A program made the translations under genes and the position numbers. The notes under the pieces were generated by a model. The model saw nothing but the letters and a program-made list of their open reading frames with translations. It was not told where the DNA came from and did no database searches. From Amoebophrya sp. A120 (lineage: Eukaryota; Protista; Dinoflagellata): 64,000 nucleotides of DNA. This document shows, one piece after another, positions 1 to 64,000 of the stretch (position 1 is its first letter; the number at the start of each line of letters is the position of its first letter). The stretch spans positions 11,697,105 through 11,761,104 of the forward strand of contig CAJINV010000003.1 of assembly GCA_905178155.1 (NCBI GenBank), in the 5' to 3' direction.

Positions 1-87
1 ATTTCCCTGACCTTCACGCCTCCCGGCGGTTGCCCTATATGGTAACGGCAACTGCCTTCGCGCTGCGTTTGCTAAGCAATATCGCAA

Positions 88-138
88 GCGCGCAGAGCGC
101 GCGCGCCGGCTTCGTGGGCCGGCGCGCGCTCTGCGCGC
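88..138. repeat. GC-rich inverted repeat (hairpin)
   Basis: gcgcgcagagcgcgcgcgccggc-ttcgtgg-gccggcgcgcgctctgcgcgc: a stem of about 21 bp with a 2-nt bulge. Confidence 0.75.
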
Positions 139-377
139 GCGCGCACGCATTTGGTTACCAGATTAGGAACATAAACAGATTTTGATATCGCTGTTTATCA
201 AGTTCATCTCCTCCGCCTCCCGCTGTGGTACTCCGCATTACTAGAACCTCGGAGAGCTGACGGACGTACCTGCACGGAAACTAAACCAATGGCATGATCA
301 GGCTTGATACTTTCTACTACTTGAAATTATCGTCCACATCATCGACCACTTATCTACAGCAGAGCAGTCTTTTGTTA

Positions 378-2034
378 CCGTCCGTCCCCTGCACCAGGAG
401 TCCGCAACACTGCTCCACCTTTTCCAAGTCACACTTCTCGAGCACCGCTGCCCCGTATGCATTGCAAATAATATGTGGTCTGAGTCGGGGAAGAGTCTGA
501 GTAGAGCTTGTGATGCTAGGTCTGGTCGACACAAAAATTTGTCTTGCATAAAGCAGGATAAGTAAACAAGCATTATTGAGAAGCTCGAGAAGAAGCAGTG
601 CTCATACTTTACAACTTGTGATGCTACTAGTGCGACTTACGGTTGTTCGACAAATAATTCCACACCTTCCGGCTCAGCAATCAACATGCAGAAGCAGTAT
701 CACAAACCTCCGCAATGTTCCAGTAGCCCAGAGCCAGATCGAAGCTATTTGCGTTTCATACCTCTTGGAACAGGTCGATGCACCGAGTTTCCGGGTCGTA
801 GATGAGCGCGCCGTTGACGCGCGGCAGACTTTTCGCGTCGTAGTCGCCAATCGACCGGGTGGGCTGCAGTCCGCCCAGCCGCCCGTTGTGTGGCGGCCCG
901 TATGAACTGCAAATATGTCTGGGTCTGGAAAAAAGCAGCGCTTGTCATGCACATTTTGCATGAGCCATAACGTCTGTGATGCATGCCCTAGTATCACAGA
1001 TTTGTTGAGGGCTTTGTGATGCCTGTACTGCATGAGAGATGCCCGCTTCTCCGTGTAGCAAAAAGTGGGCCTCTTTTGCTGGTCACGCAATAGAAATTCG
1101 GTGTAGAATCCAAAGGCAGCATCACAAGTTGCAACCTTCCAGACCCAGACATATTTGCATTTGATAGCCCGTCGATGTCTGCGATCCCAGACCGCTCCAT
1201 CCGCACGCGCTCGGCCGGGCACCGGCAGGACTTATGAAGTGTAAAAATGTCTGGGTCTGGAAGAATGCAACTTGTGATGCGCATTTCAGAACACACAAAA
1301 ATCTCTCATGCATAGGTAGCAAAAGCTGCTCACTTTCTGTCACCAAAAGGGGGGATTTGTCATGCGGGTTCGGCATTGCGGAAGCTTCTCGAAACCTGTG
1401 ATGCTAGAGCTTCCATGACGGACCTTCTGTGTCATGCAGAAACAGCATGACTCTTCCAGACCCAGACATTTTTACAGTTGATAGGACTGCTCCAGGGACA
1501 AGTGATTCAGGCGGCCGAGCCGCAACTTCTTCCGGTTCCCCCGCGCCCGCGTGGAGGTGCAGTCACTCACGGGCACGTACTTGGCGTCGCAGTCCCCGAC
1601 CTGGGCGCAATACATGTAGCGGCCCCAGCACAGCACCGCGTTCATGCAGGTGCCGGACGAAATTTTTTCTTGCCACAGCGTGAATTCGCACTGCTCGGCG
1701 GCTTTCTTCATGGCCTCGGCCGGCTTGCTGGCACGTGTTCGAAAGTCGTGCAAGACCAAGTTCGGGAAGAATTCGGCCACCGTGGTCGCGGCCTGCGCGC
1801 CGTCGTGGCCGTCACAGACGCCCGAGATGAAGAGGTCGATCCTTTTTTCGTCCCCTACCGCATTGAAAGAGCCGCGAGTTGAAAAAATACGGTCTTCGTT
1901 TCCCCGGTGCGGCGGATGCACCATGTCCTCTCGTTTCTTCCCGGCCGCTGCTTTGTCGTTGGCACCGCTGTTTGACGTTTTCTTCTTTCCTTCGTCATCA
2001 GATTCGCTATCGTCGCTGTGCTCCTTATCGTTGT
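378..2034 (-). CDS. Protein phosphatase 2C (PPM family), multi-exon, ends uncertain
   Basis: Motifs GVCDGHDG, SSGTC and CAQVGDC in ORF 1472-2083. Removing elements 1233-1483, 901-1166 and 456-760 gives the continuous frame LSLEQSCRCPAERVRMERSG...GRLGGLQPTRSIGD...LIYDPE...LLVQGTDG, i.e. the remaining PP2C motifs. Confidence 0.88.
456..760. mobile_element. Degenerate family A introner-like element
   Basis: Ends tatgcattgcaaata... and ...tttgcgtttcata. Flanks ccccg/cctct (decayed DR). Removal joins LFQE to AAVLEK in frame. Confidence 0.65.
901..1166. mobile_element. Family A introner (TIR about 30 bp, 5-bp DR gcccg)
   Basis: tatgaactgcaaatatgtctgggtctggaa ... ttccagacccagacatatttgcatttgata. 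DR at 896-900 and 1167-1171. Removal gives DIDG-PPHNGRLGG. Confidence 0.92.
1233..1483. mobile_element. Family A introner (DR ggact)
   Basis: Family A TIR pair. DR at 1228-1232 and 1484-1488. Removal gives LEQS-CRCPAER. Confidence 0.92.
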
Positions 2035-2625
2035 ATGCATTGCAAAAGAAAAAGTATCGTTTATACTTTAATACGAAAATCAAAATGAATTGCCTCGTCC
2101 CAAAGTAGGTCTCACAGAAGGAAAACTCAACCTTCTCCTCATGCAGGCTCAGGTAGAAAAGCAGACCTTTGAATCATTGTCAACAAGCGGGACTACAATT
2201 TCTTGTGCGAGATGAACGCTATTTTGTACTTTTGCCCAGGATACGTCCCCCGCAGAATCGTCCGGCAAAGGCGGCAGATCGCGCCGCTTCTGGGTGAACT
2301 TGCGGCACAAGTACAAAAAATTCATATTCTCGCCCTCGCGTGCCAGTTGATGCATTGCAAACGCATCTGGGTGTCGCTCTGGAACTCAGTGCAGCAGACA
2401 CAGAAGTTTATTCTCAACATGCCAGATTATTTCTATGCCTCACGAAAACAAGAATACAGGGATCACAAGTTCTGCCAGGCCTTGGCAATGTTCGTTCTCA
2501 ATGAGGAGGAGGAGGACACCTCTATAGTCAGCTTCTAACTACTAAGCTACTCTCTCTTTAAGCTAACCATAGGACATGTTTCTGAGGACGACTAGCCGAG
2601 CTGGAGATAGAGTTGTAAATGGTGG

Positions 2626-2723
2626 ACAAATAGCCCTGCCAGGTGTACTAAACCTAGGACTTCAGTGCCACCCGTGAACAAATAGCCCTGCTAGGTGTAC
2701 AAAACCTAGGACTTCAGTGCCAC
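2626..2723. repeat. Direct repeat, 2 x 46 bp, period 52
   Basis: acaaatagccctgc(c/t)aggtgtac(t/a)aaacctaggacttcagtgccac at 2626 and 2678. Confidence 0.85.
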
Positions 2724-4049
2724 GCTGTCTTCTTTTCTCCGCTCAAGGCCCGTCCCCGAGTCTGTACTGCGATCACCCCACTCGATCCAGCTGCTGCATG
2801 CTCAGTGGCTCTCTGGACCTGTTTATATCTGGACGCTTTTACCGGAGAGTTTTGGACTTGTGGCGCTGGAGCGACAACCGGTTGGTGACCTAAGGCCCGT
2901 ACCCGGAGTGCCCAGACGCCACACCTGTTCGACGAGAGGATGTGAGCCACTGCGCGAGGACGTAGTAATGAGGGGCAACCGCAACAGAGTTACCTGTAGG
3001 CTGAAGCCCGCAGCGAGGGTTCGTCGATCCCCCCGCTGTTGTGGTGAACGAGTACAAAGAGTTCTACCTGCGCCCGGCCGGGGCCATCGGCATAGGTTGC
3101 ACTTGGTTTTGCAACCAGCAAGAGTGTTTTCCGGTTTATTTTCCTCTCAGGACACGAAGTACTCATAACGAAACTACGAAAGAACAGATGTGGCGCCTCC
3201 CCCGGACAGACGCAGGAGCCGCTCCCCTAGTAGAAGTCTTACGCGGGCTGCGTCTGCCACGACCTGCTTTGTGTTTTGGGTGCTGCGCTTCCGTGTAGTA
3301 CTTCTTTCTAAATTTTTTTTTCTTGCGCTCTATTTTTACGCGACGGGACCTAGAAATTTTGAGTGGGCATCAACTGTACTCTTCTTTGCGATTTTTGTCC
3401 TTTTCTTCTTTGACGATGGTGCCCGTATTTGGCGTCTTCGTACTTTTCGGTGTGGAAACTCAGACGGAAAACTTCTCTGTGTGTTCGTACTCCTGCTGCG
3501 GCCATCCCGGATGCCGTGCGTCACCAGTGTGATTGGGAATGCGTAGTTCCGCTCCTCCCGCACCAACACCCTACGCACCCCGCTCGCGTGACGCACTTTC
3601 TCCTTCCTGCTCGCTGCTATGTTGGAGCTTTTTACTGAGGTGTATCTGTTTCGTTTTTTGTTTTTATATTTTTATTTCTTCGGTGTGAACATGAACTGCT
3701 ATGGTGTGAAAGATGTTTGCGCGTGTCCTGAATGACTGATCATAACTGAAAGAAACCTACTGGGAGGAGTACTACTGGAAGACTACACGTACATAAAATA
3801 TCTAGCGCGATCAAGTGACTATACTACTCCGTACTCTTTACTTCGGTCCGGGAAACCTGCGCATCTTTGCGAACTTCGGTGGGGAAGTACCTTCCCCGAC
3901 TGCCCCAACACCGGGGTGCTTCTTCGTCTGCTGCAAGTCGCTCCGAGTTTCGTAGTTCTGTGTCGCCTTTTTCGCCAGACCGGCAAACCGTCGCACATTT
4001 TCTGGTTGCACTTGTTGCGGGCGCGCCCGCCTTGATTCACCTCCTCCTC

Positions 4050-7000
4050 CTAGACCATGTCCACCCACGGCACTAGCTTCACTAGCGCCGTGTCATTCGG
4101 CACGACCGAGTCCAATTTCAACTGCTCCCTTTCTTCTTTCGGCTGCTCCGATGTGTCCCGCTGCGCGTTCTCCTGGATCGCTTTGCGTAGCGATTCTGGT
4201 AGTATGCCCGGTCGGTTTTCAGATGTCATGTCAAGATAGGTCAGTATTTTGCGTGTCATTTGAGTGCTTTTTAGAATTTCGCATCGCTGTTTCATACTTG
4301 TTATTTTTGGCAGGCCGAAGCATTTCTCTCTTGCTTCTACAAAATCTGCTTGCTGGCATTCATACAAAAGGTGGTCGGTCGTTGGCAGAACTTTCTTGTC
4401 ACAGTATGGGCATTTCATGCCTGTTAGATGTGGCCTCCTTGTGTTGTGTTCGAGCTTTCCCATTCCTAGGAATCCTTTTTTCCCTGTCCCCATCCATAAT
4501 GCAAACATAATAGTATCTAGATACTGCGGACGTTTTTCTTCTGTTTTGTATTCCCGCATGCAAAATGCTCGTCGCTTCAAGTATGGGTGACATTTTGTGC
4601 TGCCTAGAAACTTGTTTTTCGTTCTTTCCTGTACTAGCCGGCGGAGCAGGTTCACTGTTGTGTCCTTTTTGTAGAAGGGCCTCTGTAGTTCTTTTCCCTT
4701 GTTGTGGTCTAAGCCTCTTGTAGCCATCGCGTCTGCAAAATCATTATAGTAGTTCGCCAGATGTGAGGGCGTCCACCTAAAGATGAACTCACACCCTGGC
4801 GCGGAAACTTTTTCTAGCTCTTCTAGCTCTCGCACGAGCTTGATGATCATGATATTACTCCGGTCCCGGAAAGCCTTCACTGCCTGCAGGAGCCCGTTGT
4901 TGTCAATGAAGAAGACGTGCTTGGTTATTGTCTTCAGCCACTGCGGATCTGAGTGGGCCCGTAACGTTTTGATGTGGTTCAGCAGGCCGTAGCACTCCCC
5001 GTCAAACGAGTCCGGGTCAGTCGTCTCCTCTGGATCACCTATTTCTGACTCAATGCAGCAACAACTTACCACGATCGGCGCAGGGCGTCGCCCCTGCTGT
5101 GCAGTGCAGTGCCAAGAGGCACCGCCCCCGCTCCCTCGTTCGAACTTTGCTCCCCCGTCTGTGTACGACACCACGGTCCGCTTCTCGCGCAATAGGGAGC
5201 GCGTTACCTGTTCGTTCATTTGCGAGATATGTAGCCTTACCTTATCCTTCTCCTCACGATCTCCCAGCCTGCCGGGATCTGCTACATCGAAGTCTGCGGC
5301 GACCTGACGCATCGGCAGCACCGTGATCCTGTTCACACCCCTCCAGTACTGCCGCCCTACCTGTAAACTTTTTGCTGCTTGTGCTAAGTCACGATATTCC
5401 TCACTCAGTGCTATTCTATTCATTCTGCATGACCAGGCTTCGTTGCACCGCCCCCAGAGCGGGTTTTCGTGTGTTGTAGTTGCGCATATCGGGTCCTCCA
5501 AGTCCCACGTTGCAAAAATGTCTGGAAGCTCGTCCGGCTCGATCTCGCTCTCCTCCTGTGTCTGGGGAGCAACGTGCTGCCCCTCGCCTGCTGCTGCGAC
5601 CACTGGAGCGGATTCCGACTCGGGGGGGACAGGGGGAAACGCTTCGGCGTCCCGTGACATTTCCGGCGATGGCCGCGCGGGCGGAATGTCCGCCTCGTCT
5701 AGGTAGAAGGGCCACAAGTCCAGAGCGGCGCCTTTGTAAAACACCATTAGAGCGTCCGTCAGAATGTTGTCGATTGGGCTCGCGAGGCCCGTGGCGCTGT
5801 ACATCAGGAAGTTGCTGCAGTTCCGCGGGATATTCAGGCGCTGTTTTATCTGAGATGCAAATGTCTTTGCTACTTCTTTCTTTGCTGAAGTCGTGAAAAA
5901 AGGAAACGGCACGACTGAGATCGACGTGATCGCAGGGAATGCAAATGCGTTCATGAGCATTATCTTTTGCTTGATGCTTTGTCCTCGTTCTGACTGCAAA
6001 AAGCGGAACTCATGCATAATTTTCTTTTGAACTTCGTCCGCGTGCGAGCGGAAGGTGTATGCTCCGTCGTAGATGCAGCCCAGGCTCTTCCCCTTTCCCG
6101 CTCTGGATTTTTGGTTCGGCTTGCTGCTATCGTACTCGATCTGCTTGTGTTTGAGCTCGTCAAAAAATATCTTCTTCGTGAGGCCGATCTTTTTCATCAT
6201 GCTGGGCACCTGCTCACCTTCAGGCGTGTTTTTGGCGACGACCGTGATATCGTCCGAGTACGCACTGAGTACGCGTATTGCTTGCAGTTCGAGCACCTCC
6301 ATGATCAAGTCGATCGTGTATCCGTTCCATACAGACCCGGAAAGCGGAGAGCCCTGCGGTTTGCCGACCCACAGAGCGTACTCCTTCCCTCCCGGTAGTT
6401 TTATTTTTCTCCACTTCATGAAGCCAGCAATTGCCGCACATTGTTGTGCTGGGCAAACCTTGGCCTTCAGTGCTCCTAAAGTCTCCACGTGGCAGACGAT
6501 ATCAAAACCAGAACAACAGTCATTCAGAACTACCTTACAGCTTACCTCCCCAAAAATCCCATCCACAATCACCGCCGTGGAGAATTCCTTCCCATGTGCT
6601 TGCCGATATGCGTTGCTGAAAGCCGGCTGAACCTTCGGGCCAAGACCCTTGTACTCCGAGCCCTCCCACCGGTGGCCATCCAGCCAAAGGCTCTGGCGCC
6701 TGTCATAAATATTGTCTAAGATCTTGCTATACACACTGCACAGTGATACGGGACGCATTAACATTTCCGTGTAGCAGCCTCCTGCCACTTTCGGCACTGC
6801 GGCCATCGAGATCAAGCGTCCTTGAGCCGGATATGATGCATGATAGACGTATGCTTCAAAACATTGAAAGAGAGCCCAGCGTAGAAGCGGCCCCGCATTT
6901 CGCACCATCTCATGCGTGGTGAGACAGTGGCCGGGGGTGCGCCCCGGTTGCAGTTTCCTTATTGCCGCCTCTACTTCCAAGAAACTCAACGGCCAGGCGC

Positions 7001-9524
7001 TGCCGCCATCTTTCTCCGCCTTCTCCTTCAAGTAGTCCTGCTCTGCTACCGTCCAGGCCCGTTCTACCTCGTCCTTGGATGCGGGCCGTGTTTCGAACTC
7101 TTCGTATACCTTGAATGGTTTACTTCTGAAAAAGTTTTTTATTATTCGACAGATTTCGGAGGGGACTCGCGTGGCCTCCTCCTCTGTGGGCACGTCGTTC
7201 ACCTTCTTGGCCTTCAAAATCTTGTTCGCTTCGTCCAAGGACTTGGCCTCGATGCCTGTAGTGCGAAGTAGATATTTCCGGCGAGACTCGAAGTCCCCCC
7301 GCACCATGACTTTCGGAAACCCCGTCGACCACCGGTTCGCACCCTTCCGCTCCTTAACCCCCTGCCAATCCAGGTCCTTCACGACGGCGGCCACCTCCTC
7401 GTCGACCGCAGGCGCAGGTGCAGTGGGGGGGGCTTTCCCCGCGGGCCGTTTGTTTGTGCCTGTTTTACTCTCTACGTTCTTGCCTGCTTTCTTGCCCTTT
7501 TTCCTGCCTATGTACTTCAGAGTTTCCAGGGCCGCGCCATGTATTGCATGCCTAATTTTTGTCAGGCATTCGTCTGCCTTTGCTGTGCTCATCTGCCTAT
7601 TTGGCTGCCAGTCCTCAGGTCTTCGCAGACCTTCTGTCCAATAGTCCATGCCTGTACCAGCGCCCGCATCACACATCTTTTCTGGCATCACAAAAAGTTC
7701 TTTTACTTTCTTATCAGCTTCTTCTGCATATGCCTTCCACTGTTCTTCTGTGGTTTCTTCAAACAAATACTTTACTCGTTCTTCCTGCTCAAACTCTAGG
7801 GGGGCGCTGAATTCCCAGTCACAGAGCTCCAGAAAGTTGTCCTTCAGCCGCAGCGTGGAGGATAACATATCATGGTCGCTCGCATTCATCTTGTGCACTG
7901 CTGTATTCTCGCTACTGAAAAATCTAGACTCAAACATAATCATGTCCGGCGATGTGAAGGAGCCGTTCTCGTGTCGGGTGGGCAGGCGTTGCACGTTGGC
8001 CTGCTGCCAGTTCCCATCGTGCTCCTCGCTCGGCCCCAGTAGGCTCGCGACCTTTGTACCTGCTGCATTTGAAGTAAAGTTTAAATTTGAACCTGTGGGC
8101 TCCCAATCCCGGTGCCGCGCGTTCAAGTCACCCATGACTATAATAGGCAACGCCATCTCTGGGTGAAGCGGAAGAGAGGACGAGGAGAAGTTGGCTGGGG
8201 GGCTGTACACCCCTCCGACCATTACTGGGTGGCCTAGCAGCCTTGCTGTTGTTACTATTTGCTCGTCGTTGTTGATGGACTCGCACATTCCGATCTCAGG
8301 CAGCCCTAGCTCCTCTCCTAGCAGCAGCATCGAGCTCTTCACATTCGTTGCGGCATCGGTAGGACAGAGGACGACGTGGAAGCCGCGCCGGCGTGCCTTC
8401 TCGATCAGCCTGCTCTTGTCACCGGCAAGGCTGGCCACGTGCGTCTCGCTGAGGTGGATGATACGGATGTGAGGATGCTGGTCCAGGAACAGCATCAACT
8501 CGTCAGTTGCAGTTAGAAGGCGGGCGGCCTCCTCCCTGGTGAGGTTGCCCTGCTTGTTCTTGTTCAAGGTGTGCGCGCTCTGCATGTTCCAGGTGGCGAC
8601 CCCTATCGTGTCGTAGATGGGCGGGCGGCTGCTCTTCGCCTTTGCGACTATGTACTTCGTCGCTTTGCCGGCATATCTTTCTGCGTCTATGTGCTTCTGC
8701 ATCTCGTCTGACGTTGCCCCGTTCTCATGCATGTATTTTATGTGCGATATCCGGTCTATTACTTCTGCACTACATTCAGGGCACTGTGTCGGCACGTTTG
8801 CCGACTTCCCTTGTCGGGCCGCTGTGCTTCTGCAAACTTCTGCATGCGCTAAAACTTCCTTCTCGCAATCTGAGTTCATGACCTTGCAAACCCCACAAAC
8901 AAACTTACCATCATTCGCCGACCTGTGCATTCGGTTTTTATGTATTATTTCACTTATTCTATAGTCACGCTCCCCTTCCTCGTCCTTGAAGTCGAAATCA
9001 AAAACATTACCTGCTATTACTCTACCCACCTCGTCCTTCTTATCGTTCCATTTGTTACAAAATTCTAAGTGGTGCGCGTGCTTGTCCGGATCTCGGGACG
9101 TGTTTCCACATCCGCATATGTACACCCTCTTCTGCGATTTCACCTTGCTGTACGACTCCAGGGCCTTGTCCACGCGCGCCTTGACCTTTTGGCGCTTCAG
9201 GTCGTTGCTTGGCAGAAACCTTGCGGCCACTGCCCCGTCAGGTGCTGGCGCCGCCTCCATCGGAACCTCCTTGCAAATCACCACTGGCCTCGGTATTCCT
9301 CCCACCTCCTCCAGAAACTCGCCGATCTCTGCCGGGCGCGCAGCCCATTGCGCGCCTTGGGGCTCCTGCTGTACCCCTCCTGTTGTGGATCTCCCCCTAC
9401 TCAAAGGTGAGACAGGATCGACACGCACAACCCCGGAGGAGCAGGATACTGCCCCCCCCTGTGTTCTTTGTTTTTTCATTATGCCTACTTCGGCTGCCAA
9501 AAATCTACATACTAAATTCATCAT
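4050..9524 (-). mobile_element. Non-LTR retrotransposon (LINE, I/ingi-like) single ORF, 1824 aa
   Basis: N-terminal Cys/His fingers. APE motifs TWNMQS, LSETH, VYSPP, GDLNA, SDH. RT motifs RPVSL, GKPQGSPLS, AYSDDI. RNase H motifs YTDGG, FIDN, WTPSH, NDFADAMA. C-terminal CPYC...HLLYEC. Element boundaries and TSD not identified. Confidence 0.95.
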
Positions 9525-11699
9525 TTTCTCTTCTTCAGCATTTCAATTCAGTAGTGTCAGTCAGAATAGGGCGCAGGTTGGTGCAGTGGTAGTGGTCAGT
9601 GTTTAGTCAGTCCACTGCACGCCTGAACTGTTTCCCTTGTCACGCCTCTCAACTTCTCAGTTCGTTCTCGGCCCCGGTTCGTAGCCAGTTTGGCTTCTTT
9701 CACGCCGTGTACCCCCGCAAACTGCGCGTCGTTCCTTTTCTCCGGTTTCTCCTTCCCGTCAACGCTGTACCGACCGCCCCTGCACCGCGGAGAGTCTCCT
9801 TCGCCACCACGTTCAGACGCCGTCCCCGACCGCCCCCGCACCGTGGCTAGCCTCTTTCTCCACCACGTTCGTCTGCCTCTTGGAGGAGGAGATTTGATCT
9901 CAACTCCTTCGCCCCACTACCAGGGGGGATCTCCGTTCCCGGTTCCTCCTCGCTGCTGCTGGAGGAGATTCCCACTCTGCCTCCCTTCGTAGCTACCTGA
10001 AGAAAGTTTTTAGTTTTTACGTGGAGGCTCTGTTGCTTTGTATCCTGCTAAGAAAAACTTATCATTCCATTACTGAGTGCGTTTTTCGGCTCTTACCGCG
10101 CCCACACTACATACACCAGAAGCAATATGAAGTAACATTGTGCCCTTTTGCGCTTACACCGCTGGCATCTCATACAGCAAAAGAGATATTTTGTACTTTA
10201 TTTGCTTCTTTCCCGAGGTCGCTATCCTGCTCCTTCCATTTTGTTTTGTTTGCCACTTCATTCTTTTCTTACTAGGGGGCCGGAATTTTTGTTCTGTACT
10301 TCTAACTCTAGTGCTTGCGCTAACTTTACTCGTCGCTGTTGGTAAAAGAAAATTGAAACGGAGGGCAAAGAATCCGTAATTATGTTCTACTCTGTTCCTG
10401 GCCCTAGATAACTACGTATGGGTCCTGCCGTTCGCCCGCAACACGACAGCTGCCCCGGTTTTCCCCCTACGACCCACCCTACCCAATCTGTGTGGGGGAG
10501 CTCGCCCATGCATCTTTGTTTGCGAGCCACTGACCTTCTTTCTCGGTGTGCGCGTGCTTGTCAGTGCTCATCCTAGGGAGTCGCATGAGCAATTCTTTTG
10601 AGCTGGGGCTGCCCTTGTGCTCTTGGGCGGTTTTAGTTCTGCGTAGAGTCGCGCACACTGTTACTCATGACCTTCTATCTGCCCCGGCGAGGTTCACCTC
10701 CCCCAGCTGTGGGATTCTGCGGCGGCTGCGACAGGCGAGATCGTAGGAGCGTATGCAGTTCCGTATGCAGTGGGCTTTGCCTCTTCGTCCACGATAAAAC
10801 GCGTAAAAGTATCTGATTCCGCTCACGCCTCTTCTTTGGCGTCGGGCTCGGTGCACGTCTGGCCGGTCCGACTGCTGTCGTGCTGCGACCGCTTCCTCGG
10901 TCCCGGTATATTCTTTATTAGTTATGTCCTGGTCGCGCTAGATAGATTTATTTCGAAAGCCGCATTTTGATCCTGTTATGATTATCTTACCTGTTTTCGA
11001 TCAAGGAAGGACGACCAGTATGCGATGCCATCTTGTTTCTTTCTTTCCCCACGCCGTTTTTTCGCCGCCGCAAAAAGGATCGGATCCAGCCCACGCTGGG
11101 CACACAAAAAAGATCTTCTCACTTGATCCTGCCACTCTTGTGGTGCTTCTTCTACTTCTCGCCGTTGCCAAACAGACCAGTTTTTCAGATAAAACTGACA
11201 AAAAACTTTGGCTAGAAGCAGACTGCCCTTCGCTGTACTGCTACCCCTAGACCTTAGCCCTTTCTCTATTCGCATCATTCTTTGCGTAACTACAAGCAAG
11301 AGCTTCTCACTTGCGCATTTGTTGCAGTGTCTTGTAAAAGTCGTACCATCGCGACTTAGCTACAAACATAAATTCGAGAACATGTACAAGATTCACAAAA
11401 TTGGTAGTATGCTGTTCGCAGGGCTGCGCAAGCACAAGTAGTAAAAGAGATCTAGAGAGCTCTCAGTTTGAATAACGACAGAAAGCAGGATAAAACACAT
11501 CCAATGACAATTTGGGTTCGAATCTCAACAAGAGCGATTGCGATAGGGAAACGCCCGAAATAGCGTGTAGCAAATTTGCGCAACCGCGGACCACGAGGGC
11601 GAAAGGCCGTCGCAGCGAGCCTTGCTAGTCCGTCACCGAAGTTTGCGGCACGCAACAAGCCCGCCGCCGGTACTAAGGCGTAGACTGACAACGAAAAGG

Positions 11700-12830
11700 A
11701 GAGGCAACGAACCAACCGCGCACCCCCGGCCCTCGCCCCAGCCAAGAAAAAAGCGGTCGGCGCGGGGCTGCCTGGGGCCGATTTGTGGCGGGCCGGCGTT
11801 GCTTTGGCTGGCCGAGCCCATTCATTGGGGCGCCGGGCCGCCAAGGTAAGAAGGCGGGCCGGCGCGCGGGGCGGGCAGGAAGACCGGCCGGCCTGGGTCC
11901 CTCCACCCAGAGTAAAGGGGGCCCTGCCTGGAAACCGCGCGCGGGCCCACCTGGGAAACAGGGCGCCGGGCGAGTCTCGCCGGCCGCGCGCGCCACCGGC
12001 CCCTTTCGGCAACAAGGCTCCCGGGGCCTTGGCGCCGCGATTGCGGGGAGAACGAAGGCAGGAGGGCGCACCCGCAGAAACAAATGGCGGCGCTGATGCG
12101 AGAGACGGGCCCCTCCGGTCCGCATATCTCTGCCGCTTCCGCCGGCGCGCCTCGGTCGTGTTCGAGCGGCAACGCGATGGCCACCTCCGGCCCCGCTTCA
12201 TCCTCGCGCGCCCTTCTGTCCGAGGGGCCGCCGAGGTAGGGCCGCCTGCGGCCTTCCAAGGGGGCCAGGACCTGTAGGAGCGGTAGGGCGCCGCCGGCCC
12301 CGGGGCGGTGCGCCGCGCGGGGCCGGCCCGGCCCGGCCCATCGCAGAAGGGCGCGCGCGCCGCGCGCAACCAATGTTCCAGCCCTACGGCGCCAGCAGGG
12401 GGGCCGGGCCCGCGGGCCCGCCCACACTTGCCAGCAGCAGCGGAGCGGGGGGATTCGGGCGGGCCCGCCTGGAGCTCTCGGGCTGGGCCCTGCCCGATTT
12501 CTTGTTTCCTGCCCTCCCCATCCCCGCTAGAGTCGCAAATGCCCCGCGCGCCCTGCCCCCTCGCTTTCCTGGAAGCTCCCGCGGTCTTGTTTGATCTGCA
12601 TCGGCAACCAGATCACGCGCCGCATATCAGGCGGGCACTCCGCTCCCGGCGTCCGCGCCGGGCCGCTCTATCGCGTCGGCTAAATAGATCACCAAGAGGG
12701 GGGGCAGGCGTGGGCCCGGCCCCGGCCTCGCCAACACCACGGCGCCGCGCGCGTCCAGGATCTGGCCCGGCTCAAAATCTGGCAGGCGAACTCGAGGCGC
12801 GCCCCCCTTGGCTACAGGCTCTGCATCGGG
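11700..12830. other. Very GC-rich tract of unknown nature (possible decayed insertion)
   Basis: Abrupt GC shift. Long ORFs in several frames encode only Arg/Pro/Gly/Ala-rich low-complexity sequence. Confidence 0.35.
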
Positions 12831-13111
12831 GCGGGGTGCGAAGCGTTTTCGAACCACCATCGACGTCCGCCATCCACTACCCTGCTGCGCTCCTTCGTGC
12901 AGACCCGACTACCTCCAGACAAGTCTGGAAGGCAAACTGAGCCTTGAGCCTTCGTTCTCAATGAGGAATCAATTTTCATCGTGGCCAAGAATTATAACCA
13001 AGCATTTCTTGCAGCTCCTCATGCAAAACAGATTTTATTCCTGGTTCACCCGCATCACAAGTTCGCACTCAATTATTGCCAGACTACCCAGACATGGTTC
13101 CAATGCGTATA

Positions 13112-14143
13112 GGTCTCCTGCGCGCAGTTTCCCGAGCTTCTTGTCCCACAGAAAAAGACAGCAGGTAGCGCATATTTGTAAAAATGGAAAAAAGATGAAC
13201 ACACAGAAAAACAAAAATCTGCACTGCGGATCCGAATAAACTTAAACAGCGTGCGATGGGCTCGCCCATGCTAGATTTTTTGTTATTTATTTTTTGCATT
13301 TATAGGAATGTGCCCTGCCTACTTTTTTCTGTATGATACTTCACTTCCAGCGCCGTCTTCGGCTCTGTCACGCCTCTATGCATTGCAAATCTTTCTGGGT
13401 CTGGATAAAAGTACGCGATTTGTCATGCTAAGCGGGCTTCTGTTCGGCATAAACGCAACACAAGTTTGTCGGGTCTTATTGCGAATTCCGATTCTTTCGT
13501 GTTTCGCATTGCAACTCCCTTCGTTCCAGTGCGACAAGCACAAGAAAGCTGGCCCACCCTCTTCATGAAATACAGGTGATCTACTTGGCGTCACGTAATT
13601 ATTATACTCACATTCTGCACCACAATTCTTCGGGCCCAGACAGTGTACAACATGTACTTCCAATGCATAGCTCCCGGCTAGAGGATTCTCAGTCTCGTCC
13701 ACTTCGATGCTCCGAAACTCTTTGACATCTACCCGGCACTTCCGCTTTTTCAACACCGGCTCCTTATTTAGTACCGCTGGCAGTTTGTTCGAGTTGGCCA
13801 GGTCGAGGGCCTTCAGCGCTGCGGCCGTCAACGGGAGTCCGTGCGAGGCGGGCTTGGGCTGGTCGGCCCGCTCTGGCTTGGGCTTGATTTTGTTCGCCTC
13901 GCTCTTGTGCGCCTCGCTCAAACGCTTGTTTGCAGCTGCAAACGCGTCCCGGTCGAAGGGGGCGATCGGCGGCTTAGCGAGGATCGGCGGCTTAGCGATC
14001 AGCGGCTTAGCGATCGGCAGCTTAGCGATCGGCGGCTTAGTAATCGTCAGGCCGAACGGGTTACTGCTCATGTTCTGACTTGCGGGACCTTGCGGCAGAG
14101 GCCGAAGCCGCTTGGCAGCGGGGGTCGGGTTGTCTTCGGGCAT
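13112..14143 (-). CDS. Hypothetical protein, 5' exons (AKPPI repeats), 3' end unresolved
   Basis: ORF from MPEDNPT. Removing 13377-13669 and 13142-13338 continues the frame LAGS-VTEPKTALEVK-LGKLRAGD. A 15-bp coding repeat lies at about 13962-14045. Confidence 0.6.
13142..13338. mobile_element. Family D introner, degenerate (DR cttct/cttca)
   Basis: Ends tgtcccacagaaaaagacagcagg ... ccctgcctacttttttctgtatgata, homologous to 24275-24445. Confidence 0.7.
13377..13669. mobile_element. Family A introner, degenerate
   Basis: Left end tatgcattgcaaatctttctgggtctgg, right end cccagac...caatgcata. Removal keeps the frame. Confidence 0.7.
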
Positions 14144-15883
14144 TCTACTTGCTCACTCTACTCATAGCCTTTTCTACTGTGATTTGATTTCCCGAGACTG
14201 ATGAATGAGCGGAAATCTCAGATAGAAGTCTTTGTCTTTCAGAGATTTACTTCCTTTCTTCTACTTCTTCATCTTCGCCACAAAACGAATTTGCTGCCAG
14301 AAGTAGTGGAGATCTTCGTAGTTTTATCAGGAGCTCCTCCTGCCACGACCTATTACAAGTACTAGTACGTCCTTCTGCAGTTGTAAATCTACTTGGATGG
14401 AAATATACATGTTTTTACCAAAAGTGTCAGATGACTTGACGCAAATCTTTCAGTTCTTGGCCGAGGAGCCTGGTTGAAGACCTGAACCAACATCGTAGTC
14501 ATGAACTTCTACTTCGTCCTGCTCGCGCGCAAGTTTATTTTCAATAAGTAGTAAAGTTGATACATTGTGATGAAGTACTTCATGCGTCCAGCTCCAGCCG
14601 TTCACCCAGAGACGCGAAACATCTCAGGATCTTCGCCTTGTTGACCTCGAGCTGAAGAGGATTCGCTGAGAACGGTCAGTGCCGTCAGGATGTTGTACAG
14701 AAGGAAGCCAATTCAACAGCAGCTCAAAACTGGTGTATCGTGCTCGTTCTGTTGTTACCTTGTCTTGTGTACAACCAAAATGAAAATCTAAATCTTACAA
14801 CCAAATGGTCAGAAGAGACCCGGACGTTCTGTAATAACGTAGCCTACGTGGATCTCGGCCGGCGGTCAAGAAACATTGACTCCGGAAGGTGGAAAAGTGG
14901 AAATTGAAAATGTTCACACGCCGCAGATTTTTCGTGATAAGTCGCGAAAAATAGAACAATGCCAAGGAATTTTCATTTCCGCCTCTTTTTCTGCGAAGAC
15001 AAGCACGAAACAGGAGCCTAAACTTGGTGAAACACCAGCAGCACGACCAATATTTTTGTTCAGGTTTTTTTTTCATCTTTAAAAAAATCGTGAGAGGTCG
15101 AAAGTTCCATGTGCTGTTGAAAATGTTTACGTAAGATGCGAGTCCAAGCAACAATCACAGCTGCGCTGCAGGAAACAGCTGTACAGTAGAGACCAGCTTG
15201 TTGTTGTTTCCTGATTGAGTTTATTTTCAAACACACTAAGAAATCCTAAAAAATTTTTGTAAATTTTCAGTTCATCTACTACACCTCGACGTTTACAAAA
15301 AGTTGCTTCTAAGAACTTTTACAAACTTGTCGTAGTCTGGGTTATTTTGTGCTACCGCTACGACCACTGTCGTCCGTGCGAATACTAAAACAAAAACGAG
15401 GCGCATTTTTATACCATGACAAACATTTTTGGTTGTTGCTTCTACTTCGGTGGAAAAACTACCGGAGAAAGCCACCGACTCTGTTTCGCAAACGAGTGTT
15501 GGTCATCGATCTTATTTATTCCAGCCCTTCGTCTACTAGCGGGAAAAGATCCATGCAGAAGAAACGCAAAAAGTGGCAGTGTCGTCCACCATTTTGATTC
15601 GTGTACATCATCTAAAACTAGTAGATCTAACCCACCAATATCATGAAACATCAATATTGATTGCTCCATGGACCACCTGTTGTACCTTGGCTCTAGTTGT
15701 ACTTTTATACACTTTGCGCGGCGGCTTCGAATCAACGTAGCTGAGGTTGACGTGACCGCAGCTGCTAGTTTGTGGTTACAACCAAAGTCGGCATTTGATG
15801 CATTCGTGAGTATTACTAAGTACATTTGTCAACATTGTCTCCGATGTTCTTGCAGATGCAGAACTACACTTCTTATGTGTAGT

Positions 15884-18800
15884 TCAGTTGATGTCCAGAT
15901 GCACCCTTACCATGTCCATAGCGCTGTTGGTCTGAGTCTTCACCGCATCTTCCAAAGCGCCCGTCAAATCGCCGTAAAACTCGAGGAGTTCCTCGTACCC
16001 CTCGTCCTTTTCCCCAGTCTCCTTTTCCTGCTTCTCGTTCGTCTTTTTCGACTGGGATTTCCCCTCCTTCGCCAACCGCAGGCACTCGTTGAGGTGCGTC
16101 ACGCAGTTTTTGATCGGCTGCGTCACATCGTGGAAGTTGTTGGTCAGTTGCTTCTTGCTGTTGTTCGCCAACAAGCTCGTCGCGGTCGCCGACGAAGTTG
16201 CCTGCGCGCCACCGGCCCGCGTGCTACTACCACCGTGGTCCCGGTCCTGACTCATCGACTCGTCCAGAAACAGGTGCCAATTGTCGACGCGCTCCAGCAG
16301 GGGGATGGTTTTCTGCCCCTCGTACCAGATCAACAGGCTCGCGGGCTTGCTGTTTTTCAAGTCGACGCCTTTCTGGTTCTTGCCCAGCACCACGTGCTTG
16401 TCCACGCCAAAATCGGCTTGCTGGAACCGCCGGGCGTCGATGTAAGCGTCCCGTTGCGATGTATGGACACAGGGAAACTACATTTATGGTAGCATGCTGC
16501 GCATCAACTGTGTGTCCATCACGACTACATTCATTAAAAATTCCAAACGAAACCCAAAACTAAAAGTTTTTGTGCTGATTTCGATTTCGGTTGAACCGGT
16601 AAGAAGTACGAAACTAGCACATTATGCGACGTCGTGCAAGAATTATGCGATTTTATTGTATCATGACTACGACTAGTTTCTTTGTTTTCAAGCGATAAGA
16701 CTTCGCGATCTGCATTTTCGTGGACTGGAACATGGAGGGAGGTTTGTACACCTGAAGCCCATTGCCGTAGGAGATGAACCCGCCAGACCCCCCGCCGCCC
16801 ATGTAGTAATCTATTGCAAGGAAAAATCCCCCCTGCTCCCCATATTGAAAGCGTATCCGTCTGATGATTTGCGGTGCAGATCTGTGGCCACAAATCCTGT
16901 CTGTCTCAGAAGAAGAAAGGCTCAGAGAGGCCCCCGCGCCATGCCGCCGGCGATTTGTTTAGGGCGGAAAAATCGGCAAATATCATCATTTTTGCAAGCG
17001 CACTTGTTTGGGGGGTAAAAATAGGCTTTTTGTTGGGGGCGCAACATCTTGGAAGCCGACACGCCTCGCGTGTCCCTTCATCTTTTCCACAGGAAACATG
17101 ATAGCTGAGCTTTGGAGATGCCGCAACACAAAGACCAGAAGCACGCCACAGTGCCTTCGTTCTGTGCGTTGTCGCCCAAATGGCCGGACGCTGTGTCGTG
17201 GACCCGCTCTTCGAACAGTGGCCGGGCCGCCTCCCTGACCGGGGCTCGACGAGGCCCTTCGCCCGGAGAAGGAGGCCCGGCCAGGGGGGGTGGTCAGGGG
17301 GGTGCATTTTTGCCCCTCCCGGACACCCCTTCCGGGCACCCCCTTCAGGCAGCTTTGGGGTAGCCTATGCCGACCCCCTAATCCCCATTGGAAACTGCCG
17401 ATTTTGCGTGCCCAAAAAAGGTAGCCCAGAGGCAGCCCAAGCCGACCCTTACCCCCCCCCTTCGGCACCCCCCCGGAAGCACTCGACTGCTGGCGCGTCC
17501 GCCTTCTCCATATCCGGTCGGAGGGGGGGGATGAGAAGATATGTGAGCGCGTCCGGAATTGAATGCGGGACATGGGGCGCGGCATCCCGCGCCAGAGGGC
17601 CGCAGGCGGGTGGAGCTTCAAGAAAGTGCGGCGGTTTTATTGGAAAAAGGGGAGGGCCGGATGGCGGACCGTAACACCGAAGTGCGGCGCCAACATCTAA
17701 ATGGCCAACAGGAAAAAAAGCAGTAGCTACACCCCTTACAGCCAGAATATTTTTACCCCCCCAAAAAGCGCGCTTGCGAAAATGATGATATTTGCCGATT
17801 TTTCCGCCCTAATTTGTAAGTAATACTGTAAAACGTACAGGGCAGACGTTTGCCATGCTATGTATGCGCCTGCACCAGAAGGCTCCAGGTGGTCCTACCT
17901 AGGCTGACGATCTGCGTGCAGTGCTCTATTGCAAGACAAATTTGCATTTGAATTGTGCACACAAATTCCGCAACAAAGATCTGCGTTTTGATATGGGGAC
18001 GAGGGGGGATTGTTCATTTCGATATCATCAAGGCTGGTACTGTCCGTGATTTCAAGCTCCCCCGAACCGTACCGCCTTCCCGGGCCTCCGCCACGCCCGC
18101 TCGTACCGAAACCGTAGACGTCCGCTTCCTCATCGATGGTCTGCAGTCCGTGGTGGTTCTCGAAATGCCGCACGTGGTCCGGTTGCATCACCTGCACCCA
18201 CTCGATTTTGCATTCCGCCTCCGAAGTCACCTCCGGGTTCTCCAGGATAAACCGCTCCGTTTCCTTGTTGTGCTTCGGAATATCCATCGCGGTGGACTCC
18301 TTCAGGTATTTGCTGTTGTCGTGGTTCTCCTTGTACTTGTAAATCTCCTTCCGGTAGTGCAGGCCGCCAAAAGCGAGTCGCTGCAGCACCTGGATGGCCT
18401 CCTCGACCACGGGGAGCGGGAAGGGCTGTTTTTCATTTTTTAGCATTTTTTTCACAAGTAGTTTGTGCTGCTCAATTTTCCATTCGCATTCTCTAACTTC
18501 GATATATGGTGGCTGAAAAAAGAACGCCAAAATCAAAAAAAAATACCACTACGGATTTTTTGTGATCAGATGAAAAAAGCCACGATAACTACATGTTAGT
18601 ACCGACGGGAGGCGACTACGATAGATACATACCGAGCACGTCGCCGACCATTATCCTGTGCAAACGTATCGCAATCTTGTATCTTGCACGAAAGAACCGC
18701 TTTGTTCTCCTGCGCATGGGCATACATGTCTACTGCATTTGTTCTGTTTTTTGGAAAAAAATTGTCATGCGATTTACACTTGTTACTGTGTCTGCGATAC

Positions 18801-20598
18801 TTTTGCCCTGCACAAGTAGCAGCCAAACATGATTTCGAATTCCCGAACTTGCCGCTCTTTTTCCAGTATCGCTAGAAAGAACTGTCCACCTCCCAGTCTT
18901 CATCTGTATTGCGGAAACAGCTTGTTAAAGCTTTCTGTCATGCTCAACATGCAAGATGAGTACTACTAACGCATGGCGTTTTTACACGTGTTTATGTTCT
19001 TTTCCCAACAACTTGCTTTTGTTCATGACGCATCCGAGATTTGTTTCTTCTACCATATCGAATCGAAGGGAGCTGTGTTTGCTGAATGTCCAAAATTAAG
19101 GTTCTAAACCCGCCCCTGACACTAGGTCGTGTTGACAGCTTTTTTTTTTTGCATACCCCGTTCGCACTCCGCGATTCGTTGAAACACGTACCTGATTACC
19201 TTCACGTGATCCGCAGTTTGCACCCAGAGCAAATCCTTCAACGACGCGCCGTTGTTTAGCATGTCCGCGCACGGCAGCACCCGGCTCACTTCGTGGTCCA
19301 CAAAGGAGACTGCGAGACTGTAGGACTCCGTGACCGCGGTCAGGTAGTCCTGGTTCTTTTCCGCCTGCTTCAGGGCCACCCGCGCCTGGTCCCGCTCGCC
19401 CTCGGTGAGCCAGTCCGCGTAGCCCGGTTTGGGATCCACCAACTCGATCTGGTCGTCCTATGGATTGCAAAAATGTCTGGGTCTGGAAGAGTCATGCTAC
19501 TTTTGCATGACACAGAAGGTCTGGCATGGAAGCTCTAGCATCACAAGTTTCGAGAAGCGTTCGCAATGCCGAAGCCGCATGACAAATCCCTGACTCTGGT
19601 GACAGAAAGTGAGCAACTTGAACTTTTGCTGCCTATGCATGAGAGATTTTTTTCTGTTCTGAAATGCGCATCACAAGTTTGTATTCTTCCAGACCCAGAC
19701 ATTTTTGCATTTGATATTTCCAGGGACTGCACGATGTCCACCAGCCCGCGGCCGAAAAACAGTGGGCATCCTGTGCAAAAGTATCGTACTCGTACAAGTG
19801 CAAGTCTTGCATTACAAATTTTGTTTCCAAGGGCAAGGCAAATCTGCATTATTTTATTTCTATGCTGAGGAAATTTGTAATGCATTGATACGAGTACGAT
19901 ACTTTTGCACAGGATAGCGGGTCTTCCTGCTCCAGTTGCTCCTGCTCCTCGTCCTCGTTCGCCTTGCCCAAGTGCTCCTCCAGTATCAAAAGGAAAAATC
20001 CCCCCTCCCCATATCGAAAACGAAATTTGTGATGCTGTATTTGAGTACACAAATCGACTTGTAATGCTAGAAGGCCAAGAGACGCAGCTGTGGCCTCGTC
20101 TACAGGCAATTTGTCATGCTGTTTCCCACTTCCAGCTGCCCCCTGTAATGCTGAAGATGCAAGGCTTATCCACGCCAACCAGCACTACAGTCCGCATCTT
20201 TTCCCTTCTAGCATGACAAAGCTGATAGATTTGTGACCACAAATCTGCATCACAAACCTCTATTTTGAGCATGGGGTGGGGGGATTTTTCACTTTGATAT
20301 CCAGCATGCTCTCCGCCATGCGGAACACCCGGTCCAGCCCGTGCTGCGGCCAGGGCGACTGCCAAAAGTGCCGGTTCCGGGTTTCTTCCGCCGCCTGCAG
20401 AAACCGCTGCGCCAACAGAAACGGGATCGCCTCCCGCAACCGCCGTCGGGGTTGCAGCCGCCCGCTGTCCCGCAAGGCGCGCTGCGCGAGGTGGATCCTT
20501 TTCCGGAAGTCGTTTAAGCACGAGTTCACGGCATCGCACGAAAAAACTCTTTCAGCACTCTCAAACCTGTCATGCTCCTGTCGCAGCATACTATACAA
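15884..20598 (-). CDS. Hypothetical multi-exon protein (possibly more than one gene)
   Basis: In-frame joins across elements: ESML-EEHLG, EDP-LFFGRG, QSLE-NQIELVDPK, SLDD-YMGGGGSGG. Links 19150 to 18440 and 16750 to 16460 were not resolved. No domain recognised. Confidence 0.55.
16812..18024. mobile_element. Family B introner carrying a nested MITE
   Basis: Left end tattgcaaggaaaaatccccc, right end ggggggattgttcatttcgata. DR taatc/tcatc. Removal restores the frame. Confidence 0.8.
16959..17812. mobile_element. Non-autonomous TIR element (MITE), 854 bp, TSD tttgt
   Basis: TIR of about 65 bp: ttagggcggaaaaatcggcaaatatcatcattt... / ...aaatgatgatatttgccgatttttccgccctaa. tttgt at 16954-16958 and 17813-17817. 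Confidence 0.9.
19459..19716. mobile_element. Family A introner, inverted relative to 1233-1483
   Basis: Interior is the reverse complement of 1233-1483 and 21897-22136. DR cgtcc/tttcc. Removal in frame. Confidence 0.88.
19767..19916. mobile_element. Family E introner (150 bp)
   Basis: atcctgtgcaaaagtatcgtactcgta ... tacgagtacgatacttttgcacaggata. DR gtggg/gcggg. In-frame join. A decayed relative starts at about 18652. Confidence 0.88.
19984..20299. mobile_element. Family B introner (DR tccag)
   Basis: tatcaaaaggaaaaatcccccctcccc ... ggggtggggggatttttcactttgata. Perfect DR. In-frame join. Confidence 0.92.
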
Positions 20599-21014
20599 AC
20601 TCCTTCACCATGATGACATGCGGCGAAGTTTTGTGCCATCTAAGGAGAAAACACAACATATGAAGCGCCTTTTATTTCTTCCGTGCTGTCGAGCATGCCA
20701 AAAGACTGCTTCATCGACGAAGTTGAGACTGAGACAGTAGCTTTTTCTCGCGATACACGGCACTTTCGTTGCACTGGTTCACGCGGAGCAGGCTGGAATA
20801 TGACAATGCATAACTTCTCCGTTCCTCATTTATTTCATGCAAAATACAAAGCCGACCCTTTTCCCTCTGGCACTGCTTGCATGACAGGTTTCGGAAGGAG
20901 CCGAAACGCCACTAGACTGTTGATCGGTCGCGAATTTTTCATGCAAAAGCTGCACTCACTTGTGTAGTTGCTGCTTATGCAATTTAAATGACAGCGAGGA
21001 GGAATTCTGCACTC

Positions 21015-24000
21015 TCATATGGAATCGAGCAATTCTTCGATCATGGGGAATTCGTCCAGCGTGTAGTGAATCTTCGTGACGACAACAGGCATTTCGATCG
21101 GGAAATTCAAAATGGTTGGCTTGTCCTCATCGTCGTCTTTCTTAAATTTTGCCACCTTCTTTGAAGACGAACTGGCACTGGAAGCACCTGTTGTAATGCC
21201 AGTATTGCCCCCTCCGGCGTCCGCGTCGTCGTCACTATTGTCCAAACTTTCCATGCCCGCAGCGGCGGCGATGCGGAGGTCTTTCAGCTTCGTTTTCAGC
21301 TCCTTCATCTTTTCCTTCGCCTTTTTGTCGTCCTTCTTGCCCCGCATCCCGTCCTTTTCCTTCACCATCTCCGCGTGCGTTTCCTTCCGCTCCTTCTTCT
21401 TCATCTTCAGTTCCACGACCCCACTGCCATCCGCGCCGTCTTTGTCCCCCACGTCCCCGATCAATTTCCGCCGCGTGTGCTGCGAAAACCGAGAGCAGAG
21501 GCCAATCCGCATGAGAAACTCCTGCGCCTTGTCCTTCATGTTGTTCCCCTCGCACAGGTTCTCGTGCTCGCACTGCCGACACATCTGCCCGGCGAAGATG
21601 GAAATGTTCCGGCGCCAGACGCCCTCCTTCTGCTCGTGGTCGCGGATCACCTTCAAAATCTCCTGCACCGCCTGCACAAAGTTCGTGTTCCGACCCTGCA
21701 GGGCCTGCAGGTCCGCGAAGGTCGAGCCGCGGGTCAACAATTGAAACGCGGGCGGCGCCACGCGGTCCAAATCCAGGGAGAGCGACCGGACCCCGATCGC
21801 GAAGTAGCGATCCGCCACCCGGGCGAAATTCTGGTCCGCCCGGGCCAGGTCTGCCTCCAGTTCGTCGGCTAAATTCCGTTTGAGGCCGTCCGCTTCTATC
21901 AAATGCAAAAGTGTCTGGGTCTGGACGTGATGCGCATTTCTGAATACAGAAAAATCTCTCATGCATAGGTAGCAAAACCCACCCACTTTCTGTCACCAAA
22001 ATGGGGGATTTGTCATGCGGATTCCGCATGGCGGAAGCTTCTCGAAAACTGTGACGCTAGAGCTTCCATGTCAGACCTTCTGCGTCATGCAAAAACAGCA
22101 TGACTCTTCCAGACCCAGACATTTTTACATTTGATAGCTTCCCGCACCCGCTCATTGTCGTCCAAGGCCTGCAAATACGGGAGTTGCAGCTCCACGAGGT
22201 CGAATTTTAATTTCGGCGTTTTCTCCTTTTCGATCTCCCGCTCGTACGTCTTCTATCCTGTGTAAAAACGTCTCCACACCAGAGTTGTCATGCAAATGCG
22301 CAATGACAGGAACATTTGTAATGCGCAGCTCCATGAGAGGCATTTCCAATCGTGTTGTGGAATCTGTAATGCTGTAAACAGGATGCGAAAGTGGCTTTCT
22401 CATGCGGCTTCTCTTGCCAATCAGTACTACACTGGAGAGGGAAACTTGTCATGCACAGCTCCCAAAACTTGGAGATTTGTGTTGCTAGATTCCCAACTTG
22501 ATTATGGGGTGGAGACGTTTTTACTCACGATATCTTCGCGATCGCCTTCAGCACCGCCGTCCGGCTCGCGGACGCCTCGGTCCAGATCCGCATGGACTCG
22601 TTTTGCAAGTCGAGGATGGGCCCGATCCCGGTGAAAAATTGCTCGTTGCAGTTGCTTATCAAATGCAAATGTGCCTGGGTCTGGAAATTTGTGATGCTGT
22701 GTGGCATATCATGAGGAGGCCACAATTGCTGGCTCAGCATGACAAGTTTCTGAGCTTCTAGGTGTTGGCTATTCTGTATGACAAACTAAGTTTCTGCATG
22801 ACAGAAAAGTGGGGCTCTTTGGTAATGTGCATGACAGATTTAAGAGTCATGCCAGACAAGCATGACAAAGTTGCATTTTTCCAGACCCAGACACTTTTAC
22901 ATTTGATATTGCTGTAGTTGAAATAGGGCGAGGATTTGAAGGTCGACGTGACCGGGATTTTCTTTTTGTTCGCCTTCTGCCGGTCCAACCGTTTCCGGTG
23001 TTGGTCCTCCAACTGCTTCACCGAGTCGGTGTTGCGGTTGAAGAAGTTGAACTTCGTCCCGCTCCCGCACTTGCTCACCATCAACTCGTTGCCCACGAAA
23101 TTTACCATCACGGACACCATTTTCAGGTCCCGCGCCTCCTGGAACACCTCCTTCCCGATTTTCACCCACTCGGAAACCGCGAGCACCGACTCGTTTTCGT
23201 ACACGGTTAAAACGGTTTCGTCCAGTAAATGCGCAAAGTCCTCCATGGAATCGCGGAACTTCAGAAACAGCAGCTTCGTCGTGTGGTCTTGCAAATACTG
23301 GCTCCGCAAATTCGCGTCCGTGTTCCCGAATTTCGCCAGACCAGAAAGCGTTTTGCTCGCGGTGGACCCAAACATCTTGGAAAAGCCGGACAGAATTCCC
23401 GTAGACGTCGAGGAAGTTTTCGACGGAGCAGCAGCAGCGGTGGAATTGGCTGCTGCCCCCGAACAAGCCGAAGCGCTTTTATTGTCGCCAATAGAACTAC
23501 TATTGTTTGCAGCTCCCTTGTTTTCCCGCTCCTTCAGCGCAACTTCCCGTTCGTGGTTCAGGAGGTAGTGCTGGTGCTCGACCGAGGTGGTTTCCTCCAG
23601 CCCTTCTAAGAGCGAGTTCCGGAGCAGTTTCTCCAGAAACCAGGCTTTCTTCGCGTGCCACCAGTGGAAGACCGCCTGGCAAACCGCGCGACCGGAGATG
23701 TGGTTATTGTTGGACCCGTCGGAGGAATTCGAAGACGAATTGTTGTTCATGCTCATCGCTGCACTACCCGCACTGCTGCTATAATTCCCCCCGCTTTGAC
23801 TCGACCCCCTCTCCCGCACAAGTTGATTCTGTTGAATCTTGTTCAACACATTCTTGTCCGAAATGTTCTGCCCCGTCGCGGTCTTGAACATCGCTTCAGA
23901 AATATCAACTGCAAATATCCCTGGATGTCTAGAAGAGTGGAACTTGTAATGCTGTCTGCGGATTCTAAAAATATCGGTGCTGCATGAGCAGCAAGAGGAA

Positions 24001-24269
24001 TCCAGTTCTTGGCACGCGGAGATGCCATTTATCATGCGTAATTAGCATCAAGAAGCTCTCAAAAAATCTGTGATGCTAACACCAGCATCACGGACCTCAT
24101 GGGTCATGCAAAATGTGCATGACGAGCCCCGACTCTTCGTCCAGAGCCAGAACCAGACATAACATATTTGCAATGCATAAGAAATCACCGTATGCAACTC
24201 CGTGCACAGCTGCGCGGTGGAACCCGCTACCTCCAAAATCTTTTCCGCGAAGTGGAGCGATTCTTGGTG
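21015..24269 (-). CDS. Hypothetical multi-exon protein, possibly the C-terminal continuation of the helicase gene
   Basis: Continuous frame after removing four elements: HTVIS-EAMFK, NYSN-CNEQFF, AIAK-TYERE, RVRE-ADGLKR. Stop at 21015. Linkage to ORF 24620-25105 and to the helicase was not resolved. Confidence 0.75.
21897..22136. mobile_element. Family A introner (DR gcttc)
   Basis: tatcaaatgcaaaagtgtctgggtctgg ... ccagacccagacatttttacatttgata. Perfect DR. Confidence 0.92.
22254..22532. mobile_element. Family C introner (DR tcttc)
   Basis: tatcctgtgtaaaaacgtctccacacc ... ggggtggagacgtttttactcacgata. Perfect DR. In-frame join. Confidence 0.92.
22657..22908. mobile_element. Family A introner (DR ttgct)
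   Basis: TIR pair with perfect DR. Interior is the reverse complement of 55421-55678. Confidence 0.92.
23903..24179. mobile_element. Family A introner, degenerate TIRs (DR agaaa)
   Basis: tatcaactgcaaatatcc ... ccagacataacatatttgcaatgcata. Perfect DR. In-frame join. Confidence 0.82.
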
Positions 24270-24274
24270 CTTAT

Positions 24275-24445
24275 TATCCCAGAGAAAAAAGCTGGCAGGG
24301 CATATTTGTAATGCAAAAATACATACACACTAAAATTTGTCATGGGTGGCCCCATAGCGTGCTGTTTCGCATATGCAATACAGATTTTTTTGTGTGCTTA
24401 TTTTTGCATTGCAAATATGCCCTGCCGGCTTTTTTCTGTGTGATA
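24275..24445. mobile_element. Family D introner (TIR about 46 bp, DR cttat)
   Basis: tatcccagagaaaaaagctggcagggcatatttgtaatgc ... gcattgcaaatatgccctgccggcttttttctgtgtgata. Perfect DR. Frame restoration could not be shown here. Confidence 0.82.
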
Positions 24446-24779
24446 CTTATGGAACCATGATCAGGCTCGAAATCGATAAAGTTGAACAAATCATTTGTCA
24501 CGTCGCACAAAACCGATACAACGACTGGCAGCGCAAGAATTACTAAGCGGCGCATCAGACACCTAGGTCCAGTTTGTCGTGCTAGTATTTGGGGAAAGAA
24601 GACATCCCTTGTTGCCATGCTAACTTCTTTGGCAGGGTTGCTCTATCTCTATCCACAAACAGCCACAGAATCGAACGCCCTTGCCCTTTTCCCCAATACA
24701 GGTTTTATTTTGCGCAAGAACAACATTGCGCAATTTCATTGTGCATGGCTGAAGTATTTCACTTTTGTCGATTTCGATT

Positions 24780-25050
24780 CTGAGACTCTCATACTGCTCC
24801 TTGCTGACTTTGTCCTTCGCGATTGGGAAGCCGGACTCCTCCGCCGCTTGGATGTTTTGCTTCTGGTTCTCCTCCAAAATCTCCTGCTTGAACTTCTTTC
24901 CCGAACTCTGCAGCTGCTCCGCCGTGTCGGCTAACTCCGACAAAACCGCGGACAAATCCAGTCCGTTCCACTTCGACAACCTTTTCCCCAGCGCGATCAC
25001 GGACTTGGTCAAGCAGGCCAGTATGAGAGTGCACAACTCCCCCTCCCCCT
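24780..25050 (-). CDS. Probable internal exon (helical), gene assignment uncertain
   Basis: Coding-like core of ORF 24620-25105 (LACLTKSVIALGK...EQYESLRIE). Confidence 0.5.
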
Positions 25051-25519
25051 CATTTGAACAGCATAAACAGCAACACAAGTGCTGGCATAACTGCAGCTTT
25101 TGCATGACAATAAATTTGCGACCGATTCTAGTGCTGTTTCAGCTTGCGGAATCTTTCACGCAGGCAGTGTTTGAGGAAAACGGAAAGGACTGGATTTGGT
25201 ATTTTGCATGACAAATGAGGGGGAGAATGACGTAGGGGGTCGTTGACTGTACATCAGTATCTAAGCGGCGTGCTCCGCAAAGCGGCATGCTCCGCAGCGG
25301 TCAGGGGCCCAGATGGAACGGCGCGCAGCAAACATCTCTCAGCGCCCACACTAACTAAACGGCATCCAAGCCATGACACGCCGAAAACCAACACACACTG
25401 ACACATAACAGCACGGACCCGACGTCATCACATTTTCGCACGTCTGAGCGCGCGTTGTGATCGCGCGTGGCCTCTGATCGCGCGTCGCGGGCTTCGCCCG
25501 CGCCGAGGGGCGGGAGTTG

Positions 25520-28500
25520 TGCATTGTCATAGCCAGTTGCGTCAAATCATTATTCTCCAACGGCACGGAAGTCTTTTCCGGATCGTTCACTTTCAGGACC
25601 AACCGCAGCACCCCCTCCGCCATGCCCTCCATGTTCGTGAACTTTTGCGCCGCTTCCTTCGACTTCTTCTTCATCGGACTCCCTTTGTCCCCCGTGCCCA
25701 TCATGCTCGCGGTCGGGTGCCACCAGTTCGCCCAGGCCGGTTCCGAAAGGTTGTTTTCCGCGGAGGGCCGGTTTTCGAGCAATTTTCGCAACTGCTCGTC
25801 AATCATCTCGATGTCCGACTTCTCCTCCTTCGCCGTCTTATTGCTCTTCGACTTGTTATTCTCCGGCGAATTGTCGCCCATCAAACTGTTGAACTCGCCA
25901 TTGTGGTCCTTGTCTTCCTTATTCCCGCGACAGCCTTTCGACAAGTCAATGCCCAGCAAGGATTTCGCGATGCCGGTTACCACCTTCTCGCCAACCATGC
26001 CGACTTTCTCTTTCGTCTTTTTCGCGTAGTGCTGCATAGTTTCAAGATATTTGTTGTCCTCCTGCAGAAACGGCTCCAGCTGCTTCAGCGTGGCGTCCAA
26101 TTTTTTGATCAGCACTATCGTAAGGGAAAATATCCTTTCCCCATACCAAAAAGAAAGACTTTTGAAAATTTGTGAGATGCAGATGCTGATTTGCGGCCAC
26201 GTCTCTGTACTGCAAGAAGGCAAAGCCAGAGACTCCGCCGGGCGGCTTTGCAGGCAATTTGTTATGCTGCGTGGCCTCTTGAGGATATTGCGACTGCCTT
26301 GCTAGGCGCCTACACCAAAACGCCCCTAGTCAGGCTTTGTATCTGCCTGCAGTCCTCTACTGCAAGACAATGACAAAGCCTTTTTTTGTAGTACACAAAT
26401 CCAGCATCACAGGTTTCCATTTTGATATGAAAAGGGGGGATTTTCCCTTTAGATAAGCACCTGCGACGGCCGCACCCGTTCGTGCCGCGCCCACTCGTCG
26501 CGGGCTTCCTCCCGCCGATGGAAGAGCTGCTCCAGGAGCTGCAGGTACTGGCGAAAGAAGGGGACTTTCTTCTCCAGAAGTAACCCCGTTTCAATTATGC
26601 ATTGCAAAAATGCCTGGGTCTGGAAAAGTGGAACTTGTGTTGCATGTCTTGCATTCCTGGAAAATCTGTATTGCACAGCTAGCAAGAAAGGCCCTACTTT
26701 TTCGTCCTACAAAAACGCAGTTTGTCATGCGTGCTACGCATCAGACGGCGTCAAGTATACTTGTCATGCTTGGCTGCACTTGAGAGCGCCAGTCTTATCC
26801 AAGCTTTAGCATCACAAATTTCCAGACCCAGACATTTTTGCATTTGATATCAATCTGGTCCAGACTGGCGAAATCCTTCCTGTTTCGCGCCTGCTTGAAG
26901 AAATACCAGGCGGCTTTGGCCCTCAATCGCTGCTCCACATCTAGAATCTCGCGATCGAGAAAGCCGTCCCGGTAATCCGAGCAGCGGTTGCTAAAGTGCT
27001 CCACCAAGGGCAGAGACGTGATCGTGGCGGTTTGGTTGGTTTCAGAAAATTGCAGTTCGCACTCCAGAAACAGCTGGGAATTGCTGAAACTGGAATAAAC
27101 ACTTTGCTGGTTGTACTTCGACGGAGTAGAAATAGAAGTTTTTGCGCCATTTTTGACAGAACCAGAGGTTGCGGCCCCTGCACCACCACCGGAAACATTT
27201 TTCTTCATGATTTTGTTCATCCCCCCAGTCACGGTGCAGATGGTGGATTGCAGCAAGTCCGGCGAGTTGGCGTTTGGAGAGCAGTGCTGTGCACCTTGAT
27301 TTTGTCCACCAGTTGTACTAAGTATCGCCGCGCCTGACCCGAAATACGCCCCACCGGCGTAGTCCTCGACCATAGCCCGCAAATCCGCTCGTTCCTTTAA
27401 CACCACAGCGCAGTCTTCCATCGACTCGTTGTTGTTGAAAATTTGCTGCTCGAAAAAGTGCTTGTCGCTGCACCAGTGGGACACCGCCCAGAACCACTTT
27501 TCCGCCTCGACAGAAAGCTTCAGGTAGTTATCGGAGGCTTGCTTCTGGTACATCGGCCGCTTCTCCACGTCCTCGACGCACGCAGAAGCCTGACGCAACA
27601 GCAAGTAGCAGAGCCGCTCCGCATCCTGCTTCGCCTGCAGAATCTGCTTCGCGTGGTCGCGGACCCGGAGGAAAAGCGTTTCCATGGTCGGCCGCGGTCT
27701 GTAGAGCGCGAGCCCAGGTTTAACATTACTGCTCGTCGGCAAAGAACCTTCTTTCGCTGGTGTGAGAACTTGGTCTCCGACGTTTTGAAGATTGTTGTTC
27801 AACATCTCACCCGAAGCAGGAACAAGAAGACCACTATCACCTGTTCCCTGTTCCGGCGTCAGCGGGGAGTTCGTCTTGACCACCATGGTCGTGGTGGAAT
27901 TGTTGACTTTGCTGAAGAAGTCCATCGACCGCGACTCCTGCGCCTCCGCACGCGCCCACATGTTGTTGTTCCGGTTTTCGATTTCGTCTTCCAAGTCCTT
28001 TTCCTCGTCCGTTAACATCGTGAACGAACTGGTTTTTTTCCGCAGCGCCCTGCCGTACAGCCGCTTCGCCTGTTCCCACGCGCACAGCTCCTCGTACAGT
28101 TCCGCGACCTTGAGAACGATCCGCAGCCGCTCCCCGTAGTGCGGCAAGTTCCAGCACAACCCGCGGCCGTCATCGCCGACAATACTGTCCGCGACCTCCT
28201 TCTTGTTGCCGCCCAACGCGTTCAGCTTTTCCAGGCGCACCAGTAGCACGTGGTACACGTCGTTCCCCCGCCGGAAATTCGCTTCTGCCTGCTCGAACTC
28301 GCCTCGCTCCAGCAGGTCCTGCCCGGTCTTGCAGAACGCCACCTCGTCCGTCCCGGAGAGCAACGCCCCGAAATGGTCCACGTCGATGCACTCGCGCAAA
28401 TCTTCCGGCCCGAAACAGGACCGGAACAAAACCACCGCCTGCGTGATTTGCTCCTCAAAGAAGAACAGCTGCGATTTTGGCCGGGTCACGCACACGTACA

Positions 28501-31500
28501 ACTCCTGCAATTCCTTCTGAAACAGTGCCATCGCGTCCCGTAGATTGTGTTCAAACGACCCGAAGTGCGACCGCTTGTGCGGTACCAGCGGCGACATCGC
28601 GCCCAGCCCTTCGCCCTCGATCTTCGCCCAGCAGTGCTCGGAGGCGAGCGAGTGGGAGAGGTAGTTCCAGATCAGGACGGAATGGAACTCCAGCCCTTTC
28701 GCCTCCAAAACGGTGAGCACGCGGACGCGCTCCTGAAACTCGGACAGGATCCAATTATCCGAGGAGGTGTCTGACGCAGTCGTGTGGTTTTTGGAAAGAG
28801 TCTTCGGCGAGGCAGTGGCTGCAGCAGCTCCAGTACTTGATGTTCCGTTATTTTTCATGCCATTGTTCGTCCCGTGGAGGTCATTGCTGCTGCTATTCAA
28901 GTATGCTTTTTTCATCTTCCCGCCCTCCGCCTGTGTCTCAAACAAACTTTCGCCCACTTTCAGAAACGCCTGCCGCTCCGCTTCGTTTTTCACGATCACC
29001 GCGAAACTGGACACCATGGAACGCTGCCGGGTCTCCTGCAGAAATCTGCTCAAAAATTCCGCCGCCGGACAGCCCGCACAGAACAACGGGCGGTCGCCGC
29101 GCTCGTCAGAAATCTCCCGGGGCAACTTGTCGATCCGCTCGGGCCACAGCTCCCGTAAATGGTCCACGATCTGCGCACCGATGGTCAGGATGCACTGGTG
29201 CGTGCGGTAGTTTTTCGTTAACGGAATCACGTCGGGGATGGACTCGTTTTATCAAAGTGAAAAAAGCCCCCACCCCATATCGGAAACGGAAGATGCGCGA
29301 ATTTGTGATGCTGTATTTGAGTACACAAATCAACGTGTATTGCTAGAAGGCCAAGAGACGAAGCTGCGTTCTAAATTGCAGGTAATCTGTTATGCTGTTT
29401 TCCTCTTCCAGTTGCCTTCTGTCATCCTTTATCTGCAAGGCTTTCCCACGCTAGACAGCACTACAGTCCGCATCTTTTGCCTTCTAGCATCACAAAGCTG
29501 ATTTGTGACCACAAATCTGCATCACAGATTTCCAGTTTGATATGGGGAGGGGGCATTTTTCATTGTAGTACGTTTTTCACCGCGAACATGTTATCCGAGT
29601 CGAAGTTCTCGTACCAACAATTCTTCAAGGCGGCGAAGCGGAAGACCCTCCCGGGGGCGATGCACTGCGCCGTGTCGGCGGCCAAGGTGTAGCGCTCCCG
29701 CTCCTTGCAAACGATGCGGAACAGGAGAAGTTGGGAGAGCAGTAAATCCTGCGCCTCGTCCACCAAGACCGCGGTGATTTGTCGCTTCTGCTTCCCGAAA
29801 CAAAACGGCTCCTCCATCATTTCGACCGAGAGCGGGTCAAAATTCTTCTTCGCCCGCATCCGCTGCAGCGCGGAAAGGTTGCTGGCGCCACTGCCGTTGT
29901 TCTTCACGCGAGAGAACAAAAACCGGCGCCAAATGTGCTCGCACACGTCCGCGGAGTCCCACTCGCCACGGTCGGCGAGCATCCGGTTGTAGTGCTGGAA
30001 TTGCTTGTAGATCTGCGCCCGGTCCTCCTCGCTCAAGGACTGTTCGGACTCCTTCGGCGGTTTCTTCAAATAGTCCTCCTCCGTGATACTGCAGGTCGCC
30101 CGCTTCTTGATCTCCTTCAGCGAGGGTAACAGAAGTTCCCGCTGCGATTTCAGCGCCGCCTGCCCCTTCAGCATCATGATCTCCGTGAACAGTGTGTAGG
30201 CTTCCCCCGGGCGGCCCTCCCCGCGCCCCCCGGACAGTTTCGGAAAGTAGTGCTCCCAAAAGTAGGGGAAGGTGACTTCATTCGCGAGCGCCTTGTCAGC
30301 CTCGAAGAATTGGCAGCCATCGTCCATAGCCGTGTCAATCATCGCCAGGTAGTGCGCGTAGGTTCCGACGAAAATCTGCGGACCATCGGGGATCTGGAAC
30401 AGCTTGGAACTGGCACTCGCATTTTTGTCATTCACGTTCACTGTGGTGAGGGTGGCACAGCCACTGGCAATGTTTGCCGCTGCGGCCGAGTTTGCGTTTG
30501 TAATATGCGATGTATTTGTGCCGTGTGAAGAACCGGTGGCGTTCGTAGTTCCGTTTTGATGTTGTCCACCTCCTGTAGATGCTGCTCCTGCGTGTTGTTC
30601 CAAAGGACCACTGCACTTGCCGTCCAGAGATGCTAAACTTCCACCTGCGCTCTTTTCCAACCACGATGGGTGTCCGATGTCCTCCATGCCAAGGTCGTCG
30701 CCGTCCTTCCGTTGCGGGAAGATGACCTTCATGTGCTCCCGCACGTGCTGCTGAATGACGACCGCGAGCTTCGGGGATTGCGTGCAAACAAACACGAACG
30801 GCGCCGCCGGGAGTTCCACCATGGAGCCGCCCTGTTTGCGCAACTCCTGCAATCTTTCTTCTTCCGCGAGAAATTCCAGGATGTAATTGACGGCACGGTG
30901 TTCCAGTACGGTCGTTTTCCCTGTCCCGCTCCGGCCCTGGATGAAGACCGGCCCCCCCTTCTCGTCCCGCGCCTTGACCTGCCGATCGTCCCAACTCGGC
31001 AATGCTCCCTGCAAGATCGCCCGGATCTCCGTCGCGGAGCCGTGTTTCTCGCCCTGCTTCAGCTCCTCGGCCAGCCGCGCGTTCTCCGCCGCGCGGCGCT
31101 TGTTCTCGCGATCTTCCTTGGACCGGGCAGCGGCCTCCTGGGAGTGCTTCTCTCCCTGTTCCTTCATTTTCTTCAAGTGCTGCGACTCCTCCCTTCTGCT
31201 CGCCAACCGGTTCTTCATCCGCTCCAACGCGGTGGTGCCCTTCGGCTTGCCGCTGATCGAGGTGGCGCCCGTGGAGGTGGTTACGGGATTGGATGAACTG
31301 TCTTTATTTCCTTTCGTTGCACTTGTAGTTGCACCAGAATTCTTCGACGCTGCATCAGTCCCGCCCTCCCGCGCCAGCGGCGAGGAGCCTTGCTCCTCCA
31401 AAATCGCGGCCTGGCTAGCGAGTTTGGATTTCAACAGCAACTGTTTCGCCTTATCTTTGATAACTACCGGAGGTGCTGGGTTAGGCGTCTTCACTGGAGG

Positions 31501-33882
31501 AATACTACTGCTGTCTTGCTGGTAGTTCGCTTTTTGGTCATCAAGAACCTGATTTTTTTCACCAACGATCTCGAGCTTCGGCAGTCCTAAACTAGGACCT
31601 GTACATCCCGCAGTGATCGCGGAACTTGTGTTGGAAGGTGTGAAAAGAACGCCAGCATTTTTATCGTCCGTCTGCAGTTCGGAAGCAGCTGCTGTCGCGC
31701 AACTACTCCCTGCAGTAGACGAACCTCCGCCGCCGATCTGTGCCTGCACCACCTTCGAGGCTTTCAAGCGTTCCATCATCCGCGCTTTGGCACTCCCCGC
31801 GGCCGCGGTGCGGTTCAGCCCAAGACTGGTTTTCGCGGCTTTTTCTTTCACCACGGGAACCCCCGCAGATGAACTTTGCTCCAATAACTCCGCGGGTTTA
31901 ATATGGTGCTTCGTCTCAAACAGCGTCTCCGGTTGTTCAGGATTTGCATTTATTTTTGTCGTACTTGCGCTAGGGGTTGTAATGTTTTCACCAGCAGGTT
32001 GCCTTTGCGCTTTCAATTCTTGATTTCCATCTCCTTCTACTTCTTCTTTCGCTACCTTGCTGTTATTGCACTCCTCGAGACCTTGTTTCATCTGCTCCAG
32101 AACTCCTACCGGCTGGCCCGCCGTGCAAACCACGGCACTTAACCCGGGAACTTTTTCCGGAGTCGCGATCGGTTGTTCAACATCTTCCGGAATGTCACCC
32201 CGTTGTTCAGAAACTGGAACTGCAGCTTTTGCTTTTGCACCATCGACGTCAAAATCTTTATCAACCACGGACGCCGGGCTCGTTTTCATCGTTTCCGCCT
32301 TCTCATTCAGAGCATGAGCAACATGTGCATCCTGATATTCTTCTCCTTCCGGCCGATCGACGTTATCATGACCAGAAACACTACATTCGGGCGATGTTGA
32401 AGAAATAGCGACCGCTTCTTTCGGTTTCGAAGCGTAGTCATCTTCTTGGTCTGAACTACCCGAAGCCACGTCATCGTCTTTCTCCGACTGCTCCTCCGCC
32501 ACGGAATAATCATTGTCCGAAGAGGACTCGGGCTCAGAGACCGACTTCGAAGAGGACGCGGGTGAAGCAGGAGAGTCTGCCTTATCACTCACATTGCCAG
32601 TTGTACACACGACGGGGTGATGTTGCGAGACCACTTCCGCTTGCTTTTCAACAGGAGGAATAGGAATTTCAACATTTTCCTCATGATCAGTCTCGTTCTC
32701 GTTGTGGTCAGCCCCGGACAAATAAATCCCACGAGTGTCCTCCTCCTTGTCTGTGGTCGCGCCGTCGCGGCCAACGCTGCTGCTGCCGCCTACCTCTTGG
32801 TCCGAGACTAGCTCCGCGTCCTCGTCCTTGATGTCGCTCTCCTGGATATTTCTGTCATCTGCGGGGTCAACATCAATCTGTGTGGGGTCACAATCACTGT
32901 CCTCTTCATCAGAACGGATGCTTTTCTCTTCATTGTCATCCTCGTCCACAGCCGAGGATTTGTCTTGATCAGAGGTGTGGTCGTGCAGTCGTTGCTTTTG
33001 TTCTTCTTCCTGCTGTGCGCCTGCGCCGCTTAGATGAAGAAGAGCGCCGTCGTCGTCTACAACATCAGAGGTATTTTCGCCGCCGACATCATGATGTTCC
33101 TCTTGGTCTTGGTCTTGAAGATCGATTTTGCTTAGATGCCGTGCGTCGGTTCCTTCACCTTGCGGACCAAGTTGGACATTTCCATGCCGCGCTACCTCTA
33201 CCTCGTCCGTGTCTGGGGAAGTTCCCGGTTCCGCCTGTCGACTGTGGATGGGGTCCTCGGAAAACGTGCTGCCCACGTCGCTGTCACTATCCGTTTTATT
33301 TTCCTTGTTTTCGATCTCACTCGTAGTTTGTTCCCCGACCGCGCCGGTGGTCGTCCGCTGCGGCGGGGAGAAAGCAGGGTAGACCGTGTCCGTTTCCGCC
33401 TGGTCGATGTTGGTGATCTTTTCTTGTTGATCAACAGACCCATTTTGGAGTTTTTCCTCGGCAATGTCGTCAGCAGTGTCTTTGACCTGGGATTGCGGAT
33501 GGGTAGATAGAATGTCTACGACCGTTGTAACGGGACCGCGACCAGTACCTGCAGCACTCTGTAGTTGCTCTTGTTCATCACGGCCGCCGGCACATTTTTC
33601 AATATCCGATGACTTTTCATTTTCAACAGTGCTGTCGACGCGCACTTGATTGTGCTCGGCAGTTTGTTCCACGCTTTGGCCCGGCGCAACCTGGTCTGTT
33701 CGTTTATTCTTGTTCTCGACTTGTTCATGGTGCAGCAGGTCCTTTTGCAGCAACAGGACCGTATCCAACTTGCCCTCTAACCGCGCGATCTCGGAAGTGA
33801 AGCAACCCTTCAGACCTTGCACCTCCGCCTGCAACAAGTCACCGAAGCGGTGGATCAGACGCCTTTCGACCTGGTCGTCCAT
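25520..33882 (-). CDS. Large UvrD/SF1A-like helicase, TRANK1-like, with a long acidic disordered N-terminus; 3' end uncertain
   Basis: GRSGTGKTT (motif I), VDEAQD (II), ADTAQCI (III), LTKNYRTHQ (IV), TVLEAKGLEF (V), LYVCVTRPK (VI). Exons join in frame across 29250-29570, 26596-26849 and 26116-26455. Confidence 0.88.
26116..26455. mobile_element. Family B introner (DR agcac), inverted relative to 19984-20299
   Basis: tatcgtaagggaaaatatcc ... ggggggattttccctttagata. Perfect DR. Join SQVL-IKKLD. Confidence 0.88.
26596..26849. mobile_element. Family A introner (DR tcaat)
   Basis: TIR pair with perfect DR. Join DQI-ETGLL. Confidence 0.92.
29250..29570. mobile_element. Family B introner (DR cgttt)
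   Basis: Close copy of 19984-20299. Perfect DR. Join VKN-ESIPDVIPLTKNYR connects helicase motifs III and IV. Confidence 0.92.
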
Positions 33883-34919
33883 GATTGTTCTCCTACTGTT
33901 TGTACGCAGGAAGGATGGTGTTAGGTTTCGAATTAGCTGGTACCGATGATCAGTGATTCCGACTTCTGCGCAAACGCAAAACGCAACCTCTTGGCTTCCT
34001 CGCCCTCACGGGAGTGAGAGGTACAGATGTGCCGGGCGGTGGATCGAAAAATCAAGAAAACGCGATACCGAGTGGAGCCGTCAGCTTTGGGCAAAGAACT
34101 GCGAAGTAGCAGTGCCTGGGATGAAAACCAGCAAGCTTGTAAGTGGAGCTAAAGCTAGAGTCTAGCAAAGGGAGCAAGCAGCTGCCATTTCTAAAAATTT
34201 GCTATTGCTACGATCTGGATGTGGTATGCCGTCAGCAACACAAACTGGAAAGACTGAGACGCGATACTGGTCACAAACCTGTGCTCGCTGTGCAAGAGCG
34301 TGCAATAAATTACGAATCACGACACAACCGAACCTTCGCAAACAGGATCTGTTAAATGAAGCAGCGCCCTCGCCTTCAACCCAGCACGGCAGCCCGCGGA
34401 CTGCAACTGCTTGGCGCCCGGCAAAAGCCCGCCGCTGAGCGGAGGAACCGCTCCTGTTCCCTTAGGCGCGCCGCCGGTTAGTACCGCCACACTACCCAAG
34501 GCCATGGCTTGGGGGCCGCGGGCACATCGGGCACCCGCGCCAGCGTCGGGCTAACCTTGCGAGGAGCAGCCCGAAGACAAGAAGCGACCTGCCGCGAGAT
34601 CACAACGCTTAACCTGATGATCACTTACATCTTTATTTTGATTTTGACCACGATGTCGTCCGAATGAGCGCGAACACCTTCTCCTTGAGTAGTCAAATAA
34701 AACCCTGCGGTCCAAGATACAGGTATAATTCCAAACTGAGAAATTGTGTCGCTTTCAACATTTTCAAATATCAACACTTCTTGTCGCGTAGTTGGTACAG
34801 TTTCCCTATCAGGCAGTTCACCTTCAAGAACATCAACAACCAGAGTCGCTTCAACACAAAGGGCATGGACTACTTTGCTACTTCTTCGCCAGCCACCATC
34901 TCATCTTTCATTCTTCCAC

Positions 34920-35420
34920 TCACTGCATCGCTCCTCCCGGTGGAGCTCCACCGAGCGGCATTTGGTTTGGCGATCCCATTGGAGGTTGATATTGCCCGTA
35001 TGGACCTCCGCCCTTGTCGCCTCCGCCGTAGCCGTAGTTCTGCCCGCCCTTTTTCCCGTGGTGCCCCTTGTTCAACTCCCTTCTTCCCGGCATCTTGAAT
35101 TTCACTTCCATAGCGCCCTCTGCGCCGGGCAGCGCGCGGCCGTTGCACTGCGCGATGGACTCCCGCGCCATTTGCACGGTGACGAAGTTCACAATCCCCG
35201 CTGGCCTCTGGTTTTCGCCCTGCGGTGGTATTACGTGCGAATTCGTTACCATGCCGAACTGCTGGAAGTAGGCACGCAGGTCGTCCTTGCTCCACTGCGG
35301 CGGGAAACCAATCACGTAGATGGACTCGCACTCGTTCGACCCGGGCCTCCGGTCGTCCTTCCCGCCGTCCTTCCCGCCATCCGGGACGCCGTTCATGCCC
35401 AATGGGGCGACACCACCCAT
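34920..35420 (-). CDS. RRM-domain RNA-binding protein or exon, Gly/Pro-rich
   Basis: RNP2-like SIYVIGFP, WSKDDLRAYFQQFG, RNP1-like PAGIVNF, NGRAL...VKF. Confidence 0.82.
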   Translation of the reverse strand: MGGVAPLGMNGVPDGGKDGGKDDRRPGSNECESIYVIGFPPQWSKDDLRAYFQQFGMVTNSHVIPPQGENQRPAGIVNFVTVQMARESIAQCNGRALPGAEGAMEVKFKMPGRRELNKGHHGKKGGQNYGYGGGDKGGGPYGQYQPPMGSPNQMPLGGAPPGGAMQ

Positions 35421-35610
35421 ACCCTTGCCGCCGCCCCTGTTTTAATGTGGTGGTAAGTGTGAAGATCTTTGTAGAAGCTAATCGTCGTGTGTGGTACTAC
35501 GTAAGTACCTGCTGTGTGAACAACATGATCCAGAACGATATCTAAGACTGAGTTAGTACCTACCAGTACAACTGCAAATCAAAACAAATCCCCAATACTA
35601 GTGGGGTAGT

Positions 35611-36045
35611 CTAATACCACTGGTCGTCTCCTCCGTGGTAGCCTCCTCCTTTATCGTACCCCCCGCCGTAGGGCCCGGAATCGTACCCCTTCTTCCCGTA
35701 GCCTTTCCCGGCGCCGTACCCGCCTCCGTACCCTCCGTAGCCGCCGCCTTTCCCGGCTTTGCCTTGGCCGAGGTACCCGCTGGGTCCCGCGACCGACCCC
35801 AAGGTGGTCCGCTGTCGGTTCTCAAAGCGCATGCGGATCTGCGACCGAACGTATTCCCGAAACGACCGTTCGTTCAGGTCGTAATTGAAAAAATCCGCGA
35901 GGCGGTCGGCGCGCCAGGGCTTCTCGTCGTGGAGATCTATCTCCAGCAAGACGGACTCCAGACACCGCTTGGCTTCGTCGCTGTCGAGGTCTGAGGTGTG
36001 GTGGATTTTTGCGGCTCGTTTTATTGGTATTGCGAAGCCCCACAC
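35611..36045 (-). CDS. FIP1: Fip1-motif protein exon (pre-mRNA 3'-end processing factor)
   Basis: EIDLHDEKPWRADRLADFFNYDLNERSFREY matches the Fip1 motif (D..EKPWR...DYFNYGFNE.W..Y), followed by a GY-rich tail. Upstream exon(s) likely near 36330-36430. Confidence 0.8.
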   Translation of the reverse strand: MWGFAIPIKRAAKIHHTSDLDSDEAKRCLESVLLEIDLHDEKPWRADRLADFFNYDLNERSFREYVRSQIRMRFENRQRTTLGSVAGPSGYLGQGKAGKGGGYGGYGGGYGAGKGYGKKGYDSGPYGGGYDKGGGYHGGDDQWY

Positions 36046-37007
36046 AGTGATAGTACAGCACTTACTCCCTTTCGTTTCGTATCACGACGTATACGACAGT
36101 AGATACCAAACAGACAAACATAAATCATGGCCTGTCAAGTTTGAATCATCCCAAATTGAAATCACAAGGAGCACAACAGAAATCAGTAAGTACTTGTCAA
36201 CGTCCCGCTGTTTATGTCGTCCAGCTGCTGCGTTTCAGTTTGGTGATAGGCCCTCTGCAGGTAAAACTGCAGTGAACCGGGCCAGGGGCCGGAGCCATCG
36301 CTCCCCGCGTCGGTGTGCTCACAGAGCTTGAAGTTGACGTCAATCGTCCTCTCGTCGTTCATACTCATGGTGGGCTGAGGAATTCTGCGGATCGGGGCGA
36401 GGGGAGGTCGCTTTTGGGGGATGACGCAGCACAAAGGGTCAAGCAGTTGTGGTAGTTAATCAGAAAAAATCTGTACGTCGGCGGTAAACATTACATGATG
36501 TCCGGGGTACGGAGCAGAACTTTTCGCCTTCTTGTCTTCTACGACCGAAGGCTAGTAAGTACTCTTTTACTCCATCAGAAAATCTTCGGAATCAATGAAG
36601 TTGCTGGTTGTGTCGCTGTGAAAAAAGTCGTGAAAAATTTTCCATGAAAAACAATTCTAGTTCTTTTCGTGGGGATCTAATCGAAAAAAGAAGTTACTTT
36701 TTTTTCACAGCAGGGGATCGCGCTTTGAGCAGATCGGAAAAACTGAATCACGTACGGATCGGCCTTGTTTCTTTCAAGTTGCAAAATCTTCAAAACATGC
36801 ATCCAAAGATCCCTTTCGCTTCGCACTGCAGATACTAAATACCATCTCATCAGAGGAGCCGTAGTAGAATGGAGTGCTTTCGCTTTGCGAACACCAAGGC
36901 AAAATGAATTCTCGTCGCGCCGTCAAATTTGATAGGCGCTTTGTTTGATTGAACAAATACAGAATTAGCTGATAAAATATGTATGCACCATACAAACCCC
37001 CTGTCCC

Positions 37008-39067
37008 TCACAACAGCGTCAATTTTGGTTTGTCCAACCCCATTCTCTGCTGCTTTAATTTCTCTTGTAAGACCGGGTCGGCTTCCTCTGCTTGTCGTTG
37101 CTGGTAGAATTCCAGTAAACTCCGCCGCATATGCCGGTCGTCGTCCTTCTGCTTTTTGTCAAAAATCTGCCCGATCGCGAAGCTGATAAACGCTAGCACG
37201 TGGAGCATCACCGTCGAGTTGGCGATCGGCGAGACGGAGGAGGAAAAAGCGCTGTTGTTCCGGACCCGCTGGATGATTTCGCAGTGCTGTTTCAGCAGCT
37301 GCGTGCGCCCGTACACGGACTTCTTGTAGAAGTCAAGCTCAGAAAGAAACCTGGAGAGATGAAGTAGACGGCATTGCTTGGCATACTGGATCTGCATGCC
37401 GAAACATAGCAAGACCAAGAATCTAAACGTAAAATAATGACAGCCCAAATAATCGTTATCGTTTTACAAAAAACAAGTACTTCCGCCTCAGATGCATCAG
37501 CAGCACTTCCGGCTCGACGGAGATGAGCAATTGCTCCACCGCGAAAACAATCCCTTCAAAGGCAATATCCACCTTCCCGAGCGTCTCATTGCTGTTGAAG
37601 TCGTCTTCTTGGATTTTCTTCACAATCCTCTGCTCCACCACTCGGACCCACTCGGGTACCACGGGCTGGATCAGTTTCGCCTCCGAAGATTTCTTCGCAA
37701 AGGAGGCCTGCAGCATCCACAGTGCCTGCTTCAAGTCGCCTTTCACGTGACTAGTAATGTGCTGGTAAAGCTCGTCGAGAATCGTCGGGTTGTAATTTAG
37801 GTCAACCAGGTTCGCGAGCCGCTCGCCTGGAGTGGTCGGATAACTAGATAGCGACGGTGGATTTACATACAGATGAAAATGCACATACCGCTACTAAACC
37901 CTCCCGTTGTGGCAAAATTATCGTGTTCTTGGCGTCGGAATCTATCATTGCAGCAAAAAATAAAAATCGTACGAAATCGATGACAAAAAATACTCAAAAA
38001 TAAATACGTTCCACCACCCTGGCCAGTATTCTGCAGATTGTTTGGTCGTCCGGGCTGCATATCCTGACGCGCGTGCACCTGCCCTGAATCGGGTCAATTA
38101 GCTGTTGTGCGTCCTGGCAGACCAGAAAAACCTTCCGGTATTTCGAAACGATTTCCATCGTCCGGCGCAGCGCGGACTGCGCCTCCATGGAGAGCAAGCT
38201 TGCGTTGTAGATGACAAACACCCGGATGAGGGGTGGCGGGGTTTTGTTTTTGCCGCGCGTGTTCGTCGGCTCGTGGCGGTCGATAGTACTTCCCGCGGGT
38301 ATATCTTTTCCTGCGTTTTTTATGTCTGCTACATTTGATGCGTCACCCCCTACCTGCTGTGGCTGAAAAAACCCGCCTTGCCCGAGCAGCGGTTTTTTCT
38401 TGTTCATGAAGTTATTTGCACCGCCTCCGTTGTTGTCTTTTGTCTTGCTCCCGCCCTTCGCAGTCGCCTCGGCCGCCTCCACACCCTGGAGCAATAGGGA
38501 GCACAAAACTTTCGAGTCTTTCGACCCGGATAAAGACACGTCCAGTTCTGTGTGCACCGGCGACTCGATGTATTTGACGTCCACGTTGTTCACCTTCGCG
38601 TGCACCACTTTGGATTCGTTGATCGCAATTTTCCCGAACATCCTCCTCAACAAGCACAATATCCTGGTCTTCTTCCCGGACCCGGCCGGGCCGACGAACA
38701 ACATGTGCGGGAAGTTGCTGTCATCGAGGACTTTCTCCGTGTAGGTGACCTGTTCGATGCCGTAGTCTAGCTCTTCAATCGTTTCTGGTTGGTACTTGTC
38801 CCCGTAAAACCCGAAACGGTTCTTCAACAGCGCCCACTTTTTCTCCACCACCTCGTGCTTCGGAATTTCGAACAGCTTCTGCTCGGCGAGCTCGTGCAAC
38901 AAATCCGTTTCCGTTGGGTTATGCGGATCATGATCTGGGTCGTTTGCTACGATTTCCATATCGACGTCGTTCTCATTGCTGCGATCCGGCTGTGCCGTGG
39001 GAGGTCGCTGTTGGGCGGAATTCACAAGTTTTGCAGCCGCGGGCGCACGGCCTTCGTTGCCATCCAT
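37008..39067 (-). CDS. RFC3: Replication factor C small subunit (human RFC3 / yeast Rfc5 type), three exons
   Basis: DKYQPE, FPHMLFVGPAGSGKKTRI, SPVHTEL, LSMEAQSALRRTME, IDPIQGRC, GDLKQAL. The last intron has GT/AG-type ends (about 37480 to 37352). Confidence 0.88.
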
Positions 39068-39925
39068 TTTGATTTCTGAGAACGTGCCACTCGCAATCTA
39101 GATCTTTTTACAACTTCCAGCTCTCACACAAACAGTAGGACACACGTTTCACTTTTTTGCGTTCCTTTTATCAAAGCAAGAGGTGGATCGCTTTTTCCTG
39201 AACATAATGTTTTTGCAGCGGCAGCCTTACTCTGTCACAAGTGTTGATCGAGCGATGTGTACTTGGAGGAACGCGTAAAATGTCATCGCAGCGAAGATCT
39301 TCTTGCATCTTCCTGCTGGTGTGAAGATCAAGAGACGTGATCCCAGGCAGAGGAAAGACAGACGCGAACGCGAAACAACTTCGCACAGATGAAGCAGGCA
39401 AGCAACGCTACTTGGAGCAGGTTTGTCCTCGTACTTGTCACATTCCTTGTTCGCAAAGAATTAACATTTTTTGAAATAATTATTATCTGCCATCGGCCCA
39501 GTGCCTCCAACTCAATCTTATCAACAAAACAGCCTACCCAACAGCACCAGCATCATCGAGTAAACATTGAGCAAGAGCAAATCGTATAAAGTAAATGCCA
39601 ACTTCGTCTGTGGAGACGAATCCAACCGTGGCAGTCTTGTCGATTTATCGATCATACAAAGTAAAGTTCTGAAACGTTGAGTTCTGCAGTAAAAACGTCG
39701 AAACCGACTCCTGTAGGCGTAGAAGATCTCTGTGCAACCAAAGCAAACAGTTTTCATTCATTACAAGTTGTTGTTCTTCAAACCAAAATTGTAGATTAAA
39801 GTAGTACGACTACGAGAAGAAACAAACACAAAACGAAAACAGATCAGAAACAGAAAAAACGCTACCCTTCAAGATGTTTTACTTCTGTGCCAAAAAGTTT
39901 CCGTGTTCATCAACCCCTCCTCCTT

Positions 39926-42900
39926 CTACAGGCAGCCCAAGGCCACCCCCAAGAGCACGACGGACAGTAGACCGAACAACACCGTGGCGGCCACGTCGAA
40001 ACAGAAACTCTTCTGCGAAACGAAGTGTCCAATCTCGTTCCTCACCGCAAGCTTCCACTGCTCGTCGACCATAAGCGCCGCCTTCTCAATATCCTGAGTA
40101 GAAACGTCCCCACCCAATATTTTTGCTGTTTCAATCATTTTTTTTCTAATACATAGTCTCAGTCTCAAATTCATGCCAATCTGCATGCCTTGTATCTCTC
40201 TCGTATCGCTCCGCCTGGGTGGCATTTTGTTTTTATCCGATTGAAAAGTCCACCACGCGCTACTCAGCTTGAGAAAGTGGATTTATGATGTTGGGGCGTT
40301 TTTACTCAGGATATTCAATCGGCAAATCCGCCCGTTTTTTCTCTTTCCGGATCTGCAGCAATTGCTTCCACACGGTGAAGCCGGCGGTGACGAGAAAATT
40401 CTCCGAATCCAGCACCAGCCCGTTGATGACATTCGTTCTGGCAACAGCAAAAGTTTCGCAGTGCAAAACTCGCTTTCGGAGATACTGCGAGTGCTGTGAA
40501 GGCCCTAAAATATCCACCTTTTCGCCCATCTTTTCAAATCTTGGCCAGTTGATTGCGCGGCGCCCTCGCCGATTATCGCGTAGCGCCTCTTCGATGGCGG
40601 CTGCGCGTCCGCCTTTGCAAACGCGCCACGCCGGGCTGTTCTATTTCTGCCCCGAGGCCCGGGGCAGAAACGCAAGCCAAAGACCCCAGAGAGAAAAGCC
40701 ACCCAAACGAGCCTCCCAATCATATGAGGCCATGGACCCTGAGCGCGCCTCTGCTTGCGCAGGTAAGGCAAGGCGCCCGGCAATAGCGACAAACGCGGAA
40801 AATGCCCCCGGCGAATTTACCCTCCACAAGGCGCAGCCAAGCGAAAGGCTGCGCCCCCCCTCTTATCAGCCCCGGCCTGGCTTGGGCCTGATTCGGAAAC
40901 AGCGCCCACCGCATCTGATCCGGGAGACCTGAAGAGCGAGCAACCCCTGACGAGGTGGCCCGTGCTTCATGGCGCAACATTTTCAGATGTGGACACGGCT
41001 GAAACGGGGAAATATACCTCGGGGCGCATCTTTTCAAATCTGAAAACCAACAGGCGAAAAAGCTGCTGTGCTCTCCTGTGGTTCTTGAGATTTGAAAAGA
41101 TGCCCTCTCAGCATCTTTTCAAATCTGAAGCGCATGGCCTTTGGCCTGCAAAATTTGAAAAGATGCTGAAGGAGCATCTTTTCCATAACGAAGCCACAAG
41201 AGACCCGAGCAATTTACTCTTCTGTGGTTTCCAGGATTTGAAAAGATGCTGAAGGAACATCTTTTCGAATTTCAAAAGGCGCAAAAGAGGAGGGTCGCCT
41301 GCTCCGTTTTCTGTCCGCAGAAGAGCCGCAGAAGAGCCGATCCGTTTTCTGTCCTGAGGTTGCCAAGATTCGAAAAGATGCTGAAGGAGCATCTTTTCAA
41401 ATTTTACATGCCGCAGACGAGGAGGGCAGCTGGCTGTTCTGTGGTTTTCAGGATTTGAAAAGATGCCGAAGGAGCATCTTTTCAAATTTGAGAAACCACG
41501 CAAACGGAGGCCAGCTCAATCTTCTGTGGCTTCCAAAATTTGAAAGGATGCTACCAGCGCATCTTTTCAAATTTCGACAGCCGCGGAAAGGGTGATCAAC
41601 CTACTCTTCTGCGTGGCTTTCAAAATTCGCAAACTTGCTGAGGGGGCATCTTCGCAATCTTCGGAGCCACAAAAGAGGCAAGCAAACAGGTGTCGCCAGA
41701 GGCACGGCTTTGCTTACCATCTGGCGGCCCGCCAACTGGAGCGCAAGTCAAAGCCTTCGACTTTCGTCCGCAATTCTCTGTCTGGGCGCACCAAAGAGGT
41801 TCCCAAATAGGTTCATCAAAATCCACCATACCATGCGGAGTAGCTTAAGTTAATAGCCTCTTGGGAGACCTCACCAAAGAGGTTGCCAAAAAGGTTGTCA
41901 AATTTTGAAAAGATGCTGAAGGAGACATCTTTTCAAAATTTGACAACATCAACAAAGCAAGTGCTTGCGTTGTTGAGGTTGTCAAATTTTGAAAAGATGT
42001 TTCCTTCAGCATCTTTTCAAAATTTAGAGACTGAGCAGCCACTTATCAAAATTTGAAAAGATGCAGAAAGAGCATCTTTTCAAAATTTGATACTTGCGCT
42101 GTTCGGGTTGTCAAATTTTGAAAAGATGTTTCCTTCAGCATCTTTTCAAAATTTGGAGAGTGAGCAGCCACCTATCAAAATTTGAAAACTCGTTTCCGGA
42201 GATACTGCGAGTGCTGGGCTGCAGAAGTGGTCTCGTCGCTGGAAGCGTCGTGCGTGGCAGGAGCTGGTCCCATCTGTTGATGAATAACGCGTTTGCAGAA
42301 AATTCTTGTGGCGAATACGAATTTGTGTATTTCTATTGATGTATCTACTTCTCATGCAGGTGATCGTCACACGACCTCGTGGTCCTCAGAGAAGCTGAAG
42401 CATTGCGTCTTTGCATAACGAGAACGAAAATCCGCTTTCCATTTTATAGAAGAAAAAACGCAAATAAAACTCAAAAATACGTTTCCGCCGTCCGTGAGCA
42501 AGAACTGCAGTTGCGCCTTTTCTTCCCGCCACTTTTGCTCGTTCTTTTGCAGTTGCAGCCGCATCTTCTTCAGTTCCGCTTCCGCACTGGCCTTCGCGTT
42601 GGTTTCCGCGAAAGCGACTTCTCTTTCCAGCTGCTTTTTCCCTTTCACCCTTTCCTTCTCCAATTCTCTGACCCGCACCTCCGCTTGCTCGAGCTTCGTC
42701 GCAAGCTCCTCAATCCGGACCGACTGCCGCGACGCCTTCTCCTTCTCAAACTCGGATTGGTAATTCTTTGATCCGTGACTCGTTTTAATATTCCGGAACG
42801 TCGCCGCACTGTTCGCCATTCTGTGCGAGGAGGGCGATGCGGTTCTCGGTGTGAAAGAAAAAGCTCCGCCCGCCACCGGGGAAGAGGACGAGGACCCATG

Positions 42901-43188
42901 CCCTCCTGCGTCGGAAGCGTTGTCTTTGAGATTATTTTCATGCAATTTCTCCAGAATGTTTTGCAGAATCTGCAACACAATCTTCGTCCCGATGTTGCGG
43001 ACCTCTTCGGAAACTGTGGCTAGGTCCGCTAAGACTTTGTCCAAATTCGCCTGAAGCTCCGCAAGGGACAAAGTCTCGTTCTCCAAAAGACAGACGGCCG
43101 GGTGGCCGACCAGGAGAGCCACGTCCGGATCGCGGGTCGACATCTTTATTCTTTCCTTGCGACGTTCTTCGCTCGTTCGCAGACGCAA
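39926..43188 (-). CDS. Coiled-coil protein with a C-terminal hydrophobic helix (tail-anchored-like)
   Basis: ORF 42367-43188 is coiled-coil. An exon at about 42300-42185 joins 40496-40314 through a 32-bp duplication, then LPIE-KAAL across 40090-40313. Ends ATVLFGLLSVVLLGVALGCL*. Confidence 0.65.
40090..40313. mobile_element. Family C introner (DR ctcaa/ttcaa)
   Basis: tatcctgagtagaaacgtccccacc ... ggggcgtttttactcaggata. In-frame join. Confidence 0.85.
40497..42184. mobile_element. 1.7-kb insertion with a palindrome array, flanked by a 32-bp direct repeat
   Basis: DR aaaactcg(c/t)tt(t/c)cggagatactgcgagtgctg at 40465-40496 and 42185-42216. Confidence 0.7.
41091..42150. repeat. Array of about 11 palindromes TTTGAAAAGATGC-N7-GCATCTTTTCAAA
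   Basis: Copies near 41091, 41154, 41237, 41369, 41454, 41539, 41624 (decayed), 41903, 41988, 42052 and 42117. Spacing mostly about 64 or 85 bp. Confidence 0.9.
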
Positions 43189-43768
43189 AGACTTCTCGAA
43201 GACACAAAGGACTTTCTCAAAAGAAAAACAGCTGCAAAGGCTGAAGTGCTTTGTTGTGACGCTTTTTTTTACGAGTGTTTCATCTCAAAATGCCCGTCGA
43301 CACAGCAAATTTGGACGAAGACTCGCGCACTCTTGAACTGGTCGCTCACGAAATCTGAATCAATAGATTTAGATTTTGAATTTTCAAACCTCTCGTCTCA
43401 ATCGCGACGCTCGTCAGAGCCGGCGTTTGCATTTTAAAGCGACATCCCTCGCACAGCAGCTCGAGCCGCTTTGCATTCCAAAACGATCAACGTACGTTTG
43501 CAGCACTGAGTCCCTCTACTGCTTTTGCGAACATCCAAAGCACTCAATAGACATAGGCTGCAGAAACTAACATATCGAGTTGTGGCTTTCTTCGGATCGA
43601 TTCATCAATGCCACGAGAAATCATAGAACTCAAACATCTTCCAATCTCGTTTATTTATAATCCCATTCAAACTTTTATATCTAAAGAGGAACAGGATCAA
43701 CAGCCGACATCTTCAAGGAGGTCAGAAGCAACGGTCTACAACTTTTCATGTTGATAAAAGTTTATCTA

Positions 43769-46700
43769 TCATGCCGCCGGGTCAAACACCACCCGCGACC
43801 CTCTGACCGTGTCCCGCTCCGACGCGTTGTTCTGTCTAGCCACACGCTCCATTCTCGCTCGCAACATTGCTTCCCGCGGACCGATCGAGTTTCTGCCACT
43901 AGTAGCACTACTACTTCCACCCCCGCTGCCTGGAAATGAAGGCCGCGACGACTGCATCGCGGCGCCGGACGTCGGGTCGGCCCCGCCTAGGTTGATCCCG
44001 CCACCGGCCATATTTCCCGTGCGTCTCCTCTCCAGCGCATTCAGGCTCGCCCGCGCGACGTCGCGGTTCCGGTAGTTCAATGTCTGCCGAGCCAACGCCC
44101 CATGCAGCGCGTCGATAGTACTACTACTCTGGCTCTGTTGCGCGCGGACAGACACAGAAGGCGTGCCTGTCCTAGAAGACCTTAGCCCAACAACTCCGGT
44201 AGTTGTAGAGCGGAAGCTGCTCGTACTTCCGCTTAGTGGGACGGCAGCGCTGAAGGATGCGTTCCCGGACGTCGTGCGGTTCAAGAGGAGTTGTGCTTCC
44301 TCCTGCTCCTCGCCCTCAAAACTCGGCGACTCATGATCCATCATCGGCCGCACCCGATACCCGGAGGAGTACGGCGAGGCTTGTGGGCTGCCGCTGCCCC
44401 GGTGAGGGAAATTGCTGCGCGTCCCGCTGGGTCGCCTGGCCGGGTTGTAAGGAATAGATGAAGTAGTAGGGTTCATCGACGTGAAAGAACCTGTATTATT
44501 TATGCCCGCCCTGCTACCGGACTCGTTCCCAGGTCTACTGCCATTGAGCCCGAGGCCTAAACCAAACAGAATGTTTTCTTCCAGACTGGTCGGATGCCCA
44601 GGAACAGCACTACTGCTCAAAGCACCGTCCAAACCAACCTCCAAGGTTCTCGGACTGTTCATCCGTTCCACAACCCGGTCCACCAGTTGTTGTCGTTCCC
44701 GTTCCCTTTCCAGCGCGAAGATCCGGGTTTCAATCTGTCTAATGTCGTACCCCGCCTCCGCAGCGACAAACTCCGGGCTGGATACCAGCCTACTCGTTCG
44801 CGCCCTGGAAAAACCACGCGCGGGCGAGAGAGCCGCCCCCGGTGAGCTGGGCGCGCTCGGAACTAGCCGGCTTGAGGTTCTCCCCGCGGAAGAGCGCCGC
44901 GGACTGTGCTGCCCACCAGGCGGCCGAGAGTGATGTGTGGACGAGGACCGCATGTTGTCCACAGGATCATCCGGGCCGTCAGCACGCTCCTGGCTCAAAA
45001 ATCCTATCTGTTCATGATCCTCTATTTCGCCTATCAGGGAAGCAGACGACGAGCCTGTCATCGCGTCGAAATAGGCAGTTGCACCGCCGGGTTGATGGCC
45101 GTATTGTTGTCCACCTCCTGCTGTTGTTCCCAGTGAGCGAAAGGACGCGTTGGAAGTAGATGACAGGGTGGTTGTTCCAGCACCGTGTTGTACTGGCGCT
45201 CCACCACCACCTCCGGAAGACGACCCTGTTGGTCCGATCCCACTGTAGTTCGAAAACCCGCCCGAGCTCCGCCTGGCGGTCGCCCTCGCAATGCGGTCGG
45301 CGGCAACGCTGTTCGGCGGGATGGTCGGATCCCCGGGAAAATGGTCCCGCATCGAGCGAAACAGCGGATCCGTGAAAAAGTTTTCACTCCCGCGGATGCT
45401 ACGCGGCAACGCGCGGCGCGGCTGCGGCGACCCCGGTTCGTTCATGGTGGACATCGGGCTTAAAGCGGTCGTCCCTCGATTCATGGGCGTCGCAGTCGGC
45501 ATAAAGTTCTGCTCCGCCGGAAACAACTGCCTCGACGTCGGTGCTGGTGGTGGACCAGCATTATTCAGTGCTGCGGCCAAGTCCCCCGTCGGCGGCAGCT
45601 GGGGCACCGCACCCTGCATCAACAGCCCCAGTGTCTCGTCGTTCGGCTGGCTCGCGCGCCGGTTGAAACGCACGCTCCGCGGCCGTATGGGAGGAGCTGC
45701 AGCAGGGTGATTAGCTGCTCCAGTCGTTGTCCTGGTCTGTCTCGTGCTAGTTGTGTTTGTTCCGCTACCCGAATCCCGACTGCGGACGGTCGTGAACATG
45801 GCATGATCATTGCCTGCTGCACCTCCGGTCTGCGTCCGCGAGAGCAGTGGTGAGGAGAAGACCTGTTGCGACGTGGAGGACTGTAGCTCGTGGTCGAATT
45901 CGTGGTCCGAGAGAAAATCTCCCAGGTGCATCGTCGGATGGTCACGCGTGGTCTGAAACAACGCGTCATCGCGGAGGATGCTGGAATGCTGACCCCGAGG
46001 AGCAACACCAACAGTAGTGCTTCTGTGATCTCCAGCAAGCAAACCACTACTCGTCGCCGACGCGCCTCGTTGCAGCTGCTGTTGCAGATGGGACTCCACT
46101 CGTTCCAGAACGGACAACGCACTGCCCCCGTTCAACAGCCCCGCTTGCTGGTGTTCTATCGGACTGGTGAGCGCGCCGACCGGGTCGTTGCTCATCTGTA
46201 GTTGTTCCTGTTGGTTCGCAAACGCCTGCTGGTCGAAATTCGAAAACGCCTCTAACACCTCCGGATTCCGCTGCTCAATCTGCTCCGCTAACAGATTCAC
46301 GGTCCGCAGCGCCCCGGGCCCGCCCGACGCGATCTCCGAGGGGTCTATGTTGATGAACTCGCACGCTTTCAACAACGCGTTGCTGAAGAAGTGGTCCCGG
46401 ACGCCTTTGAAGGGGCGCGTCTTCGGGTTCATGTTCTGCCGTTCTAGTCTGTTCAATTGGTCTTCGTTTGGGTCTTGCTCAAGAAACCCGTTGTCATTCA
46501 CCGCACCTAAGTTGTTCAATCTGTCCAAATCCGTGTTCAAAACCCCGTCACCCAACACCATCCGGTCCGACTCCGGGAGTTCCTTCACGAGGATCTTTGG
46601 GTACGCGTTGATGTTGTTTTGGATCAGGCACTCCCGAAAACAGTTCGAAACCGCGAGCAGCAAGGACACGTCCACCGCGCCAGGCGGCACTTTGATCTCC

Positions 46701-47110
46701 CAGACCTGCAAGAATTCCAACTGCGTCGGAATTGCCGGCGGGATCATCTGCTCCACGCCGTCGCCCAGCTCCCCGAGGATCTCCCCGGAGGAGGCCTTCC
46801 GGATCGCCCAGCGCTGCGACCCGAGGTGCTGCGTCCAGGGGTCGAAGGTGAGCATGACCGAGTCGGATTTGGTATCAATCACCTCGTACACGTAGGGGTG
46901 TCGCGCGATCATGTCGGGGATAAAACGAGGCTTCACCTCCAGCATCGGCGTCTTCGCGAAACTCTTCGCGTTGTACACGAAACCTTTAGCGAGCTCGAGG
47001 CGACCCTGTTTTTGTTTTTGTGGTTGGGTATTTTTGCAACTTGCAGTTCTTATGAATTTCCGATGTTGCGACAACCGCATCCATTCTGGACACGTCGACC
47101 AATCTGTCAT
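43769..47110 (-). CDS. Large hypothetical protein, possible N-terminal LURP-one/scramblase-like domain, long Ser/Gly/Arg-rich disordered tail
   Basis: 1113-aa ORF. The segment WAIRKASSGEILGEL...WEIKVPPGAVDVSLLLAV resembles the C-terminus of the Tub_2/LOR fold (domain call tentative). Confidence 0.75.
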   Translation of the reverse strand: MTDWSTCPEWMRLSQHRKFIRTASCKNTQPQKQKQGRLELAKGFVYNAKSFAKTPMLEVKPRFIPDMIARHPYVYEVIDTKSDSVMLTFDPWTQHLGSQRWAIRKASSGEILGELGDGVEQMIPPAIPTQLEFLQVWEIKVPPGAVDVSLLLAVSNCFRECLIQNNINAYPKILVKELPESDRMVLGDGVLNTDLDRLNNLGAVNDNGFLEQDPNEDQLNRLERQNMNPKTRPFKGVRDHFFSNALLKACEFINIDPSEIASGGPGALRTVNLLAEQIEQRNPEVLEAFSNFDQQAFANQQEQLQMSNDPVGALTSPIEHQQAGLLNGGSALSVLERVESHLQQQLQRGASATSSGLLAGDHRSTTVGVAPRGQHSSILRDDALFQTTRDHPTMHLGDFLSDHEFDHELQSSTSQQVFSSPLLSRTQTGGAAGNDHAMFTTVRSRDSGSGTNTTSTRQTRTTTGAANHPAAAPPIRPRSVRFNRRASQPNDETLGLLMQGAVPQLPPTGDLAAALNNAGPPPAPTSRQLFPAEQNFMPTATPMNRGTTALSPMSTMNEPGSPQPRRALPRSIRGSENFFTDPLFRSMRDHFPGDPTIPPNSVAADRIARATARRSSGGFSNYSGIGPTGSSSGGGGGAPVQHGAGTTTLSSTSNASFRSLGTTAGGGQQYGHQPGGATAYFDAMTGSSSASLIGEIEDHEQIGFLSQERADGPDDPVDNMRSSSTHHSRPPGGQHSPRRSSAGRTSSRLVPSAPSSPGAALSPARGFSRARTSRLVSSPEFVAAEAGYDIRQIETRIFALERERERQQLVDRVVERMNSPRTLEVGLDGALSSSAVPGHPTSLEENILFGLGLGLNGSRPGNESGSRAGINNTGSFTSMNPTTSSIPYNPARRPSGTRSNFPHRGSGSPQASPYSSGYRVRPMMDHESPSFEGEEQEEAQLLLNRTTSGNASFSAAVPLSGSTSSFRSTTTGVVGLRSSRTGTPSVSVRAQQSQSSSTIDALHGALARQTLNYRNRDVARASLNALERRRTGNMAGGGINLGGADPTSGAAMQSSRPSFPGSGGGSSSATSGRNSIGPREAMLRARMERVARQNNASERDTVRGSRVVFDPAA

Positions 47111-47166
47111 GCATAGGAGAAGACAATTTGAGAAATCAACGGAACCATCCTATCCACTAGTACTCT

Positions 47167-48027
47167 TTATACAAAGACACCATAAAGTACTTTCTGCACG
47201 AATTCCCGCTTCAGCTCCCAACAAAACAGCACCGTATCCGCGACCGAATTTTCCACCGGCGTCCCTGCTTGGTGCGCTAGTAATGCGGAACAGCCGTAGA
47301 ATTTTTCAATCGGAAACTGCTCCAACAGTTTCAACACCGCAGATCCAAAATCCAACTTTGCGGTCACGAAAGGCGTATCCGCCCCCGTCTTTGGCACGGA
47401 GGATAACGCCCAGCGCTTCGCCAAGTGCGTCTTTTGCTGCATCATCGAGGCGGAGTAAAACCCCTCCTCGTAAATCCGGTTGCCCGGCGGCCGGAGCATG
47501 GAATGGTACAACGGCGAAACCTCCGCGGTGACGGGCACCTGTAGCAGGCTAGACACATGGTCCACGGTGCGGAACACGTAGTGCGAGTCGGTGTTCGAAA
47601 AATTCAAGAACCGCCGGTAGACTACCGGCACCGGAGCGTGCTGCGGTTCTTCGAGGAGGGAATTGGACTTCATCAAGCTGCCAGAAGTATTTCTGGTGGG
47701 CGAACGGTTGTTGCGGTTGTTCAGATTTGACGAGTTCTGGTCGTTTTCCATATTGTTTTCGCTGAACATGTTTTCTTCCGCCGTTTGCTGCGAGATCGGC
47801 GGGGAACGGGACAGGAGCACCAGGTCGTCGTGGTCCTCGTTTTGGTTCGTCAAATCCGAATTGTAACTCGCGTCCTCCACAATAAACTGCTGACGCGTTT
47901 CCCGCGTCGTGCGGTCAAAGGAATCCCGATCCACCATGGTACAGATACGCGGCGAAGGAAGATGGGAGAGTTGTGCTTGAGACGTGGAAGATTTTTCCCT
48001 GTGCCGATGGATTGTGACTACGCGCAC
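47167..48027 (-). CDS. Hypothetical ORF, probably the first exon of the 43769-47110 gene
   Basis: 286-aa ORF on the same strand, 57 bp upstream, with coding-like composition. Confidence 0.6.
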   Translation of the reverse strand: MRVVTIHRHREKSSTSQAQLSHLPSPRICTMVDRDSFDRTTRETRQQFIVEDASYNSDLTNQNEDHDDLVLLSRSPPISQQTAEENMFSENNMENDQNSSNLNNRNNRSPTRNTSGSLMKSNSLLEEPQHAPVPVVYRRFLNFSNTDSHYVFRTVDHVSSLLQVPVTAEVSPLYHSMLRPPGNRIYEEGFYSASMMQQKTHLAKRWALSSVPKTGADTPFVTAKLDFGSAVLKLLEQFPIEKFYGCSALLAHQAGTPVENSVADTVLFCWELKREFVQKVLYGVFV

Positions 48028-49213
48028 GACATCTTACTTTGCAACGGCTCCGTCTATGGAGATGAACAACCAGTGGTGGTTCGGGAACAACTCGCTCGGG
48101 TGGGCGCGTTGTTCCCTACTATCACTACAGAAACTACGGGGGAACTCAGGCACGGTCTTCCTCATTCGACAACAAGACACTTTCAGATACCACGTAAACC
48201 ACGAATAATGAAAGGGTCTTTCTGAACGATGGTCGGTGACAAGACAAACAGTAATAGCAACATCTTTTCCAAGTGGGGAATCAAGGTCATATCACATGGG
48301 AGTATCGCTGCTCGTGATTCGGAAAAGAAAGGCCTACACGCTATTGGCTACAACGCCAATTCCGATCGAGACGGCGCGCAAGCGCAACACATAAAAATGA
48401 AGCGGTGAAAAACGCACATACCAATAGACCGCCTTCGCACACGTTGAAGCATGACTGGAACGAGAAAGCATCGATGGGCTGCAGAAGATCTTCTTTACAC
48501 AGCACGAACGTAGTTGTCACTGACACTTTGTATGAACGAATTCAGGATCGTTTTCCAATCACAGAGCGCACGCTACGATACCGATCATACTAACTTAGTG
48601 CTCTTCTCTGTCCTTCCGGGACAAGAACTGGGTGCTTGCACACACGTCTGCACGACACGACCGAAAGCTCATATTGAAAATTAAAATCCGAAAGGTTGTA
48701 GGAACGAACCAAAACTCGCTCAACAGATGCATGGGGTCACGCCTCCTTCTAAAAAGGAATTCAAAACGACGAACGTGTATCTCGCTGGACGCCCTGCACG
48801 TGACCGAAGTAGCGACTTGCAACATCTTCCGAACATCATAATTCCCTTAAACACAACTCACAACAGACTGCACACCGCAACTTCCTCATGCGGGAATCGC
48901 GGCCAGAAGCCTGCTTCCTTTTTTAAACCGGGCTACAACAACTTTTTCGGCAGTACTACAGCTTTGACAAAGCAGCAAGACAATCTCTCGAATTTTCACA
49001 GCGTTGTTTCCACTGAAGTTCTCAAAGCAGGCGCAGATTCTCACAGGTGTGTCCAAACATCAGCATATTCTCAGTTCAAGCACAAATCTGCTCCCGCTGA
49101 CTCCACTGCTTTAAAATCTCCAAAAATTGCCCCGCTGAATCATCTCCGCAGTCAGCAAAAGATCCTCCTCCAAGCAAACAATTTCGAAAGCTGGCATTAG
49201 TCCGGCGAAGCAC

Positions 49214-49526
49214 TTAGTGCTTCAGCTTGGTGCGGCGCCAGTGGCGGCGCTTGGCGTTGTACCTGGTAGAGGTTTGGAAATTTAGGATTTGATGTCATCG
49301 GCGGTCTACGGCATAAACTCAGCACACCTCATTGCCAGACACTGCTGTTGTCACACTTCGCATAAAAAACGTCACTTGTGATGCAAAAGGAAAAGATGGG
49401 AAAAAACAAAAGGTTATAGTACTTGATCTTGTCCTGCTTCAGGCGGAACCACTGCGGAAGCGGGCGGTTCTGCTTCATCTTCTTCGCGAGAAGCATCTTC
49501 AGCTTGAAGGTCTTGATGGAGCCCAT
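49214..49526 (-). CDS. RPL39: 60S ribosomal protein L39 (eL39), two exons
   Basis: [35 protein letters not shown] + [19 protein letters not shown] intron at 49263-49422. Confidence 0.96.
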
Positions 49527-50145
49527 TTTGCCGTTTTGGTTTGGACTAACCAAAAGTGCCTAAGTCGTACTAAGCCCTTTACGGTTCCCTGGAAAAAGAG
49601 TTGATGTGGATGAGAAATTTTCATGTTTGCAGTCAGCGGCTCCTTACAGGAAAGGAAGTTCTTCTTAGTCGGAAACAGAACGGATCGCTAGATTTTTCTG
49701 TATTCTTTGATCTCCGGTCACTTATCGGAACCTTGATCGTTTTCGTGACGAGATTTAGATCTGCTTCTTTCACTGTTACTTACATCAGGGCGTGCTCTTT
49801 GTCGTCGCAAACTGGATCTAAATTCTGATCAAGCGGATCCTTTCCCATTGCTTAGCATGATCGAGATCGAGGCGAGCTTTATGTTGGAGACGCTTGTAAT
49901 TGTGTCTGTCTTGGTCTTTAAATTGCTTCGATCTTGTGGAATTCGTCTCAGAGATGAACGTGTGCTCAACCATTTCTCAACAGCAACTCTCGCGGGCCCG
50001 GCAAGAACAAAAATTTCGATGCGCGACGAGGCAACTTTTACCTTCAGATGATTTCAAAGAAATCCGACTTCATGGACCCAAAGTTCACTTTTACTCACTG
50101 AATCCATTTCCACCTCTACTGCAGCAGTGTACGAAACACCGCTAT

Positions 50146-52483
50146 TCATAATTTAGATTTCTGCCTCTTGGTCCCAGTATCATTCACCACTTCGGGCATT
50201 TTCAACACAAGTTTCAAACTCCTCGGCACCGCGTTTTCCTCACCCGCAGGGTCGTCACAATTCTCTCCGAATTCCGTGATTTCGTCCCAATACTGATGGA
50301 TCTCCTTCCAGTCCACGGGCTTCTGCCGCACCTGCTCCGTCCCCAATTCCGGAAAGTACACCCCTCCACTTCTTTGAAATTTGATCTCCGCGTAGAACCC
50401 CGGCCCCGCTTCAAAAATGCGACCGGTGATTCCGTCGGAGGCGGAGCAGAGGAGGTAGGTCACGAGGGGTGCGATGTGCCCCGGGTCCGCGCCGGACGTG
50501 TAGTGCTGCAGCCCGACCGTTTTGGTCATCGCGGTGAGGGCGGTGGGAATGATCACATTAACGTGGATATTTTGCTTCTTGCCCTCCTTCGCGAGTGATT
50601 TGGAGAAGCCCAGGATCGCCGTTTTCATACCTAGAAGAAAGCAATCTTTTTCGATCCTTCGCAGAGCATGAACTCATCTTGCGCAGTTCGGGCTGCGCCT
50701 TCTGACACACGGAACTAATACTTGCAGCATTGTTATTCATCAGACAGGGATAACTTGATTTAAATTCGCATCGAGATCTGTTGACCCCTCCGAATAGAGG
50801 TGTCAGAACTCAAGGTTGGTCATCACGCTTGATAGTTTTCCGGGCTCCTGCTACCCATGAATAGACGAAAGGGACTAAAACTCAGACAGGGATAACTTGA
50901 TTTAGATTCACATCGAAGTTTGCTCGTGACAAACCTCTTTGAATAGAGGTGTCAGAACTCAAGGTTGGTCATCACGCTTGCGAGCAGCTGCTAAAGACTC
51001 TACGCCTACTGTAAAACTAAAACTCAGACAGGGATAACTTGATTTAGATTCACATCGAAGTTTGTGCTCTTGACAAACCTCTTTGAATAGAGGTGTCAGA
51101 ACTCAAGGTTGGTCATCACGCTTGCGCGAGCTGCTAAAGACTCTACGCCTACTGTAAAACTAAAACTCAGACAGGGATAACTTGATTTAGATTCACATCG
51201 AAGTTTGCTCTTGACAAACTTCTTTGAATAGAGGTGTCAGAACTCAAGATTGGTCATCATAGCGGGTGTCCCGGATCTTCTACTGTAGCATTTGGATCCT
51301 AATGCGTCACGCGCGTTTTGCATGTAGTCAGACCGTCGTAGTCTTTAGCTTTTCTGTTTTCACTCACGGTTTCCGAGAGGAAATCAGAGGATTGACAGAT
51401 TTTAGAAAAAGTTGTGTCATCATGGCAAAGGAGTCGTGCGTTCTTCATTTCGATCTTTAGAACTGGTTGGCCGAGTACACCTGTACTCGCGAACGAGCAG
51501 CATTCTTTCGCAAAATCATACGTATGTCTCAGTTTTTAGGTCTCCAACGCCTCCTTTTGGAAAGAGTCTCGGAAAAGATTAAGCCTTAGAAGGTTGTAAT
51601 CATGTTGGACTAAAGATCTCTGCAGGACTCAATTTTTTTCAATTTACCGGATCAGAAGGTACTTACCGCCGATCAGATCCGAAAGGCCGTTTGCTTCAGT
51701 GAATTTCAGGCGGCATGAGCAGTGCTTTATGATCGTTATGTTCGCCCTTCACAAGTGCAGTTAATGAAAGTGAAACAAAATAATCGAAATCGATATACTG
51801 GCATAATTCGTCTGGCCGTAGGCTCCACAGATCCCGTTCATGGAGCTGACGTTCACGATCTTGCCTCGCTTTTGCTCGAGAAACAGCGGCCAGCACTTCT
51901 TGCACAAATTTCGCACGCCGAGCAGGTGTAAATCGTAGATCTGCCTCCACTGCTCGTCGCTCTGGTTTTTGAACGCTACGTCCCGAAGGATGCGGTTTGA
52001 AGAGAAAAAAGCCGGAGTTTCTCTTGCGGAGAGTTGCCGTTTTGTTGGAAAAGTCGCGCTTCGCGCAACTTGTTGTGTTCGAGTAATCACAGTGATGTCA
52101 TGCAAAACGATTTGAATCTAAAGGCGGCAACTCCACCGCCTTTCGTCTCCACTACGTCTTTGTTCTGATACCCCAGCATTGTTCACCAATCCGGTCGGCG
52201 GCCCTCCCAGATATCGCATACAGTCTTCCACTATCTTCGCTGCGCCATCTGGTGCACCACCGCTTTCCGGTGCGATGCTGCTGGTGTTCACGCCAACTTT
52301 CGTTTTCGGACTGAGAATCCTGATCTCCGACGCCACTGCCTCGGCATTCTTCCCATTGATGTCATTTACCAGAAGTCCACCCACGCCGGCATTGGCGAGG
52401 TCCAGGCAATAGGCGCGGCCAAGACCGGCGCCCGCCCCGGTCACGATAACCCGGGCGGTGGACAGGTCGGAGGGAGGATGCAT
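50146..52483 (-). CDS. Short-chain dehydrogenase, peroxisomal MFE-2/HSD17B4 dehydrogenase-like, three exons
   Basis: VIVTGAGAGLGRAY, LVNNAG + ILRD...KIVNVSS..GICGAYGQTNYAS + MKTAILGFSKSLAKEG (YxxxK is split across intron 2). The C-terminus is SKL, a PTS1 signal. Confidence 0.92.
50740..50826 (-). ncRNA. Box C/D snoRNA copy 1 (snR38/SNORD1-like guide)
   Basis: GTGATGA (box C) ... TTCTGACACCTCTA ... AGTTATCCCTGT-CTGA (box D). Both guides are antisense to conserved LSU rRNA. Confidence 0.85.
50882..50975 (-). ncRNA. Box C/D snoRNA copy 2
   Basis: Same C box, guides and D box, with an internal stem between the putative D' and C'. Confidence 0.85.
51024..51119 (-). ncRNA. Box C/D snoRNA copy 3
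   Basis: Same boxes and guides. Tandem period 142-143 bp. Confidence 0.85.
51167..51260 (-). ncRNA. Box C/D snoRNA copy 4
   Basis: ATGATGA ... guides ... CTGA. Confidence 0.85.
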
Positions 52484-54917
52484 TTTTCTCGAAGCTGTGA
52501 CGGAAAAAGTGGCAAGCGCTGATTTTTGACGGCACACCGCAAATTAGGCAGCGGACGAGATGAGTTTGCGTGCGCTATCCTCATCATGGATTCTCTCGGA
52601 TATGCTGGCGAACTCCTACGGCGGAAGTTGCGTTCTCGATGTCCGCTGGGCGAACGAACAACAACCAACAGGCGCAGGCCAAGATGTCACTCGCCCCGCC
52701 TTCTATCTTGCAGGGACGGGACTTCGGCGTAAAGTGCCTCCGAGGAATACCTTTTCGCACACAGAAGGGGTCCTTTGCGTCCCCTTGCAGCAAGAAGCAT
52801 GCGCGGGGCCGCCAGCAACCTGGAGTCGGCCGGTAACTAACAGCAGAAACAAACGGCGCGCGACGGGCGTATTCAGTTCGGTAGCAAGAACACGGACGCG
52901 CCCAAATTGCTTCGCTCGCCGGAAGAAACACTGGCCGAAGGGGGGCGAGTCAGCCCTGCTGGCGCGGCGTCGCGCCTCCGCTCCTCGAAAGACGCTGCGC
53001 GGCGCCCGAGGCAGGGAGTCCGCCAAGCGAGCCACGTCCGCGGGCTCGGACAATTGCCCGGCGCCCGCAGGCGGCGCCAGCGCGCTGCCCGCTGGCGAAT
53101 ACCGCCCCGAGAGCGCTCCCTGTGAGAACCGCGAGGGCTGTGCTTTTGCCGTTGCCGCCGGAACCTCTGAAATGCAACAGCAGCGGGGCATAGGCGCACT
53201 GCTTCCGCAAAGGGCCAGGCACATGCTGGCGAGCCACATCGCCAGCGCGCGCGGCGAACGTCGTCGCGACCATTTCTCTGAGCCGCATTATGTCCGCACC
53301 AGGCGGGTCGCGCTTCAGCCCGTGCGGAATCCCCATACAGCACTTATTCCGCGCTTGTTGGGAAATCGAAGTCGGAACAATGGGCACGCCCGCCCCTGGC
53401 GCGGCCCGCGAGAAGCAAAAACAAAAAACGGCGCGGGTCGCTTCTCCGCGGCGTGTTGAATTCCTGCACGCTGGTCAGCGGCGAGGGCGCGACTGTTCGA
53501 CTGAAGCGCGCGCGGTTGGCTCATTCCATCGACCCCACTGTATCGCCCCTGCGCACTTTCGCGATTTCCCTGACGCGAAGCCTTTCCGTCGCCGCCTCTA
53601 TCGGCGCAACCTGTTCACCTGGCAGAGCCAATCCATCGCAAGGCCCTGCCGGAGTTTACTCCGCTGCTGCGACGGAGGGGCCGGCACGCAGTCCTCCACG
53701 GCGCCCAAATCGCGGCTACAGCACCAACGCCATTCTCCTTGCTTCGTTTCCGAGCATGGTTCTAATGATGGGCACATCTTTGCATAGGCGTGACGCATGG
53801 TGATCAGACGCCGCCTCTATTTTTCCTGCGCCCTCGTCTCAACACGCTTCACATTGTTTCTTGCAGCTCGGTCTTTTCTCGTCGCTCGGTACATTGTACT
53901 ACATTGACTGCAATTCACACCTCTCTTCGCTCCCCTGACAGAACTCGCGTGATCCAAAAGAGGAGCACCCTTCACACGGTTTACCTCGCCATGCGCACAC
54001 GCCGCCCGGAGTTTCTCAAAGTTTGAATCTGTACAGTCCATACATTTGAAAGCTCGGTGTCCGTCTGGGTTCATTTTGGATAGTACTAGAGCACAAATAT
54101 CAAAAACAGGTCCATGGTATTCTTGCATTAGGGAACAAGTCGGTAGTTTCTAGTCCGTTGTGTCTTACGTAGTTGTAAACGAGAAAGTAAAAGTTCTAGT
54201 GCGGCTTGAATAGGGCGTTTTCTTGGTGGGAACTCGAAGACGTCGCATACATTGGTAAAAGTTTGTAAAACAGAGACAATAAGGAGGAAATCCTGCACGG
54301 GAAATACTAGGTCCTCAATTTGCTAAGTAGCTTCAAATTGCGTACCTACATCGTCCTCAGGTGGGTTGTGCAGTAGCAGCACTTCCACTTCCCCCGACGA
54401 GGCTTTTGTACTCATTGAGAAATTGATTTTCAACGCATCGCCTTACTTCTAGACTGCTGCTAAAAGATTGTACAACGGGTTTAACAGCAGGCTTAGTTCT
54501 GGAAACACTTCTTGCTACTACCGCACAGGTACAGCCAATACGTAGCTCTTCCGTAGTAGATTGTGCCGAAGATGATTGTGCGCGTTACAACTGAAACGAT
54601 TCCGTTGCTCTCGGGGGAGCATGCAACAAGTAAAACCTTTATCATCTGCGATTATATTGGAAACTCTTGGAATATCTCTTGATTTAGTGTAACATCTGTC
54701 TGCTCGTACATAACAATACTGGAAATTAAGCAATTTTGATTGGAAATTCGTAACCGCGAATAATTCAATTTCAACTTTATCAGGCATTAGGCGTAAACAA
54801 TTATCTGAAGAGGACCACTTTCATTGAGAGGCCTGCGCGGTCTCGAAAACATCTGAACCACATCACCATCACATACAGAAACAACCCCACGCCGCGCTAC
54901 CTGCTCACCACGACCAC

Positions 54918-57900
54918 TCAGAAGTGTTTCTTTTTGTTCGTGCTCTTCTCGTAGCCTTTACTCTCCCGCGACCTCCGTCTCTTCCCACCGCCCTCCCCGC
55001 GCGACTCGGGTCTTAGTCGTGCCTGCAAAATCTCGAATTCCTCTCGCCGGTTCGCCTCGAAGGACTCGATGTAGGGTGTGTTCCCCGTTCCCATCAGCGA
55101 TCCGGACGTTTTCTGCGACAGCAACGCGGACTGCGATCCATCTTCCTTCTTTTTCTTCTTCTGCGCGCTTTGCTCCTGCTCACCCGGAGTAGTCCCGGCG
55201 AGCGCTCCTTCCAGCTGTTGTCCCTGGTTTACTTCCCGGTTTTGTTGGCTCTTTGAACTCGGGGGACGGAGTTTTTCTAGTTCTTCCTCTCTCTTCCGCT
55301 TTATCTCCTCCTGCTCTTCGTAGTAAACTCCGTGGTCGATGTCGAGTAAGTCCATGACGTCGCAGCCGAAGCAGTTTGCCAACGTCACGAACGTGTCCAG
55401 AATCCCGATCGGGGACAGCGTATGCACTACAAAAATGTTTGGGTCTGGAAGTCTACAAGTTTGTCTTGCTTGGCTAGCATGACTCTTAAGTCTGTCATGC
55501 ACGTTACCCAAAAGCCACAGCTTTCAGACATGCAAAAACGCAGTTTGTCATGCTGGATAGACAACACCTATCAACTCAGTAGAAATTTGTCATGCTCAGC
55601 CGTCATTTGTAGCGTCCTCATGATTCGCCCATCAGCATCACAGGTTTATTCCAGACCCAGACATATTTGCCGTTCATACAGCGTCAACCTTGACAACCCC
55701 CTCACCGGGGTGACGTCGTCCGGCTTCACCCACAGATCCGGAATCCCCGCGGACACGGGGTTCAACCCGATAATCGCCAGCTTCGCAATTTCCGCGATGT
55801 GCTTGCTCCGGCAGAGCAGTTCCACCGGATGCGCACTCGGGTCGTAGATCTGCGCGAATTTCTTCTTGTCAATCAGCAGGCTCCGCAACCGGTCGGTCAG
55901 ATACAGAATGTAAATGTACAACTCCTCCACACCCAGTCTCCCCGCCCCCAACGCGAAGATGTAGCGCGCGGTGTACTGGAAACACCGGTACAGAAACGTT
56001 CTTCTCCGCTTCAGCCGCACGACGTGCAGATAGCCCCGGTTGAACACGTGGCGGGACTTGTGGCACTTGAACACCTCCCTGGCGGATTCGGAGTAGCAGA
56101 AGGAAAGCAAGTTCGATTCCTCGTGGGTGTCGAGGGTGAGTTCGTCCTCTTCCAGCTCCTCCTCCTCGGTTGTACTAGAGGAATGCGTCGCAGTCTGTTG
56201 CTCCTCGCCGCTCGTGGCATTCAGGTTGTCGTCTCCCGAGTTGCTGTTTTGCGCCACCGCGATCGCGACCACAGCGGCGGGAAGCTCAGGCCCATCTTCT
56301 ACCTGGCCGCCTTGCTGTTTCCTGCCTGCTTCTTTTGTTGCGCCGCTTTGGGGGCGACTTGACGTTTTCTTGCCTGCTTGTTCATCTGCTTGTTCTCCCG
56401 CATTTTCTCTCTCCGCCGTGCCCGGTTTCGAATTCTCATTCAGTTGCTCCAAGCCAAAATTGTCCGGAATGTCTTCCCCATCTACCGCCTCCTTGGCCGG
56501 AAATTGACTATTGTCCTGCGCCACCACCGCGACCGTCGCGGCGTTTGGAAACAAACCTCCATTATTACCATTTCGCTCTCTTCTCATTTGCCTTTTCCGG
56601 TCCCGCATGAACCACGGCCCCTCGTCCTCCGATTCGAAAATCCGACTTCTCGCCGGGGCAGCCAACCGGTCCTGTATCCCGAGTAAAAACGTACCCACGC
56701 CAGGGTTGTAATGCAGATTTGCAAAGACAGGAAGACTTGTAATGCGGTCCCCATGAGAGCTATTTCCAATCGTGTTTTGGAATTTGTGATGCTGTGAACA
56801 GGATGAGCAGATGAATCTGTGATGCCGCTGCACTTGCTGACCTGCACTACACTGCGTAGTGCAACTTGTCATGCGTGACTCACAAAACTCCTAGGTTTGT
56901 GTTGCAAAATCACCATCCTAAGTCTGGTGTGGGTACGTTTTTACTCAGGATACCCTGGTACTCGAACTCATCCTCGCTGTCGTCGTCGGGCGGTAGACTG
57001 AACCGCACCCGGTCGACCGGATTTTCCCACCCGTCCGCCGTGTCGACGGAACTGTCGCTGTAGCAACTGCTGTCGTCCTGTAAGATCCTCCTCCTCCGGG
57101 TTTTGCTGGTGACTTGGAACAAGTTCGACTCGTCCGTCTTGTACGCGCGCTGGCACTGCGCGGCGTAAATGTCGGAGATTTCGAATTTCAGCTTCTCCAG
57201 CCGGTTATGCTCCGCCTCCATGCGCTTCGACCCCTGCAGCCGAACCTTGTCGAACCACAGGTCCTTGCCCCGTTTCTCCTCCAATTTTCGCAACGACAGG
57301 CCTCGCAAGTCTCCCTGTCGGTTCTGGTTCTCCTTCAGCTGCTTTTTCCGTTGCAGCGCCGCGGCCGACGACCCCCCGTCCCCTGGACTGTTGCCCGCGT
57401 ACCGCGCGGCTGTCTTCTGCGCGTACTCCCGCCGGTAGTCCAGGCAGTCCTGCAATTCCATTCTTAAATTCACCCGGGAGAAAAGCGGGGCAATGTCTTT
57501 CATCGCGAGAATTGGCTCGGCGGGCAGCTCGGCGGGCGTCAACCTGTACATGTACCGCTTCACGCGGAGCTGCTCGTCGGTGATGGCATCCAGGTCGTCC
57601 TCGTCCCCTCCGTTCCCACCACCGCCGAACGCCACCAGCGCGCCCTCCGCGCCGCTCGCATTGCGGCTCGCGTTGGCGGAGGAAGAGCTCGTGTGGCCGC
57701 GGGGTTTCGGGAAGACGGGGTCGATGAAGTTCCCCTGGCTAGTTACTTCGTAGAAATTCTGTTTGTCGAACCGAAACCGGCCGACCAGGCCGCACACCCC
57801 GTTCCAGTTTGTGTCGGGAACCACCAGGGAGCCCGGAGCGTTGTCGTTCTTTGGCTTATTATTCGCTGACGCGGAAGATGTACCACCACCTCCTGCAGCA

Positions 57901-60900
57901 TTTCCGCCAGGAGCAGGTGAGGACCCACTAGTTGTACCGGCGACGACAGACACGGTTTTCTTTTCCCGCTCCGGGGAGTTCGGTGGTGGCTCGTCCCCCT
58001 GTGTCAAAAACGTTTTGTTCGGCGAGTTCTTGTTCGGAGATGTTGGTGGTGGTCTATTCATCTGGGAGCTGTCCTGGATCGCAGCCGAAGCAGCGCCCGC
58101 CGCGAAACCGCTGTTGTTCCCCAACATCTTCATAGCCCCCACTCTTGGCACTGGCAGCGGCGCGGAGCCGAAGAACGCTAACGCAGCTTCCTCTCCCTTC
58201 TCGTGGACCCACCAATCGAGGAATTCCTTGCCGTACCGGCCGGCTAAAAAAGGTAAGAGCGAAATTCCGTTGTGGACCCAAAACACGTCCGGCGCGCCGA
58301 TGGTCTTCATCATGTGCTCGTGGGTGCTGGAGGCCCACACCTGCAACTCGTGCTCGCCCTTCAATTTCTCCTGCTTCGAGCCCCCACCGCCCTGTTGCTC
58401 GTTGTTGCCGTCGTCGTCGTCATCCATGACCGCCATGCCCGCGGGACGTAAGGGTGCGCCCTTTACCGTCACCGTCATGAAGAGCAGGTTCGAGTACGAG
58501 TCGTGCACCTCATCCGAGCTGTTCCTCGTGTGCAACCCCCGCGGCGTCCACTGCTCGTCTTCGCGCTTCACCTTCTCCCTCACTAATCCGGCGACCTTCT
58601 CCGTGTTGGACAAAAATTTCTTCCGGTTTTGCTTCACCCGCGCCTGCTGCATCTTCGCGTTCTCCAGGCCGGACTGCTCGGAAAAGCTGCTCGACTGCAA
58701 GTCCCCGAACCGGTTCGGCTTCTTCGCCTCCGCGGCGACCTGTCCCAGTTGCGCCGCCTGCGCTTGGACCATCGCGCGGTAGCGCCCAAAAACCTCCGCC
58801 TGCCGCAGCATCCAGGTTTTTTCCAACGGTTTCTTCCACTTGCACGGCCCGTTGCTCACAAACGTGTAGTCGTACCGTTCCGGTCTCGCGGGCCGCCGGT
58901 GCAACCGGTTCCAGATCACCGTGATTCGCGGGGCGAGCAGGAGTTGTTCCTCCTCCTCTTCCGCAGAGGAAACTCCCCCACTCATCTGCGCAGCCCGTTG
59001 ACCACCCGCTGTGTTGACCGCAACGATCGCGCTCTTCTCCGTCCCCGTTTGCTCCCCGCTGCTCTCGTTCGCGGAGAAGTATCGCACAGAAAAAAGGTGA
59101 CTATACAGGACACATCTGTTGTATATGCAAACGCAAACACACAGAAAACTGTCATGCACGTGCCCATAGCTTGCTATTTGCAATGGGGTATGTAGTTGTT
59201 TTCATCTTGATTTTGCAGTACAAACACTAGTATGGTGCTATGCTACCTCTATTCTGCGAGATATGGAGCTACTGCTGCTGCTCTCTTCCGGCTCGGGCTC
59301 GACGTAGCGGTAATCATCGCCGAAAAGCAATAACTTCCGCTCGTTTCCCCAAGCCGGTTTTTGCGTCCAAGCGAAGTCCCGGCCCCCTCCGAACACCGGT
59401 TCTTTGGGGGGTTTTTTACTCCTCCGTTTCGCCGCTTTGCTGTCGTCCTGCTCGTAAAACTTCAACTCCCGTTGCCGCCTCTTCTGACTCTGCCGGGTCT
59501 GCAGCACCAGCCCGGTGTCTGCGCGCGGCCACCGCAGATCGGGAACTTCTTCCGGGAGGACCAACGCTTCCGTCACGTCGTCCTCGTCGGACAAGTCCCG
59601 GTGGTCCGTGGGGAGCAGGTGCAACAAAAAGTTTTTCCCCTTGCCCTCTAAAGGCATGTCCCGGCGGAACTTCACACCTTCGAGGTTCTCTCTTCCGAGC
59701 TTCTTTTCCGACCGGGAGTAGGTTTTTACCCTCTTCGCCGGGTTGAAAGCGACGACGTTCTGCGCCTGCATTTTCCGCAAGGTCGCCGCGTCCTCCTGCA
59801 TAAGAATGGACTCCACGGTGGAGAGTTCGGGGACCGCGTTGGCGTGCATGAGGAAATCACTCCTGTTCGACTTGCTGCTCTGTTTCGTGTCCGGCCGGTC
59901 GGTCTTTTGTGATTCCGGTCGGCTGGACTGGGAGGTTTTCAGCTCTTTGTCTTTCTTCTTCTTGTTAACATCCTTGTCCTTCGCGGGGGAGGGAGACTGA
60001 GACTGCTGTCCCAGCGCGAGGCGCGCGGTCGTGCCCGGGGAGGTCTGCCTTGCTGCGGGGAGCAGGTCCTCAATCTGGATGGAAACGAGGCCCTGGAGGG
60101 AGAGGAGATTTTCATTTTTTGGAAAAATATATATAAAGCAGGGGTTTGGTGGGGTCGCAGGGGTTATTTTTGTCTAGCGCCGGAAGAGCAGAACCGCGGG
60201 AGCCAAAGCCCTCATGTCGAAGGCTGCGCGGTTTGGCCAATTTGGTATCCTACCCCGATTCCCCTAATTTCATACCCTCACCCGATTCGCCTTCTTTTGT
60301 ACCCTACCCCGATTTGGCTAATTTTGTACCCTCCCCGAATTTTGTACCCTATCCCGATCTCCCTAATTTTGTGCCCTAGCCCGATTTGGCAAATTCAGTA
60401 CCCTCGCCGAATTGTGTACCCCATCCCGATTTGCCTAATTTTGTACCCTAGCCCGATTTGGCAAATTCTGCACCCTCCTCGAGTTTTATACCCTACCCCG
60501 GGCAATTTTGTAAGTGTGTGCCCTGCCCCGAAAGGCCTCCGCTTGCGCCCCCGGGAAACACGGAAACCGGGAAACGCGGAAACCGGGAAACGCGGAAACC
60601 GGGAAACACGGAAACCGGGAAACACGGAAACCGGGAAACACGGAAACCGGGAAACACGGAACCCGGGAAACACGGAACCCGGGAAACACGGAACCCGGGA
60701 AACACGGAACCCGGNNNNNNNNNNNNNNNNNNNNNNNNNNNNNNNNNNNNNNNNNNNNNNNNNNNNNNNNNNNNNNNNNNNNNNNNNNNNNNNNNNNNNN
60801 NNNNNNNNNNNNNNNNNNNNNNNNNNNNNNNNNNNNNNNNNNNNNNNNNNNNNNNNNNNNNNNNNNNNNNNNNNNNNNNNNNNNNNNNNNNNNNNNNNNN

Positions 60901-63900
60901 NNNNNNNNNNNNNNNNNNNNNNNNNNNNNNNNNNNNNNNNNNNNNNNNNNNNNNNNNNNNNNNNNNNNNNNNNNNNNNNNNNNNNNNNNNNNNNNNNNNN
61001 NNNNNNNNNNNNNNNNNNNNNNNNNNNNNNNNNNNNNNNNNNNNNNNNNNNNNNNNNNNNNNNNNNNNNNNNNNNNNNNNNNNNNNNNNNNNNNNNNNNN
61101 NNNNNNNNNNNNNNNNNNNNNNNNNNNNNNNNNNNNNNNNNNNNNNNNNNNNNNNNNNNNNNNNNNNNNNNNNNNNNNNNNNNNNNNNNNNNNNNNNNNN
61201 NNNNNNNNNNNNNNNNNNNNNNNNNNNNNNNNNNNNNNNNNNNNNNNNNNNNNNNNNNNNNNNNNNNNNNNNNNNNNNNNNNNNNNNNNNNNNNNNNNNN
61301 NNNNNNNNNNNNNNNNNNNNNNNNNNNNNNNNNNNNNNNNNNNNNNNNNNNNNNNNNNNNNNNNNNNNNNNNNNNNNNNNNNNNNNNNNNNNNNNNNNNN
61401 NNNNNNNNNNNNNNNNNNNNNNNNNNNNNNNNNNNNNNNNNNNNNNNNNNNNNNNNNNNNNNNNNNNNNNNNNNNNNNNNNNNNNNNNNNNNNNNNNNNN
61501 NNNNNNNNNNNNNNNNNNNNNNNNNNNNNNNNNNNNNNNNNNNNNNNNNNNNNNNNNNNNNNNNNNNNNNNNNNNNNNNNNNNNNNNNNNNNNNNNNNNN
61601 NNNNNNNNNNNNNNNNNNNNNNNNNNNNNNNNNNNNNNNNNNNNNNNNNNNNNNNNNNNNNNNNNNNNNNNNNNNNNNNNNNNNNNNNNNNNNNNNNNNN
61701 NNNNNNNTGGTCCATCCGCCTCAGTAAAGGGAGCATCGCCCTCAAGCTCCTCCGCAAGAAAGTCCAAAGCAAACAAGATCCCGCCCCCGTGTTGCACGCG
61801 TGTGGTCCATCCGCCCCAATGTTTTGCGCGTGTGGTCCATCCGCCCCAGTGAGTGTTTTGCGCCTGTGGTCCATCCGCCCCAGCGAGCGTTCTTTTGCGA
61901 GTGAGGTCCGTCCGCCCCAGTAGAGGGAGCATCGCGCCCGAGATTCCGCGACGAGCGACCTCGCGCCCTACCCGCCGCCCGGCTTGCGAGCGGCATTGGC
62001 AACAAGGCCGGCCCCTCGCCAGCGCCCGACAGCACTGCACTCGGGGCGCCTTCGCAACACAGTCGCCAAGTGTGGCGAGAAGGGTTCTGCGAGTGAGGTC
62101 CACCCGCCCAAGTAAAGGGAGTACCGCGCTCAAGCTTTAGATTCCGCGATGAGCGACCTCGCGCCCTACCCCGCGCGCCGTCGCCCCTCCTTCCCGTCCT
62201 CGCCTAGTTCTTCTCTTCCCCTCCCGCCCCTGCGACCGCACTGCTTTTCCTGGAGATTCCTTCCCCCGAGCTAGTAATTTACATTTAATTCAGTTCATCT
62301 TGTTTCAAGACCTGATTTCTCAATGATGAATGGTCATCACCATGACCATCTTGAATCAGCATCAACCCCTAAAAAGCAATGACACTACTACAACTTAAAT
62401 AATACCCTCGGCGCATCCCTTGAGTCCCCATATGGCACCGTGCGTTTTCGCAGTCTTCTTCTCGGCAACTGCTTCAGCTGGTCCTGATCGCCCTCGATCC
62501 GCAGCACCATGGTGATTTGCGATCTCTTGTCGCCTCGCGCAGCCACGTTCCACGAGGTCACGCCCGTCATCCCGGTGCCCCGAAACGCGATCAACCTCTG
62601 CGCCGCCACGTGGAACCACTCGTTGCAGTTTTGCACACAGACTTTGCTCCCCATGCAAAACCCCGCCGCAAAGTTCTCCTTGTGCAACACCGCGAATCGG
62701 CGGGAAAACTCGCGCACCCGGTCTCTCAGAGTGGATTTCTTGCCGCAGTTATTACAATGAAAAATGCCCCCACCCCCGAACTTGAAAGCATTTGTATTGC
62801 AAACCTTTCCAAATGAAACATTCGCCCTCTTGCATGTATCAGCATCACAGATTTCCGATCGTGAATAGCAAAAATTTGCATTGCAAAAGATCCCAGCAAG
62901 AGCGGCGCTTGTCATGCAAGCGATGCGAAACACGACTAGAATCTGCATCAGAAAGATTCATACTCCTTTCGTGCATGACAAAAAGTTTTCATTTGGAAAC
63001 TTCGCATCACAAATTTTTGCAACTTTGAGGGTGGGGGGAACTTTTCACTGTAATAGCAGTGTTTTTTCAGGAAAACGACCCACTGCCGGACGGAGTATCA
63101 AATGTAAAAATGTCTGGGTCTGGAAGAATGCAACTTGTCATGCTAAATCTGAAGCAGGCAAAAAATTGTGGTGCATGATTGCCAAAAGTCGTCCAGTTTT
63201 GACCAAGTCGGGAGGCAGTTTCTCATGCAGGATAGGCATGAGAAGGATCGCACAGAATTTGTCATGCTAGGTCCTGCATTCCAGACCTCATGGGTCATGG
63301 AAAAGCTGCATGAAAAATCGCGCATTCTTCCAGACCCAGACATTTTTACATTTGATACGGAGAGCTCCTGGACGATCCCCAGCGCCGCCTTCTTTTTCTT
63401 CGGCATCTTCGGCACGTCCGCCTCCTTGCCTTCCTTTTTCGCCTTCTGCCGGGCCCGCATGGCCGCCGCCTCCGCGGCCGCCCGCTCCTCCCCGTCCCCC
63501 TCGAAACCCGGATCCAGCATCGGCCACGAGCCGAATTCGCACAAATACTGTCCCGCGTACGCAAGGCGCTGGCGCCCGAAGTAGTCCGGCGGAATCTTCT
63601 CCCTGCCCGCGCGCACCGCCCGGAGCAACGCGGCGCACTCCGGGGTCGGACCCGTGGACCCCCCGGGGGACGCCATTTTCCGGCCCTGTTGCACGTTTCT
63701 GGACGGGGAGGGGAGATTTGTCAATACCGGCGAAGTCGCCGTGCCAGCATGCGCAGCTTTCGTCGGAGAAGACAACTGCTGGTTTTCTGCGTCTTTATCT
63801 CCGACAGCGTTGTTTGTGAACCCGAAGACCGCGTTCGCGTGGTACCCGGCGTTCATTTTCACCGTCGACAGAGCTAAGCGCGCTTTTTTCGACGGCTTGA

Positions 63901-64000
63901 CAAAGTTACTCTCCTTGCAAACGCGATCGACAAAAAACACCGCCCGAAACATGTCGTCGACGTTCTTTCCTGTCACGCCCTCGTGCTTGCCCCGCTTGCT
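54918..64000 (-). CDS. Very large hypothetical multi-exon protein, 5' end outside the window
   Basis: Continuous frame: ELS-VRQWVVFLKKHC-GKKST (two introners), DAPR-GLVSIQ (GT-AG intron 60093-62405), SSS-TANES, YQG-RLAAP, RLTL-SPIGI. Stop at 54918. No domain recognised. Confidence 0.78.
55421..55678. mobile_element. Family A introner (DR cagcg)
   Basis: TIR pair with perfect DR. In-frame join. Confidence 0.9.
56675..56952. mobile_element. Family C introner (DR tcctg/ccctg)
   Basis: tatcccgagtaaaaacgtacccacgccag ... ctggtgtgggtacgtttttactcaggata. Homologous to 22254-22532. Confidence 0.9.
59080..59263. mobile_element. Degenerate family D-like introner
   Basis: tatcgcacagaaaaaagg ... ttctgcgagata. 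DR decayed. Removal keeps the frame. Confidence 0.6.
60232..60510. repeat. Degenerate minisatellite (cccgattnnncnaattttgtaccct)
   Basis: About 10 imperfect units inside intron 60093-62405. Confidence 0.85.
60551..60714. repeat. 16-bp tandem repeat (ccgggaaacacggaa[a/c])n running into the gap
   Basis: About 10 copies directly visible. Confidence 0.95.
60715..61707. other. Assembly gap (993 N)
   Basis: Run of N. Confidence 1.
61708..62170. repeat. Degenerate tandem repeats (tgtggtccatccgcccca core, plus a duplication of about 190 bp)
   Basis: The core recurs at least six times. gattccgcga(c/t)gagcgacctcgcgccctaccc is duplicated. Confidence 0.8.
62750..63055. mobile_element. Family B introner (DR gcagt)
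   Basis: tattacaatgaaaaatgcccccacccc ... gggtggggggaacttttcactgtaata. Perfect DR. Confidence 0.9.
63096..63357. mobile_element. Family A introner (DR cggag)
   Basis: Near-perfect TIR of about 35 bp, tatcaaatgtaaaaatgtctgggtctggaagaatgc. Perfect DR. Confidence 0.93.

Follow-up and report, generated by a model that had tools for sequence, protein, structure and literature searches.

A120-type introners in a 64-kb window of Amoebophrya sp. A120 are probably cut at a single constant position without GT-AG signals

The window, a stretch of 64 kb of DNA from the parasitic marine dinoflagellate Amoebophrya sp. A120, contains about 30 TAT…ATA inverted-repeat elements inside minus-strand genes (30 are listed in Table 1). 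These are short non-coding transposon copies of the Amoebophrya A120-type introner, a published and thus already known system. A new lead is where the elements are cut, probably at a constant position and not at variable sites. In register 4, N/TAT…ATA-NNNN/ (slashes mark the cuts), the cut is placed one base before TAT and four bases after ATA. An apparently U1-less cell removes tens of thousands of introns lacking GT-AG from its transcripts, and how it does so is the main question for this system. If true, a fixed register would reduce the ‘highly variable splice sites’ to a single rule, would predict where each intron begins and ends along with a candidate branch base, would make correct annotation of these genomes possible and would account for cost-free insertion into coding sequence in either orientation.

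Elements and families

The original prediction had described at least 23 elements with terminal inverted repeats (TIRs), of 150-350 bp and in five families, which interrupt coding sequence and carry a 5-bp direct repeat differing at every site. All 14 repeats named there sit at element ends. Together with cacgg (20532), tggaa (20799) and gccag (25022), perfect site-specific 5-bp repeats were found at 17 elements, and all 17 are distinct. The size holds for most elements (150-340 bp), except for three which have grown by nested inserts (510, 522 and 1,213 bp). The number of families was nearly right, since BLASTN on 31 candidates gave six multi-copy families (10, 5, 3, 3, 2 and 2 copies) and six singles, with 67-88% identity and copies in both orientations.

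A blind scan, in which TAT…ATA inverted pairs were sought without use of the direct repeat, yielded 28 pairs. A perfect 5-mer repeat was present in 14/28, and perfect repeats of 3, 4, 6, 7 or 8 bp were found at none of the 28. In five block shuffles, used as control, 6-12 pairs were obtained per shuffle, and a perfect repeat in none. The count of 17/17 at repeat length 5 is circular and was not used as a control.

T, A and T occupy positions +2 to +4, and A is found at +12 to +16 in 22-28 of 29 elements. T+2, A+3 and A-7 occur in 29/29, but the TAT/ATA triplets were the search key, hence this conservation is partly circular, including the invariance of A-7. The region -19 to -15 is T-rich and -10 to -8 is variable, without a branch-site consensus. 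The terminal stem is formed by TAT/ATA at +2 to +4 and -7 to -5. End-to-end pairing amounts to ~16-25 expected pairs in 22/29 elements; little or no terminal pairing is expected for 16462-16697 (0.7 pairs) and for the composite 24272-24793 (0.0 pairs). In transcript sense, the GT…AG ends of U2-type introns were found in 0/30 elements in any of six registers.

TIRs, a site-specific target duplication of fixed length and copies in both orientations are traits of MITEs or non-autonomous TIR DNA transposons. The elements have no coding capacity, and their depth in the likely-DNA run X5 is very high, as for repeated families. A Pfam scan of 18 long ORFs of the window gave no transposase, and Rfam gave 0 hits in the window, U1 included.

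Table 1. Host gene and introner elements (window coordinates)
Coordinates	Strand	Feature	Evidence
14954..33882	-	host gene, UvrD-like helicase	removal observed in its transcript
456..760	-	in PP2C gene, degenerate, repeat 3/5	frame restored on removal
901..1166	-	family 1, repeat gcccg	blind scan, BLASTN, frame restored
1233..1483	-	family 1, repeat ggact	blind scan, BLASTN, frame restored
2034..2243	-	degenerate, repeat 3/5, weak terminal pairing	frame restored
13142..13338	-	family 4, repeat 4/5	BLASTN; retained in X5 contig
13377..13669	-	family 1, degenerate, repeat 3/5	BLASTN; retained in X5 contig
16462..16697	-	old element, repeat 2/5, no terminal hairpin	contig piece end and gap length; missing from likely-RNA contig
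16812..18024	-	family 2 with nested 854-bp insert	BLASTN; missing from likely-RNA contig
18867..19155	-	possible old element	contig donor at 19156 (G-TAT); 3' partner ambiguous
19459..19716	-	family 1, repeats cgtcc/tttcc	X2 piece end 19454; register 4, intron 19455-19717, AT…AC
19767..19916	-	family 5, repeat 4/5, 3' triplet ATG	371-nt gap
19984..20299	-	family 2, repeat tccag	blind scan; 371-nt gap
20532..20755	-	single-copy, repeat cacgg, 3' triplet ATG	371-nt gap; retained in X5 contig
20799..21019	-	family 6, repeat tggaa	blind scan, contig
21897..22136	-	family 1, repeat gcttc, orientation opposite to 19459	blind scan, BLASTN, contig
22254..22532	-	family 3, repeat tcttc	blind scan; 231-nt gap
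22657..22908	-	family 1, repeat ttgct	blind scan, contig
23903..24179	-	family 1, repeat agaaa	contig
24272..24793	-	composite intron, older element with repeats gtgct/ctgct	310-nt gap; 527 nt removed
24275..24445	-	family 4 copy, repeat cttat, inserted at end of older element 24272-24793	
25022..25531	-	family 6, repeat gccag, one arm enlarged by insert	blind scan, contig
26116..26455	-	family 2, repeat agcac	blind scan; contig piece ends 26110
26596..26849	-	family 1, repeat tcaat	blind scan; contig piece starts 26850
29250..29570	-	family 2, repeat cgttt, 5' triplet TAC	contig piece ends 29244
40090..40313	-	family 3, repeat 4/5	blind scan
55421..55678	-	family 1, repeat cagcg	blind scan, frame restored
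56675..56952	-	family 3, repeats tcctg/ccctg (register-informative)	blind scan, frame restored
59080..59263	-	family 4, repeats agaag/tggag (register-informative)	blind scan, frame restored
62750..63055	-	family 2, repeat gcagt	blind scan, frame restored
63096..63357	-	family 1, repeat cggag, 37-bp perfect arms	blind scan, frame restored

Host genes and reading frames

Deletion of each element plus one repeat restored the reading frame, as had been claimed, at 14/14 junctions of the helicase gene, 3/3 of the gene at 55-60 kb, 2/2 at 62-64 kb and 4/4 in the PP2C part, and gave ORFs of 3,497 and 1,481 codons. Within single exons, Pfam confirmed both the PP2C and the UvrD domain. Annotated spliced proteins of the source genome, sought for junction residues, were not found; two plant UvrD-like proteins matched. 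The frame exception claimed at 24275 falls away, the family 4 copy being nested in an older element. A 177-nt GT-AG intron at 24275 was excluded by the 310-nt gap of a likely-RNA contig (310 nt are obtained with the composite, 661 nt with the inner copy only).

The absence of GT-AG signals applies to the elements but not to the window as a whole, in which ordinary GT-AG introns coexist. Five were predicted in conserved genes, and these five best-fit introns all begin G-TA-Y (5/5). The SDR intron 51992-52171 starts with G-TAT and ends with …AAA-CCGC, without ATA, a point against the splicing model proposed below. The best match of the SDR exon is Amoebophrya sp. A25 (62% identity, E 7e-50), and the next ones are fungal (~40%).

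Removal from likely-RNA contigs

Runs X1-X4 were presumed to be RNA and X5 is likely DNA; their nature was inferred, and they may come from the strain or source of the window itself. The RNA evidence covers positions 12800-30200. In a likely-RNA contig of 5.8 kb, 4/5 gaps were matched to the base by deleting element plus one repeat. The gaps of 108, 371, 231 and 310 nt (X1 and X2) are what remains of the genomic distance once 13 elements, each with one repeat, are taken out. Removal was seen for these 13 elements by exact gap length and for 3 others by one piece end in likely-RNA runs. Piece ends at perfect repeats lie at the predicted positions in 8/8 cases, and the copies 19459 and 21897 are both removed despite their opposite orientation. 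An AG-ending intron at 18426 is likewise missing from this likely-RNA contig. For the gap of 92 nt at 18426-19156, 261 solutions agree with the reading frame, hence the possible element 18867-19155, which would allow registers 2-4, was left out of the register count. Run X8 (raw RNA, same species label) covers one element end only, with foreign flanks and an exon coverage of 0.

Precise DNA excision had been offered as one explanation; if it took place in somatic cells or at a certain stage, the transcribed template would be free of elements. The transposon anatomy suits such a process, as does the fact that removal recreates the pre-insertion sequence; besides, the RNA nature of X1 and X2 is presumed, and 519 joints lie outside the 15 listed. 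However, all 8 X5 contigs among those listed run from exon into element or span whole elements at a depth of 40-47, compared to 44-53 in element-free bins, and the 15 joints among those listed are all element-to-element. In an intergenic bin, X1 depth is zero, which is RNA-like. Furthermore, a symmetric DNA process should also give register 1 as the mirror, which is excluded at 3/3 junctions. Since the elements are present at full depth in the likely-DNA run but absent from the likely-RNA contigs, DNA excision is disfavoured and appears very improbable.

Reverse transcriptase classically switches templates where a hairpin is combined with a short direct repeat. Such switching across the hairpins between the direct repeats could have created false introns in cDNA. 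We consider this barely credible, because the genes are intact only after removal (3,497 codons, stop-free), introns with a 2/5 repeat and without a stem are missing as well, and the depth in the unique intron bins 16867-18028 is <1 versus 12-25 in exons.

The original prediction had the boundary defined by TIR hairpin and direct repeat. This rule does not appear to be required, because 16462-16697 (repeat 2/5) and the composite 24272-24793 are missing from the likely-RNA contig although terminal pairing is predicted to be absent. The triplets TAT and ATA, by contrast, keep a fixed position.

Position of the cut

The register was derived from piece ends, not letters, at three junctions with imperfect repeats in one transcript of one sample: 19459 allows register 4 only, 16462 allows 2-4 and 16812 allows 4-5. 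Register 4 is pinned by one junction only (19459; one contig, X2), and chance agreement of the other two has a probability of ~1 in 6. Register 1, which is the most GT/AG-like at the three junctions (GA-AG, GT-AC and AT-AG), is excluded at 3/3. Register 4 aligns TAT with the positions of G-TAY in the normal donors of the genome.

According to the published description, a relaxed spliceosome might use variable sites inside the repeat, and the three junctions would then agree by chance. The sites are termed variable in the Fig. 3 legend of PMC7789003, annotated A120 sites are enriched for T+2 and for A-2, and several splice frames occur in some Polarella introner classes (bioRxiv 10.1101/2020.10.14.339549). 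Nevertheless, such use of variable sites is improbable in our view, as the three informative junctions share one register, all avoid the most GT/AG-like one, and aligner sliding in perfect repeats roughly gives the annotated spectrum. In the annotated A120 sites (7 families, 1,994 introns), AG stands at 29% of 3' ends, for which register 4 predicts 7% and a sliding-aligner model 34%. Because of the latter value, the annotated counts and Table S4 of PMC7789003 were treated as confounded, and the annotated counts give register 4 no support. Table S4 was also considered as support for the register, since 9/9 top A120 classes are NT-NN; it was set aside because A is found at -2 in 8/9 of these as well, and aligner sliding yields similar spectra. 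In the literature searched (text passages and 21/58 rows of the A120 family table), no statement on a fixed register was found.

It is somewhat more likely than not that the rule N/TAT…ATA-NNNN/ holds for all A120-type introners. The sites would be invariant, and the published dinucleotide diversity would reflect target-site sequence plus aligner sliding. A U1-less machinery ignoring G+1 and the final AG would count from the palindromic transposon end and so splice any exon sequence perfectly, also after decay of hairpin and repeat and in nested elements.

Proposed mechanism

RNA splicing at the fixed register by a spliceosome needing neither G+1 nor a final AG is favoured here, at slightly better than even chances. 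The 5-bp target duplication would stem from a TIR transposase supplied in trans, which inserts the elements. The cut N/UAU…AUA-NNNN/ would keep four bases of the upstream repeat and one of the downstream repeat, which leaves precisely a single repeat irrespective of its sequence. UAU would replace +2 to +4 of the normal G-UAY donor, and the distance to the 3' cut may be set by the U-rich arm and AUA, A-7 being a candidate branch nucleotide. The hairpin might help to draw the ends together in young copies and yet be dispensable. Due to the palindromic ends, both signals would be present in either orientation, which would allow harmless landing anywhere in coding sequence. For A120, nearly all spliceosomal proteins as well as U2, U4, U5 and U6 have been reported, but U1 has not; the A25 classes all start with TT and have an inverted repeat beginning TTA, giving T+2 and A+3 too (both PMC7789003).

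Structure-guided removal outside the spliceosome, in the way put forward for non-canonical introns of euglenids and diplonemids, is unlikely, yet it carries appreciable weight. An endonuclease would cut at a fixed distance from the stem base (1-nt 5' and 4-nt 3' overhang at the base of the terminal stem), a ligase would connect the exons and the element would leave as a circle. The fixed register fits this route equally well, most copies have strong end-to-end stems, a branch consensus is absent, U1 was not found in A120 (PMC7789003), and euglenid introns, which pair +4 to +6 with -8 to -6, leave as circles (PMC11282704, PMC12621601). On the other hand, two introns with 0.7 and 0.0 expected terminal pairs (16462-16697 and the 24272 composite, respectively) are removed nonetheless, TAT matches +2 to +4 of the canonical donor, and the AG-ending intron at 18426 is skipped in the same contig.

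As a separate observation on the stems, pairing across both ends in most elements would mask both signals from snRNAs, which counts against a spliceosome.

Comparison with known systems

A120 introners have an inverted repeat starting with TAT, followed by seven looser bases and at least three A, a length of ~240 nt, and a direct repeat of 3-5 nt at the exon border (5 bp in the Fig. S19 legend), the border position being left open (Farhat et al. 2021, PMC7789003). Each of these features was found in the window, in an Amoebophrya host, together with repeated non-coding families and removal from likely-RNA transcripts without GT-AG. The original prediction was right in assigning the elements to the Amoebophrya introners, removed precisely without GT-AG. 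Many families, RNA-seq support, GT-AG introns alongside and unidirectional genes are shared as well, and in the part of PMC7789003 considered the elements themselves do not differ. In the window, however, the repeat is always 5 bp and lies outside TAT…ATA, and the data favour one register.

The A120 TIR-DNA families of Gozashti et al. (2025, PMC12130899) are likewise of the TIR DNA class with unassigned superfamily, measure 150-350 bp and have mostly non-conventional sites. Target site duplications (TSDs) are 2 to 5 or absent there, a TSD of 5 being given in three rows among 21/58 A120 rows, and the splice-mechanism labels depend on the family. The passages considered and these 21/58 rows contain no statement on a register common to A120 families; as candidate mobiliser, an integrase-like family (38) is given there.

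Polarella glacialis introner class 12 (bioRxiv 10.1101/2020.10.14.339549) also has a 5-nt TSD. In one frame, its donor consists of the last TSD base plus the first element base (NNAGG), which is the geometry of register 4, but class 12 needs G+1 and a TSD-derived AG, whereas the window elements need neither.

Euglenid and diplonemid introns (PMC11282704, PMC12621601) have TSD-like repeats and a MITE origin in common with the window elements, as well as a TIR stem set back from the ends and the absence of GT-AG. Their stem starts at +4/-6 with CAG/CTG, in contrast to +2/-5 with TAT/ATA here, and the CAG/CTG stem (+4 to +6, -8 to -6) is not found in the window elements. Excised circles were shown in those lineages, which are unrelated to Amoebophrya.

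Fritillaria borealis uses AG-AC/AG-AT ends (PMC11282704) and Stentor retains GT-AG (PMC9505925), unlike the window elements. Still, the former is a precedent for a U2 spliceosome removing MITE-derived non-GT-AG introns, and the tiny introns of the latter are a precedent for a branch A which lies at a constant short distance (-6) without a strong consensus.

Element inventory

In the window (~53% GC, 993 N), an inverted-pair scan keyed on TAT…ATA and blind to flanking repeats found 28 pairs. Perfect 5-bp direct repeats flank 14 of them and perfect repeats of any other length from 3 to 8 none; five shuffled controls gave 6-12 pairs each and zero perfect repeats. Looser scans and RNA-guided inspection raised the total to 30 elements; the repeat is perfect in 17 and imperfect in 13. 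The elements fall into six multi-copy families plus six singles, occur in both orientations and have TAT-N7-AAAA at each end. GT-AG ends were found in 0/30 elements when six registers, i.e. possible cuts within the direct repeat, were tried for each.

The end motif matches that published for A120 (TAT, seven looser bases, at least three A) and not TTA of strain A25 (PMC7789003); by sequence, the elements are classed as A120-type. Such introners are a real, well-supported and already known system. The sections of PMC7789003 consulted report these elements, their 5-bp repeats and no U1, back 66,565 introns by RNA-seq (>60% non-canonical), and state border position and removal mechanism as unknown. 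Other Amoebophrya strains have canonical introns (PMC12005148, in part).

Host genes

All modelled genes lie on the minus strand. Deletion of the elements plus one repeat gives 3,497 stop-free codons over 14 junctions in the UvrD-like helicase gene and 1,481 codons in the 55-60 kb gene, and opens the frames of the PP2C and 62-64 kb genes. The original prediction had named 24275-24445 as an exception to frame restoration; it is actually a family 4 copy that sits at one end of an older element, where its insertion duplicated cttat. Deletion of the 527-nt composite leaves a gap of 310, as in the contig described below, and deletion of the inner copy alone 661. Removal in two steps is possible, yet even the restored outer ends are dissimilar past TATG. 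The top match of an exon of the short-chain dehydrogenase (SDR) gene is from Amoebophrya sp. A25 (62%); together with the end motif, this assigns the window to Amoebophrya carrying A120-type elements.

Positions of features in the window (elements are named by start coordinate)
Position	Feature	Observation
2349-13109	Region holding LINE-like element	
2491-2507, 12951-12967	17-bp motif copies	Flank LINE-like element, inside apparent split family 1 element
4050-9542 (-)	ORF of LINE-like element	RT + endonuclease
14954-33882 (-)	UvrD-like helicase gene	~3,900 residues; sole matches plant proteins, 25-27% identity
16462-16697	Introner	
16812-18024	Introner	
16959-17812	854-bp element nested in 16812-18024	65-bp arms starting TTAGGG; perfect 5-bp repeat TTTGT
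18652-18818	Family 5-like element	No matching repeat; within 92-nt contig gap
24272-24793	Composite introner	
25022-25531	Introner	Absent from contig
25226-25505	~280-bp insert	Appears to split right arm of 25022-25531
41000-42200	Intergenic array	85-bp and 64-bp units with palindromic TTTGAAAAGATG…CATCTTTTCAAA motif
50874-51259	143-bp unit, x2.7 at 96%	Within predicted 1,168-nt GT-AG intron of SDR gene
51992-52171	SDR intron	G-TAT start, …CGC end; no AG, repeat or ATA; decayed family 4-like arm only

Element removal in public sequencing runs

Four public runs were compared with 12800-30200. X1 and X2, from one sample and taken as RNA by guess (uneven depth; X1 zero in one intergenic bin), each gave one contig of 5.7-5.8 kb built of exon pieces. 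Four of the five gaps between shown pieces (108, 371, 231 and 310 nt) are exactly as long as the genomic span after subtraction of 2, 5, 3 and 3 elements, each with one repeat; the fifth (92 nt) lies outside this matched set. Two of the 13 gap-supported elements, 16462 and outer 24272, were located with help of the contig itself, and TAT or ATA stands exactly at the implied place (background 0.7% per position). Three further elements are backed by one piece end each.

Depth in run X5 is even (44-53) across element-free bins, so X5 is likely DNA. Among those listed, 8/8 X5 contigs enter or cross elements (depth 40-47), which makes excision from DNA highly improbable, and the 15 listed joints, with 519 more beyond the listing, are element-to-element in every case shown. 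Since the elements are missing from the likely-RNA contigs and kept in likely-DNA X5, removal is most likely at the RNA level; an artefact of cDNA is given almost no weight.

Cut position within the direct repeat

The cut cannot be placed within a perfect repeat, where 8/8 piece ends lie at the leftmost position; imperfect repeats are the informative ones. At 19459 (cgtcc/tttcc), the X2 piece end at 19454 fits only if four upstream-repeat bases and one downstream-repeat base are kept. Registers 2-4 are permitted at 16462 and 4-5 at 16812. The resulting intron form, N-TAT…ATA-NNNN (register 4), is a lead and not a result, drawn from three junctions of one transcript in one sample. That this fixed register is one rule for A120-type introners is considered fairly probable. 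No earlier statement of it was found in the literature covered, and figures or tables beyond that scope may anticipate it. The value of the finding rests on this lead, which is testable. Register 1, with the most canonical-looking ends (GA-AG, GT-AC, AT-AG), was excluded at all three informative junctions.

The five best-fit predicted GT-AG introns (RPL39, SDR, RFC-like and Fip1/RRM genes) start GTAC, GTAT, GTAT, GTAC and GTAT; two have in-frame alternatives, and domain continuity was seen for RPL39 and SDR. As normal donors begin GTAC/GTAT, the element TAT falls on donor +2..+4. For the AG-less SDR intron, the A25 orthologue NNAGILRD (NNAG/ILRD) fits the G-TAT start.

Published site counts were taken from seven large A120 families (1,994 introns; 21/58 family-table rows of PMC12130899), with ends GT 27%, AT 18%, GC 5%, GA 5%, AG 29% and AC 18%. 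If accurate, they favour mixed registers, as register 4 alone would give 7% AG. If an aligner slid within perfect repeats, the expected shares would be 31, 13, 8, 8, 34 and 14%, respectively; the counts are therefore read as aligner-confounded. Variable registers are judged improbable.

Removal mechanism

End-to-end pairing was predicted for most elements (22/29 with ~16-25 expected pairs within the terminal 25 nt). It is lacking at 16462 (0.7 expected pairs) and the 24272 composite (0.0), both missing from the contig; perfect repeat and terminal stem both seem dispensable for removal. The TAT/ATA triplets and a U-rich stretch at -19 to -15 are kept despite decay. The main rival, a hairpin-guided nuclease-ligase route by analogy with that discussed for euglenozoans (PMC11282704, PMC12621601, both in part), is judged rather unlikely.

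The preferred reading, judged slightly more probable than not, is that a relaxed U2-type spliceosome removes the elements from RNA and cuts at one fixed register. Such a spliceosome would retain U+2 and A+3 and dispense with G+1 and AG, the 3' cut would be measured from the U-rich arm plus AUA, and A-7 is the candidate branch base. Precedents are the U2-spliceosomal removal of non-canonical introns in Fritillaria (PMC11282704) and a branch A at -6 without consensus in Stentor (PMC9505925). A further precedent is Polarella introner class 12, which has the geometry of register 4, but with NNAGG (bioRxiv 10.1101/2020.10.14.339549). Spread may be due to a TIR transposase acting in trans; a published candidate mobiliser is an integrase-like A120 family (PMC12130899).

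Other possible composite elements

A join across 2349-13109 places the 13 kb exons and the PP2C gene in one frame of 494 codons, and several nearby joins are in frame too. The region is possibly a 10.8-kb composite intron, and the LINE-like retroelement possibly uses introners as landing sites. The TTA-purine-purine start of the 854-bp element resembles the A25 motif, and raised X5 depth suggests several copies.

Follow-up and report, generated by a model that had tools for sequence, protein, structure and literature searches.

The stretch analysed here, 64,000 nt from Amoebophrya sp. A120 (the window), comes from the organism in which introner elements were described: one of its exons is 100% identical to a protein carrying that organism's name. 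Its elements, which have TAT...ATA ends and 5-bp target duplications, are the introners already reported from A120 (Farhat et al. 2021, PMC7789003). They interrupt minus-strand genes, among them a large helicase-like gene and a PP2C gene, and the introns that they form are listed here with the evidence for each:

15884..34005, minus strand: host gene, a 3,930-codon frame in 20 exons with UvrD-type helicase domains
18426..18602, minus strand: canonical GT-AG intron, absent from the same transcript contig as the elements
897..1167, minus strand: A3-like element 901-1166, inverted relative to 23903 and the adjacent 1233; orientation scores, predicted-protein check
1229..1484, minus strand: family A1 element 1233-1483 plus 4+1 nt of the GGACT duplication, PP2C gene; frame, match to P0001
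2345..13110, minus strand: intron of 10.8 kb formed by the family A-like element 2349-13109 (ends TAC and ATC); P0001 mapping
13138..13339, minus strand: element 13142-13338, sense 3' end ACA, PP2C gene; cDNA joint
13373..13670, minus strand: element 13377-13669, PP2C gene; cDNA joint
16458..16698, minus strand: old decayed element 16462-16697, 6/15 terminal matches; cDNA joint 16457>16699, in register
16808..18025, minus strand: family B element 16812-18024 with nested TTA-ended element 16959-17812; cDNA joint 16806>18025
18648..18815, minus strand: old element 18652-18814, sense 5' end TGT; cDNA joint
18863..19156, minus strand: old element 18867-19155, 9/15 terminal matches; cDNA joint 18862>19157, in register
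19455..19717, minus strand: family A1 element 19459-19716, opposite to 1233 and 21897; cDNA joint 19454>19718
19763..19917, minus strand: element 19767-19916, sense 3' end ATG; cDNA joint
19980..20300, minus strand: family B element 19984-20299; cDNA joint 19978>20300
20528..20756, minus strand: element 20532-20755, sense 3' end ATG; cDNA joint
20795..21020, minus strand: family D element 20799-21019; cDNA joint 20793>21020
21893..22137, minus strand: family A1 element 21897-22136, in the same gene as 19459 and opposite to it; contig arithmetic 232=232
22250..22533, minus strand: family C element 22254-22532; contig arithmetic
22653..22909, minus strand: family A2 element 22657-22908; contig arithmetic
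23899..24180, minus strand: A3-like element 23903-24179; contig arithmetic
24268..24794, minus strand: compound intron, element 24275-24445 inside the TAT end of older 24448-24793; contig arithmetic 311=311
25018..25532, minus strand: family D-like element 25022-25531, opposite to 20799 in the same gene; contig arithmetic 311=311
26112..26456, minus strand: family B-like element 26116-26455; contig piece ends at 26110, frame
26592..26850, minus strand: A2-like element 26596-26849, opposite to 22657; frame, orientation scores
29246..29571, minus strand: family B element 29250-29570, sense 5' end TAC; frame
55417..55679, minus strand: family A2 element 55421-55678, opposite to 22657; frame, P0003, gap-free homologues
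56671..56953, minus strand: family C element 56675-56952; P0003 permits 1+4 to 5+0
59076..59264, minus strand: element 59080-59263; P0003 permits 1+4 or 2+3

The elements are small non-coding DNA transposons with TAT...ATA ends and a 5-bp target duplication; in being short and multicopy, with terminal inverted repeats and a fixed target duplication, they have the features of MITEs, and like the described A120 introners they are removed from RNA without GT-AG. The inverted repeat TAT + 7 nt + AAA is present in our position table (54 window ends, 240 elements from related loci), with positions 11-14 strongly conserved on both sides, and a 5-bp direct repeat is perfect in 199 of 240 copies with strong terminal repeats, against 0-24 for other lengths. 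Farhat et al. give the same inverted repeat, direct repeats of 3-5 nt, a length of ~240 nt, 29,850 copies in A120 and no GT-AG (PMC7789003), and an A120 family with terminal inverted repeats and LTR-like ORFs is described in PMC12130899. Element 2349-13109 carries an endonuclease/reverse-transcriptase ORF. Apart from the nested TTA element, a search for inverted-repeat elements with other ends turned up a repeat cluster at 41-42 kb and nothing else. Our element finder picked up 22 of the 30 elements in the window and made one additional call, which leaves old copies under-represented, and the ends of the oldest copies were placed with the splice joints in view.

An earlier note on this DNA proposed that one introner is tolerated in both orientations, and for family A the inversions are real: 19459-19716 is the reverse complement of 1233-1483 (87%) and of 21897-22136 (81%), as is 55421-55678 of 22657-22908 (78%). 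With the terminal repeats stripped, the three pairs score 284 vs 26, 242 vs 30 and 221 vs 24 in opposite and same orientation, where the shuffled maximum was 34 in 300 draws. Further pairs of opposite orientation are 901/23903, 20799/25022, 22657/26596 and 13142/24275. The inversion claimed within family B, of 26116 and 16812 relative to 19984 and 29250, did not hold up: it was first taken from BLAST matches and was dropped after alignment of the interiors, the appearance arising because terminal repeats ~100 nt long mimic inversion. Whole-element scores favour the same orientation (same vs opposite, 154 vs 50 for 16812/26116, 139 vs 71 for 26116/29250, 124 vs 100 for 19984/26116 with interiors at 59 vs 24, and 114 vs 82 for 16812/19984 with interiors alone nearly even at 23 vs 20), and 16812-18024 lies in the same orientation as the other B copies of the window. 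At other loci family B does occur both ways (B 2:3, B2 5:2).

Across 145 related loci sense and antisense copies number 43:47, a count made on elements with an element-level strand call and a family (185 of 330 lacked the former and 121 the latter); orientation counts also gave 80:66. Host strands at these loci are model calls, which were correct in 26/26 cases in cross-validation and concordant in 103/107. Two mild hints of an orientation effect confined to one end, TATC at the 5' end (49:28, p=0.022) and position 15 (24:8, p=0.007), carry p values uncorrected among ~20 tests and are not relied on.

Removal of each element together with 5 nt is exact. For all nine copies named in the note, taking out element + 5 nt yields minus-strand frames of 3,930, 1,507, 345 and 328 codons, which agrees with the strand and the in-frame joins given in the note. 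Predicted proteins P0001 and P0003 match across the joins of 1233 and 55421 respectively, and homologues P0004 and P0005 align without gaps over the latter; a homologue search with exon 56955-59075 gave no match. cDNA support among the nine consists of joints for 19459, 16812 and 19984, exact contig arithmetic for 21897 and 22657 (232 = 232 nt), and, for 26116, a contig piece that stops at the element edge. An intron of 343 nt at 24.4-24.8 kb failed this arithmetic (319 vs 311), while the 527-nt compound intron fits. Every cDNA joint was read from contigs of a single run (X1, tentatively taken as RNA), most of them from the same contig, and every one lies in a minus-strand gene. Three RNA runs from 2026 (X8-X10) left the genes uncovered: their 95, 3 and 1 reads were almost all partial matches to elements.

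In the 3,930-codon gene a single transcript contig omits element copies of opposite orientations; the note is right that both orientations are tolerated. Excision at the DNA level, or an element-free allele or retrocopy, might account for this contig, since run X1 is only presumed to be RNA, and the TA-rich ends are reminiscent of ciliate IES. We consider this very unlikely: the GT-AG intron 18426..18602 is missing from the same contig, which marks it as spliced RNA of the minus strand, and the listed contig pieces match the window without mismatches. A symmetric DNA cut should moreover leave 4 nt before and 1 nt after an element (4+1) as often as 1+4, yet 7 of 8 informative joints exclude 4+1, and the decay of the ends tracks the strand of the host gene.

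Eight of the 11 element cDNA joints are informative, and the sole register common to all 8 is 1+4, the first cut lying 1 nt ahead of TAT and the second 4 nt beyond ATA; the chance of one common register in 8 joints is ~0.004 if registers are uniform. The decayed duplication of 19459-19716 permits this register alone, and it is also permitted by five joins checked against predicted proteins (456, 2034, 2349-13109, 56675 and 59080). At this register there is no preference for GT or AG: of 205 introns 64 start with G, 16 end in AG and 7 are GT-AG, and the target duplication showed no splice-site bias. The earlier note had considered that each orientation might carry canonical signals of its own; neither has GT/AG sites. 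The U2-type GT (or GC) donor is replaced by N-T with U at +2 kept, and the U2-type AG acceptor is confined to those 16 of 205 ends. Spliced end variants are 5' TGT, 3' ATG (twice) and 3' ACA by cDNA, and 5' TAC with 3' ATC by predicted protein. In Table S4 of PMC7789003, all 9 of the predominant non-canonical classes listed start N-T in A120, and all 9 start TT in A25.

The two ends decay differently along the direction of transcription: the 5' end keeps T(+2) and the 3' end mostly A(-7). The first T is retained in 234/234 5' ends vs 227/234 3' ends (p=0.015), and A at -7, a candidate branch A, in 232/234. The third position is retained in 226/234 vs 232/234, a polarity that is not significant by itself (p=0.11; 17 changed ends). 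In the related loci alone the end changes are 0,7 vs 5,2 (Fisher 0.021; strand shuffle 0.006), and element interiors have no matching mutation bias (A>G 172, T>C 158).

The earlier note ascribed the tolerance of both orientations to symmetric recognition through the terminal inverted repeats or a fold-back structure. The inverted repeats are indeed the likely reason for it; symmetry and dependence on a fold-back were not borne out, as every informative joint has the 1+4 stagger (mirror-image 4+1 excluded in 7 of 8) and the two ends decay unequally along the direction of transcription. Were the repeats to pair in the pre-mRNA, an enzyme or modified spliceosome could cut 1 nt before and 4 nt after the stem base, and such a staggered cut would likewise keep one position in both orientations. 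In euglenid nonconventional introns +4..6 is paired with -8..-6 and the excised form is a circle, and mean predicted pairing is at least 0.5 over the 15 terminal positions in 12 of 19 cDNA-supported copies. Against this, 16462 and 18867 show in-register splicing at terminal pair probabilities of 0-0.01, 19459 is spliced with its last three pairs open, and the 10.8-kb copy retains only 17/30 terminal matches. The polar decay favours a C.A mismatch at position 3, and a wobble test for selection on an RNA stem was null, with G.U no more frequent than A.C on the sense strand (262 vs 264). We regard removal by fold-back as improbable. Given the polar decay and the loss of predicted end-pairing in some spliced copies, recognition looks polar and motif-based; strong end-to-end stems predicted in many young copies count against a view from motifs alone, and pairing may assist removal in these.

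Elements in both orientations are absent from the transcript along with the 1 nt ahead of them and the 4 nt that follow, and a relaxed U2-type spliceosome probably removes them. Such a spliceosome would read U at intron +2 (N|U) as the donor and would make the 3' cut by counting 7 nt from an A, the predicted branch point. Read forwards, TAT-N7-AAAA would serve as the donor, and TTTT-N7-ATA, its complement, as the 3' mark. Because the ends are inverted repeats, these two marks are present in either orientation, and since 1+4 adds up to exactly one duplication, removal gives back the original mRNA whatever the target sequence. The role of the spliceosome, A(-7) as branch nucleotide and a part in recruitment for the A-run/U-run 11-15 nt inside the ends are all inferences. 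Of the spliceosomal components of A120, 83/89 proteins and U2, U4, U5 and U6 are reported, and U1 snRNA was not found, which counts against a spliceosomal reading (PMC7789003).

For the 3' cut without AG, we know of no close precedent. In its strictest form, which we put forward tentatively and rate just short of even, the intron code would be reduced to two letters, U+2 and a branch A placed exactly 7 nt ahead of the 3' cut, and would require neither G nor AG. A terminal repeat starting TNT (1+4, A120), or NT (0+5, predicted for the TTA-ended elements of A25), plus a 5-bp duplication would then be enough to turn any transposon into a perfect intron, wherever it inserts and whichever way round. 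Two well-formed copies (L001, L056) have G at -7, which would count against A(-7) as the branch if they are spliced. They fit a mixed arrangement that we think unlikely, if less so than fold-back: a spliceosomal donor at U+2, a 3' cut set by a protein on the TAT/ATA and A-run/U-run motifs, with the stem helping young copies, A(-7) as a binding site and the branch elsewhere or variable. Register and polarity agree with it, as does the strong conservation of positions 11-14 at both ends; it needs an additional, unknown factor, and in old copies that are still spliced, 16462 among them, the U-run is weak.

Two-way introners as such are not new, having been described in Polarella glacialis (Roy et al., preprint 10.1101/2020.10.14.339549) and in Aureococcus anophagefferens (Huff et al. 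2016, via the same preprint and PMC10228655). As far as these accounts go, theirs too are DNA-transposon introns with target duplications in either orientation. However, their GT/GC/GA and AG sites come from the element plus a constrained target, whereas in A120 the target has to supply neither G nor AG, and the classes described there are orientation-biased, whereas A120 shows no clear bias (43:47). The nonconventional introns of euglenids, as portrayed in PMC11282704 and PMC11170887, are likewise transposon-like, with paired ends, fixed junction offsets and no GT-AG; they conserve CAG/CTG pairing and yield circular products, while in A120 predicted terminal pairing is lost in some spliced copies and U+2 is invariant. 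The introns of Fritillaria borealis (PMC11282704, PMC13326754) are MITE-derived and removed by an adapted U2 spliceosome, but retain preferred end dinucleotides (AG-AC, AG-AT), of which A120 elements have none at the 3' end. For the same elements in the same organism, the text of PMC7789003, in the parts drawn on here, describes splice sites whose position varies with respect to the hairpin (1-5 nt) and proposes hairpin joining, whereas we find one register and polar marks; those parts do not discuss orientation, fixed register or branch point, and here insertion is two-way. The literature consulted holds no report of register or orientation in Amoebophrya, though Fig. 3 and S19-S25 of PMC7789003 may show offsets. 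One fixed register (1+4) across the informative joints is new here.

Still open in the accounts available (PMC7789003, PMC11282704) is how Amoebophrya, with no U1 snRNA detected, removes tens of thousands of introns that lack GT-AG. A fixed register with two polar marks makes precise predictions: lariats should branch at -7, distance and not AG should set the 3' site, and specified point changes should either block splicing or leave it intact. It would explain the scale of the invasion, since any target in either orientation gives exact restoration of the mRNA, and would supply gene finders with a rule for Amoebophrya genomes and a test of how far the step-2 requirements of the spliceosome can relax.

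At least 32 elements in the window run from TAT to ATA (or near variants); their termini are inverted repeats, and a 5-bp direct repeat flanks them. One PP2C gene exon matches an Amoebophrya sp. A120 protein with 100% identity, and the elements fit exactly the A120 introners described by Farhat et al. 2021 (PMC7789003): 29,850 copies with an inverted repeat of TAT + 7 nt + AAA and direct repeats of 3-5 nt. The elements themselves are therefore already known. Excising each element plus 5 nt opens minus-strand frames of 3,930, 1,507, 345 and 328 codons, the longest with 20 exons and UvrD-type helicase domains, which confirms that the host genes lie on the minus strand and that the joins are in frame. 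Most of the excised lengths are not multiples of three, so intron retention would cause a frameshift.

Other features of the window (elements are named by start coordinate):
2349-13109, a family A-like element grown to 10,761 nt, a single PP2C gene intron; it contains an endonuclease/reverse-transcriptase ORF of 1,830 codons (4050-9542, minus strand) and a 387-codon GC-rich frame (11452-12612)
16959-17812, an 854-nt element nested in a family B intron, with TTAGG ends (like the motif of strain A25), a 5-bp duplication and two overlapping frames of ~200 codons without Pfam matches
24268-24794, an older element whose terminal TAT was hit by insertion of a younger one; the younger element's duplication remakes ATA 4 bases ahead of the exon, which allows the two to exit together as a single 527-nt intron or in two steps
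40090-40313, a well-formed TAT...ATA element that no long open frame spans, whichever strand is read; it may belong to an untranslated region or adjoin an unseen intron
41000-42220, clustered short repeats in direct and inverted orientation with a CATCTTTTCAAA-like unit, dissimilar to introners
50740-51259, a tandem repeat with a period of ~142 nt
54918-64000, two reconstructed frames of one gene, whose predicted protein P0003 (3,947 aa) extends past the window end; a repeat and N-gap at 60.1-62.4 kb, crossed by P0003, must be a ~2.3-kb intron

The earlier note proposed that one introner is tolerated in both orientations. For family A, the inversions of 19459 relative to 1233 and 21897, and of 55421 relative to 22657, are borne out by whole-element BLAST and also when just the interiors are compared, with scores well clear of those from shuffled sequence, and the window holds four further opposite-orientation pairs. 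The inversion claimed for family B was rejected after alignment: all four copies align better in one orientation, and the inverted hits are a product of the ~100-nt terminal repeats. A terminal-repeat pattern retrieved 145 loci (408 kb, contigs JACKZZ01...) in which the window's families recur (identity up to 95%), with 330 distinct elements and a perfect 5-bp duplication in 199 of the 240 strong ones. Host strand was assigned by a coding model (26/26 correct in cross-validation on the window). In this sample, which is skewed toward young family A copies, element-level calls for 90 of 209 family-assigned copies gave 43 oriented as the window reference and 47 flipped, locus-level calls (n = 146) gave 80 and 66, and no single family showed a significant orientation bias.

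A 5,786-nt contig from sequencing run X1 tracks the helicase-like gene over 14986-26110, omitting the elements and one GT-AG intron, with no mismatches in the listed pieces. Absence of the GT-AG intron marks the contig as spliced and minus-strand, though the RNA status of X1 is guessed. Loss of the elements at the DNA level is a highly improbable alternative. Removal in both orientations, expected from the earlier note, is seen in part at listed joints (19459 and 20799), whereas the opposite partners 21897 (together with 22657) and 25022 are removed by exact arithmetic between listed pieces (232 = 232 and 311 = 311); among the joints listed, no opposite pair has both. The 1233 join agrees with predicted protein P0001 and the 55421 join with P0003; two homologues also align gap-free across the 55421 join. 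A second contig joint, 13372-13684 (depth 27.7), adjoins element 13377 and omits 311 nt with 10 letters between; it could reflect a different allele or a variant alignment.

Farhat et al. describe the A120 splice site as variable (PMC7789003), because the duplication usually masks the exact cut, which is readable only from copies with a decayed duplication. Eight of the 11 element joints listed are informative, and the sole register common to all eight is 1+4: on the sense strand, the intron takes in 1 nt ahead of TAT and 4 nt beyond ATA (chance ~0.004 under uniform registers). It is the single register permitted at 19459, and is also compatible with five joins checked against predicted proteins; the mirror register, 4+1, is ruled out by seven of the eight. 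Independent support comes from Table S4 of Farhat et al. (PMC7789003), where the predominant non-canonical A120 classes start N-T in 9/9. At 1+4 (n = 205), G is first in 64, AG last in 16 and GT-AG present in 7; the intron is unconstrained at its first base and at its final two.

Symmetric recognition, as the earlier note supposed, would predict equal decay of both ends. In 234 oriented copies, however, the first T was lost 0 times at the 5' end versus 7 at the 3' end, and the third position changed 8 times versus 2 (combined Fisher 0.002; related loci alone 0.021, strand shuffle 0.006; small counts), and we therefore read the ends as polar. The retained marks are T at intron position +2 and A at -7, in agreement with natural variants that are spliced (5' TGT; 3' ATG and ACA); the 10.8-kb PP2C gene intron has ends TAC and ATC. 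Against A(-7), two well-formed copies in related loci, L001:2873-3123 and L056:1398-1669, have G at -7; both lie in coding sequence with a sense 3' end of GTA and are natural tests of the rule.

Dependence on a fold-back structure, also suggested earlier, would correspond to stem-defined, euglenid-like removal. Most young copies are predicted to fold well, but in-register splicing also occurs in 16462 and 18867, for which predicted end pairing is close to nil, and in 19459, whose last three predicted end pairs are open, and G.U does not exceed A.C between the arms on the sense strand (262 versus 264). Such removal is thus quite unlikely; on present evidence fold-back appears not to be required, and the stem may help bring the element ends together.

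The core marks of spliceosomal introns are U at +2 and the branch adenosine. We consider it probable that a relaxed U2 spliceosome takes N|U as donor, with the terminal ATA providing the predicted branch A and distance setting the point of 3' joining, 7 nt downstream. A120 is reported to retain 83/89 spliceosomal proteins and U2, U4, U5 and U6, with U1 undetected (PMC7789003). Recognition by a motif-binding protein, with the branch located elsewhere, is unlikely. Under the relaxed U2 reading, an inverted repeat beginning TAT would provide donor and branch marks whichever the orientation, and the 1+4 cut would take out exactly one duplication.

Two-way intron creation is likewise reported for Polarella and Aureococcus introners, whose GT/GC/GA and AG sites are, by contrast, supplied by element and target. 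No statement on Amoebophrya introner orientation, a fixed register or the branch point was found in the text of the main paper or in the open-access literature searched. The earlier observation is partly right, and the splicing rule is new and testable. In A25, elements start TTA and the nine listed classes start TT (PMC7789003); given a 5-bp duplication, as at the TTA-ended nested element of the A120 window, a 0+5 cut would yield the same U+2 and A-7.

Follow-up and report, generated by a model that had tools for sequence, protein, structure and literature searches.

In the 64,000-nucleotide stretch of DNA analysed here (the window), we found 29 elements with TAT...ATA ends, and the best explanation, to which we give a probability of about 0.6, is that they are miniature, non-autonomous inverted-repeat DNA transposons that sit in exons and act as unusual introns. 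A motif shared by their interiors is probably where one transposase lineage, encoded elsewhere, binds. By their end code and their host, the elements match the published introners of the Amoebophrya A120 type (Farhat 2021), the type of end pointing to strain A120 itself. The introner system is already known; the new part is the phased internal motif, which is testable. It bears on how the introners of Amoebophrya move and on how splicing works without GT-AG or a detected U1. A preliminary description of this DNA had recognised the motif and its enrichment, which held, but its common terminus, its count of five families and its view that the interiors are unlike each other needed revision, and it had missed the match to the published A120 introners.

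The available part of Farhat 2021 (PMC7789003) describes the A120 introners as non-canonical introns of ~240 nt, in many families, with inverted ends of TAT, seven looser nucleotides and at least three A, and with direct repeats at their borders. The window elements likewise had inverted TAT-N7-AAA ends, a short direct repeat at the exon borders, removal from mRNA without GT-AG in a putative RNA run, and an Amoebophrya host. The host comparison was made with one protein, the product of an RFC-subunit exon, whose best match was Amoebophrya sp. A25 (56%, E 7e-64), the next being at 38% (E 9e-24). There are two differences: the direct repeats reported in that part of the paper are 3–5 nt, whereas those of the window elements are strictly 5 bp, and it names no internal motif, whereas a spaced motif is common to the families here. 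The elements also have the features of MITEs, as they are short and non-coding, with terminal inverted repeats (TIRs), a fixed target site duplication (TSD) and a high copy number, the summed contig depth exceeding 100,000 over the bins of families A, B and C against ~50 elsewhere. An Rfam search of the window gave no match, and viral contigs gave no match to the end of family A.

Ends, families and target site duplications

The TATC...GATA terminus that had been proposed for all families was found in part. TATC was present at 33 of the 58 ends, and at both ends in only 10 of the 29 elements, and TATG was present at 18 ends. The conserved end code is TAT followed by seven looser bases and AAA (TAT-N7-AAA), not TATC. 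Instead of five families, at least six end families were distinguished, namely A to E and an F type with TATGA ends.

A single transposase making 5-bp TSDs was one of the options raised before, and the target sites agreed with it, as an exact 5-bp repeat lies beside 17 of the 29 elements. These are the family A elements at 901–1166 and 1233–1483, both in a PP2C gene, and at 21897–22136, 22657–22908, 26596–26849, 55421–55678 and 63096–63357, the last with a perfect 25-nt TIR; an A-like element at 23903–24179; family B elements at 19984–20299, 26116–26455, 29250–29570 and 62750–63055; the family C element at 22254–22532; family D elements at 20532–20755 and 24275–24445, the latter inside the end of an older element (24272–24794); and the family F elements at 20799–21019, with TATGA ends, and 25022–25531, a long one. 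Four of the five positions agreed in a long family B element of 1,213 bp (16812–18024, with a nested TTAGG-ended element inside), a family E element (19767–19916), a C-like element lacking the motif (40090–40313) and a family C element (56675–56952). Three agreed in old A-like elements at 456–760, which holds two strict motifs, and 13377–13669, in an old element with neither motif nor hairpin (2034–2243), in an old, near single-copy element (18867–19155), and in elements of families A (19459–19716) and D (59080–59263). Two agreed in an old element at 16462–16697 and an old E-like one at 18652–18814.

TSD lengths of 3, 4, 7 and 8 were exact in none of the 27 window elements tested. In a second assembly, 220 of 281 TIR pairs, chosen without regard to TSD, had an exact 5-bp TSD and none had one of 6, 7 or 8 bp. 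The target sequence was near-random, with 171 different TSDs among the 220, and the elements were inserted in both orientations. The positions of TSD mismatches were not replicated, being mostly 4–5 in the window and position 1 in the second-assembly loci. Different TSD lengths in different families would speak against a common factor, and a single length of 5 bp was seen in both the window and the second assembly.

The internal motif

The motif TTGT[ACG]ATGC was present, to within 1 nt, at all 11 positions quoted in the preliminary description. The window holds 50 copies, 46 within the elements (8,551 bp in total) and four in the 54,456 bp outside. A lack of enrichment over background had been named as something that would refute a single shared factor; the 46 copies compare with a mean of 0.5 and a maximum of 3 in 300 dinucleotide shuffles of the elements. 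This word also headed an unbiased count of 7/8-mers, in every family, and a longer form reads GAA[TC]TTGT[CGA]ATGC. In the second assembly, the motif was found in 20 of 21 clusters and in 250 of 256 elements. In the four largest clusters, conservation was higher in motif columns than in the rest of the interior (0.88/0.67, 0.93/0.82, 0.85/0.72 and 0.87/0.78), in a test that placed the motifs on the alignment majority and so favours conserved columns. Old copies were poorer in the motif, with 10 in 1,938 bp against 46 in 4,238 bp (p = 0.016).

The motif often points inward, starting 33–46 nt from an end, and pairs are often 31–33 bp apart, which is about three helical turns. In family A, sites were found at 43, 75 and 115 from the left end and 41 from the right (901–1166), at 41, 72, 126 and 165 (1233–1483), at 42, 73, 133 and 172 from the right (19459–19716), at 34 from the left and 42, 73, 106 and 165 from the right (22657–22908), at 41, 72, 128 and 167 and at 34 (26596–26849), and at 41, 72, 126 and 165 and at 43 and 75 (63096–63357). 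Those of family B were at 45, 77, 129 and 161 and at 46 and 82 (19984–20299), and at 44 and 161 and at 45, 76, 104 and 207 (62750–63055). In family C they were at 33, 64, 112, 194 and 225 (22254–22532) and at 33, 64, 111, 144, 193 and 224 (56675–56952), and in family D at 33 and 64 from both ends (24275–24445).

A pair 31–33 bp apart occurred in 14 of the 21 families of the second assembly. With one member taken per cluster, 9.6 clusters carried such a pair against 1.0 expected, and the null reached at most 5 in 2,000. Long copies with unique interiors retained the first site at both ends (L034, 34/41; L072, 43/34), and the spacing of sites persisted where the intervening DNA no longer aligned. 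The placement is not universal. Inward sites outnumbered outward ones only 18.4 to 8.9; none of the 34 copies of family E carried a site in the outermost 46 nt (in the window element at 19767–19916 they are at 101 and 110 only); many family C copies had sites from one end only; and in family A a spacing of 39 bp, which is off-phase, was as common as 31. A general 10.5-bp periodicity scored 0.31 against 0.08, and this signal is driven by the 31–33-bp pairs. In the literature searched, we found no description of inward motifs 33–46 nt from an end or of pairs 31–33 bp apart.

Transib and RAG-like ends have CAC..GTG termini and come in two types that differ by one helical turn. A 12/23-like asymmetry of this kind was rejected here, as the ends are TAT and a 33–37 / 40–46 pairing occurred in only 36 of 155 family A copies.

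The motif might instead be bound by a host protein, such as an accessory bending, chromatin or transcription factor, which the elements exploit. The spacing, the conservation and the lack of strand bias described below fit such a protein as well, and no transposase is reported in A120 in the available part of Farhat 2021 (PMC7789003). Nevertheless, we regard a host protein as unlikely, since the motif is nearly absent from the other host DNA, and at some ends nucleotides 3–10 are similar to the core of the motif (5–6.5 of 8 in the A and E clusters), which is expected if one protein reads both.

Removal from the transcript

A host gene with UvrD-like helicase domains lies on the minus strand at 15884–34005, and the element at 29250–29570 separates its exons for the UvrD N- and C-terminal domains. 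Removal of each element together with 5 nt, and of one canonical and one composite intron, restored a reading frame of about 3,930 aa. In this gene, each element plus 5 nt was missing, with no GT-AG, from one contig assembled from a putative RNA run, and in three of the four gaps of this contig the removed lengths were sums of element + 5. The elements at 16462–16697 (236+5 nt) and 16812–18024 were missing from this contig. For 26 of 27 elements, no shift of the borders gave GT/GC-AG. Two junctions suggested that the cuts lie 1 nt upstream of TAT and 4 nt downstream of ATA, which would put the terminal T at intron position +2. At these cuts the recovery of GT or AG was weak; of 138 cases, 44 had G before TAT and 20 had AG at the 3' end. 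Two raw RNA runs contributed no junctions, as their 25 and 3 partial reads fell at the ends of elements.

It had been left open whether the shared factor is a transposase or a splicing factor, and our data favour a DNA-level factor because the motif shows no bias to the transcript strand (227 against 199 sites overall, and 44 against 34 in family A) and because old motif-poor copies are still missing from the transcript contig. The copies at 16462, 18652 and 18867, with 0–1 motif and folding z of -0.7, -1.9 and 0.0, fit exact removed lengths, for the last 289+5 nt; two of these three were found by fitting a leftover length, and all are on the one contig of the putative RNA run. The copy at 16462 has no motif, and those at 18652 and 18867 have one each; all three lack a hairpin.

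As an RNA-level splicing signal or pairing element, the motif would help a U1-less spliceosome to find the non-canonical ends. Sites stand in both orientations, hence some are sense in any insertion, and pairing between inverted sites is possible; strong folding is seen in young copies, with z down to -14; and U1 was not detected in Amoebophrya according to Farhat 2021 (PMC7789003). But this explanation has little chance against the absent sense bias and the three motif-poor copies whose lengths fit exact removal. The terminal stem also showed no excess of G-U over A-C (75 vs 77 and 19 vs 13), and the constant 31–33-nt spacing suits double-stranded DNA. Splicing likely reads only the ends of the element and would work without the internal motif. 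If old copies are indeed spliced with neither motif nor hairpin, as is hinted here, the mobility signal is separate from the splicing signal, and both can be tested with existing RNA-seq.

Transposase and proposed mechanism

No transposase domain was found in 60 ORFs of the window, namely the long and the element-internal ones among 301 of at least 90 aa, in agreement with what had been stated before. In the second assembly, none of 107 ORFs encoded a transposase; these were 106 of the 122 locus ORFs of at least 230 aa, the 16 left out being mostly overlapping opposite-frame ones, and one 137-aa ORF inside an 834-bp element, which had no Pfam or Atlas match. Long elements with the same TIRs enclosing a transposase ORF, for which a search had been suggested, were absent from the window and from 548 kb of loci, where the longest pair with an exact TSD was the 834-bp one. 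We infer the transposase step, since no transposase was found.

The idea of one shared trans-acting factor gains from the single TSD length, the end code and the motif with fixed spacing (20 of 21 families in the second assembly); the factor itself was not found. One transposase lineage would probably bind paired sites on one helix face, cut at the TAT ends and insert with a 5-bp stagger. It may be an integrase-like DDE enzyme related to Ginger, IS3EU and GingerRoot, a tentative assignment that we hold at somewhat less than even odds. Farhat 2021 (PMC7789003), in which no transposase of A120 was found, dismissed general mobilisation by a transposase, a view that the motif evidence argues against. 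The common fixed-spacing motif offers a bait for the moving protein and a signature for its autonomous parent.

Part of the sharing among families is explained by shared ancestry. That the interiors are unlike each other was overstated, as the motif spacing is common to families and some cross-family pairs align weakly (B-A 28 and D-C 23, vs ~10 for shuffles). The families may descend from one ancestor, with the sites kept and the DNA between them drifting. These alignments would also suit a motif that is a functionless relic of an internally repetitive ancestor, but a relic is quite improbable, as motif columns outlast their neighbours within families and the sites keep their spacing where the intervening DNA is unalignable.

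Elements inserted by a non-LTR mechanism usually have variable TSDs and are truncated at their ends. Movement via RNA, by reverse transcription or reverse splicing with, for example, a non-LTR reverse transcriptase whose machinery reads the motif, has in its favour a 1,830-aa non-LTR endonuclease-RT ORF at 4053–9542 and the copy-paste route favoured in the available part of Farhat 2021 (PMC7789003), but it is very improbable given that the TSD is strictly 5 bp, that the inverted ends are intact and that the elements are inserted in either orientation.

Extending the transposase reading, it is conceivable but rather unlikely that most introns of this genome were built by a single lineage of integrase-type proteins, which moves many families via a helically phased array of sites. 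In this reading, the splice sites would be set by an end code that requires no hairpin (N-TAT-N7-AAA ... TTT-N7-ATA-NNNN) and is recognised by a protein replacing U1, possibly the domesticated transposase itself.

Comparison with known systems

Gozashti 2025 (PMC12130899, Dataset S2) filed A120 introner family 38 as Ginger. By its description, it is a TIR element with TA/TA termini and a 5-bp TSD, like the window elements, but it is ~810 bp long and has ORF homology to Copia/Gypsy elements, unlike them. Most other A120 families in that dataset are "TIR DNA, unknown", and one is Mutator-like with an 8–9-bp TSD. IS3EU and GingerRoot share TA..TA termini, TIRs and the lack of a fixed target sequence with our elements. 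However, their TSD is usually 6 bp, a length found at 0 of 281 pairs in the second assembly; GingerRoot TIRs are 100–150 bp, and both groups encode a transposase, whereas the window elements are non-coding. Ginger1 and Ginger2 end in TG..CA rather than TAT..ATA.

The available text on Emigrant/Lemi1 (PMC1636448) reports that the transposase binds subterminal repeats of the MITE, which is non-coding, has TIRs and carries its internal sites in several copies, as our elements do; those elements are pogo-type and not introns, and binding was shown there but is inferred here. The nonconventional introns of euglenids (PMC11282704, PMC12501133) also lack GT-AG, have TSD-like repeats and carry short inverted end motifs at fixed cut offsets. 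Their code is CAG/CTG at +4 to +6, whereas here it is TAT/ATA, probably at +2 and -5, and old window copies need no hairpin.

Introner ends and target duplications

An inverted-end search of the window gave 27 elements with TAT...ATA ends; two decayed ones were added afterwards, and the resulting 29 elements are 150–1,213 bp long. An exact 5-bp direct repeat, taken as the target duplication (TSD), borders 17 of the 29, and exact border repeats of 3, 4, 7 or 8 bp were found at none of the 27. The preliminary description gave its five families (A to E) a common TATC terminus, which is too narrow, as TATC is present at 33 of the 58 ends and TATG at 18. The ends pair best at positions 1–3 and 9–15 and are variable at positions 4–8. 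The accessible text of Farhat 2021 (PMC7789003) reported that the inverted repeats of A120 introners are TAT, seven looser bases and then at least three A, and this is the end code of the window elements (TAT-N7-AAA). The best match of an RFC-subunit exon in the window is also to Amoebophrya (sp. A25, 56%, E 7e-64; next match 38%), so that the host is a different Amoebophrya, which the end type places as A120 or a close relative. The elements themselves are thus already known.

Metagenome contigs were scanned with the family A end, giving at least 173 loci, and the matches listed, to which all counts for the loci refer, were all from the assembly JACKZZ01, with elements up to 96% identical to those of the window. 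When short terminal inverted repeat pairs were chosen regardless of TSD (n = 281, at least 173 loci), an exact 5-bp repeat was found in 220, a 4-bp repeat in one, and a 6-, 7- or 8-bp repeat in none of the 281 pairs listed. The 220 exact TSDs comprise 171 distinct sequences. Elements with a TSD match of at least 4/5 were retained (256, in 21 clusters), among which family A is over-represented (155) due to the selection of loci by its end. Long family A elements with an exact 5-bp TSD and unique interiors were also seen (L034, 632–1465; L073, 3862–4492; L072, 571–1051). The longest, of 834 bp, is near the size of the A120 family 38 in the accessible part of the published dataset, and its 137-aa ORF had no Pfam or Atlas match.

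A shared, spaced internal motif

Window elements hold 46 copies of the motif TTGT[ACG]ATGC or its reverse complement in 8,551 bp, against 4 in the 54,456 bp elsewhere; shuffled sequence gave 0.5. An unbiased word count also ranked it first; the eleven motif positions quoted in the preliminary description were all correct to 1 nt. Decayed A-like and D-like element ends at 13030–13340 hold two of the copies counted as background. Among the matches listed, the 256 clustered elements contain 538 motifs in 62,682 bp, carried by 20 of the 21 clusters and 250 of the elements. The element starting at 16812 encloses a second one of 854 bp at 16959–17812, bounded by TTAGG...CCTAA ends with an 81-nt inverted repeat and flanked by a 5-bp TSD of its own; this inner element lacks the motif, and its TTA-purine-purine start is similar to the A25-type end in the accessible text of Farhat 2021.

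Of the 42 end-strands in the window that bear a site, 25 have the first inward-reading one 33–46 nt from the end, and in families A to D a second site often follows 31–32 bp beyond it. Among the matches listed, a 31–33-bp pair was found in at least a quarter of the members of 14 of 21 clusters, and any other spacing in at most two. With one member drawn per cluster, the figure was 9.6 against 1.0 when sites were placed at random, and the null reached at most 5 in 2,000. In the four largest clusters, conservation was higher at motif columns than in the rest of the interior, in a test somewhat biased towards this outcome, and the first site at each end was retained in long copies with unique interiors. 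Several observations speak against a strict placement rule: in family E the outermost 46 nt of each end are free of sites, in family C the sites mostly come from one end, family A often shows a spacing of 39 bp, and inward sites exceed outward ones by only 18.4 to 8.9. Interiors aligned across families beyond the motifs with scores of 28 (B–A) and 23 (D–C) against about 10 for shuffles, a contrast inflated by the destruction of motifs on shuffling, and within-family maxima were 106–159 (A, B, C). This alignment suggests that some families share ancestry.

Removal from a putative transcript

A 5,786-nt contig of the putative RNA run X1 is identical to the window over five exon pieces and skips the intervening DNA, and contigs of run X5 read through the elements starting at 16462, 18652, 18867 and 20532 intact. 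In three of the four gaps of the X1 contig the removed length equals the summed element + 5 nt (786 nt, three elements; 1,459 nt, two; 1,833 nt, seven and one 177-nt canonical intron). Because elements 16462 and 18867 were themselves recognised from the length left over, the two sums that include them are in part fits. To account for the fourth gap, a 527-nt composite is needed, in which 24275 lies within the end of an older element (24272–24794); its length falls 1 nt below what the +5 rule gives. The reading frame was opened by removing the element + k nt only at k = 2, 5 or 8, of which the X1 contig selects 5, and the resulting gene model, which contains UvrD domains, is about 3,930 aa long.

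In 26 of 27 elements, no shift inside the TSD produced GT/GC-AG borders. At two elements the cut can be bracketed, in transcript sense, from an imperfect TSD: it falls after TSD position 2–4 at 16462 and after 4–5 at 16812. If a single rule holds for these two junctions, the intron starts 1 nt before the element and ends 4 nt after it, with the first T at intron +2. Cut positions are variable in the accessible account of Farhat 2021, and the closest splicing analogue in the sections consulted is the nonconventional introns of euglenids (PMC11282704, PMC12501133). RNA reads of run X8 at 22105–22136 match the family A end only and then run on into different sequence, suggesting that a related strain carries the same end at other sites.

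Mobility or splicing signal

The preliminary description proposed one trans-acting factor for all families, either a splicing factor or a transposase. The host strand was callable by codon score for 138 of the 281 loci elements, and among the matches listed their motifs are oriented 227 sense and 199 antisense to the transcript; family A itself occurs in both orientations (44 and 34, with 11 ties). In terminal stems, G-U pairs showed no excess relative to A-C pairs (75 vs 77 in one comparison, 19 vs 13 in another). Motifs are fewer in copies with decayed TSDs (10 in 1,938 bp, 8 copies) than in young ones (46 in 4,238 bp, 16 copies; p = 0.016). Three of the decayed copies lie in the transcript-covered region; they have no more than one motif each and folding z values of -0.7, -1.9 and 0.0, yet fit exact removal. 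In these small numbers, the lack of strand bias and the removal of motif-poor copies favour a role of the motif in mobility rather than splicing, and thus the DNA-mobility half of that proposal, although no transposase was found among the ORFs tested.

No transposase domain was detected in the 60 tested of the 301 window ORFs or in the 107 loci ORFs among the matches listed. In Gozashti 2025 (PMC12130899, Dataset S2, 50 of 58 A120 rows covered), A120 family 38 has TA/TA ends, a 5-bp TSD and Copia/Gypsy ORF homology, and other A120 introners are described as resembling it. IS3EU/GingerRoot, in the accessible text of PMC10045372 and PMC6839031, are integrase-like DNA transposons with TA..TA ends and a TSD usually of 6 bp. 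The present elements share these ends and may, by analogy, work like them, but membership fails on their 5-bp TSD. For Emigrant/Lemi1, the part of PMC1636448 consulted documents a transposase that binds the subterminal repeats of a MITE. An intact 1,830-aa ORF at 4053–9542 (minus strand) with endonuclease-reverse transcriptase and RVT_1 domains is a non-LTR retroelement and contains no introner.

The introner system itself is known. The internal motif or its spacing was not described in the Amoebophrya and introner-mechanism papers listed, to which Roy 2023 and the figures of Farhat 2021 may add. Three features appear to be new and are directly testable: a spaced motif that the families have in common, a TSD held strictly at 5 bp from family to family, and the separation of mobility signals from splicing signals.

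Other features of the window

A 1.7-kb block at 40470–42215, bordered by imperfect direct repeats about 28 nt long, is filled with palindromes: units of about 45 nt recur at intervals of about 85 nt, together with longer perfect ones. It had no Pfam match and no copy in the loci listed. The intergenic GC-rich stretches at 11450–13000 and 52550–53850 likewise had no Pfam match and no copy in the loci listed. A unit of about 142 nt, without an Rfam match, is present four times between exons of a short-chain dehydrogenase gene (50740–51265). At 60233–62137, 27-nt and 8/16-nt tandem arrays flank a 993-nt assembly gap on both sides.

Follow-up and report, generated by a model that had tools for sequence, protein, structure and literature searches.

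The window, by which we mean the whole 64,000-nt stretch of Amoebophrya sp. A120 DNA that was analyzed, carries its genes chiefly on the minus strand, along with numerous short TAT..ATA elements. It also holds a tandem repeat of about 143 bp (50740-51265) within a canonical 1,168-nt intron (50631-51798), and a tandem-repeat block of 27-, 16- and 30/34-bp units around a run of N (60232-62140; 993 N in the window). One minus-strand gene encodes a 360-aa protein and is organized as follows in the order of transcription, with "copy" referring to either unit of a 32-bp duplication that flanks an inserted repeat.

42481..43143, minus strand: exon 1 of the 360-aa protein (RNA contig pieces; model identical to P0001)
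42274..42480, minus strand: canonical GT-AG intron of 207 nt (joint 42273/42481 in X3, X4 and X6)
42206..42273, minus strand: exon 2 (68 nt), whose last 11 nt are the first 11 of the upstream copy (RNA contigs)
40507..42205, minus strand: spliced intron of 1,699 nt, GTATC...GATATTTT (joint 40506/42206 in X3, X4 and X6)
42201..42205, minus strand: 5' splice motif G-TATC, in duplicated host coding sequence that stays coding where it recurs in the downstream copy
40507..40514, minus strand: 3' splice motif GATA-TTTT, contributed by the inserted repeat, with an AG that lies 2 nt beyond it left unused
40497..40506, minus strand: retained insert, 10 nt in the mRNA, giving the last base of Q and then G-P-S
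40315..40506, minus strand: exon 3, 192 nt (RNA contigs)
40086..40314, minus strand: ordinary TAT..ATA introner, used as a control, with a 4/5 target duplication (joint 40085/40315)
39926..40085, minus strand: exon 4 up to the stop codon (RNA contigs; model identical to P0001)

Eight sequencing runs were compared with the window. The transcript structure is given directly by RNA contigs, a form of evidence that drops rare isoforms. A single 1,019-nt contig of X3 (depth 39.9) consists of 43239-42481, 42273-42206 and 40506-40315, and its joint 40506/42206 skips 1,699 nt with zero letters that would fit either side. The same joint recurs in X4 (depth 54.6) and X6 (depth 23.8); the joints covered are all four of X3 and, in a later set that includes X4 and X6, 15 of 28. 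These three runs come from one sample of one study and may underlie the public annotation. The mRNA retains 11 nt from the upstream copy, then 10 nt from the insert and the downstream copy in full, and the first 11 nt of the 32-bp repeat occur in it twice. The product accordingly reads QHSQ-GPS-QHSQYLRKRV at this point and, at 360 aa, is identical to the public Amoebophrya sp. A120 protein P0001; exon 1 matched one protein at 100% among 625 candidates, namely the 360-aa A120 record. This identity means that the 1,699-nt intron is already part of the public gene model.

The retained sequence adds seven residues to the protein (QHSQ twice plus GPS). Removal of the intron is needed for the full protein, because the unspliced frame stops three codons into the insert (253 aa), and use of the AG 2 nt past the 3' end would give a frameshifted 306-aa product. 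By inspection, the 360-aa protein has a coiled-coil-like middle and a hydrophobic C terminus. Pfam searches of exons 1 and 3 returned 0 families, and the ESM Atlas returned no match of at least 0.9 and no TM over 0.4. The only other match was the A25 orthologue P0003 (663 aa, E 6e-13), which shares LRK and later motifs. The seven added residues sit in a Ser-rich linker with poor conservation in P0003, a protein too divergent to tell whether QHSQ was ancestrally single. In X9, a marine metatranscriptome, one contig agrees with exon 1 over 42864-43138 except for one difference; the coverage of the window by X9 consists of that stretch and 49005-49186, with the junction outside its reach.

A first-pass annotation of this DNA had described the locus as an insert flanked by a 32-bp duplicated coding segment, and the duplication is real. 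Its parts, and those of the insert, are as follows.

42185..42216, minus strand: upstream unit of the 32-bp duplication, with 11 nt in exon 2 and 21 nt in the intron
40465..40496, minus strand: downstream copy, fully coding (RNA contig piece 40315-40506, 0 other letters)
40497..42184, no strand assigned: inserted repeat of 1,688 nt, multi-copy by X1 contig depth, with no long ORF and no inverted repeats at its ends
41021..41670, no strand assigned: hairpin array whose units measure about 85 bp and all contain a palindromic TTTGAAAAGATGC..GCATCTTTTCAAA hairpin
41891..42188, no strand assigned: second hairpin array, about 64-bp units, stopping mid-unit at the upstream copy

The two copies (40465-40496 and 42185-42216) are 30/32 identical and lie 1720 apart. 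As had been claimed, both translate on the minus strand as QHSQYLRKRV, the mismatches at 40473/42193 and 40476/42196 being aag/aaa and cga/cgg, and collapse of the insert plus one copy leaves an open frame, of 353 aa. The 20-nt exact core of the duplication is the longest of five exact two-copy repeats found in a window scan (at least 16 nt, 100-6000 nt apart, three repeat arrays left out). The insert comprises a GC-rich part (40497-41020, 60% GC) and the two palindromic hairpin arrays, the hairpin pattern matching 10 times within it; the second array breaks at 42188 with a 4-nt overlap. Its ends show no terminal inverted repeat (3-7 matches out of 25), its longest ORF from ATG is 112 aa, and neither an A-rich or simple-repeat tail in its sequence nor a second copy in the 64-kb window was found. 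Three insert frames gave 0 Pfam families, and all 66 Rfam matches fell under the gathering score and were mostly generic miRNA-like hairpins. Scans of viral and metagenome contigs with the hairpin motif pattern gave 0 loci and no viral source, and a scan of metagenome contigs with the repeat-core pattern gave 0 loci and no empty allele. A single TTTAGGG unit (minus strand), one of three in the window, lies at the insert's end (40503-40509), and the 3' cut falls inside it. TTTAGGG has been reported as the telomere motif of A120 (PMC7789003, accessible text), and the insert could, on this post hoc observation, be subtelomeric DNA. RNA-like contigs join pieces of the insert to foreign sequence, leaving loose ends at 40644, 40701, 40917 and 41413; other loci may transcribe incomplete copies of the repeat.

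The genomic arrangement was examined with X1, which behaves as DNA, giving long unspliced contigs at a depth of 22-30. The X1 unique contigs span 39900-40524 and 42159-50821, extents that place both 32-bp copies next to insert sequence. Over 40522-41304 the X1 insert contigs reach depths of about 150-450, compared with 22-30 for unique DNA; further right they have depths of 35-67 at three places and several differences from the window. Summed contig depth does not equal copy number, and by this depth the insert is a dispersed multi-copy repeat. The ends of the unique contigs fit 30-mers from 40495 and up to 42188 (each single-copy in the window) being shared with other copies. Thus, the insert edges may reach 40495 and 42188 through 2-nt and 4-nt microhomology, and we infer a target duplication of 26-32 bp. 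None of the joints listed for X1 is 40506/42206. The window itself may derive from X1, and the interior length of the insert is as assembled, no single contig spanning it.

That the structure is an assembly artefact, or the joint a reverse-transcriptase jump, is suggested by a repeat unspanned by any short-read contig, into which the X1 contigs reach by only 28 and 26 nt, below the 31-nt bar used. Against this, an X1 contig crosses the 5' splice site and extends 47 nt into the intron, both copies and 10 nt of the insert are present in the mRNA itself, and the junction lacks microhomology, whereas template switching would favor the 32-bp repeat. The exactness of the junction in particular argues against a reverse-transcriptase artefact, and we regard this explanation as very improbable. 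Likewise, the misassembly of haplotypes that the first-pass annotation had raised as a concern is not what is found, the locus being a non-canonical intron in an expressed gene.

Even less probable, in our estimation, is a junction that floats within the 32-bp repeat and removes 1720 nt with either copy usable, as the first-pass annotation had proposed from the synonymous-only divergence of the copies. The collapse is indeed in frame and both mismatches are synonymous. However, the joint from 42206 to 40506 is exact and keeps 11 nt twice, and neither a 1720-nt joint nor the 353-aa collapse product is seen among the joints listed in the three RNA-like runs. In the upstream copy both mismatches fall in the intronic part (21 nt), and at these two positions the mRNA has the letters of the downstream copy. 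Synonymy is in any case expected for changes in a coding copy, and otherwise two synonymous-only changes would arise by chance with a probability of about 0.06, or 0.12 for transitions. A floating junction in the 32-bp repeat is thus not supported.

What the RNA does show is an intron removed with ends that are not GT-AG (GT..TT), in which a TAT at the start is matched by an ATA at the other end. The absence of TATC termini reported in the first pass does not hold, the intron starting G-TATC (42205-42201, within the upstream copy) and ending GATA-TTTT (40514-40507). The cuts fall 1 nt ahead of TAT and 4 nt past ATA, and the intron's length is therefore that of TAT..ATA plus 5, as in the neighboring introners. 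Indeed, this -1/+4 register fits 16/16 ordinary TAT..ATA introners checked. Nine RNA joints were analyzed, representing four TAT..ATA introners, the 1,699-nt intron, three GT-AG introns and one GT..CA intron; all four introner joints permit -1/+4, and jointly they leave only -1/+4 or -2/+3. Three introner joints had been predicted beforehand and all were then met in RNA contigs, 56670/56954 and 59075/59265 exactly and 55414/55678 as a slid equivalent. In addition, the annotated protein P0002 (1,583 aa) maps to the window with 16 introns, a set that rests on annotation and not on reads. Twelve are TAT..ATA, all of which permit -1/+4, and one of these, 19455-19717, permits nothing else. The others are two TAT..ATG introns and one TGT..ATA intron with the same -1/+4 spacing, and one GT-AG intron. 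TAT..ATG or TGT..ATA introns lie at 20528-20756, 19763-19917 and 18648-18815 (minus strand), and single changes in the TAT/ATA triplets seem tolerated.

More broadly, 15 elements in a window scan combine strong inverted ends with a perfect duplication of 5 bp on their flanks, and several others have 3-4 of 5 positions duplicated; a 3-bp target duplication for introners was dropped because these 15 candidates show perfect 5-bp duplications. The introner at 24268-24794 (minus strand) bears a second introner, 24275-24445, with a perfect 5-bp duplication inside its terminal ATA, and looks like a nested twintron with the outer register preserved. Another, at 16808-18025 (minus strand, 1,218 nt), encloses an inverted-repeat element (16981-17790). 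The introners 56671-56953 and 40086-40314 have end sequence in common; the summed X1 contig depth of the former is near 48,000, compared with about 25 for unique DNA, which suggests a very abundant family.

The 1,699-nt intron does not have the ends of such elements. Its end complementarity (4 exact, 8 of 20) is among the weakest of the set, and its end duplex is no better than shuffles (z -0.7 and -1.5). A terminal stem is predicted with P of about 0.85 with 6-nt flanks and is lost with 68/100-nt flanks, with a 13-bp inner helix (intron positions 18-30 with -36..-24) staying at about 0.8 with longer flanks. Under the flanked test the stem is also near zero in 3/7 ordinary introners and weak (0.4) in a fourth; the fold thus neither proves nor excludes end pairing, and we rejected folding as proof of a terminal stem, since it is context-dependent. 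The 5-bp direct duplication of introners is lacking at the intron boundaries (0 of 5, with zero letters at the junction fitting both sides). The intron body is multi-copy by contig depth, and its 5' 21 nt are host-derived. In its RNA the 1,699-nt intron behaves as Amoebophrya introners do, yet it is not a member of that group, lacking both the inverted repeat and the short direct repeat. The first-pass proposal of a separate class of non-canonical intron defined by a long direct repeat therefore stands in its first part, the intron being non-canonical and expressed with a GT..TT joint, and falls in its second, the register being that of the TAT..ATA introners.

Since the intron does begin with GT, it might simply be an ordinary spliceosomal one, with a GT donor (CA/GTATCT), a relaxed non-AG acceptor and an ATA at -7..-5 that is coincidental. 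The canonical introns at 42480 and 51798 likewise begin GTAT, and weak end pairing is in keeping with this reading. A GT donor can also join a non-AG end without the TAT..ATA code, as at 51991-52171 (minus strand), an RNA-supported and unambiguous 181-nt intron (GTATC..CA) with a pyrimidine tract and neither an ATA (-7) nor an inverted repeat, which may represent a third type of splicing or an acceptor in decay. The first-pass statement that no GT-AG was evident is likewise not confirmed, given the GT start and 14 frame-preserving GT..AG pairs in the scanned range, none of which is used among the joints listed. However, the 3' end of the 1,699-nt intron is TT and purine-rich, without an AG acceptor or a pyrimidine tract, and the real AG 2 nt later is skipped. 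ATA occurs at a frequency of 0.005-0.007 per position, making its presence at the exact introner position unlikely by chance (about 0.5-0.7%). Six N-TAT/ATA pairings were open to this donor, two of them in frame, and the one used is nearest to the element's end. Nor is the introner register a GT rule in disguise, because 12/16 introners begin with A, C or T (A 8, G 4, C 2, T 2). We therefore consider a relaxed GT intron unlikely.

Somewhat less likely again is a decayed or compound introner, whose relic end would be the ATA, whose 5' end would have been replaced in a later duplication, and in which the long repeat would be secondary. Aged or nested introners with weak ends do occur in the window (24268-24794, 16458-16698 and 18863-19156). 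However, the unique X1 contigs stop at 40524 and start at 42159, as expected if 30-mers from 40495 and up to 42188 are common to other genomic copies; the ATA would then, judging from these contig breaks, lie 14-16 nt inside the repeat's end and be no terminus. The lack of a terminal inverted repeat also speaks against an introner in decay.

Among the closest described systems are the introners of the same organism. For Amoebophrya A25 and A120, Farhat et al. (2021, PMC7789003) define these elements by inverted repeats of 8-20 nt together with direct repeats of 3-5 nt. The accessible text of that study reports that no U1 snRNA was found and leaves the cut sites undefined, blurred as they are by the short direct repeats; in the legend of its Fig. 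3 the position of the border is given as unknown, and only introns of 40-1000 nt were analyzed. In its Table S4 all nine predominant A120 non-canonical splice pairs begin N-T, and the -1/+4 register may be implicit there or shown in the logos of Fig. 3 or S19-S23. The intron described here shares with these introners the organism, the non-canonical ends, the TAT start and the rule that length is TAT..ATA plus 5. It differs in having no 3-5 nt boundary repeat, no 8-20 nt inverted repeat and a 5' end from the host exon, and, relative to the analysis in PMC7789003, in its length of 1,699 nt, above the 40-1000 nt range, and its unambiguous border.

Other likenesses concern how the intron was assembled. 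In the introner-like elements of Aureococcus and Polarella (bioRxiv 2020.10.14.339549; PMC11282704, as far as their accessible text goes), one splice end comes from the element and the other from the duplicated target, and the exon can retain a small number of bases from the element or the target; these elements have TIRs, 3-8 nt duplications and G(T/C/A)-AG ends. Dinoflagellate IRIB (PMC5032977, accessible text) likewise place repeated sequence at both intron ends, but their repeats are of 2-11 bp, kept once in the mRNA, and their junctions are ambiguous, whereas the present mRNA carries 11 nt in duplicate and has an exact junction. In the present intron the target duplication supplies the 5' splice end, located 11 nt inside the upstream copy. 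Unlike the Aureococcus and Polarella elements, however, this single case combines TT at the 3' end with a duplication of 26-32 bp and lacks a TIR. Introns gained through break repair in Daphnia or through segmental duplication are reportedly spliceosomal GT-AG introns. In the accessible accounts of staggered double-strand-break repair (PMC4202315) and segmental duplication (PMC3265369), an exon repeat flanks the insert and the duplication gives a splice signal, the exon-intron repeats being of 4-12 bp (PMC4202315) as against 26-32 bp here. The long target duplication and the truncated end with microhomology of non-LTR retroelement insertions may have counterparts here in the putative 26-32 bp duplication and in the array break at 42188 with its 4-nt overlap; an RT ORF and a tail were not found. 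In the portion of the open-access literature that we consulted, we found neither the exact A120 register nor a hybrid intron with a long duplication.

The best reading of these data is a chance hybrid intron that was rescued by the introner splicing code: a repeat insertion with a 26-32 bp duplication, spliced at one fixed G-TAT to ATA+4 junction, likely by the introner machinery. We assign this reading as a whole a probability of about 0.68. In such a scenario, a fragment of the dispersed hairpin-rich repeat would have entered the exon with a long duplication, through break repair or a retro-type event. The upstream copy would have happened to hold G-TAT, and the repeat would have carried an ATA 14-16 nt from its end, at a spacing that kept the reading frame (one chance in three). 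The introner pathway may then have recognized N-TAT...ATA-NNNN and removed the stretch, with the 13-bp helix and internal hairpins perhaps helping to draw the intron ends together. The long duplication would have made the insertion survivable, because the 21 coding nt given up to the intron exist again downstream, and the cost would have been seven extra residues in the Ser-rich linker.

The gain is mechanistic and not a new gene, as the intron is already in the public gene model. The lack of a direct-repeat blur at the 1,699-nt intron makes the exact register readable, and the neighboring introners obey it too. The intron further suggests that a target duplication is not needed for splicing, and it illustrates one route by which a repeat that is not an introner becomes an intron, leaving a seven-residue scar. 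Amoebophrya has tens of thousands of non-canonical introns, and an exact register bears on how these are removed. We propose, tentatively and at a little less than even odds, that a second splicing code of A120 reads N-TAT...ATA-NNNN at a fixed register, with no need of a target duplication or a strong terminal hairpin, and that chance motifs turn unrelated insertions or duplications into introns. If true, this would explain many of the unclassified non-canonical introns of A120 and would provide a direct handle on a possibly U1-independent splicing machinery.
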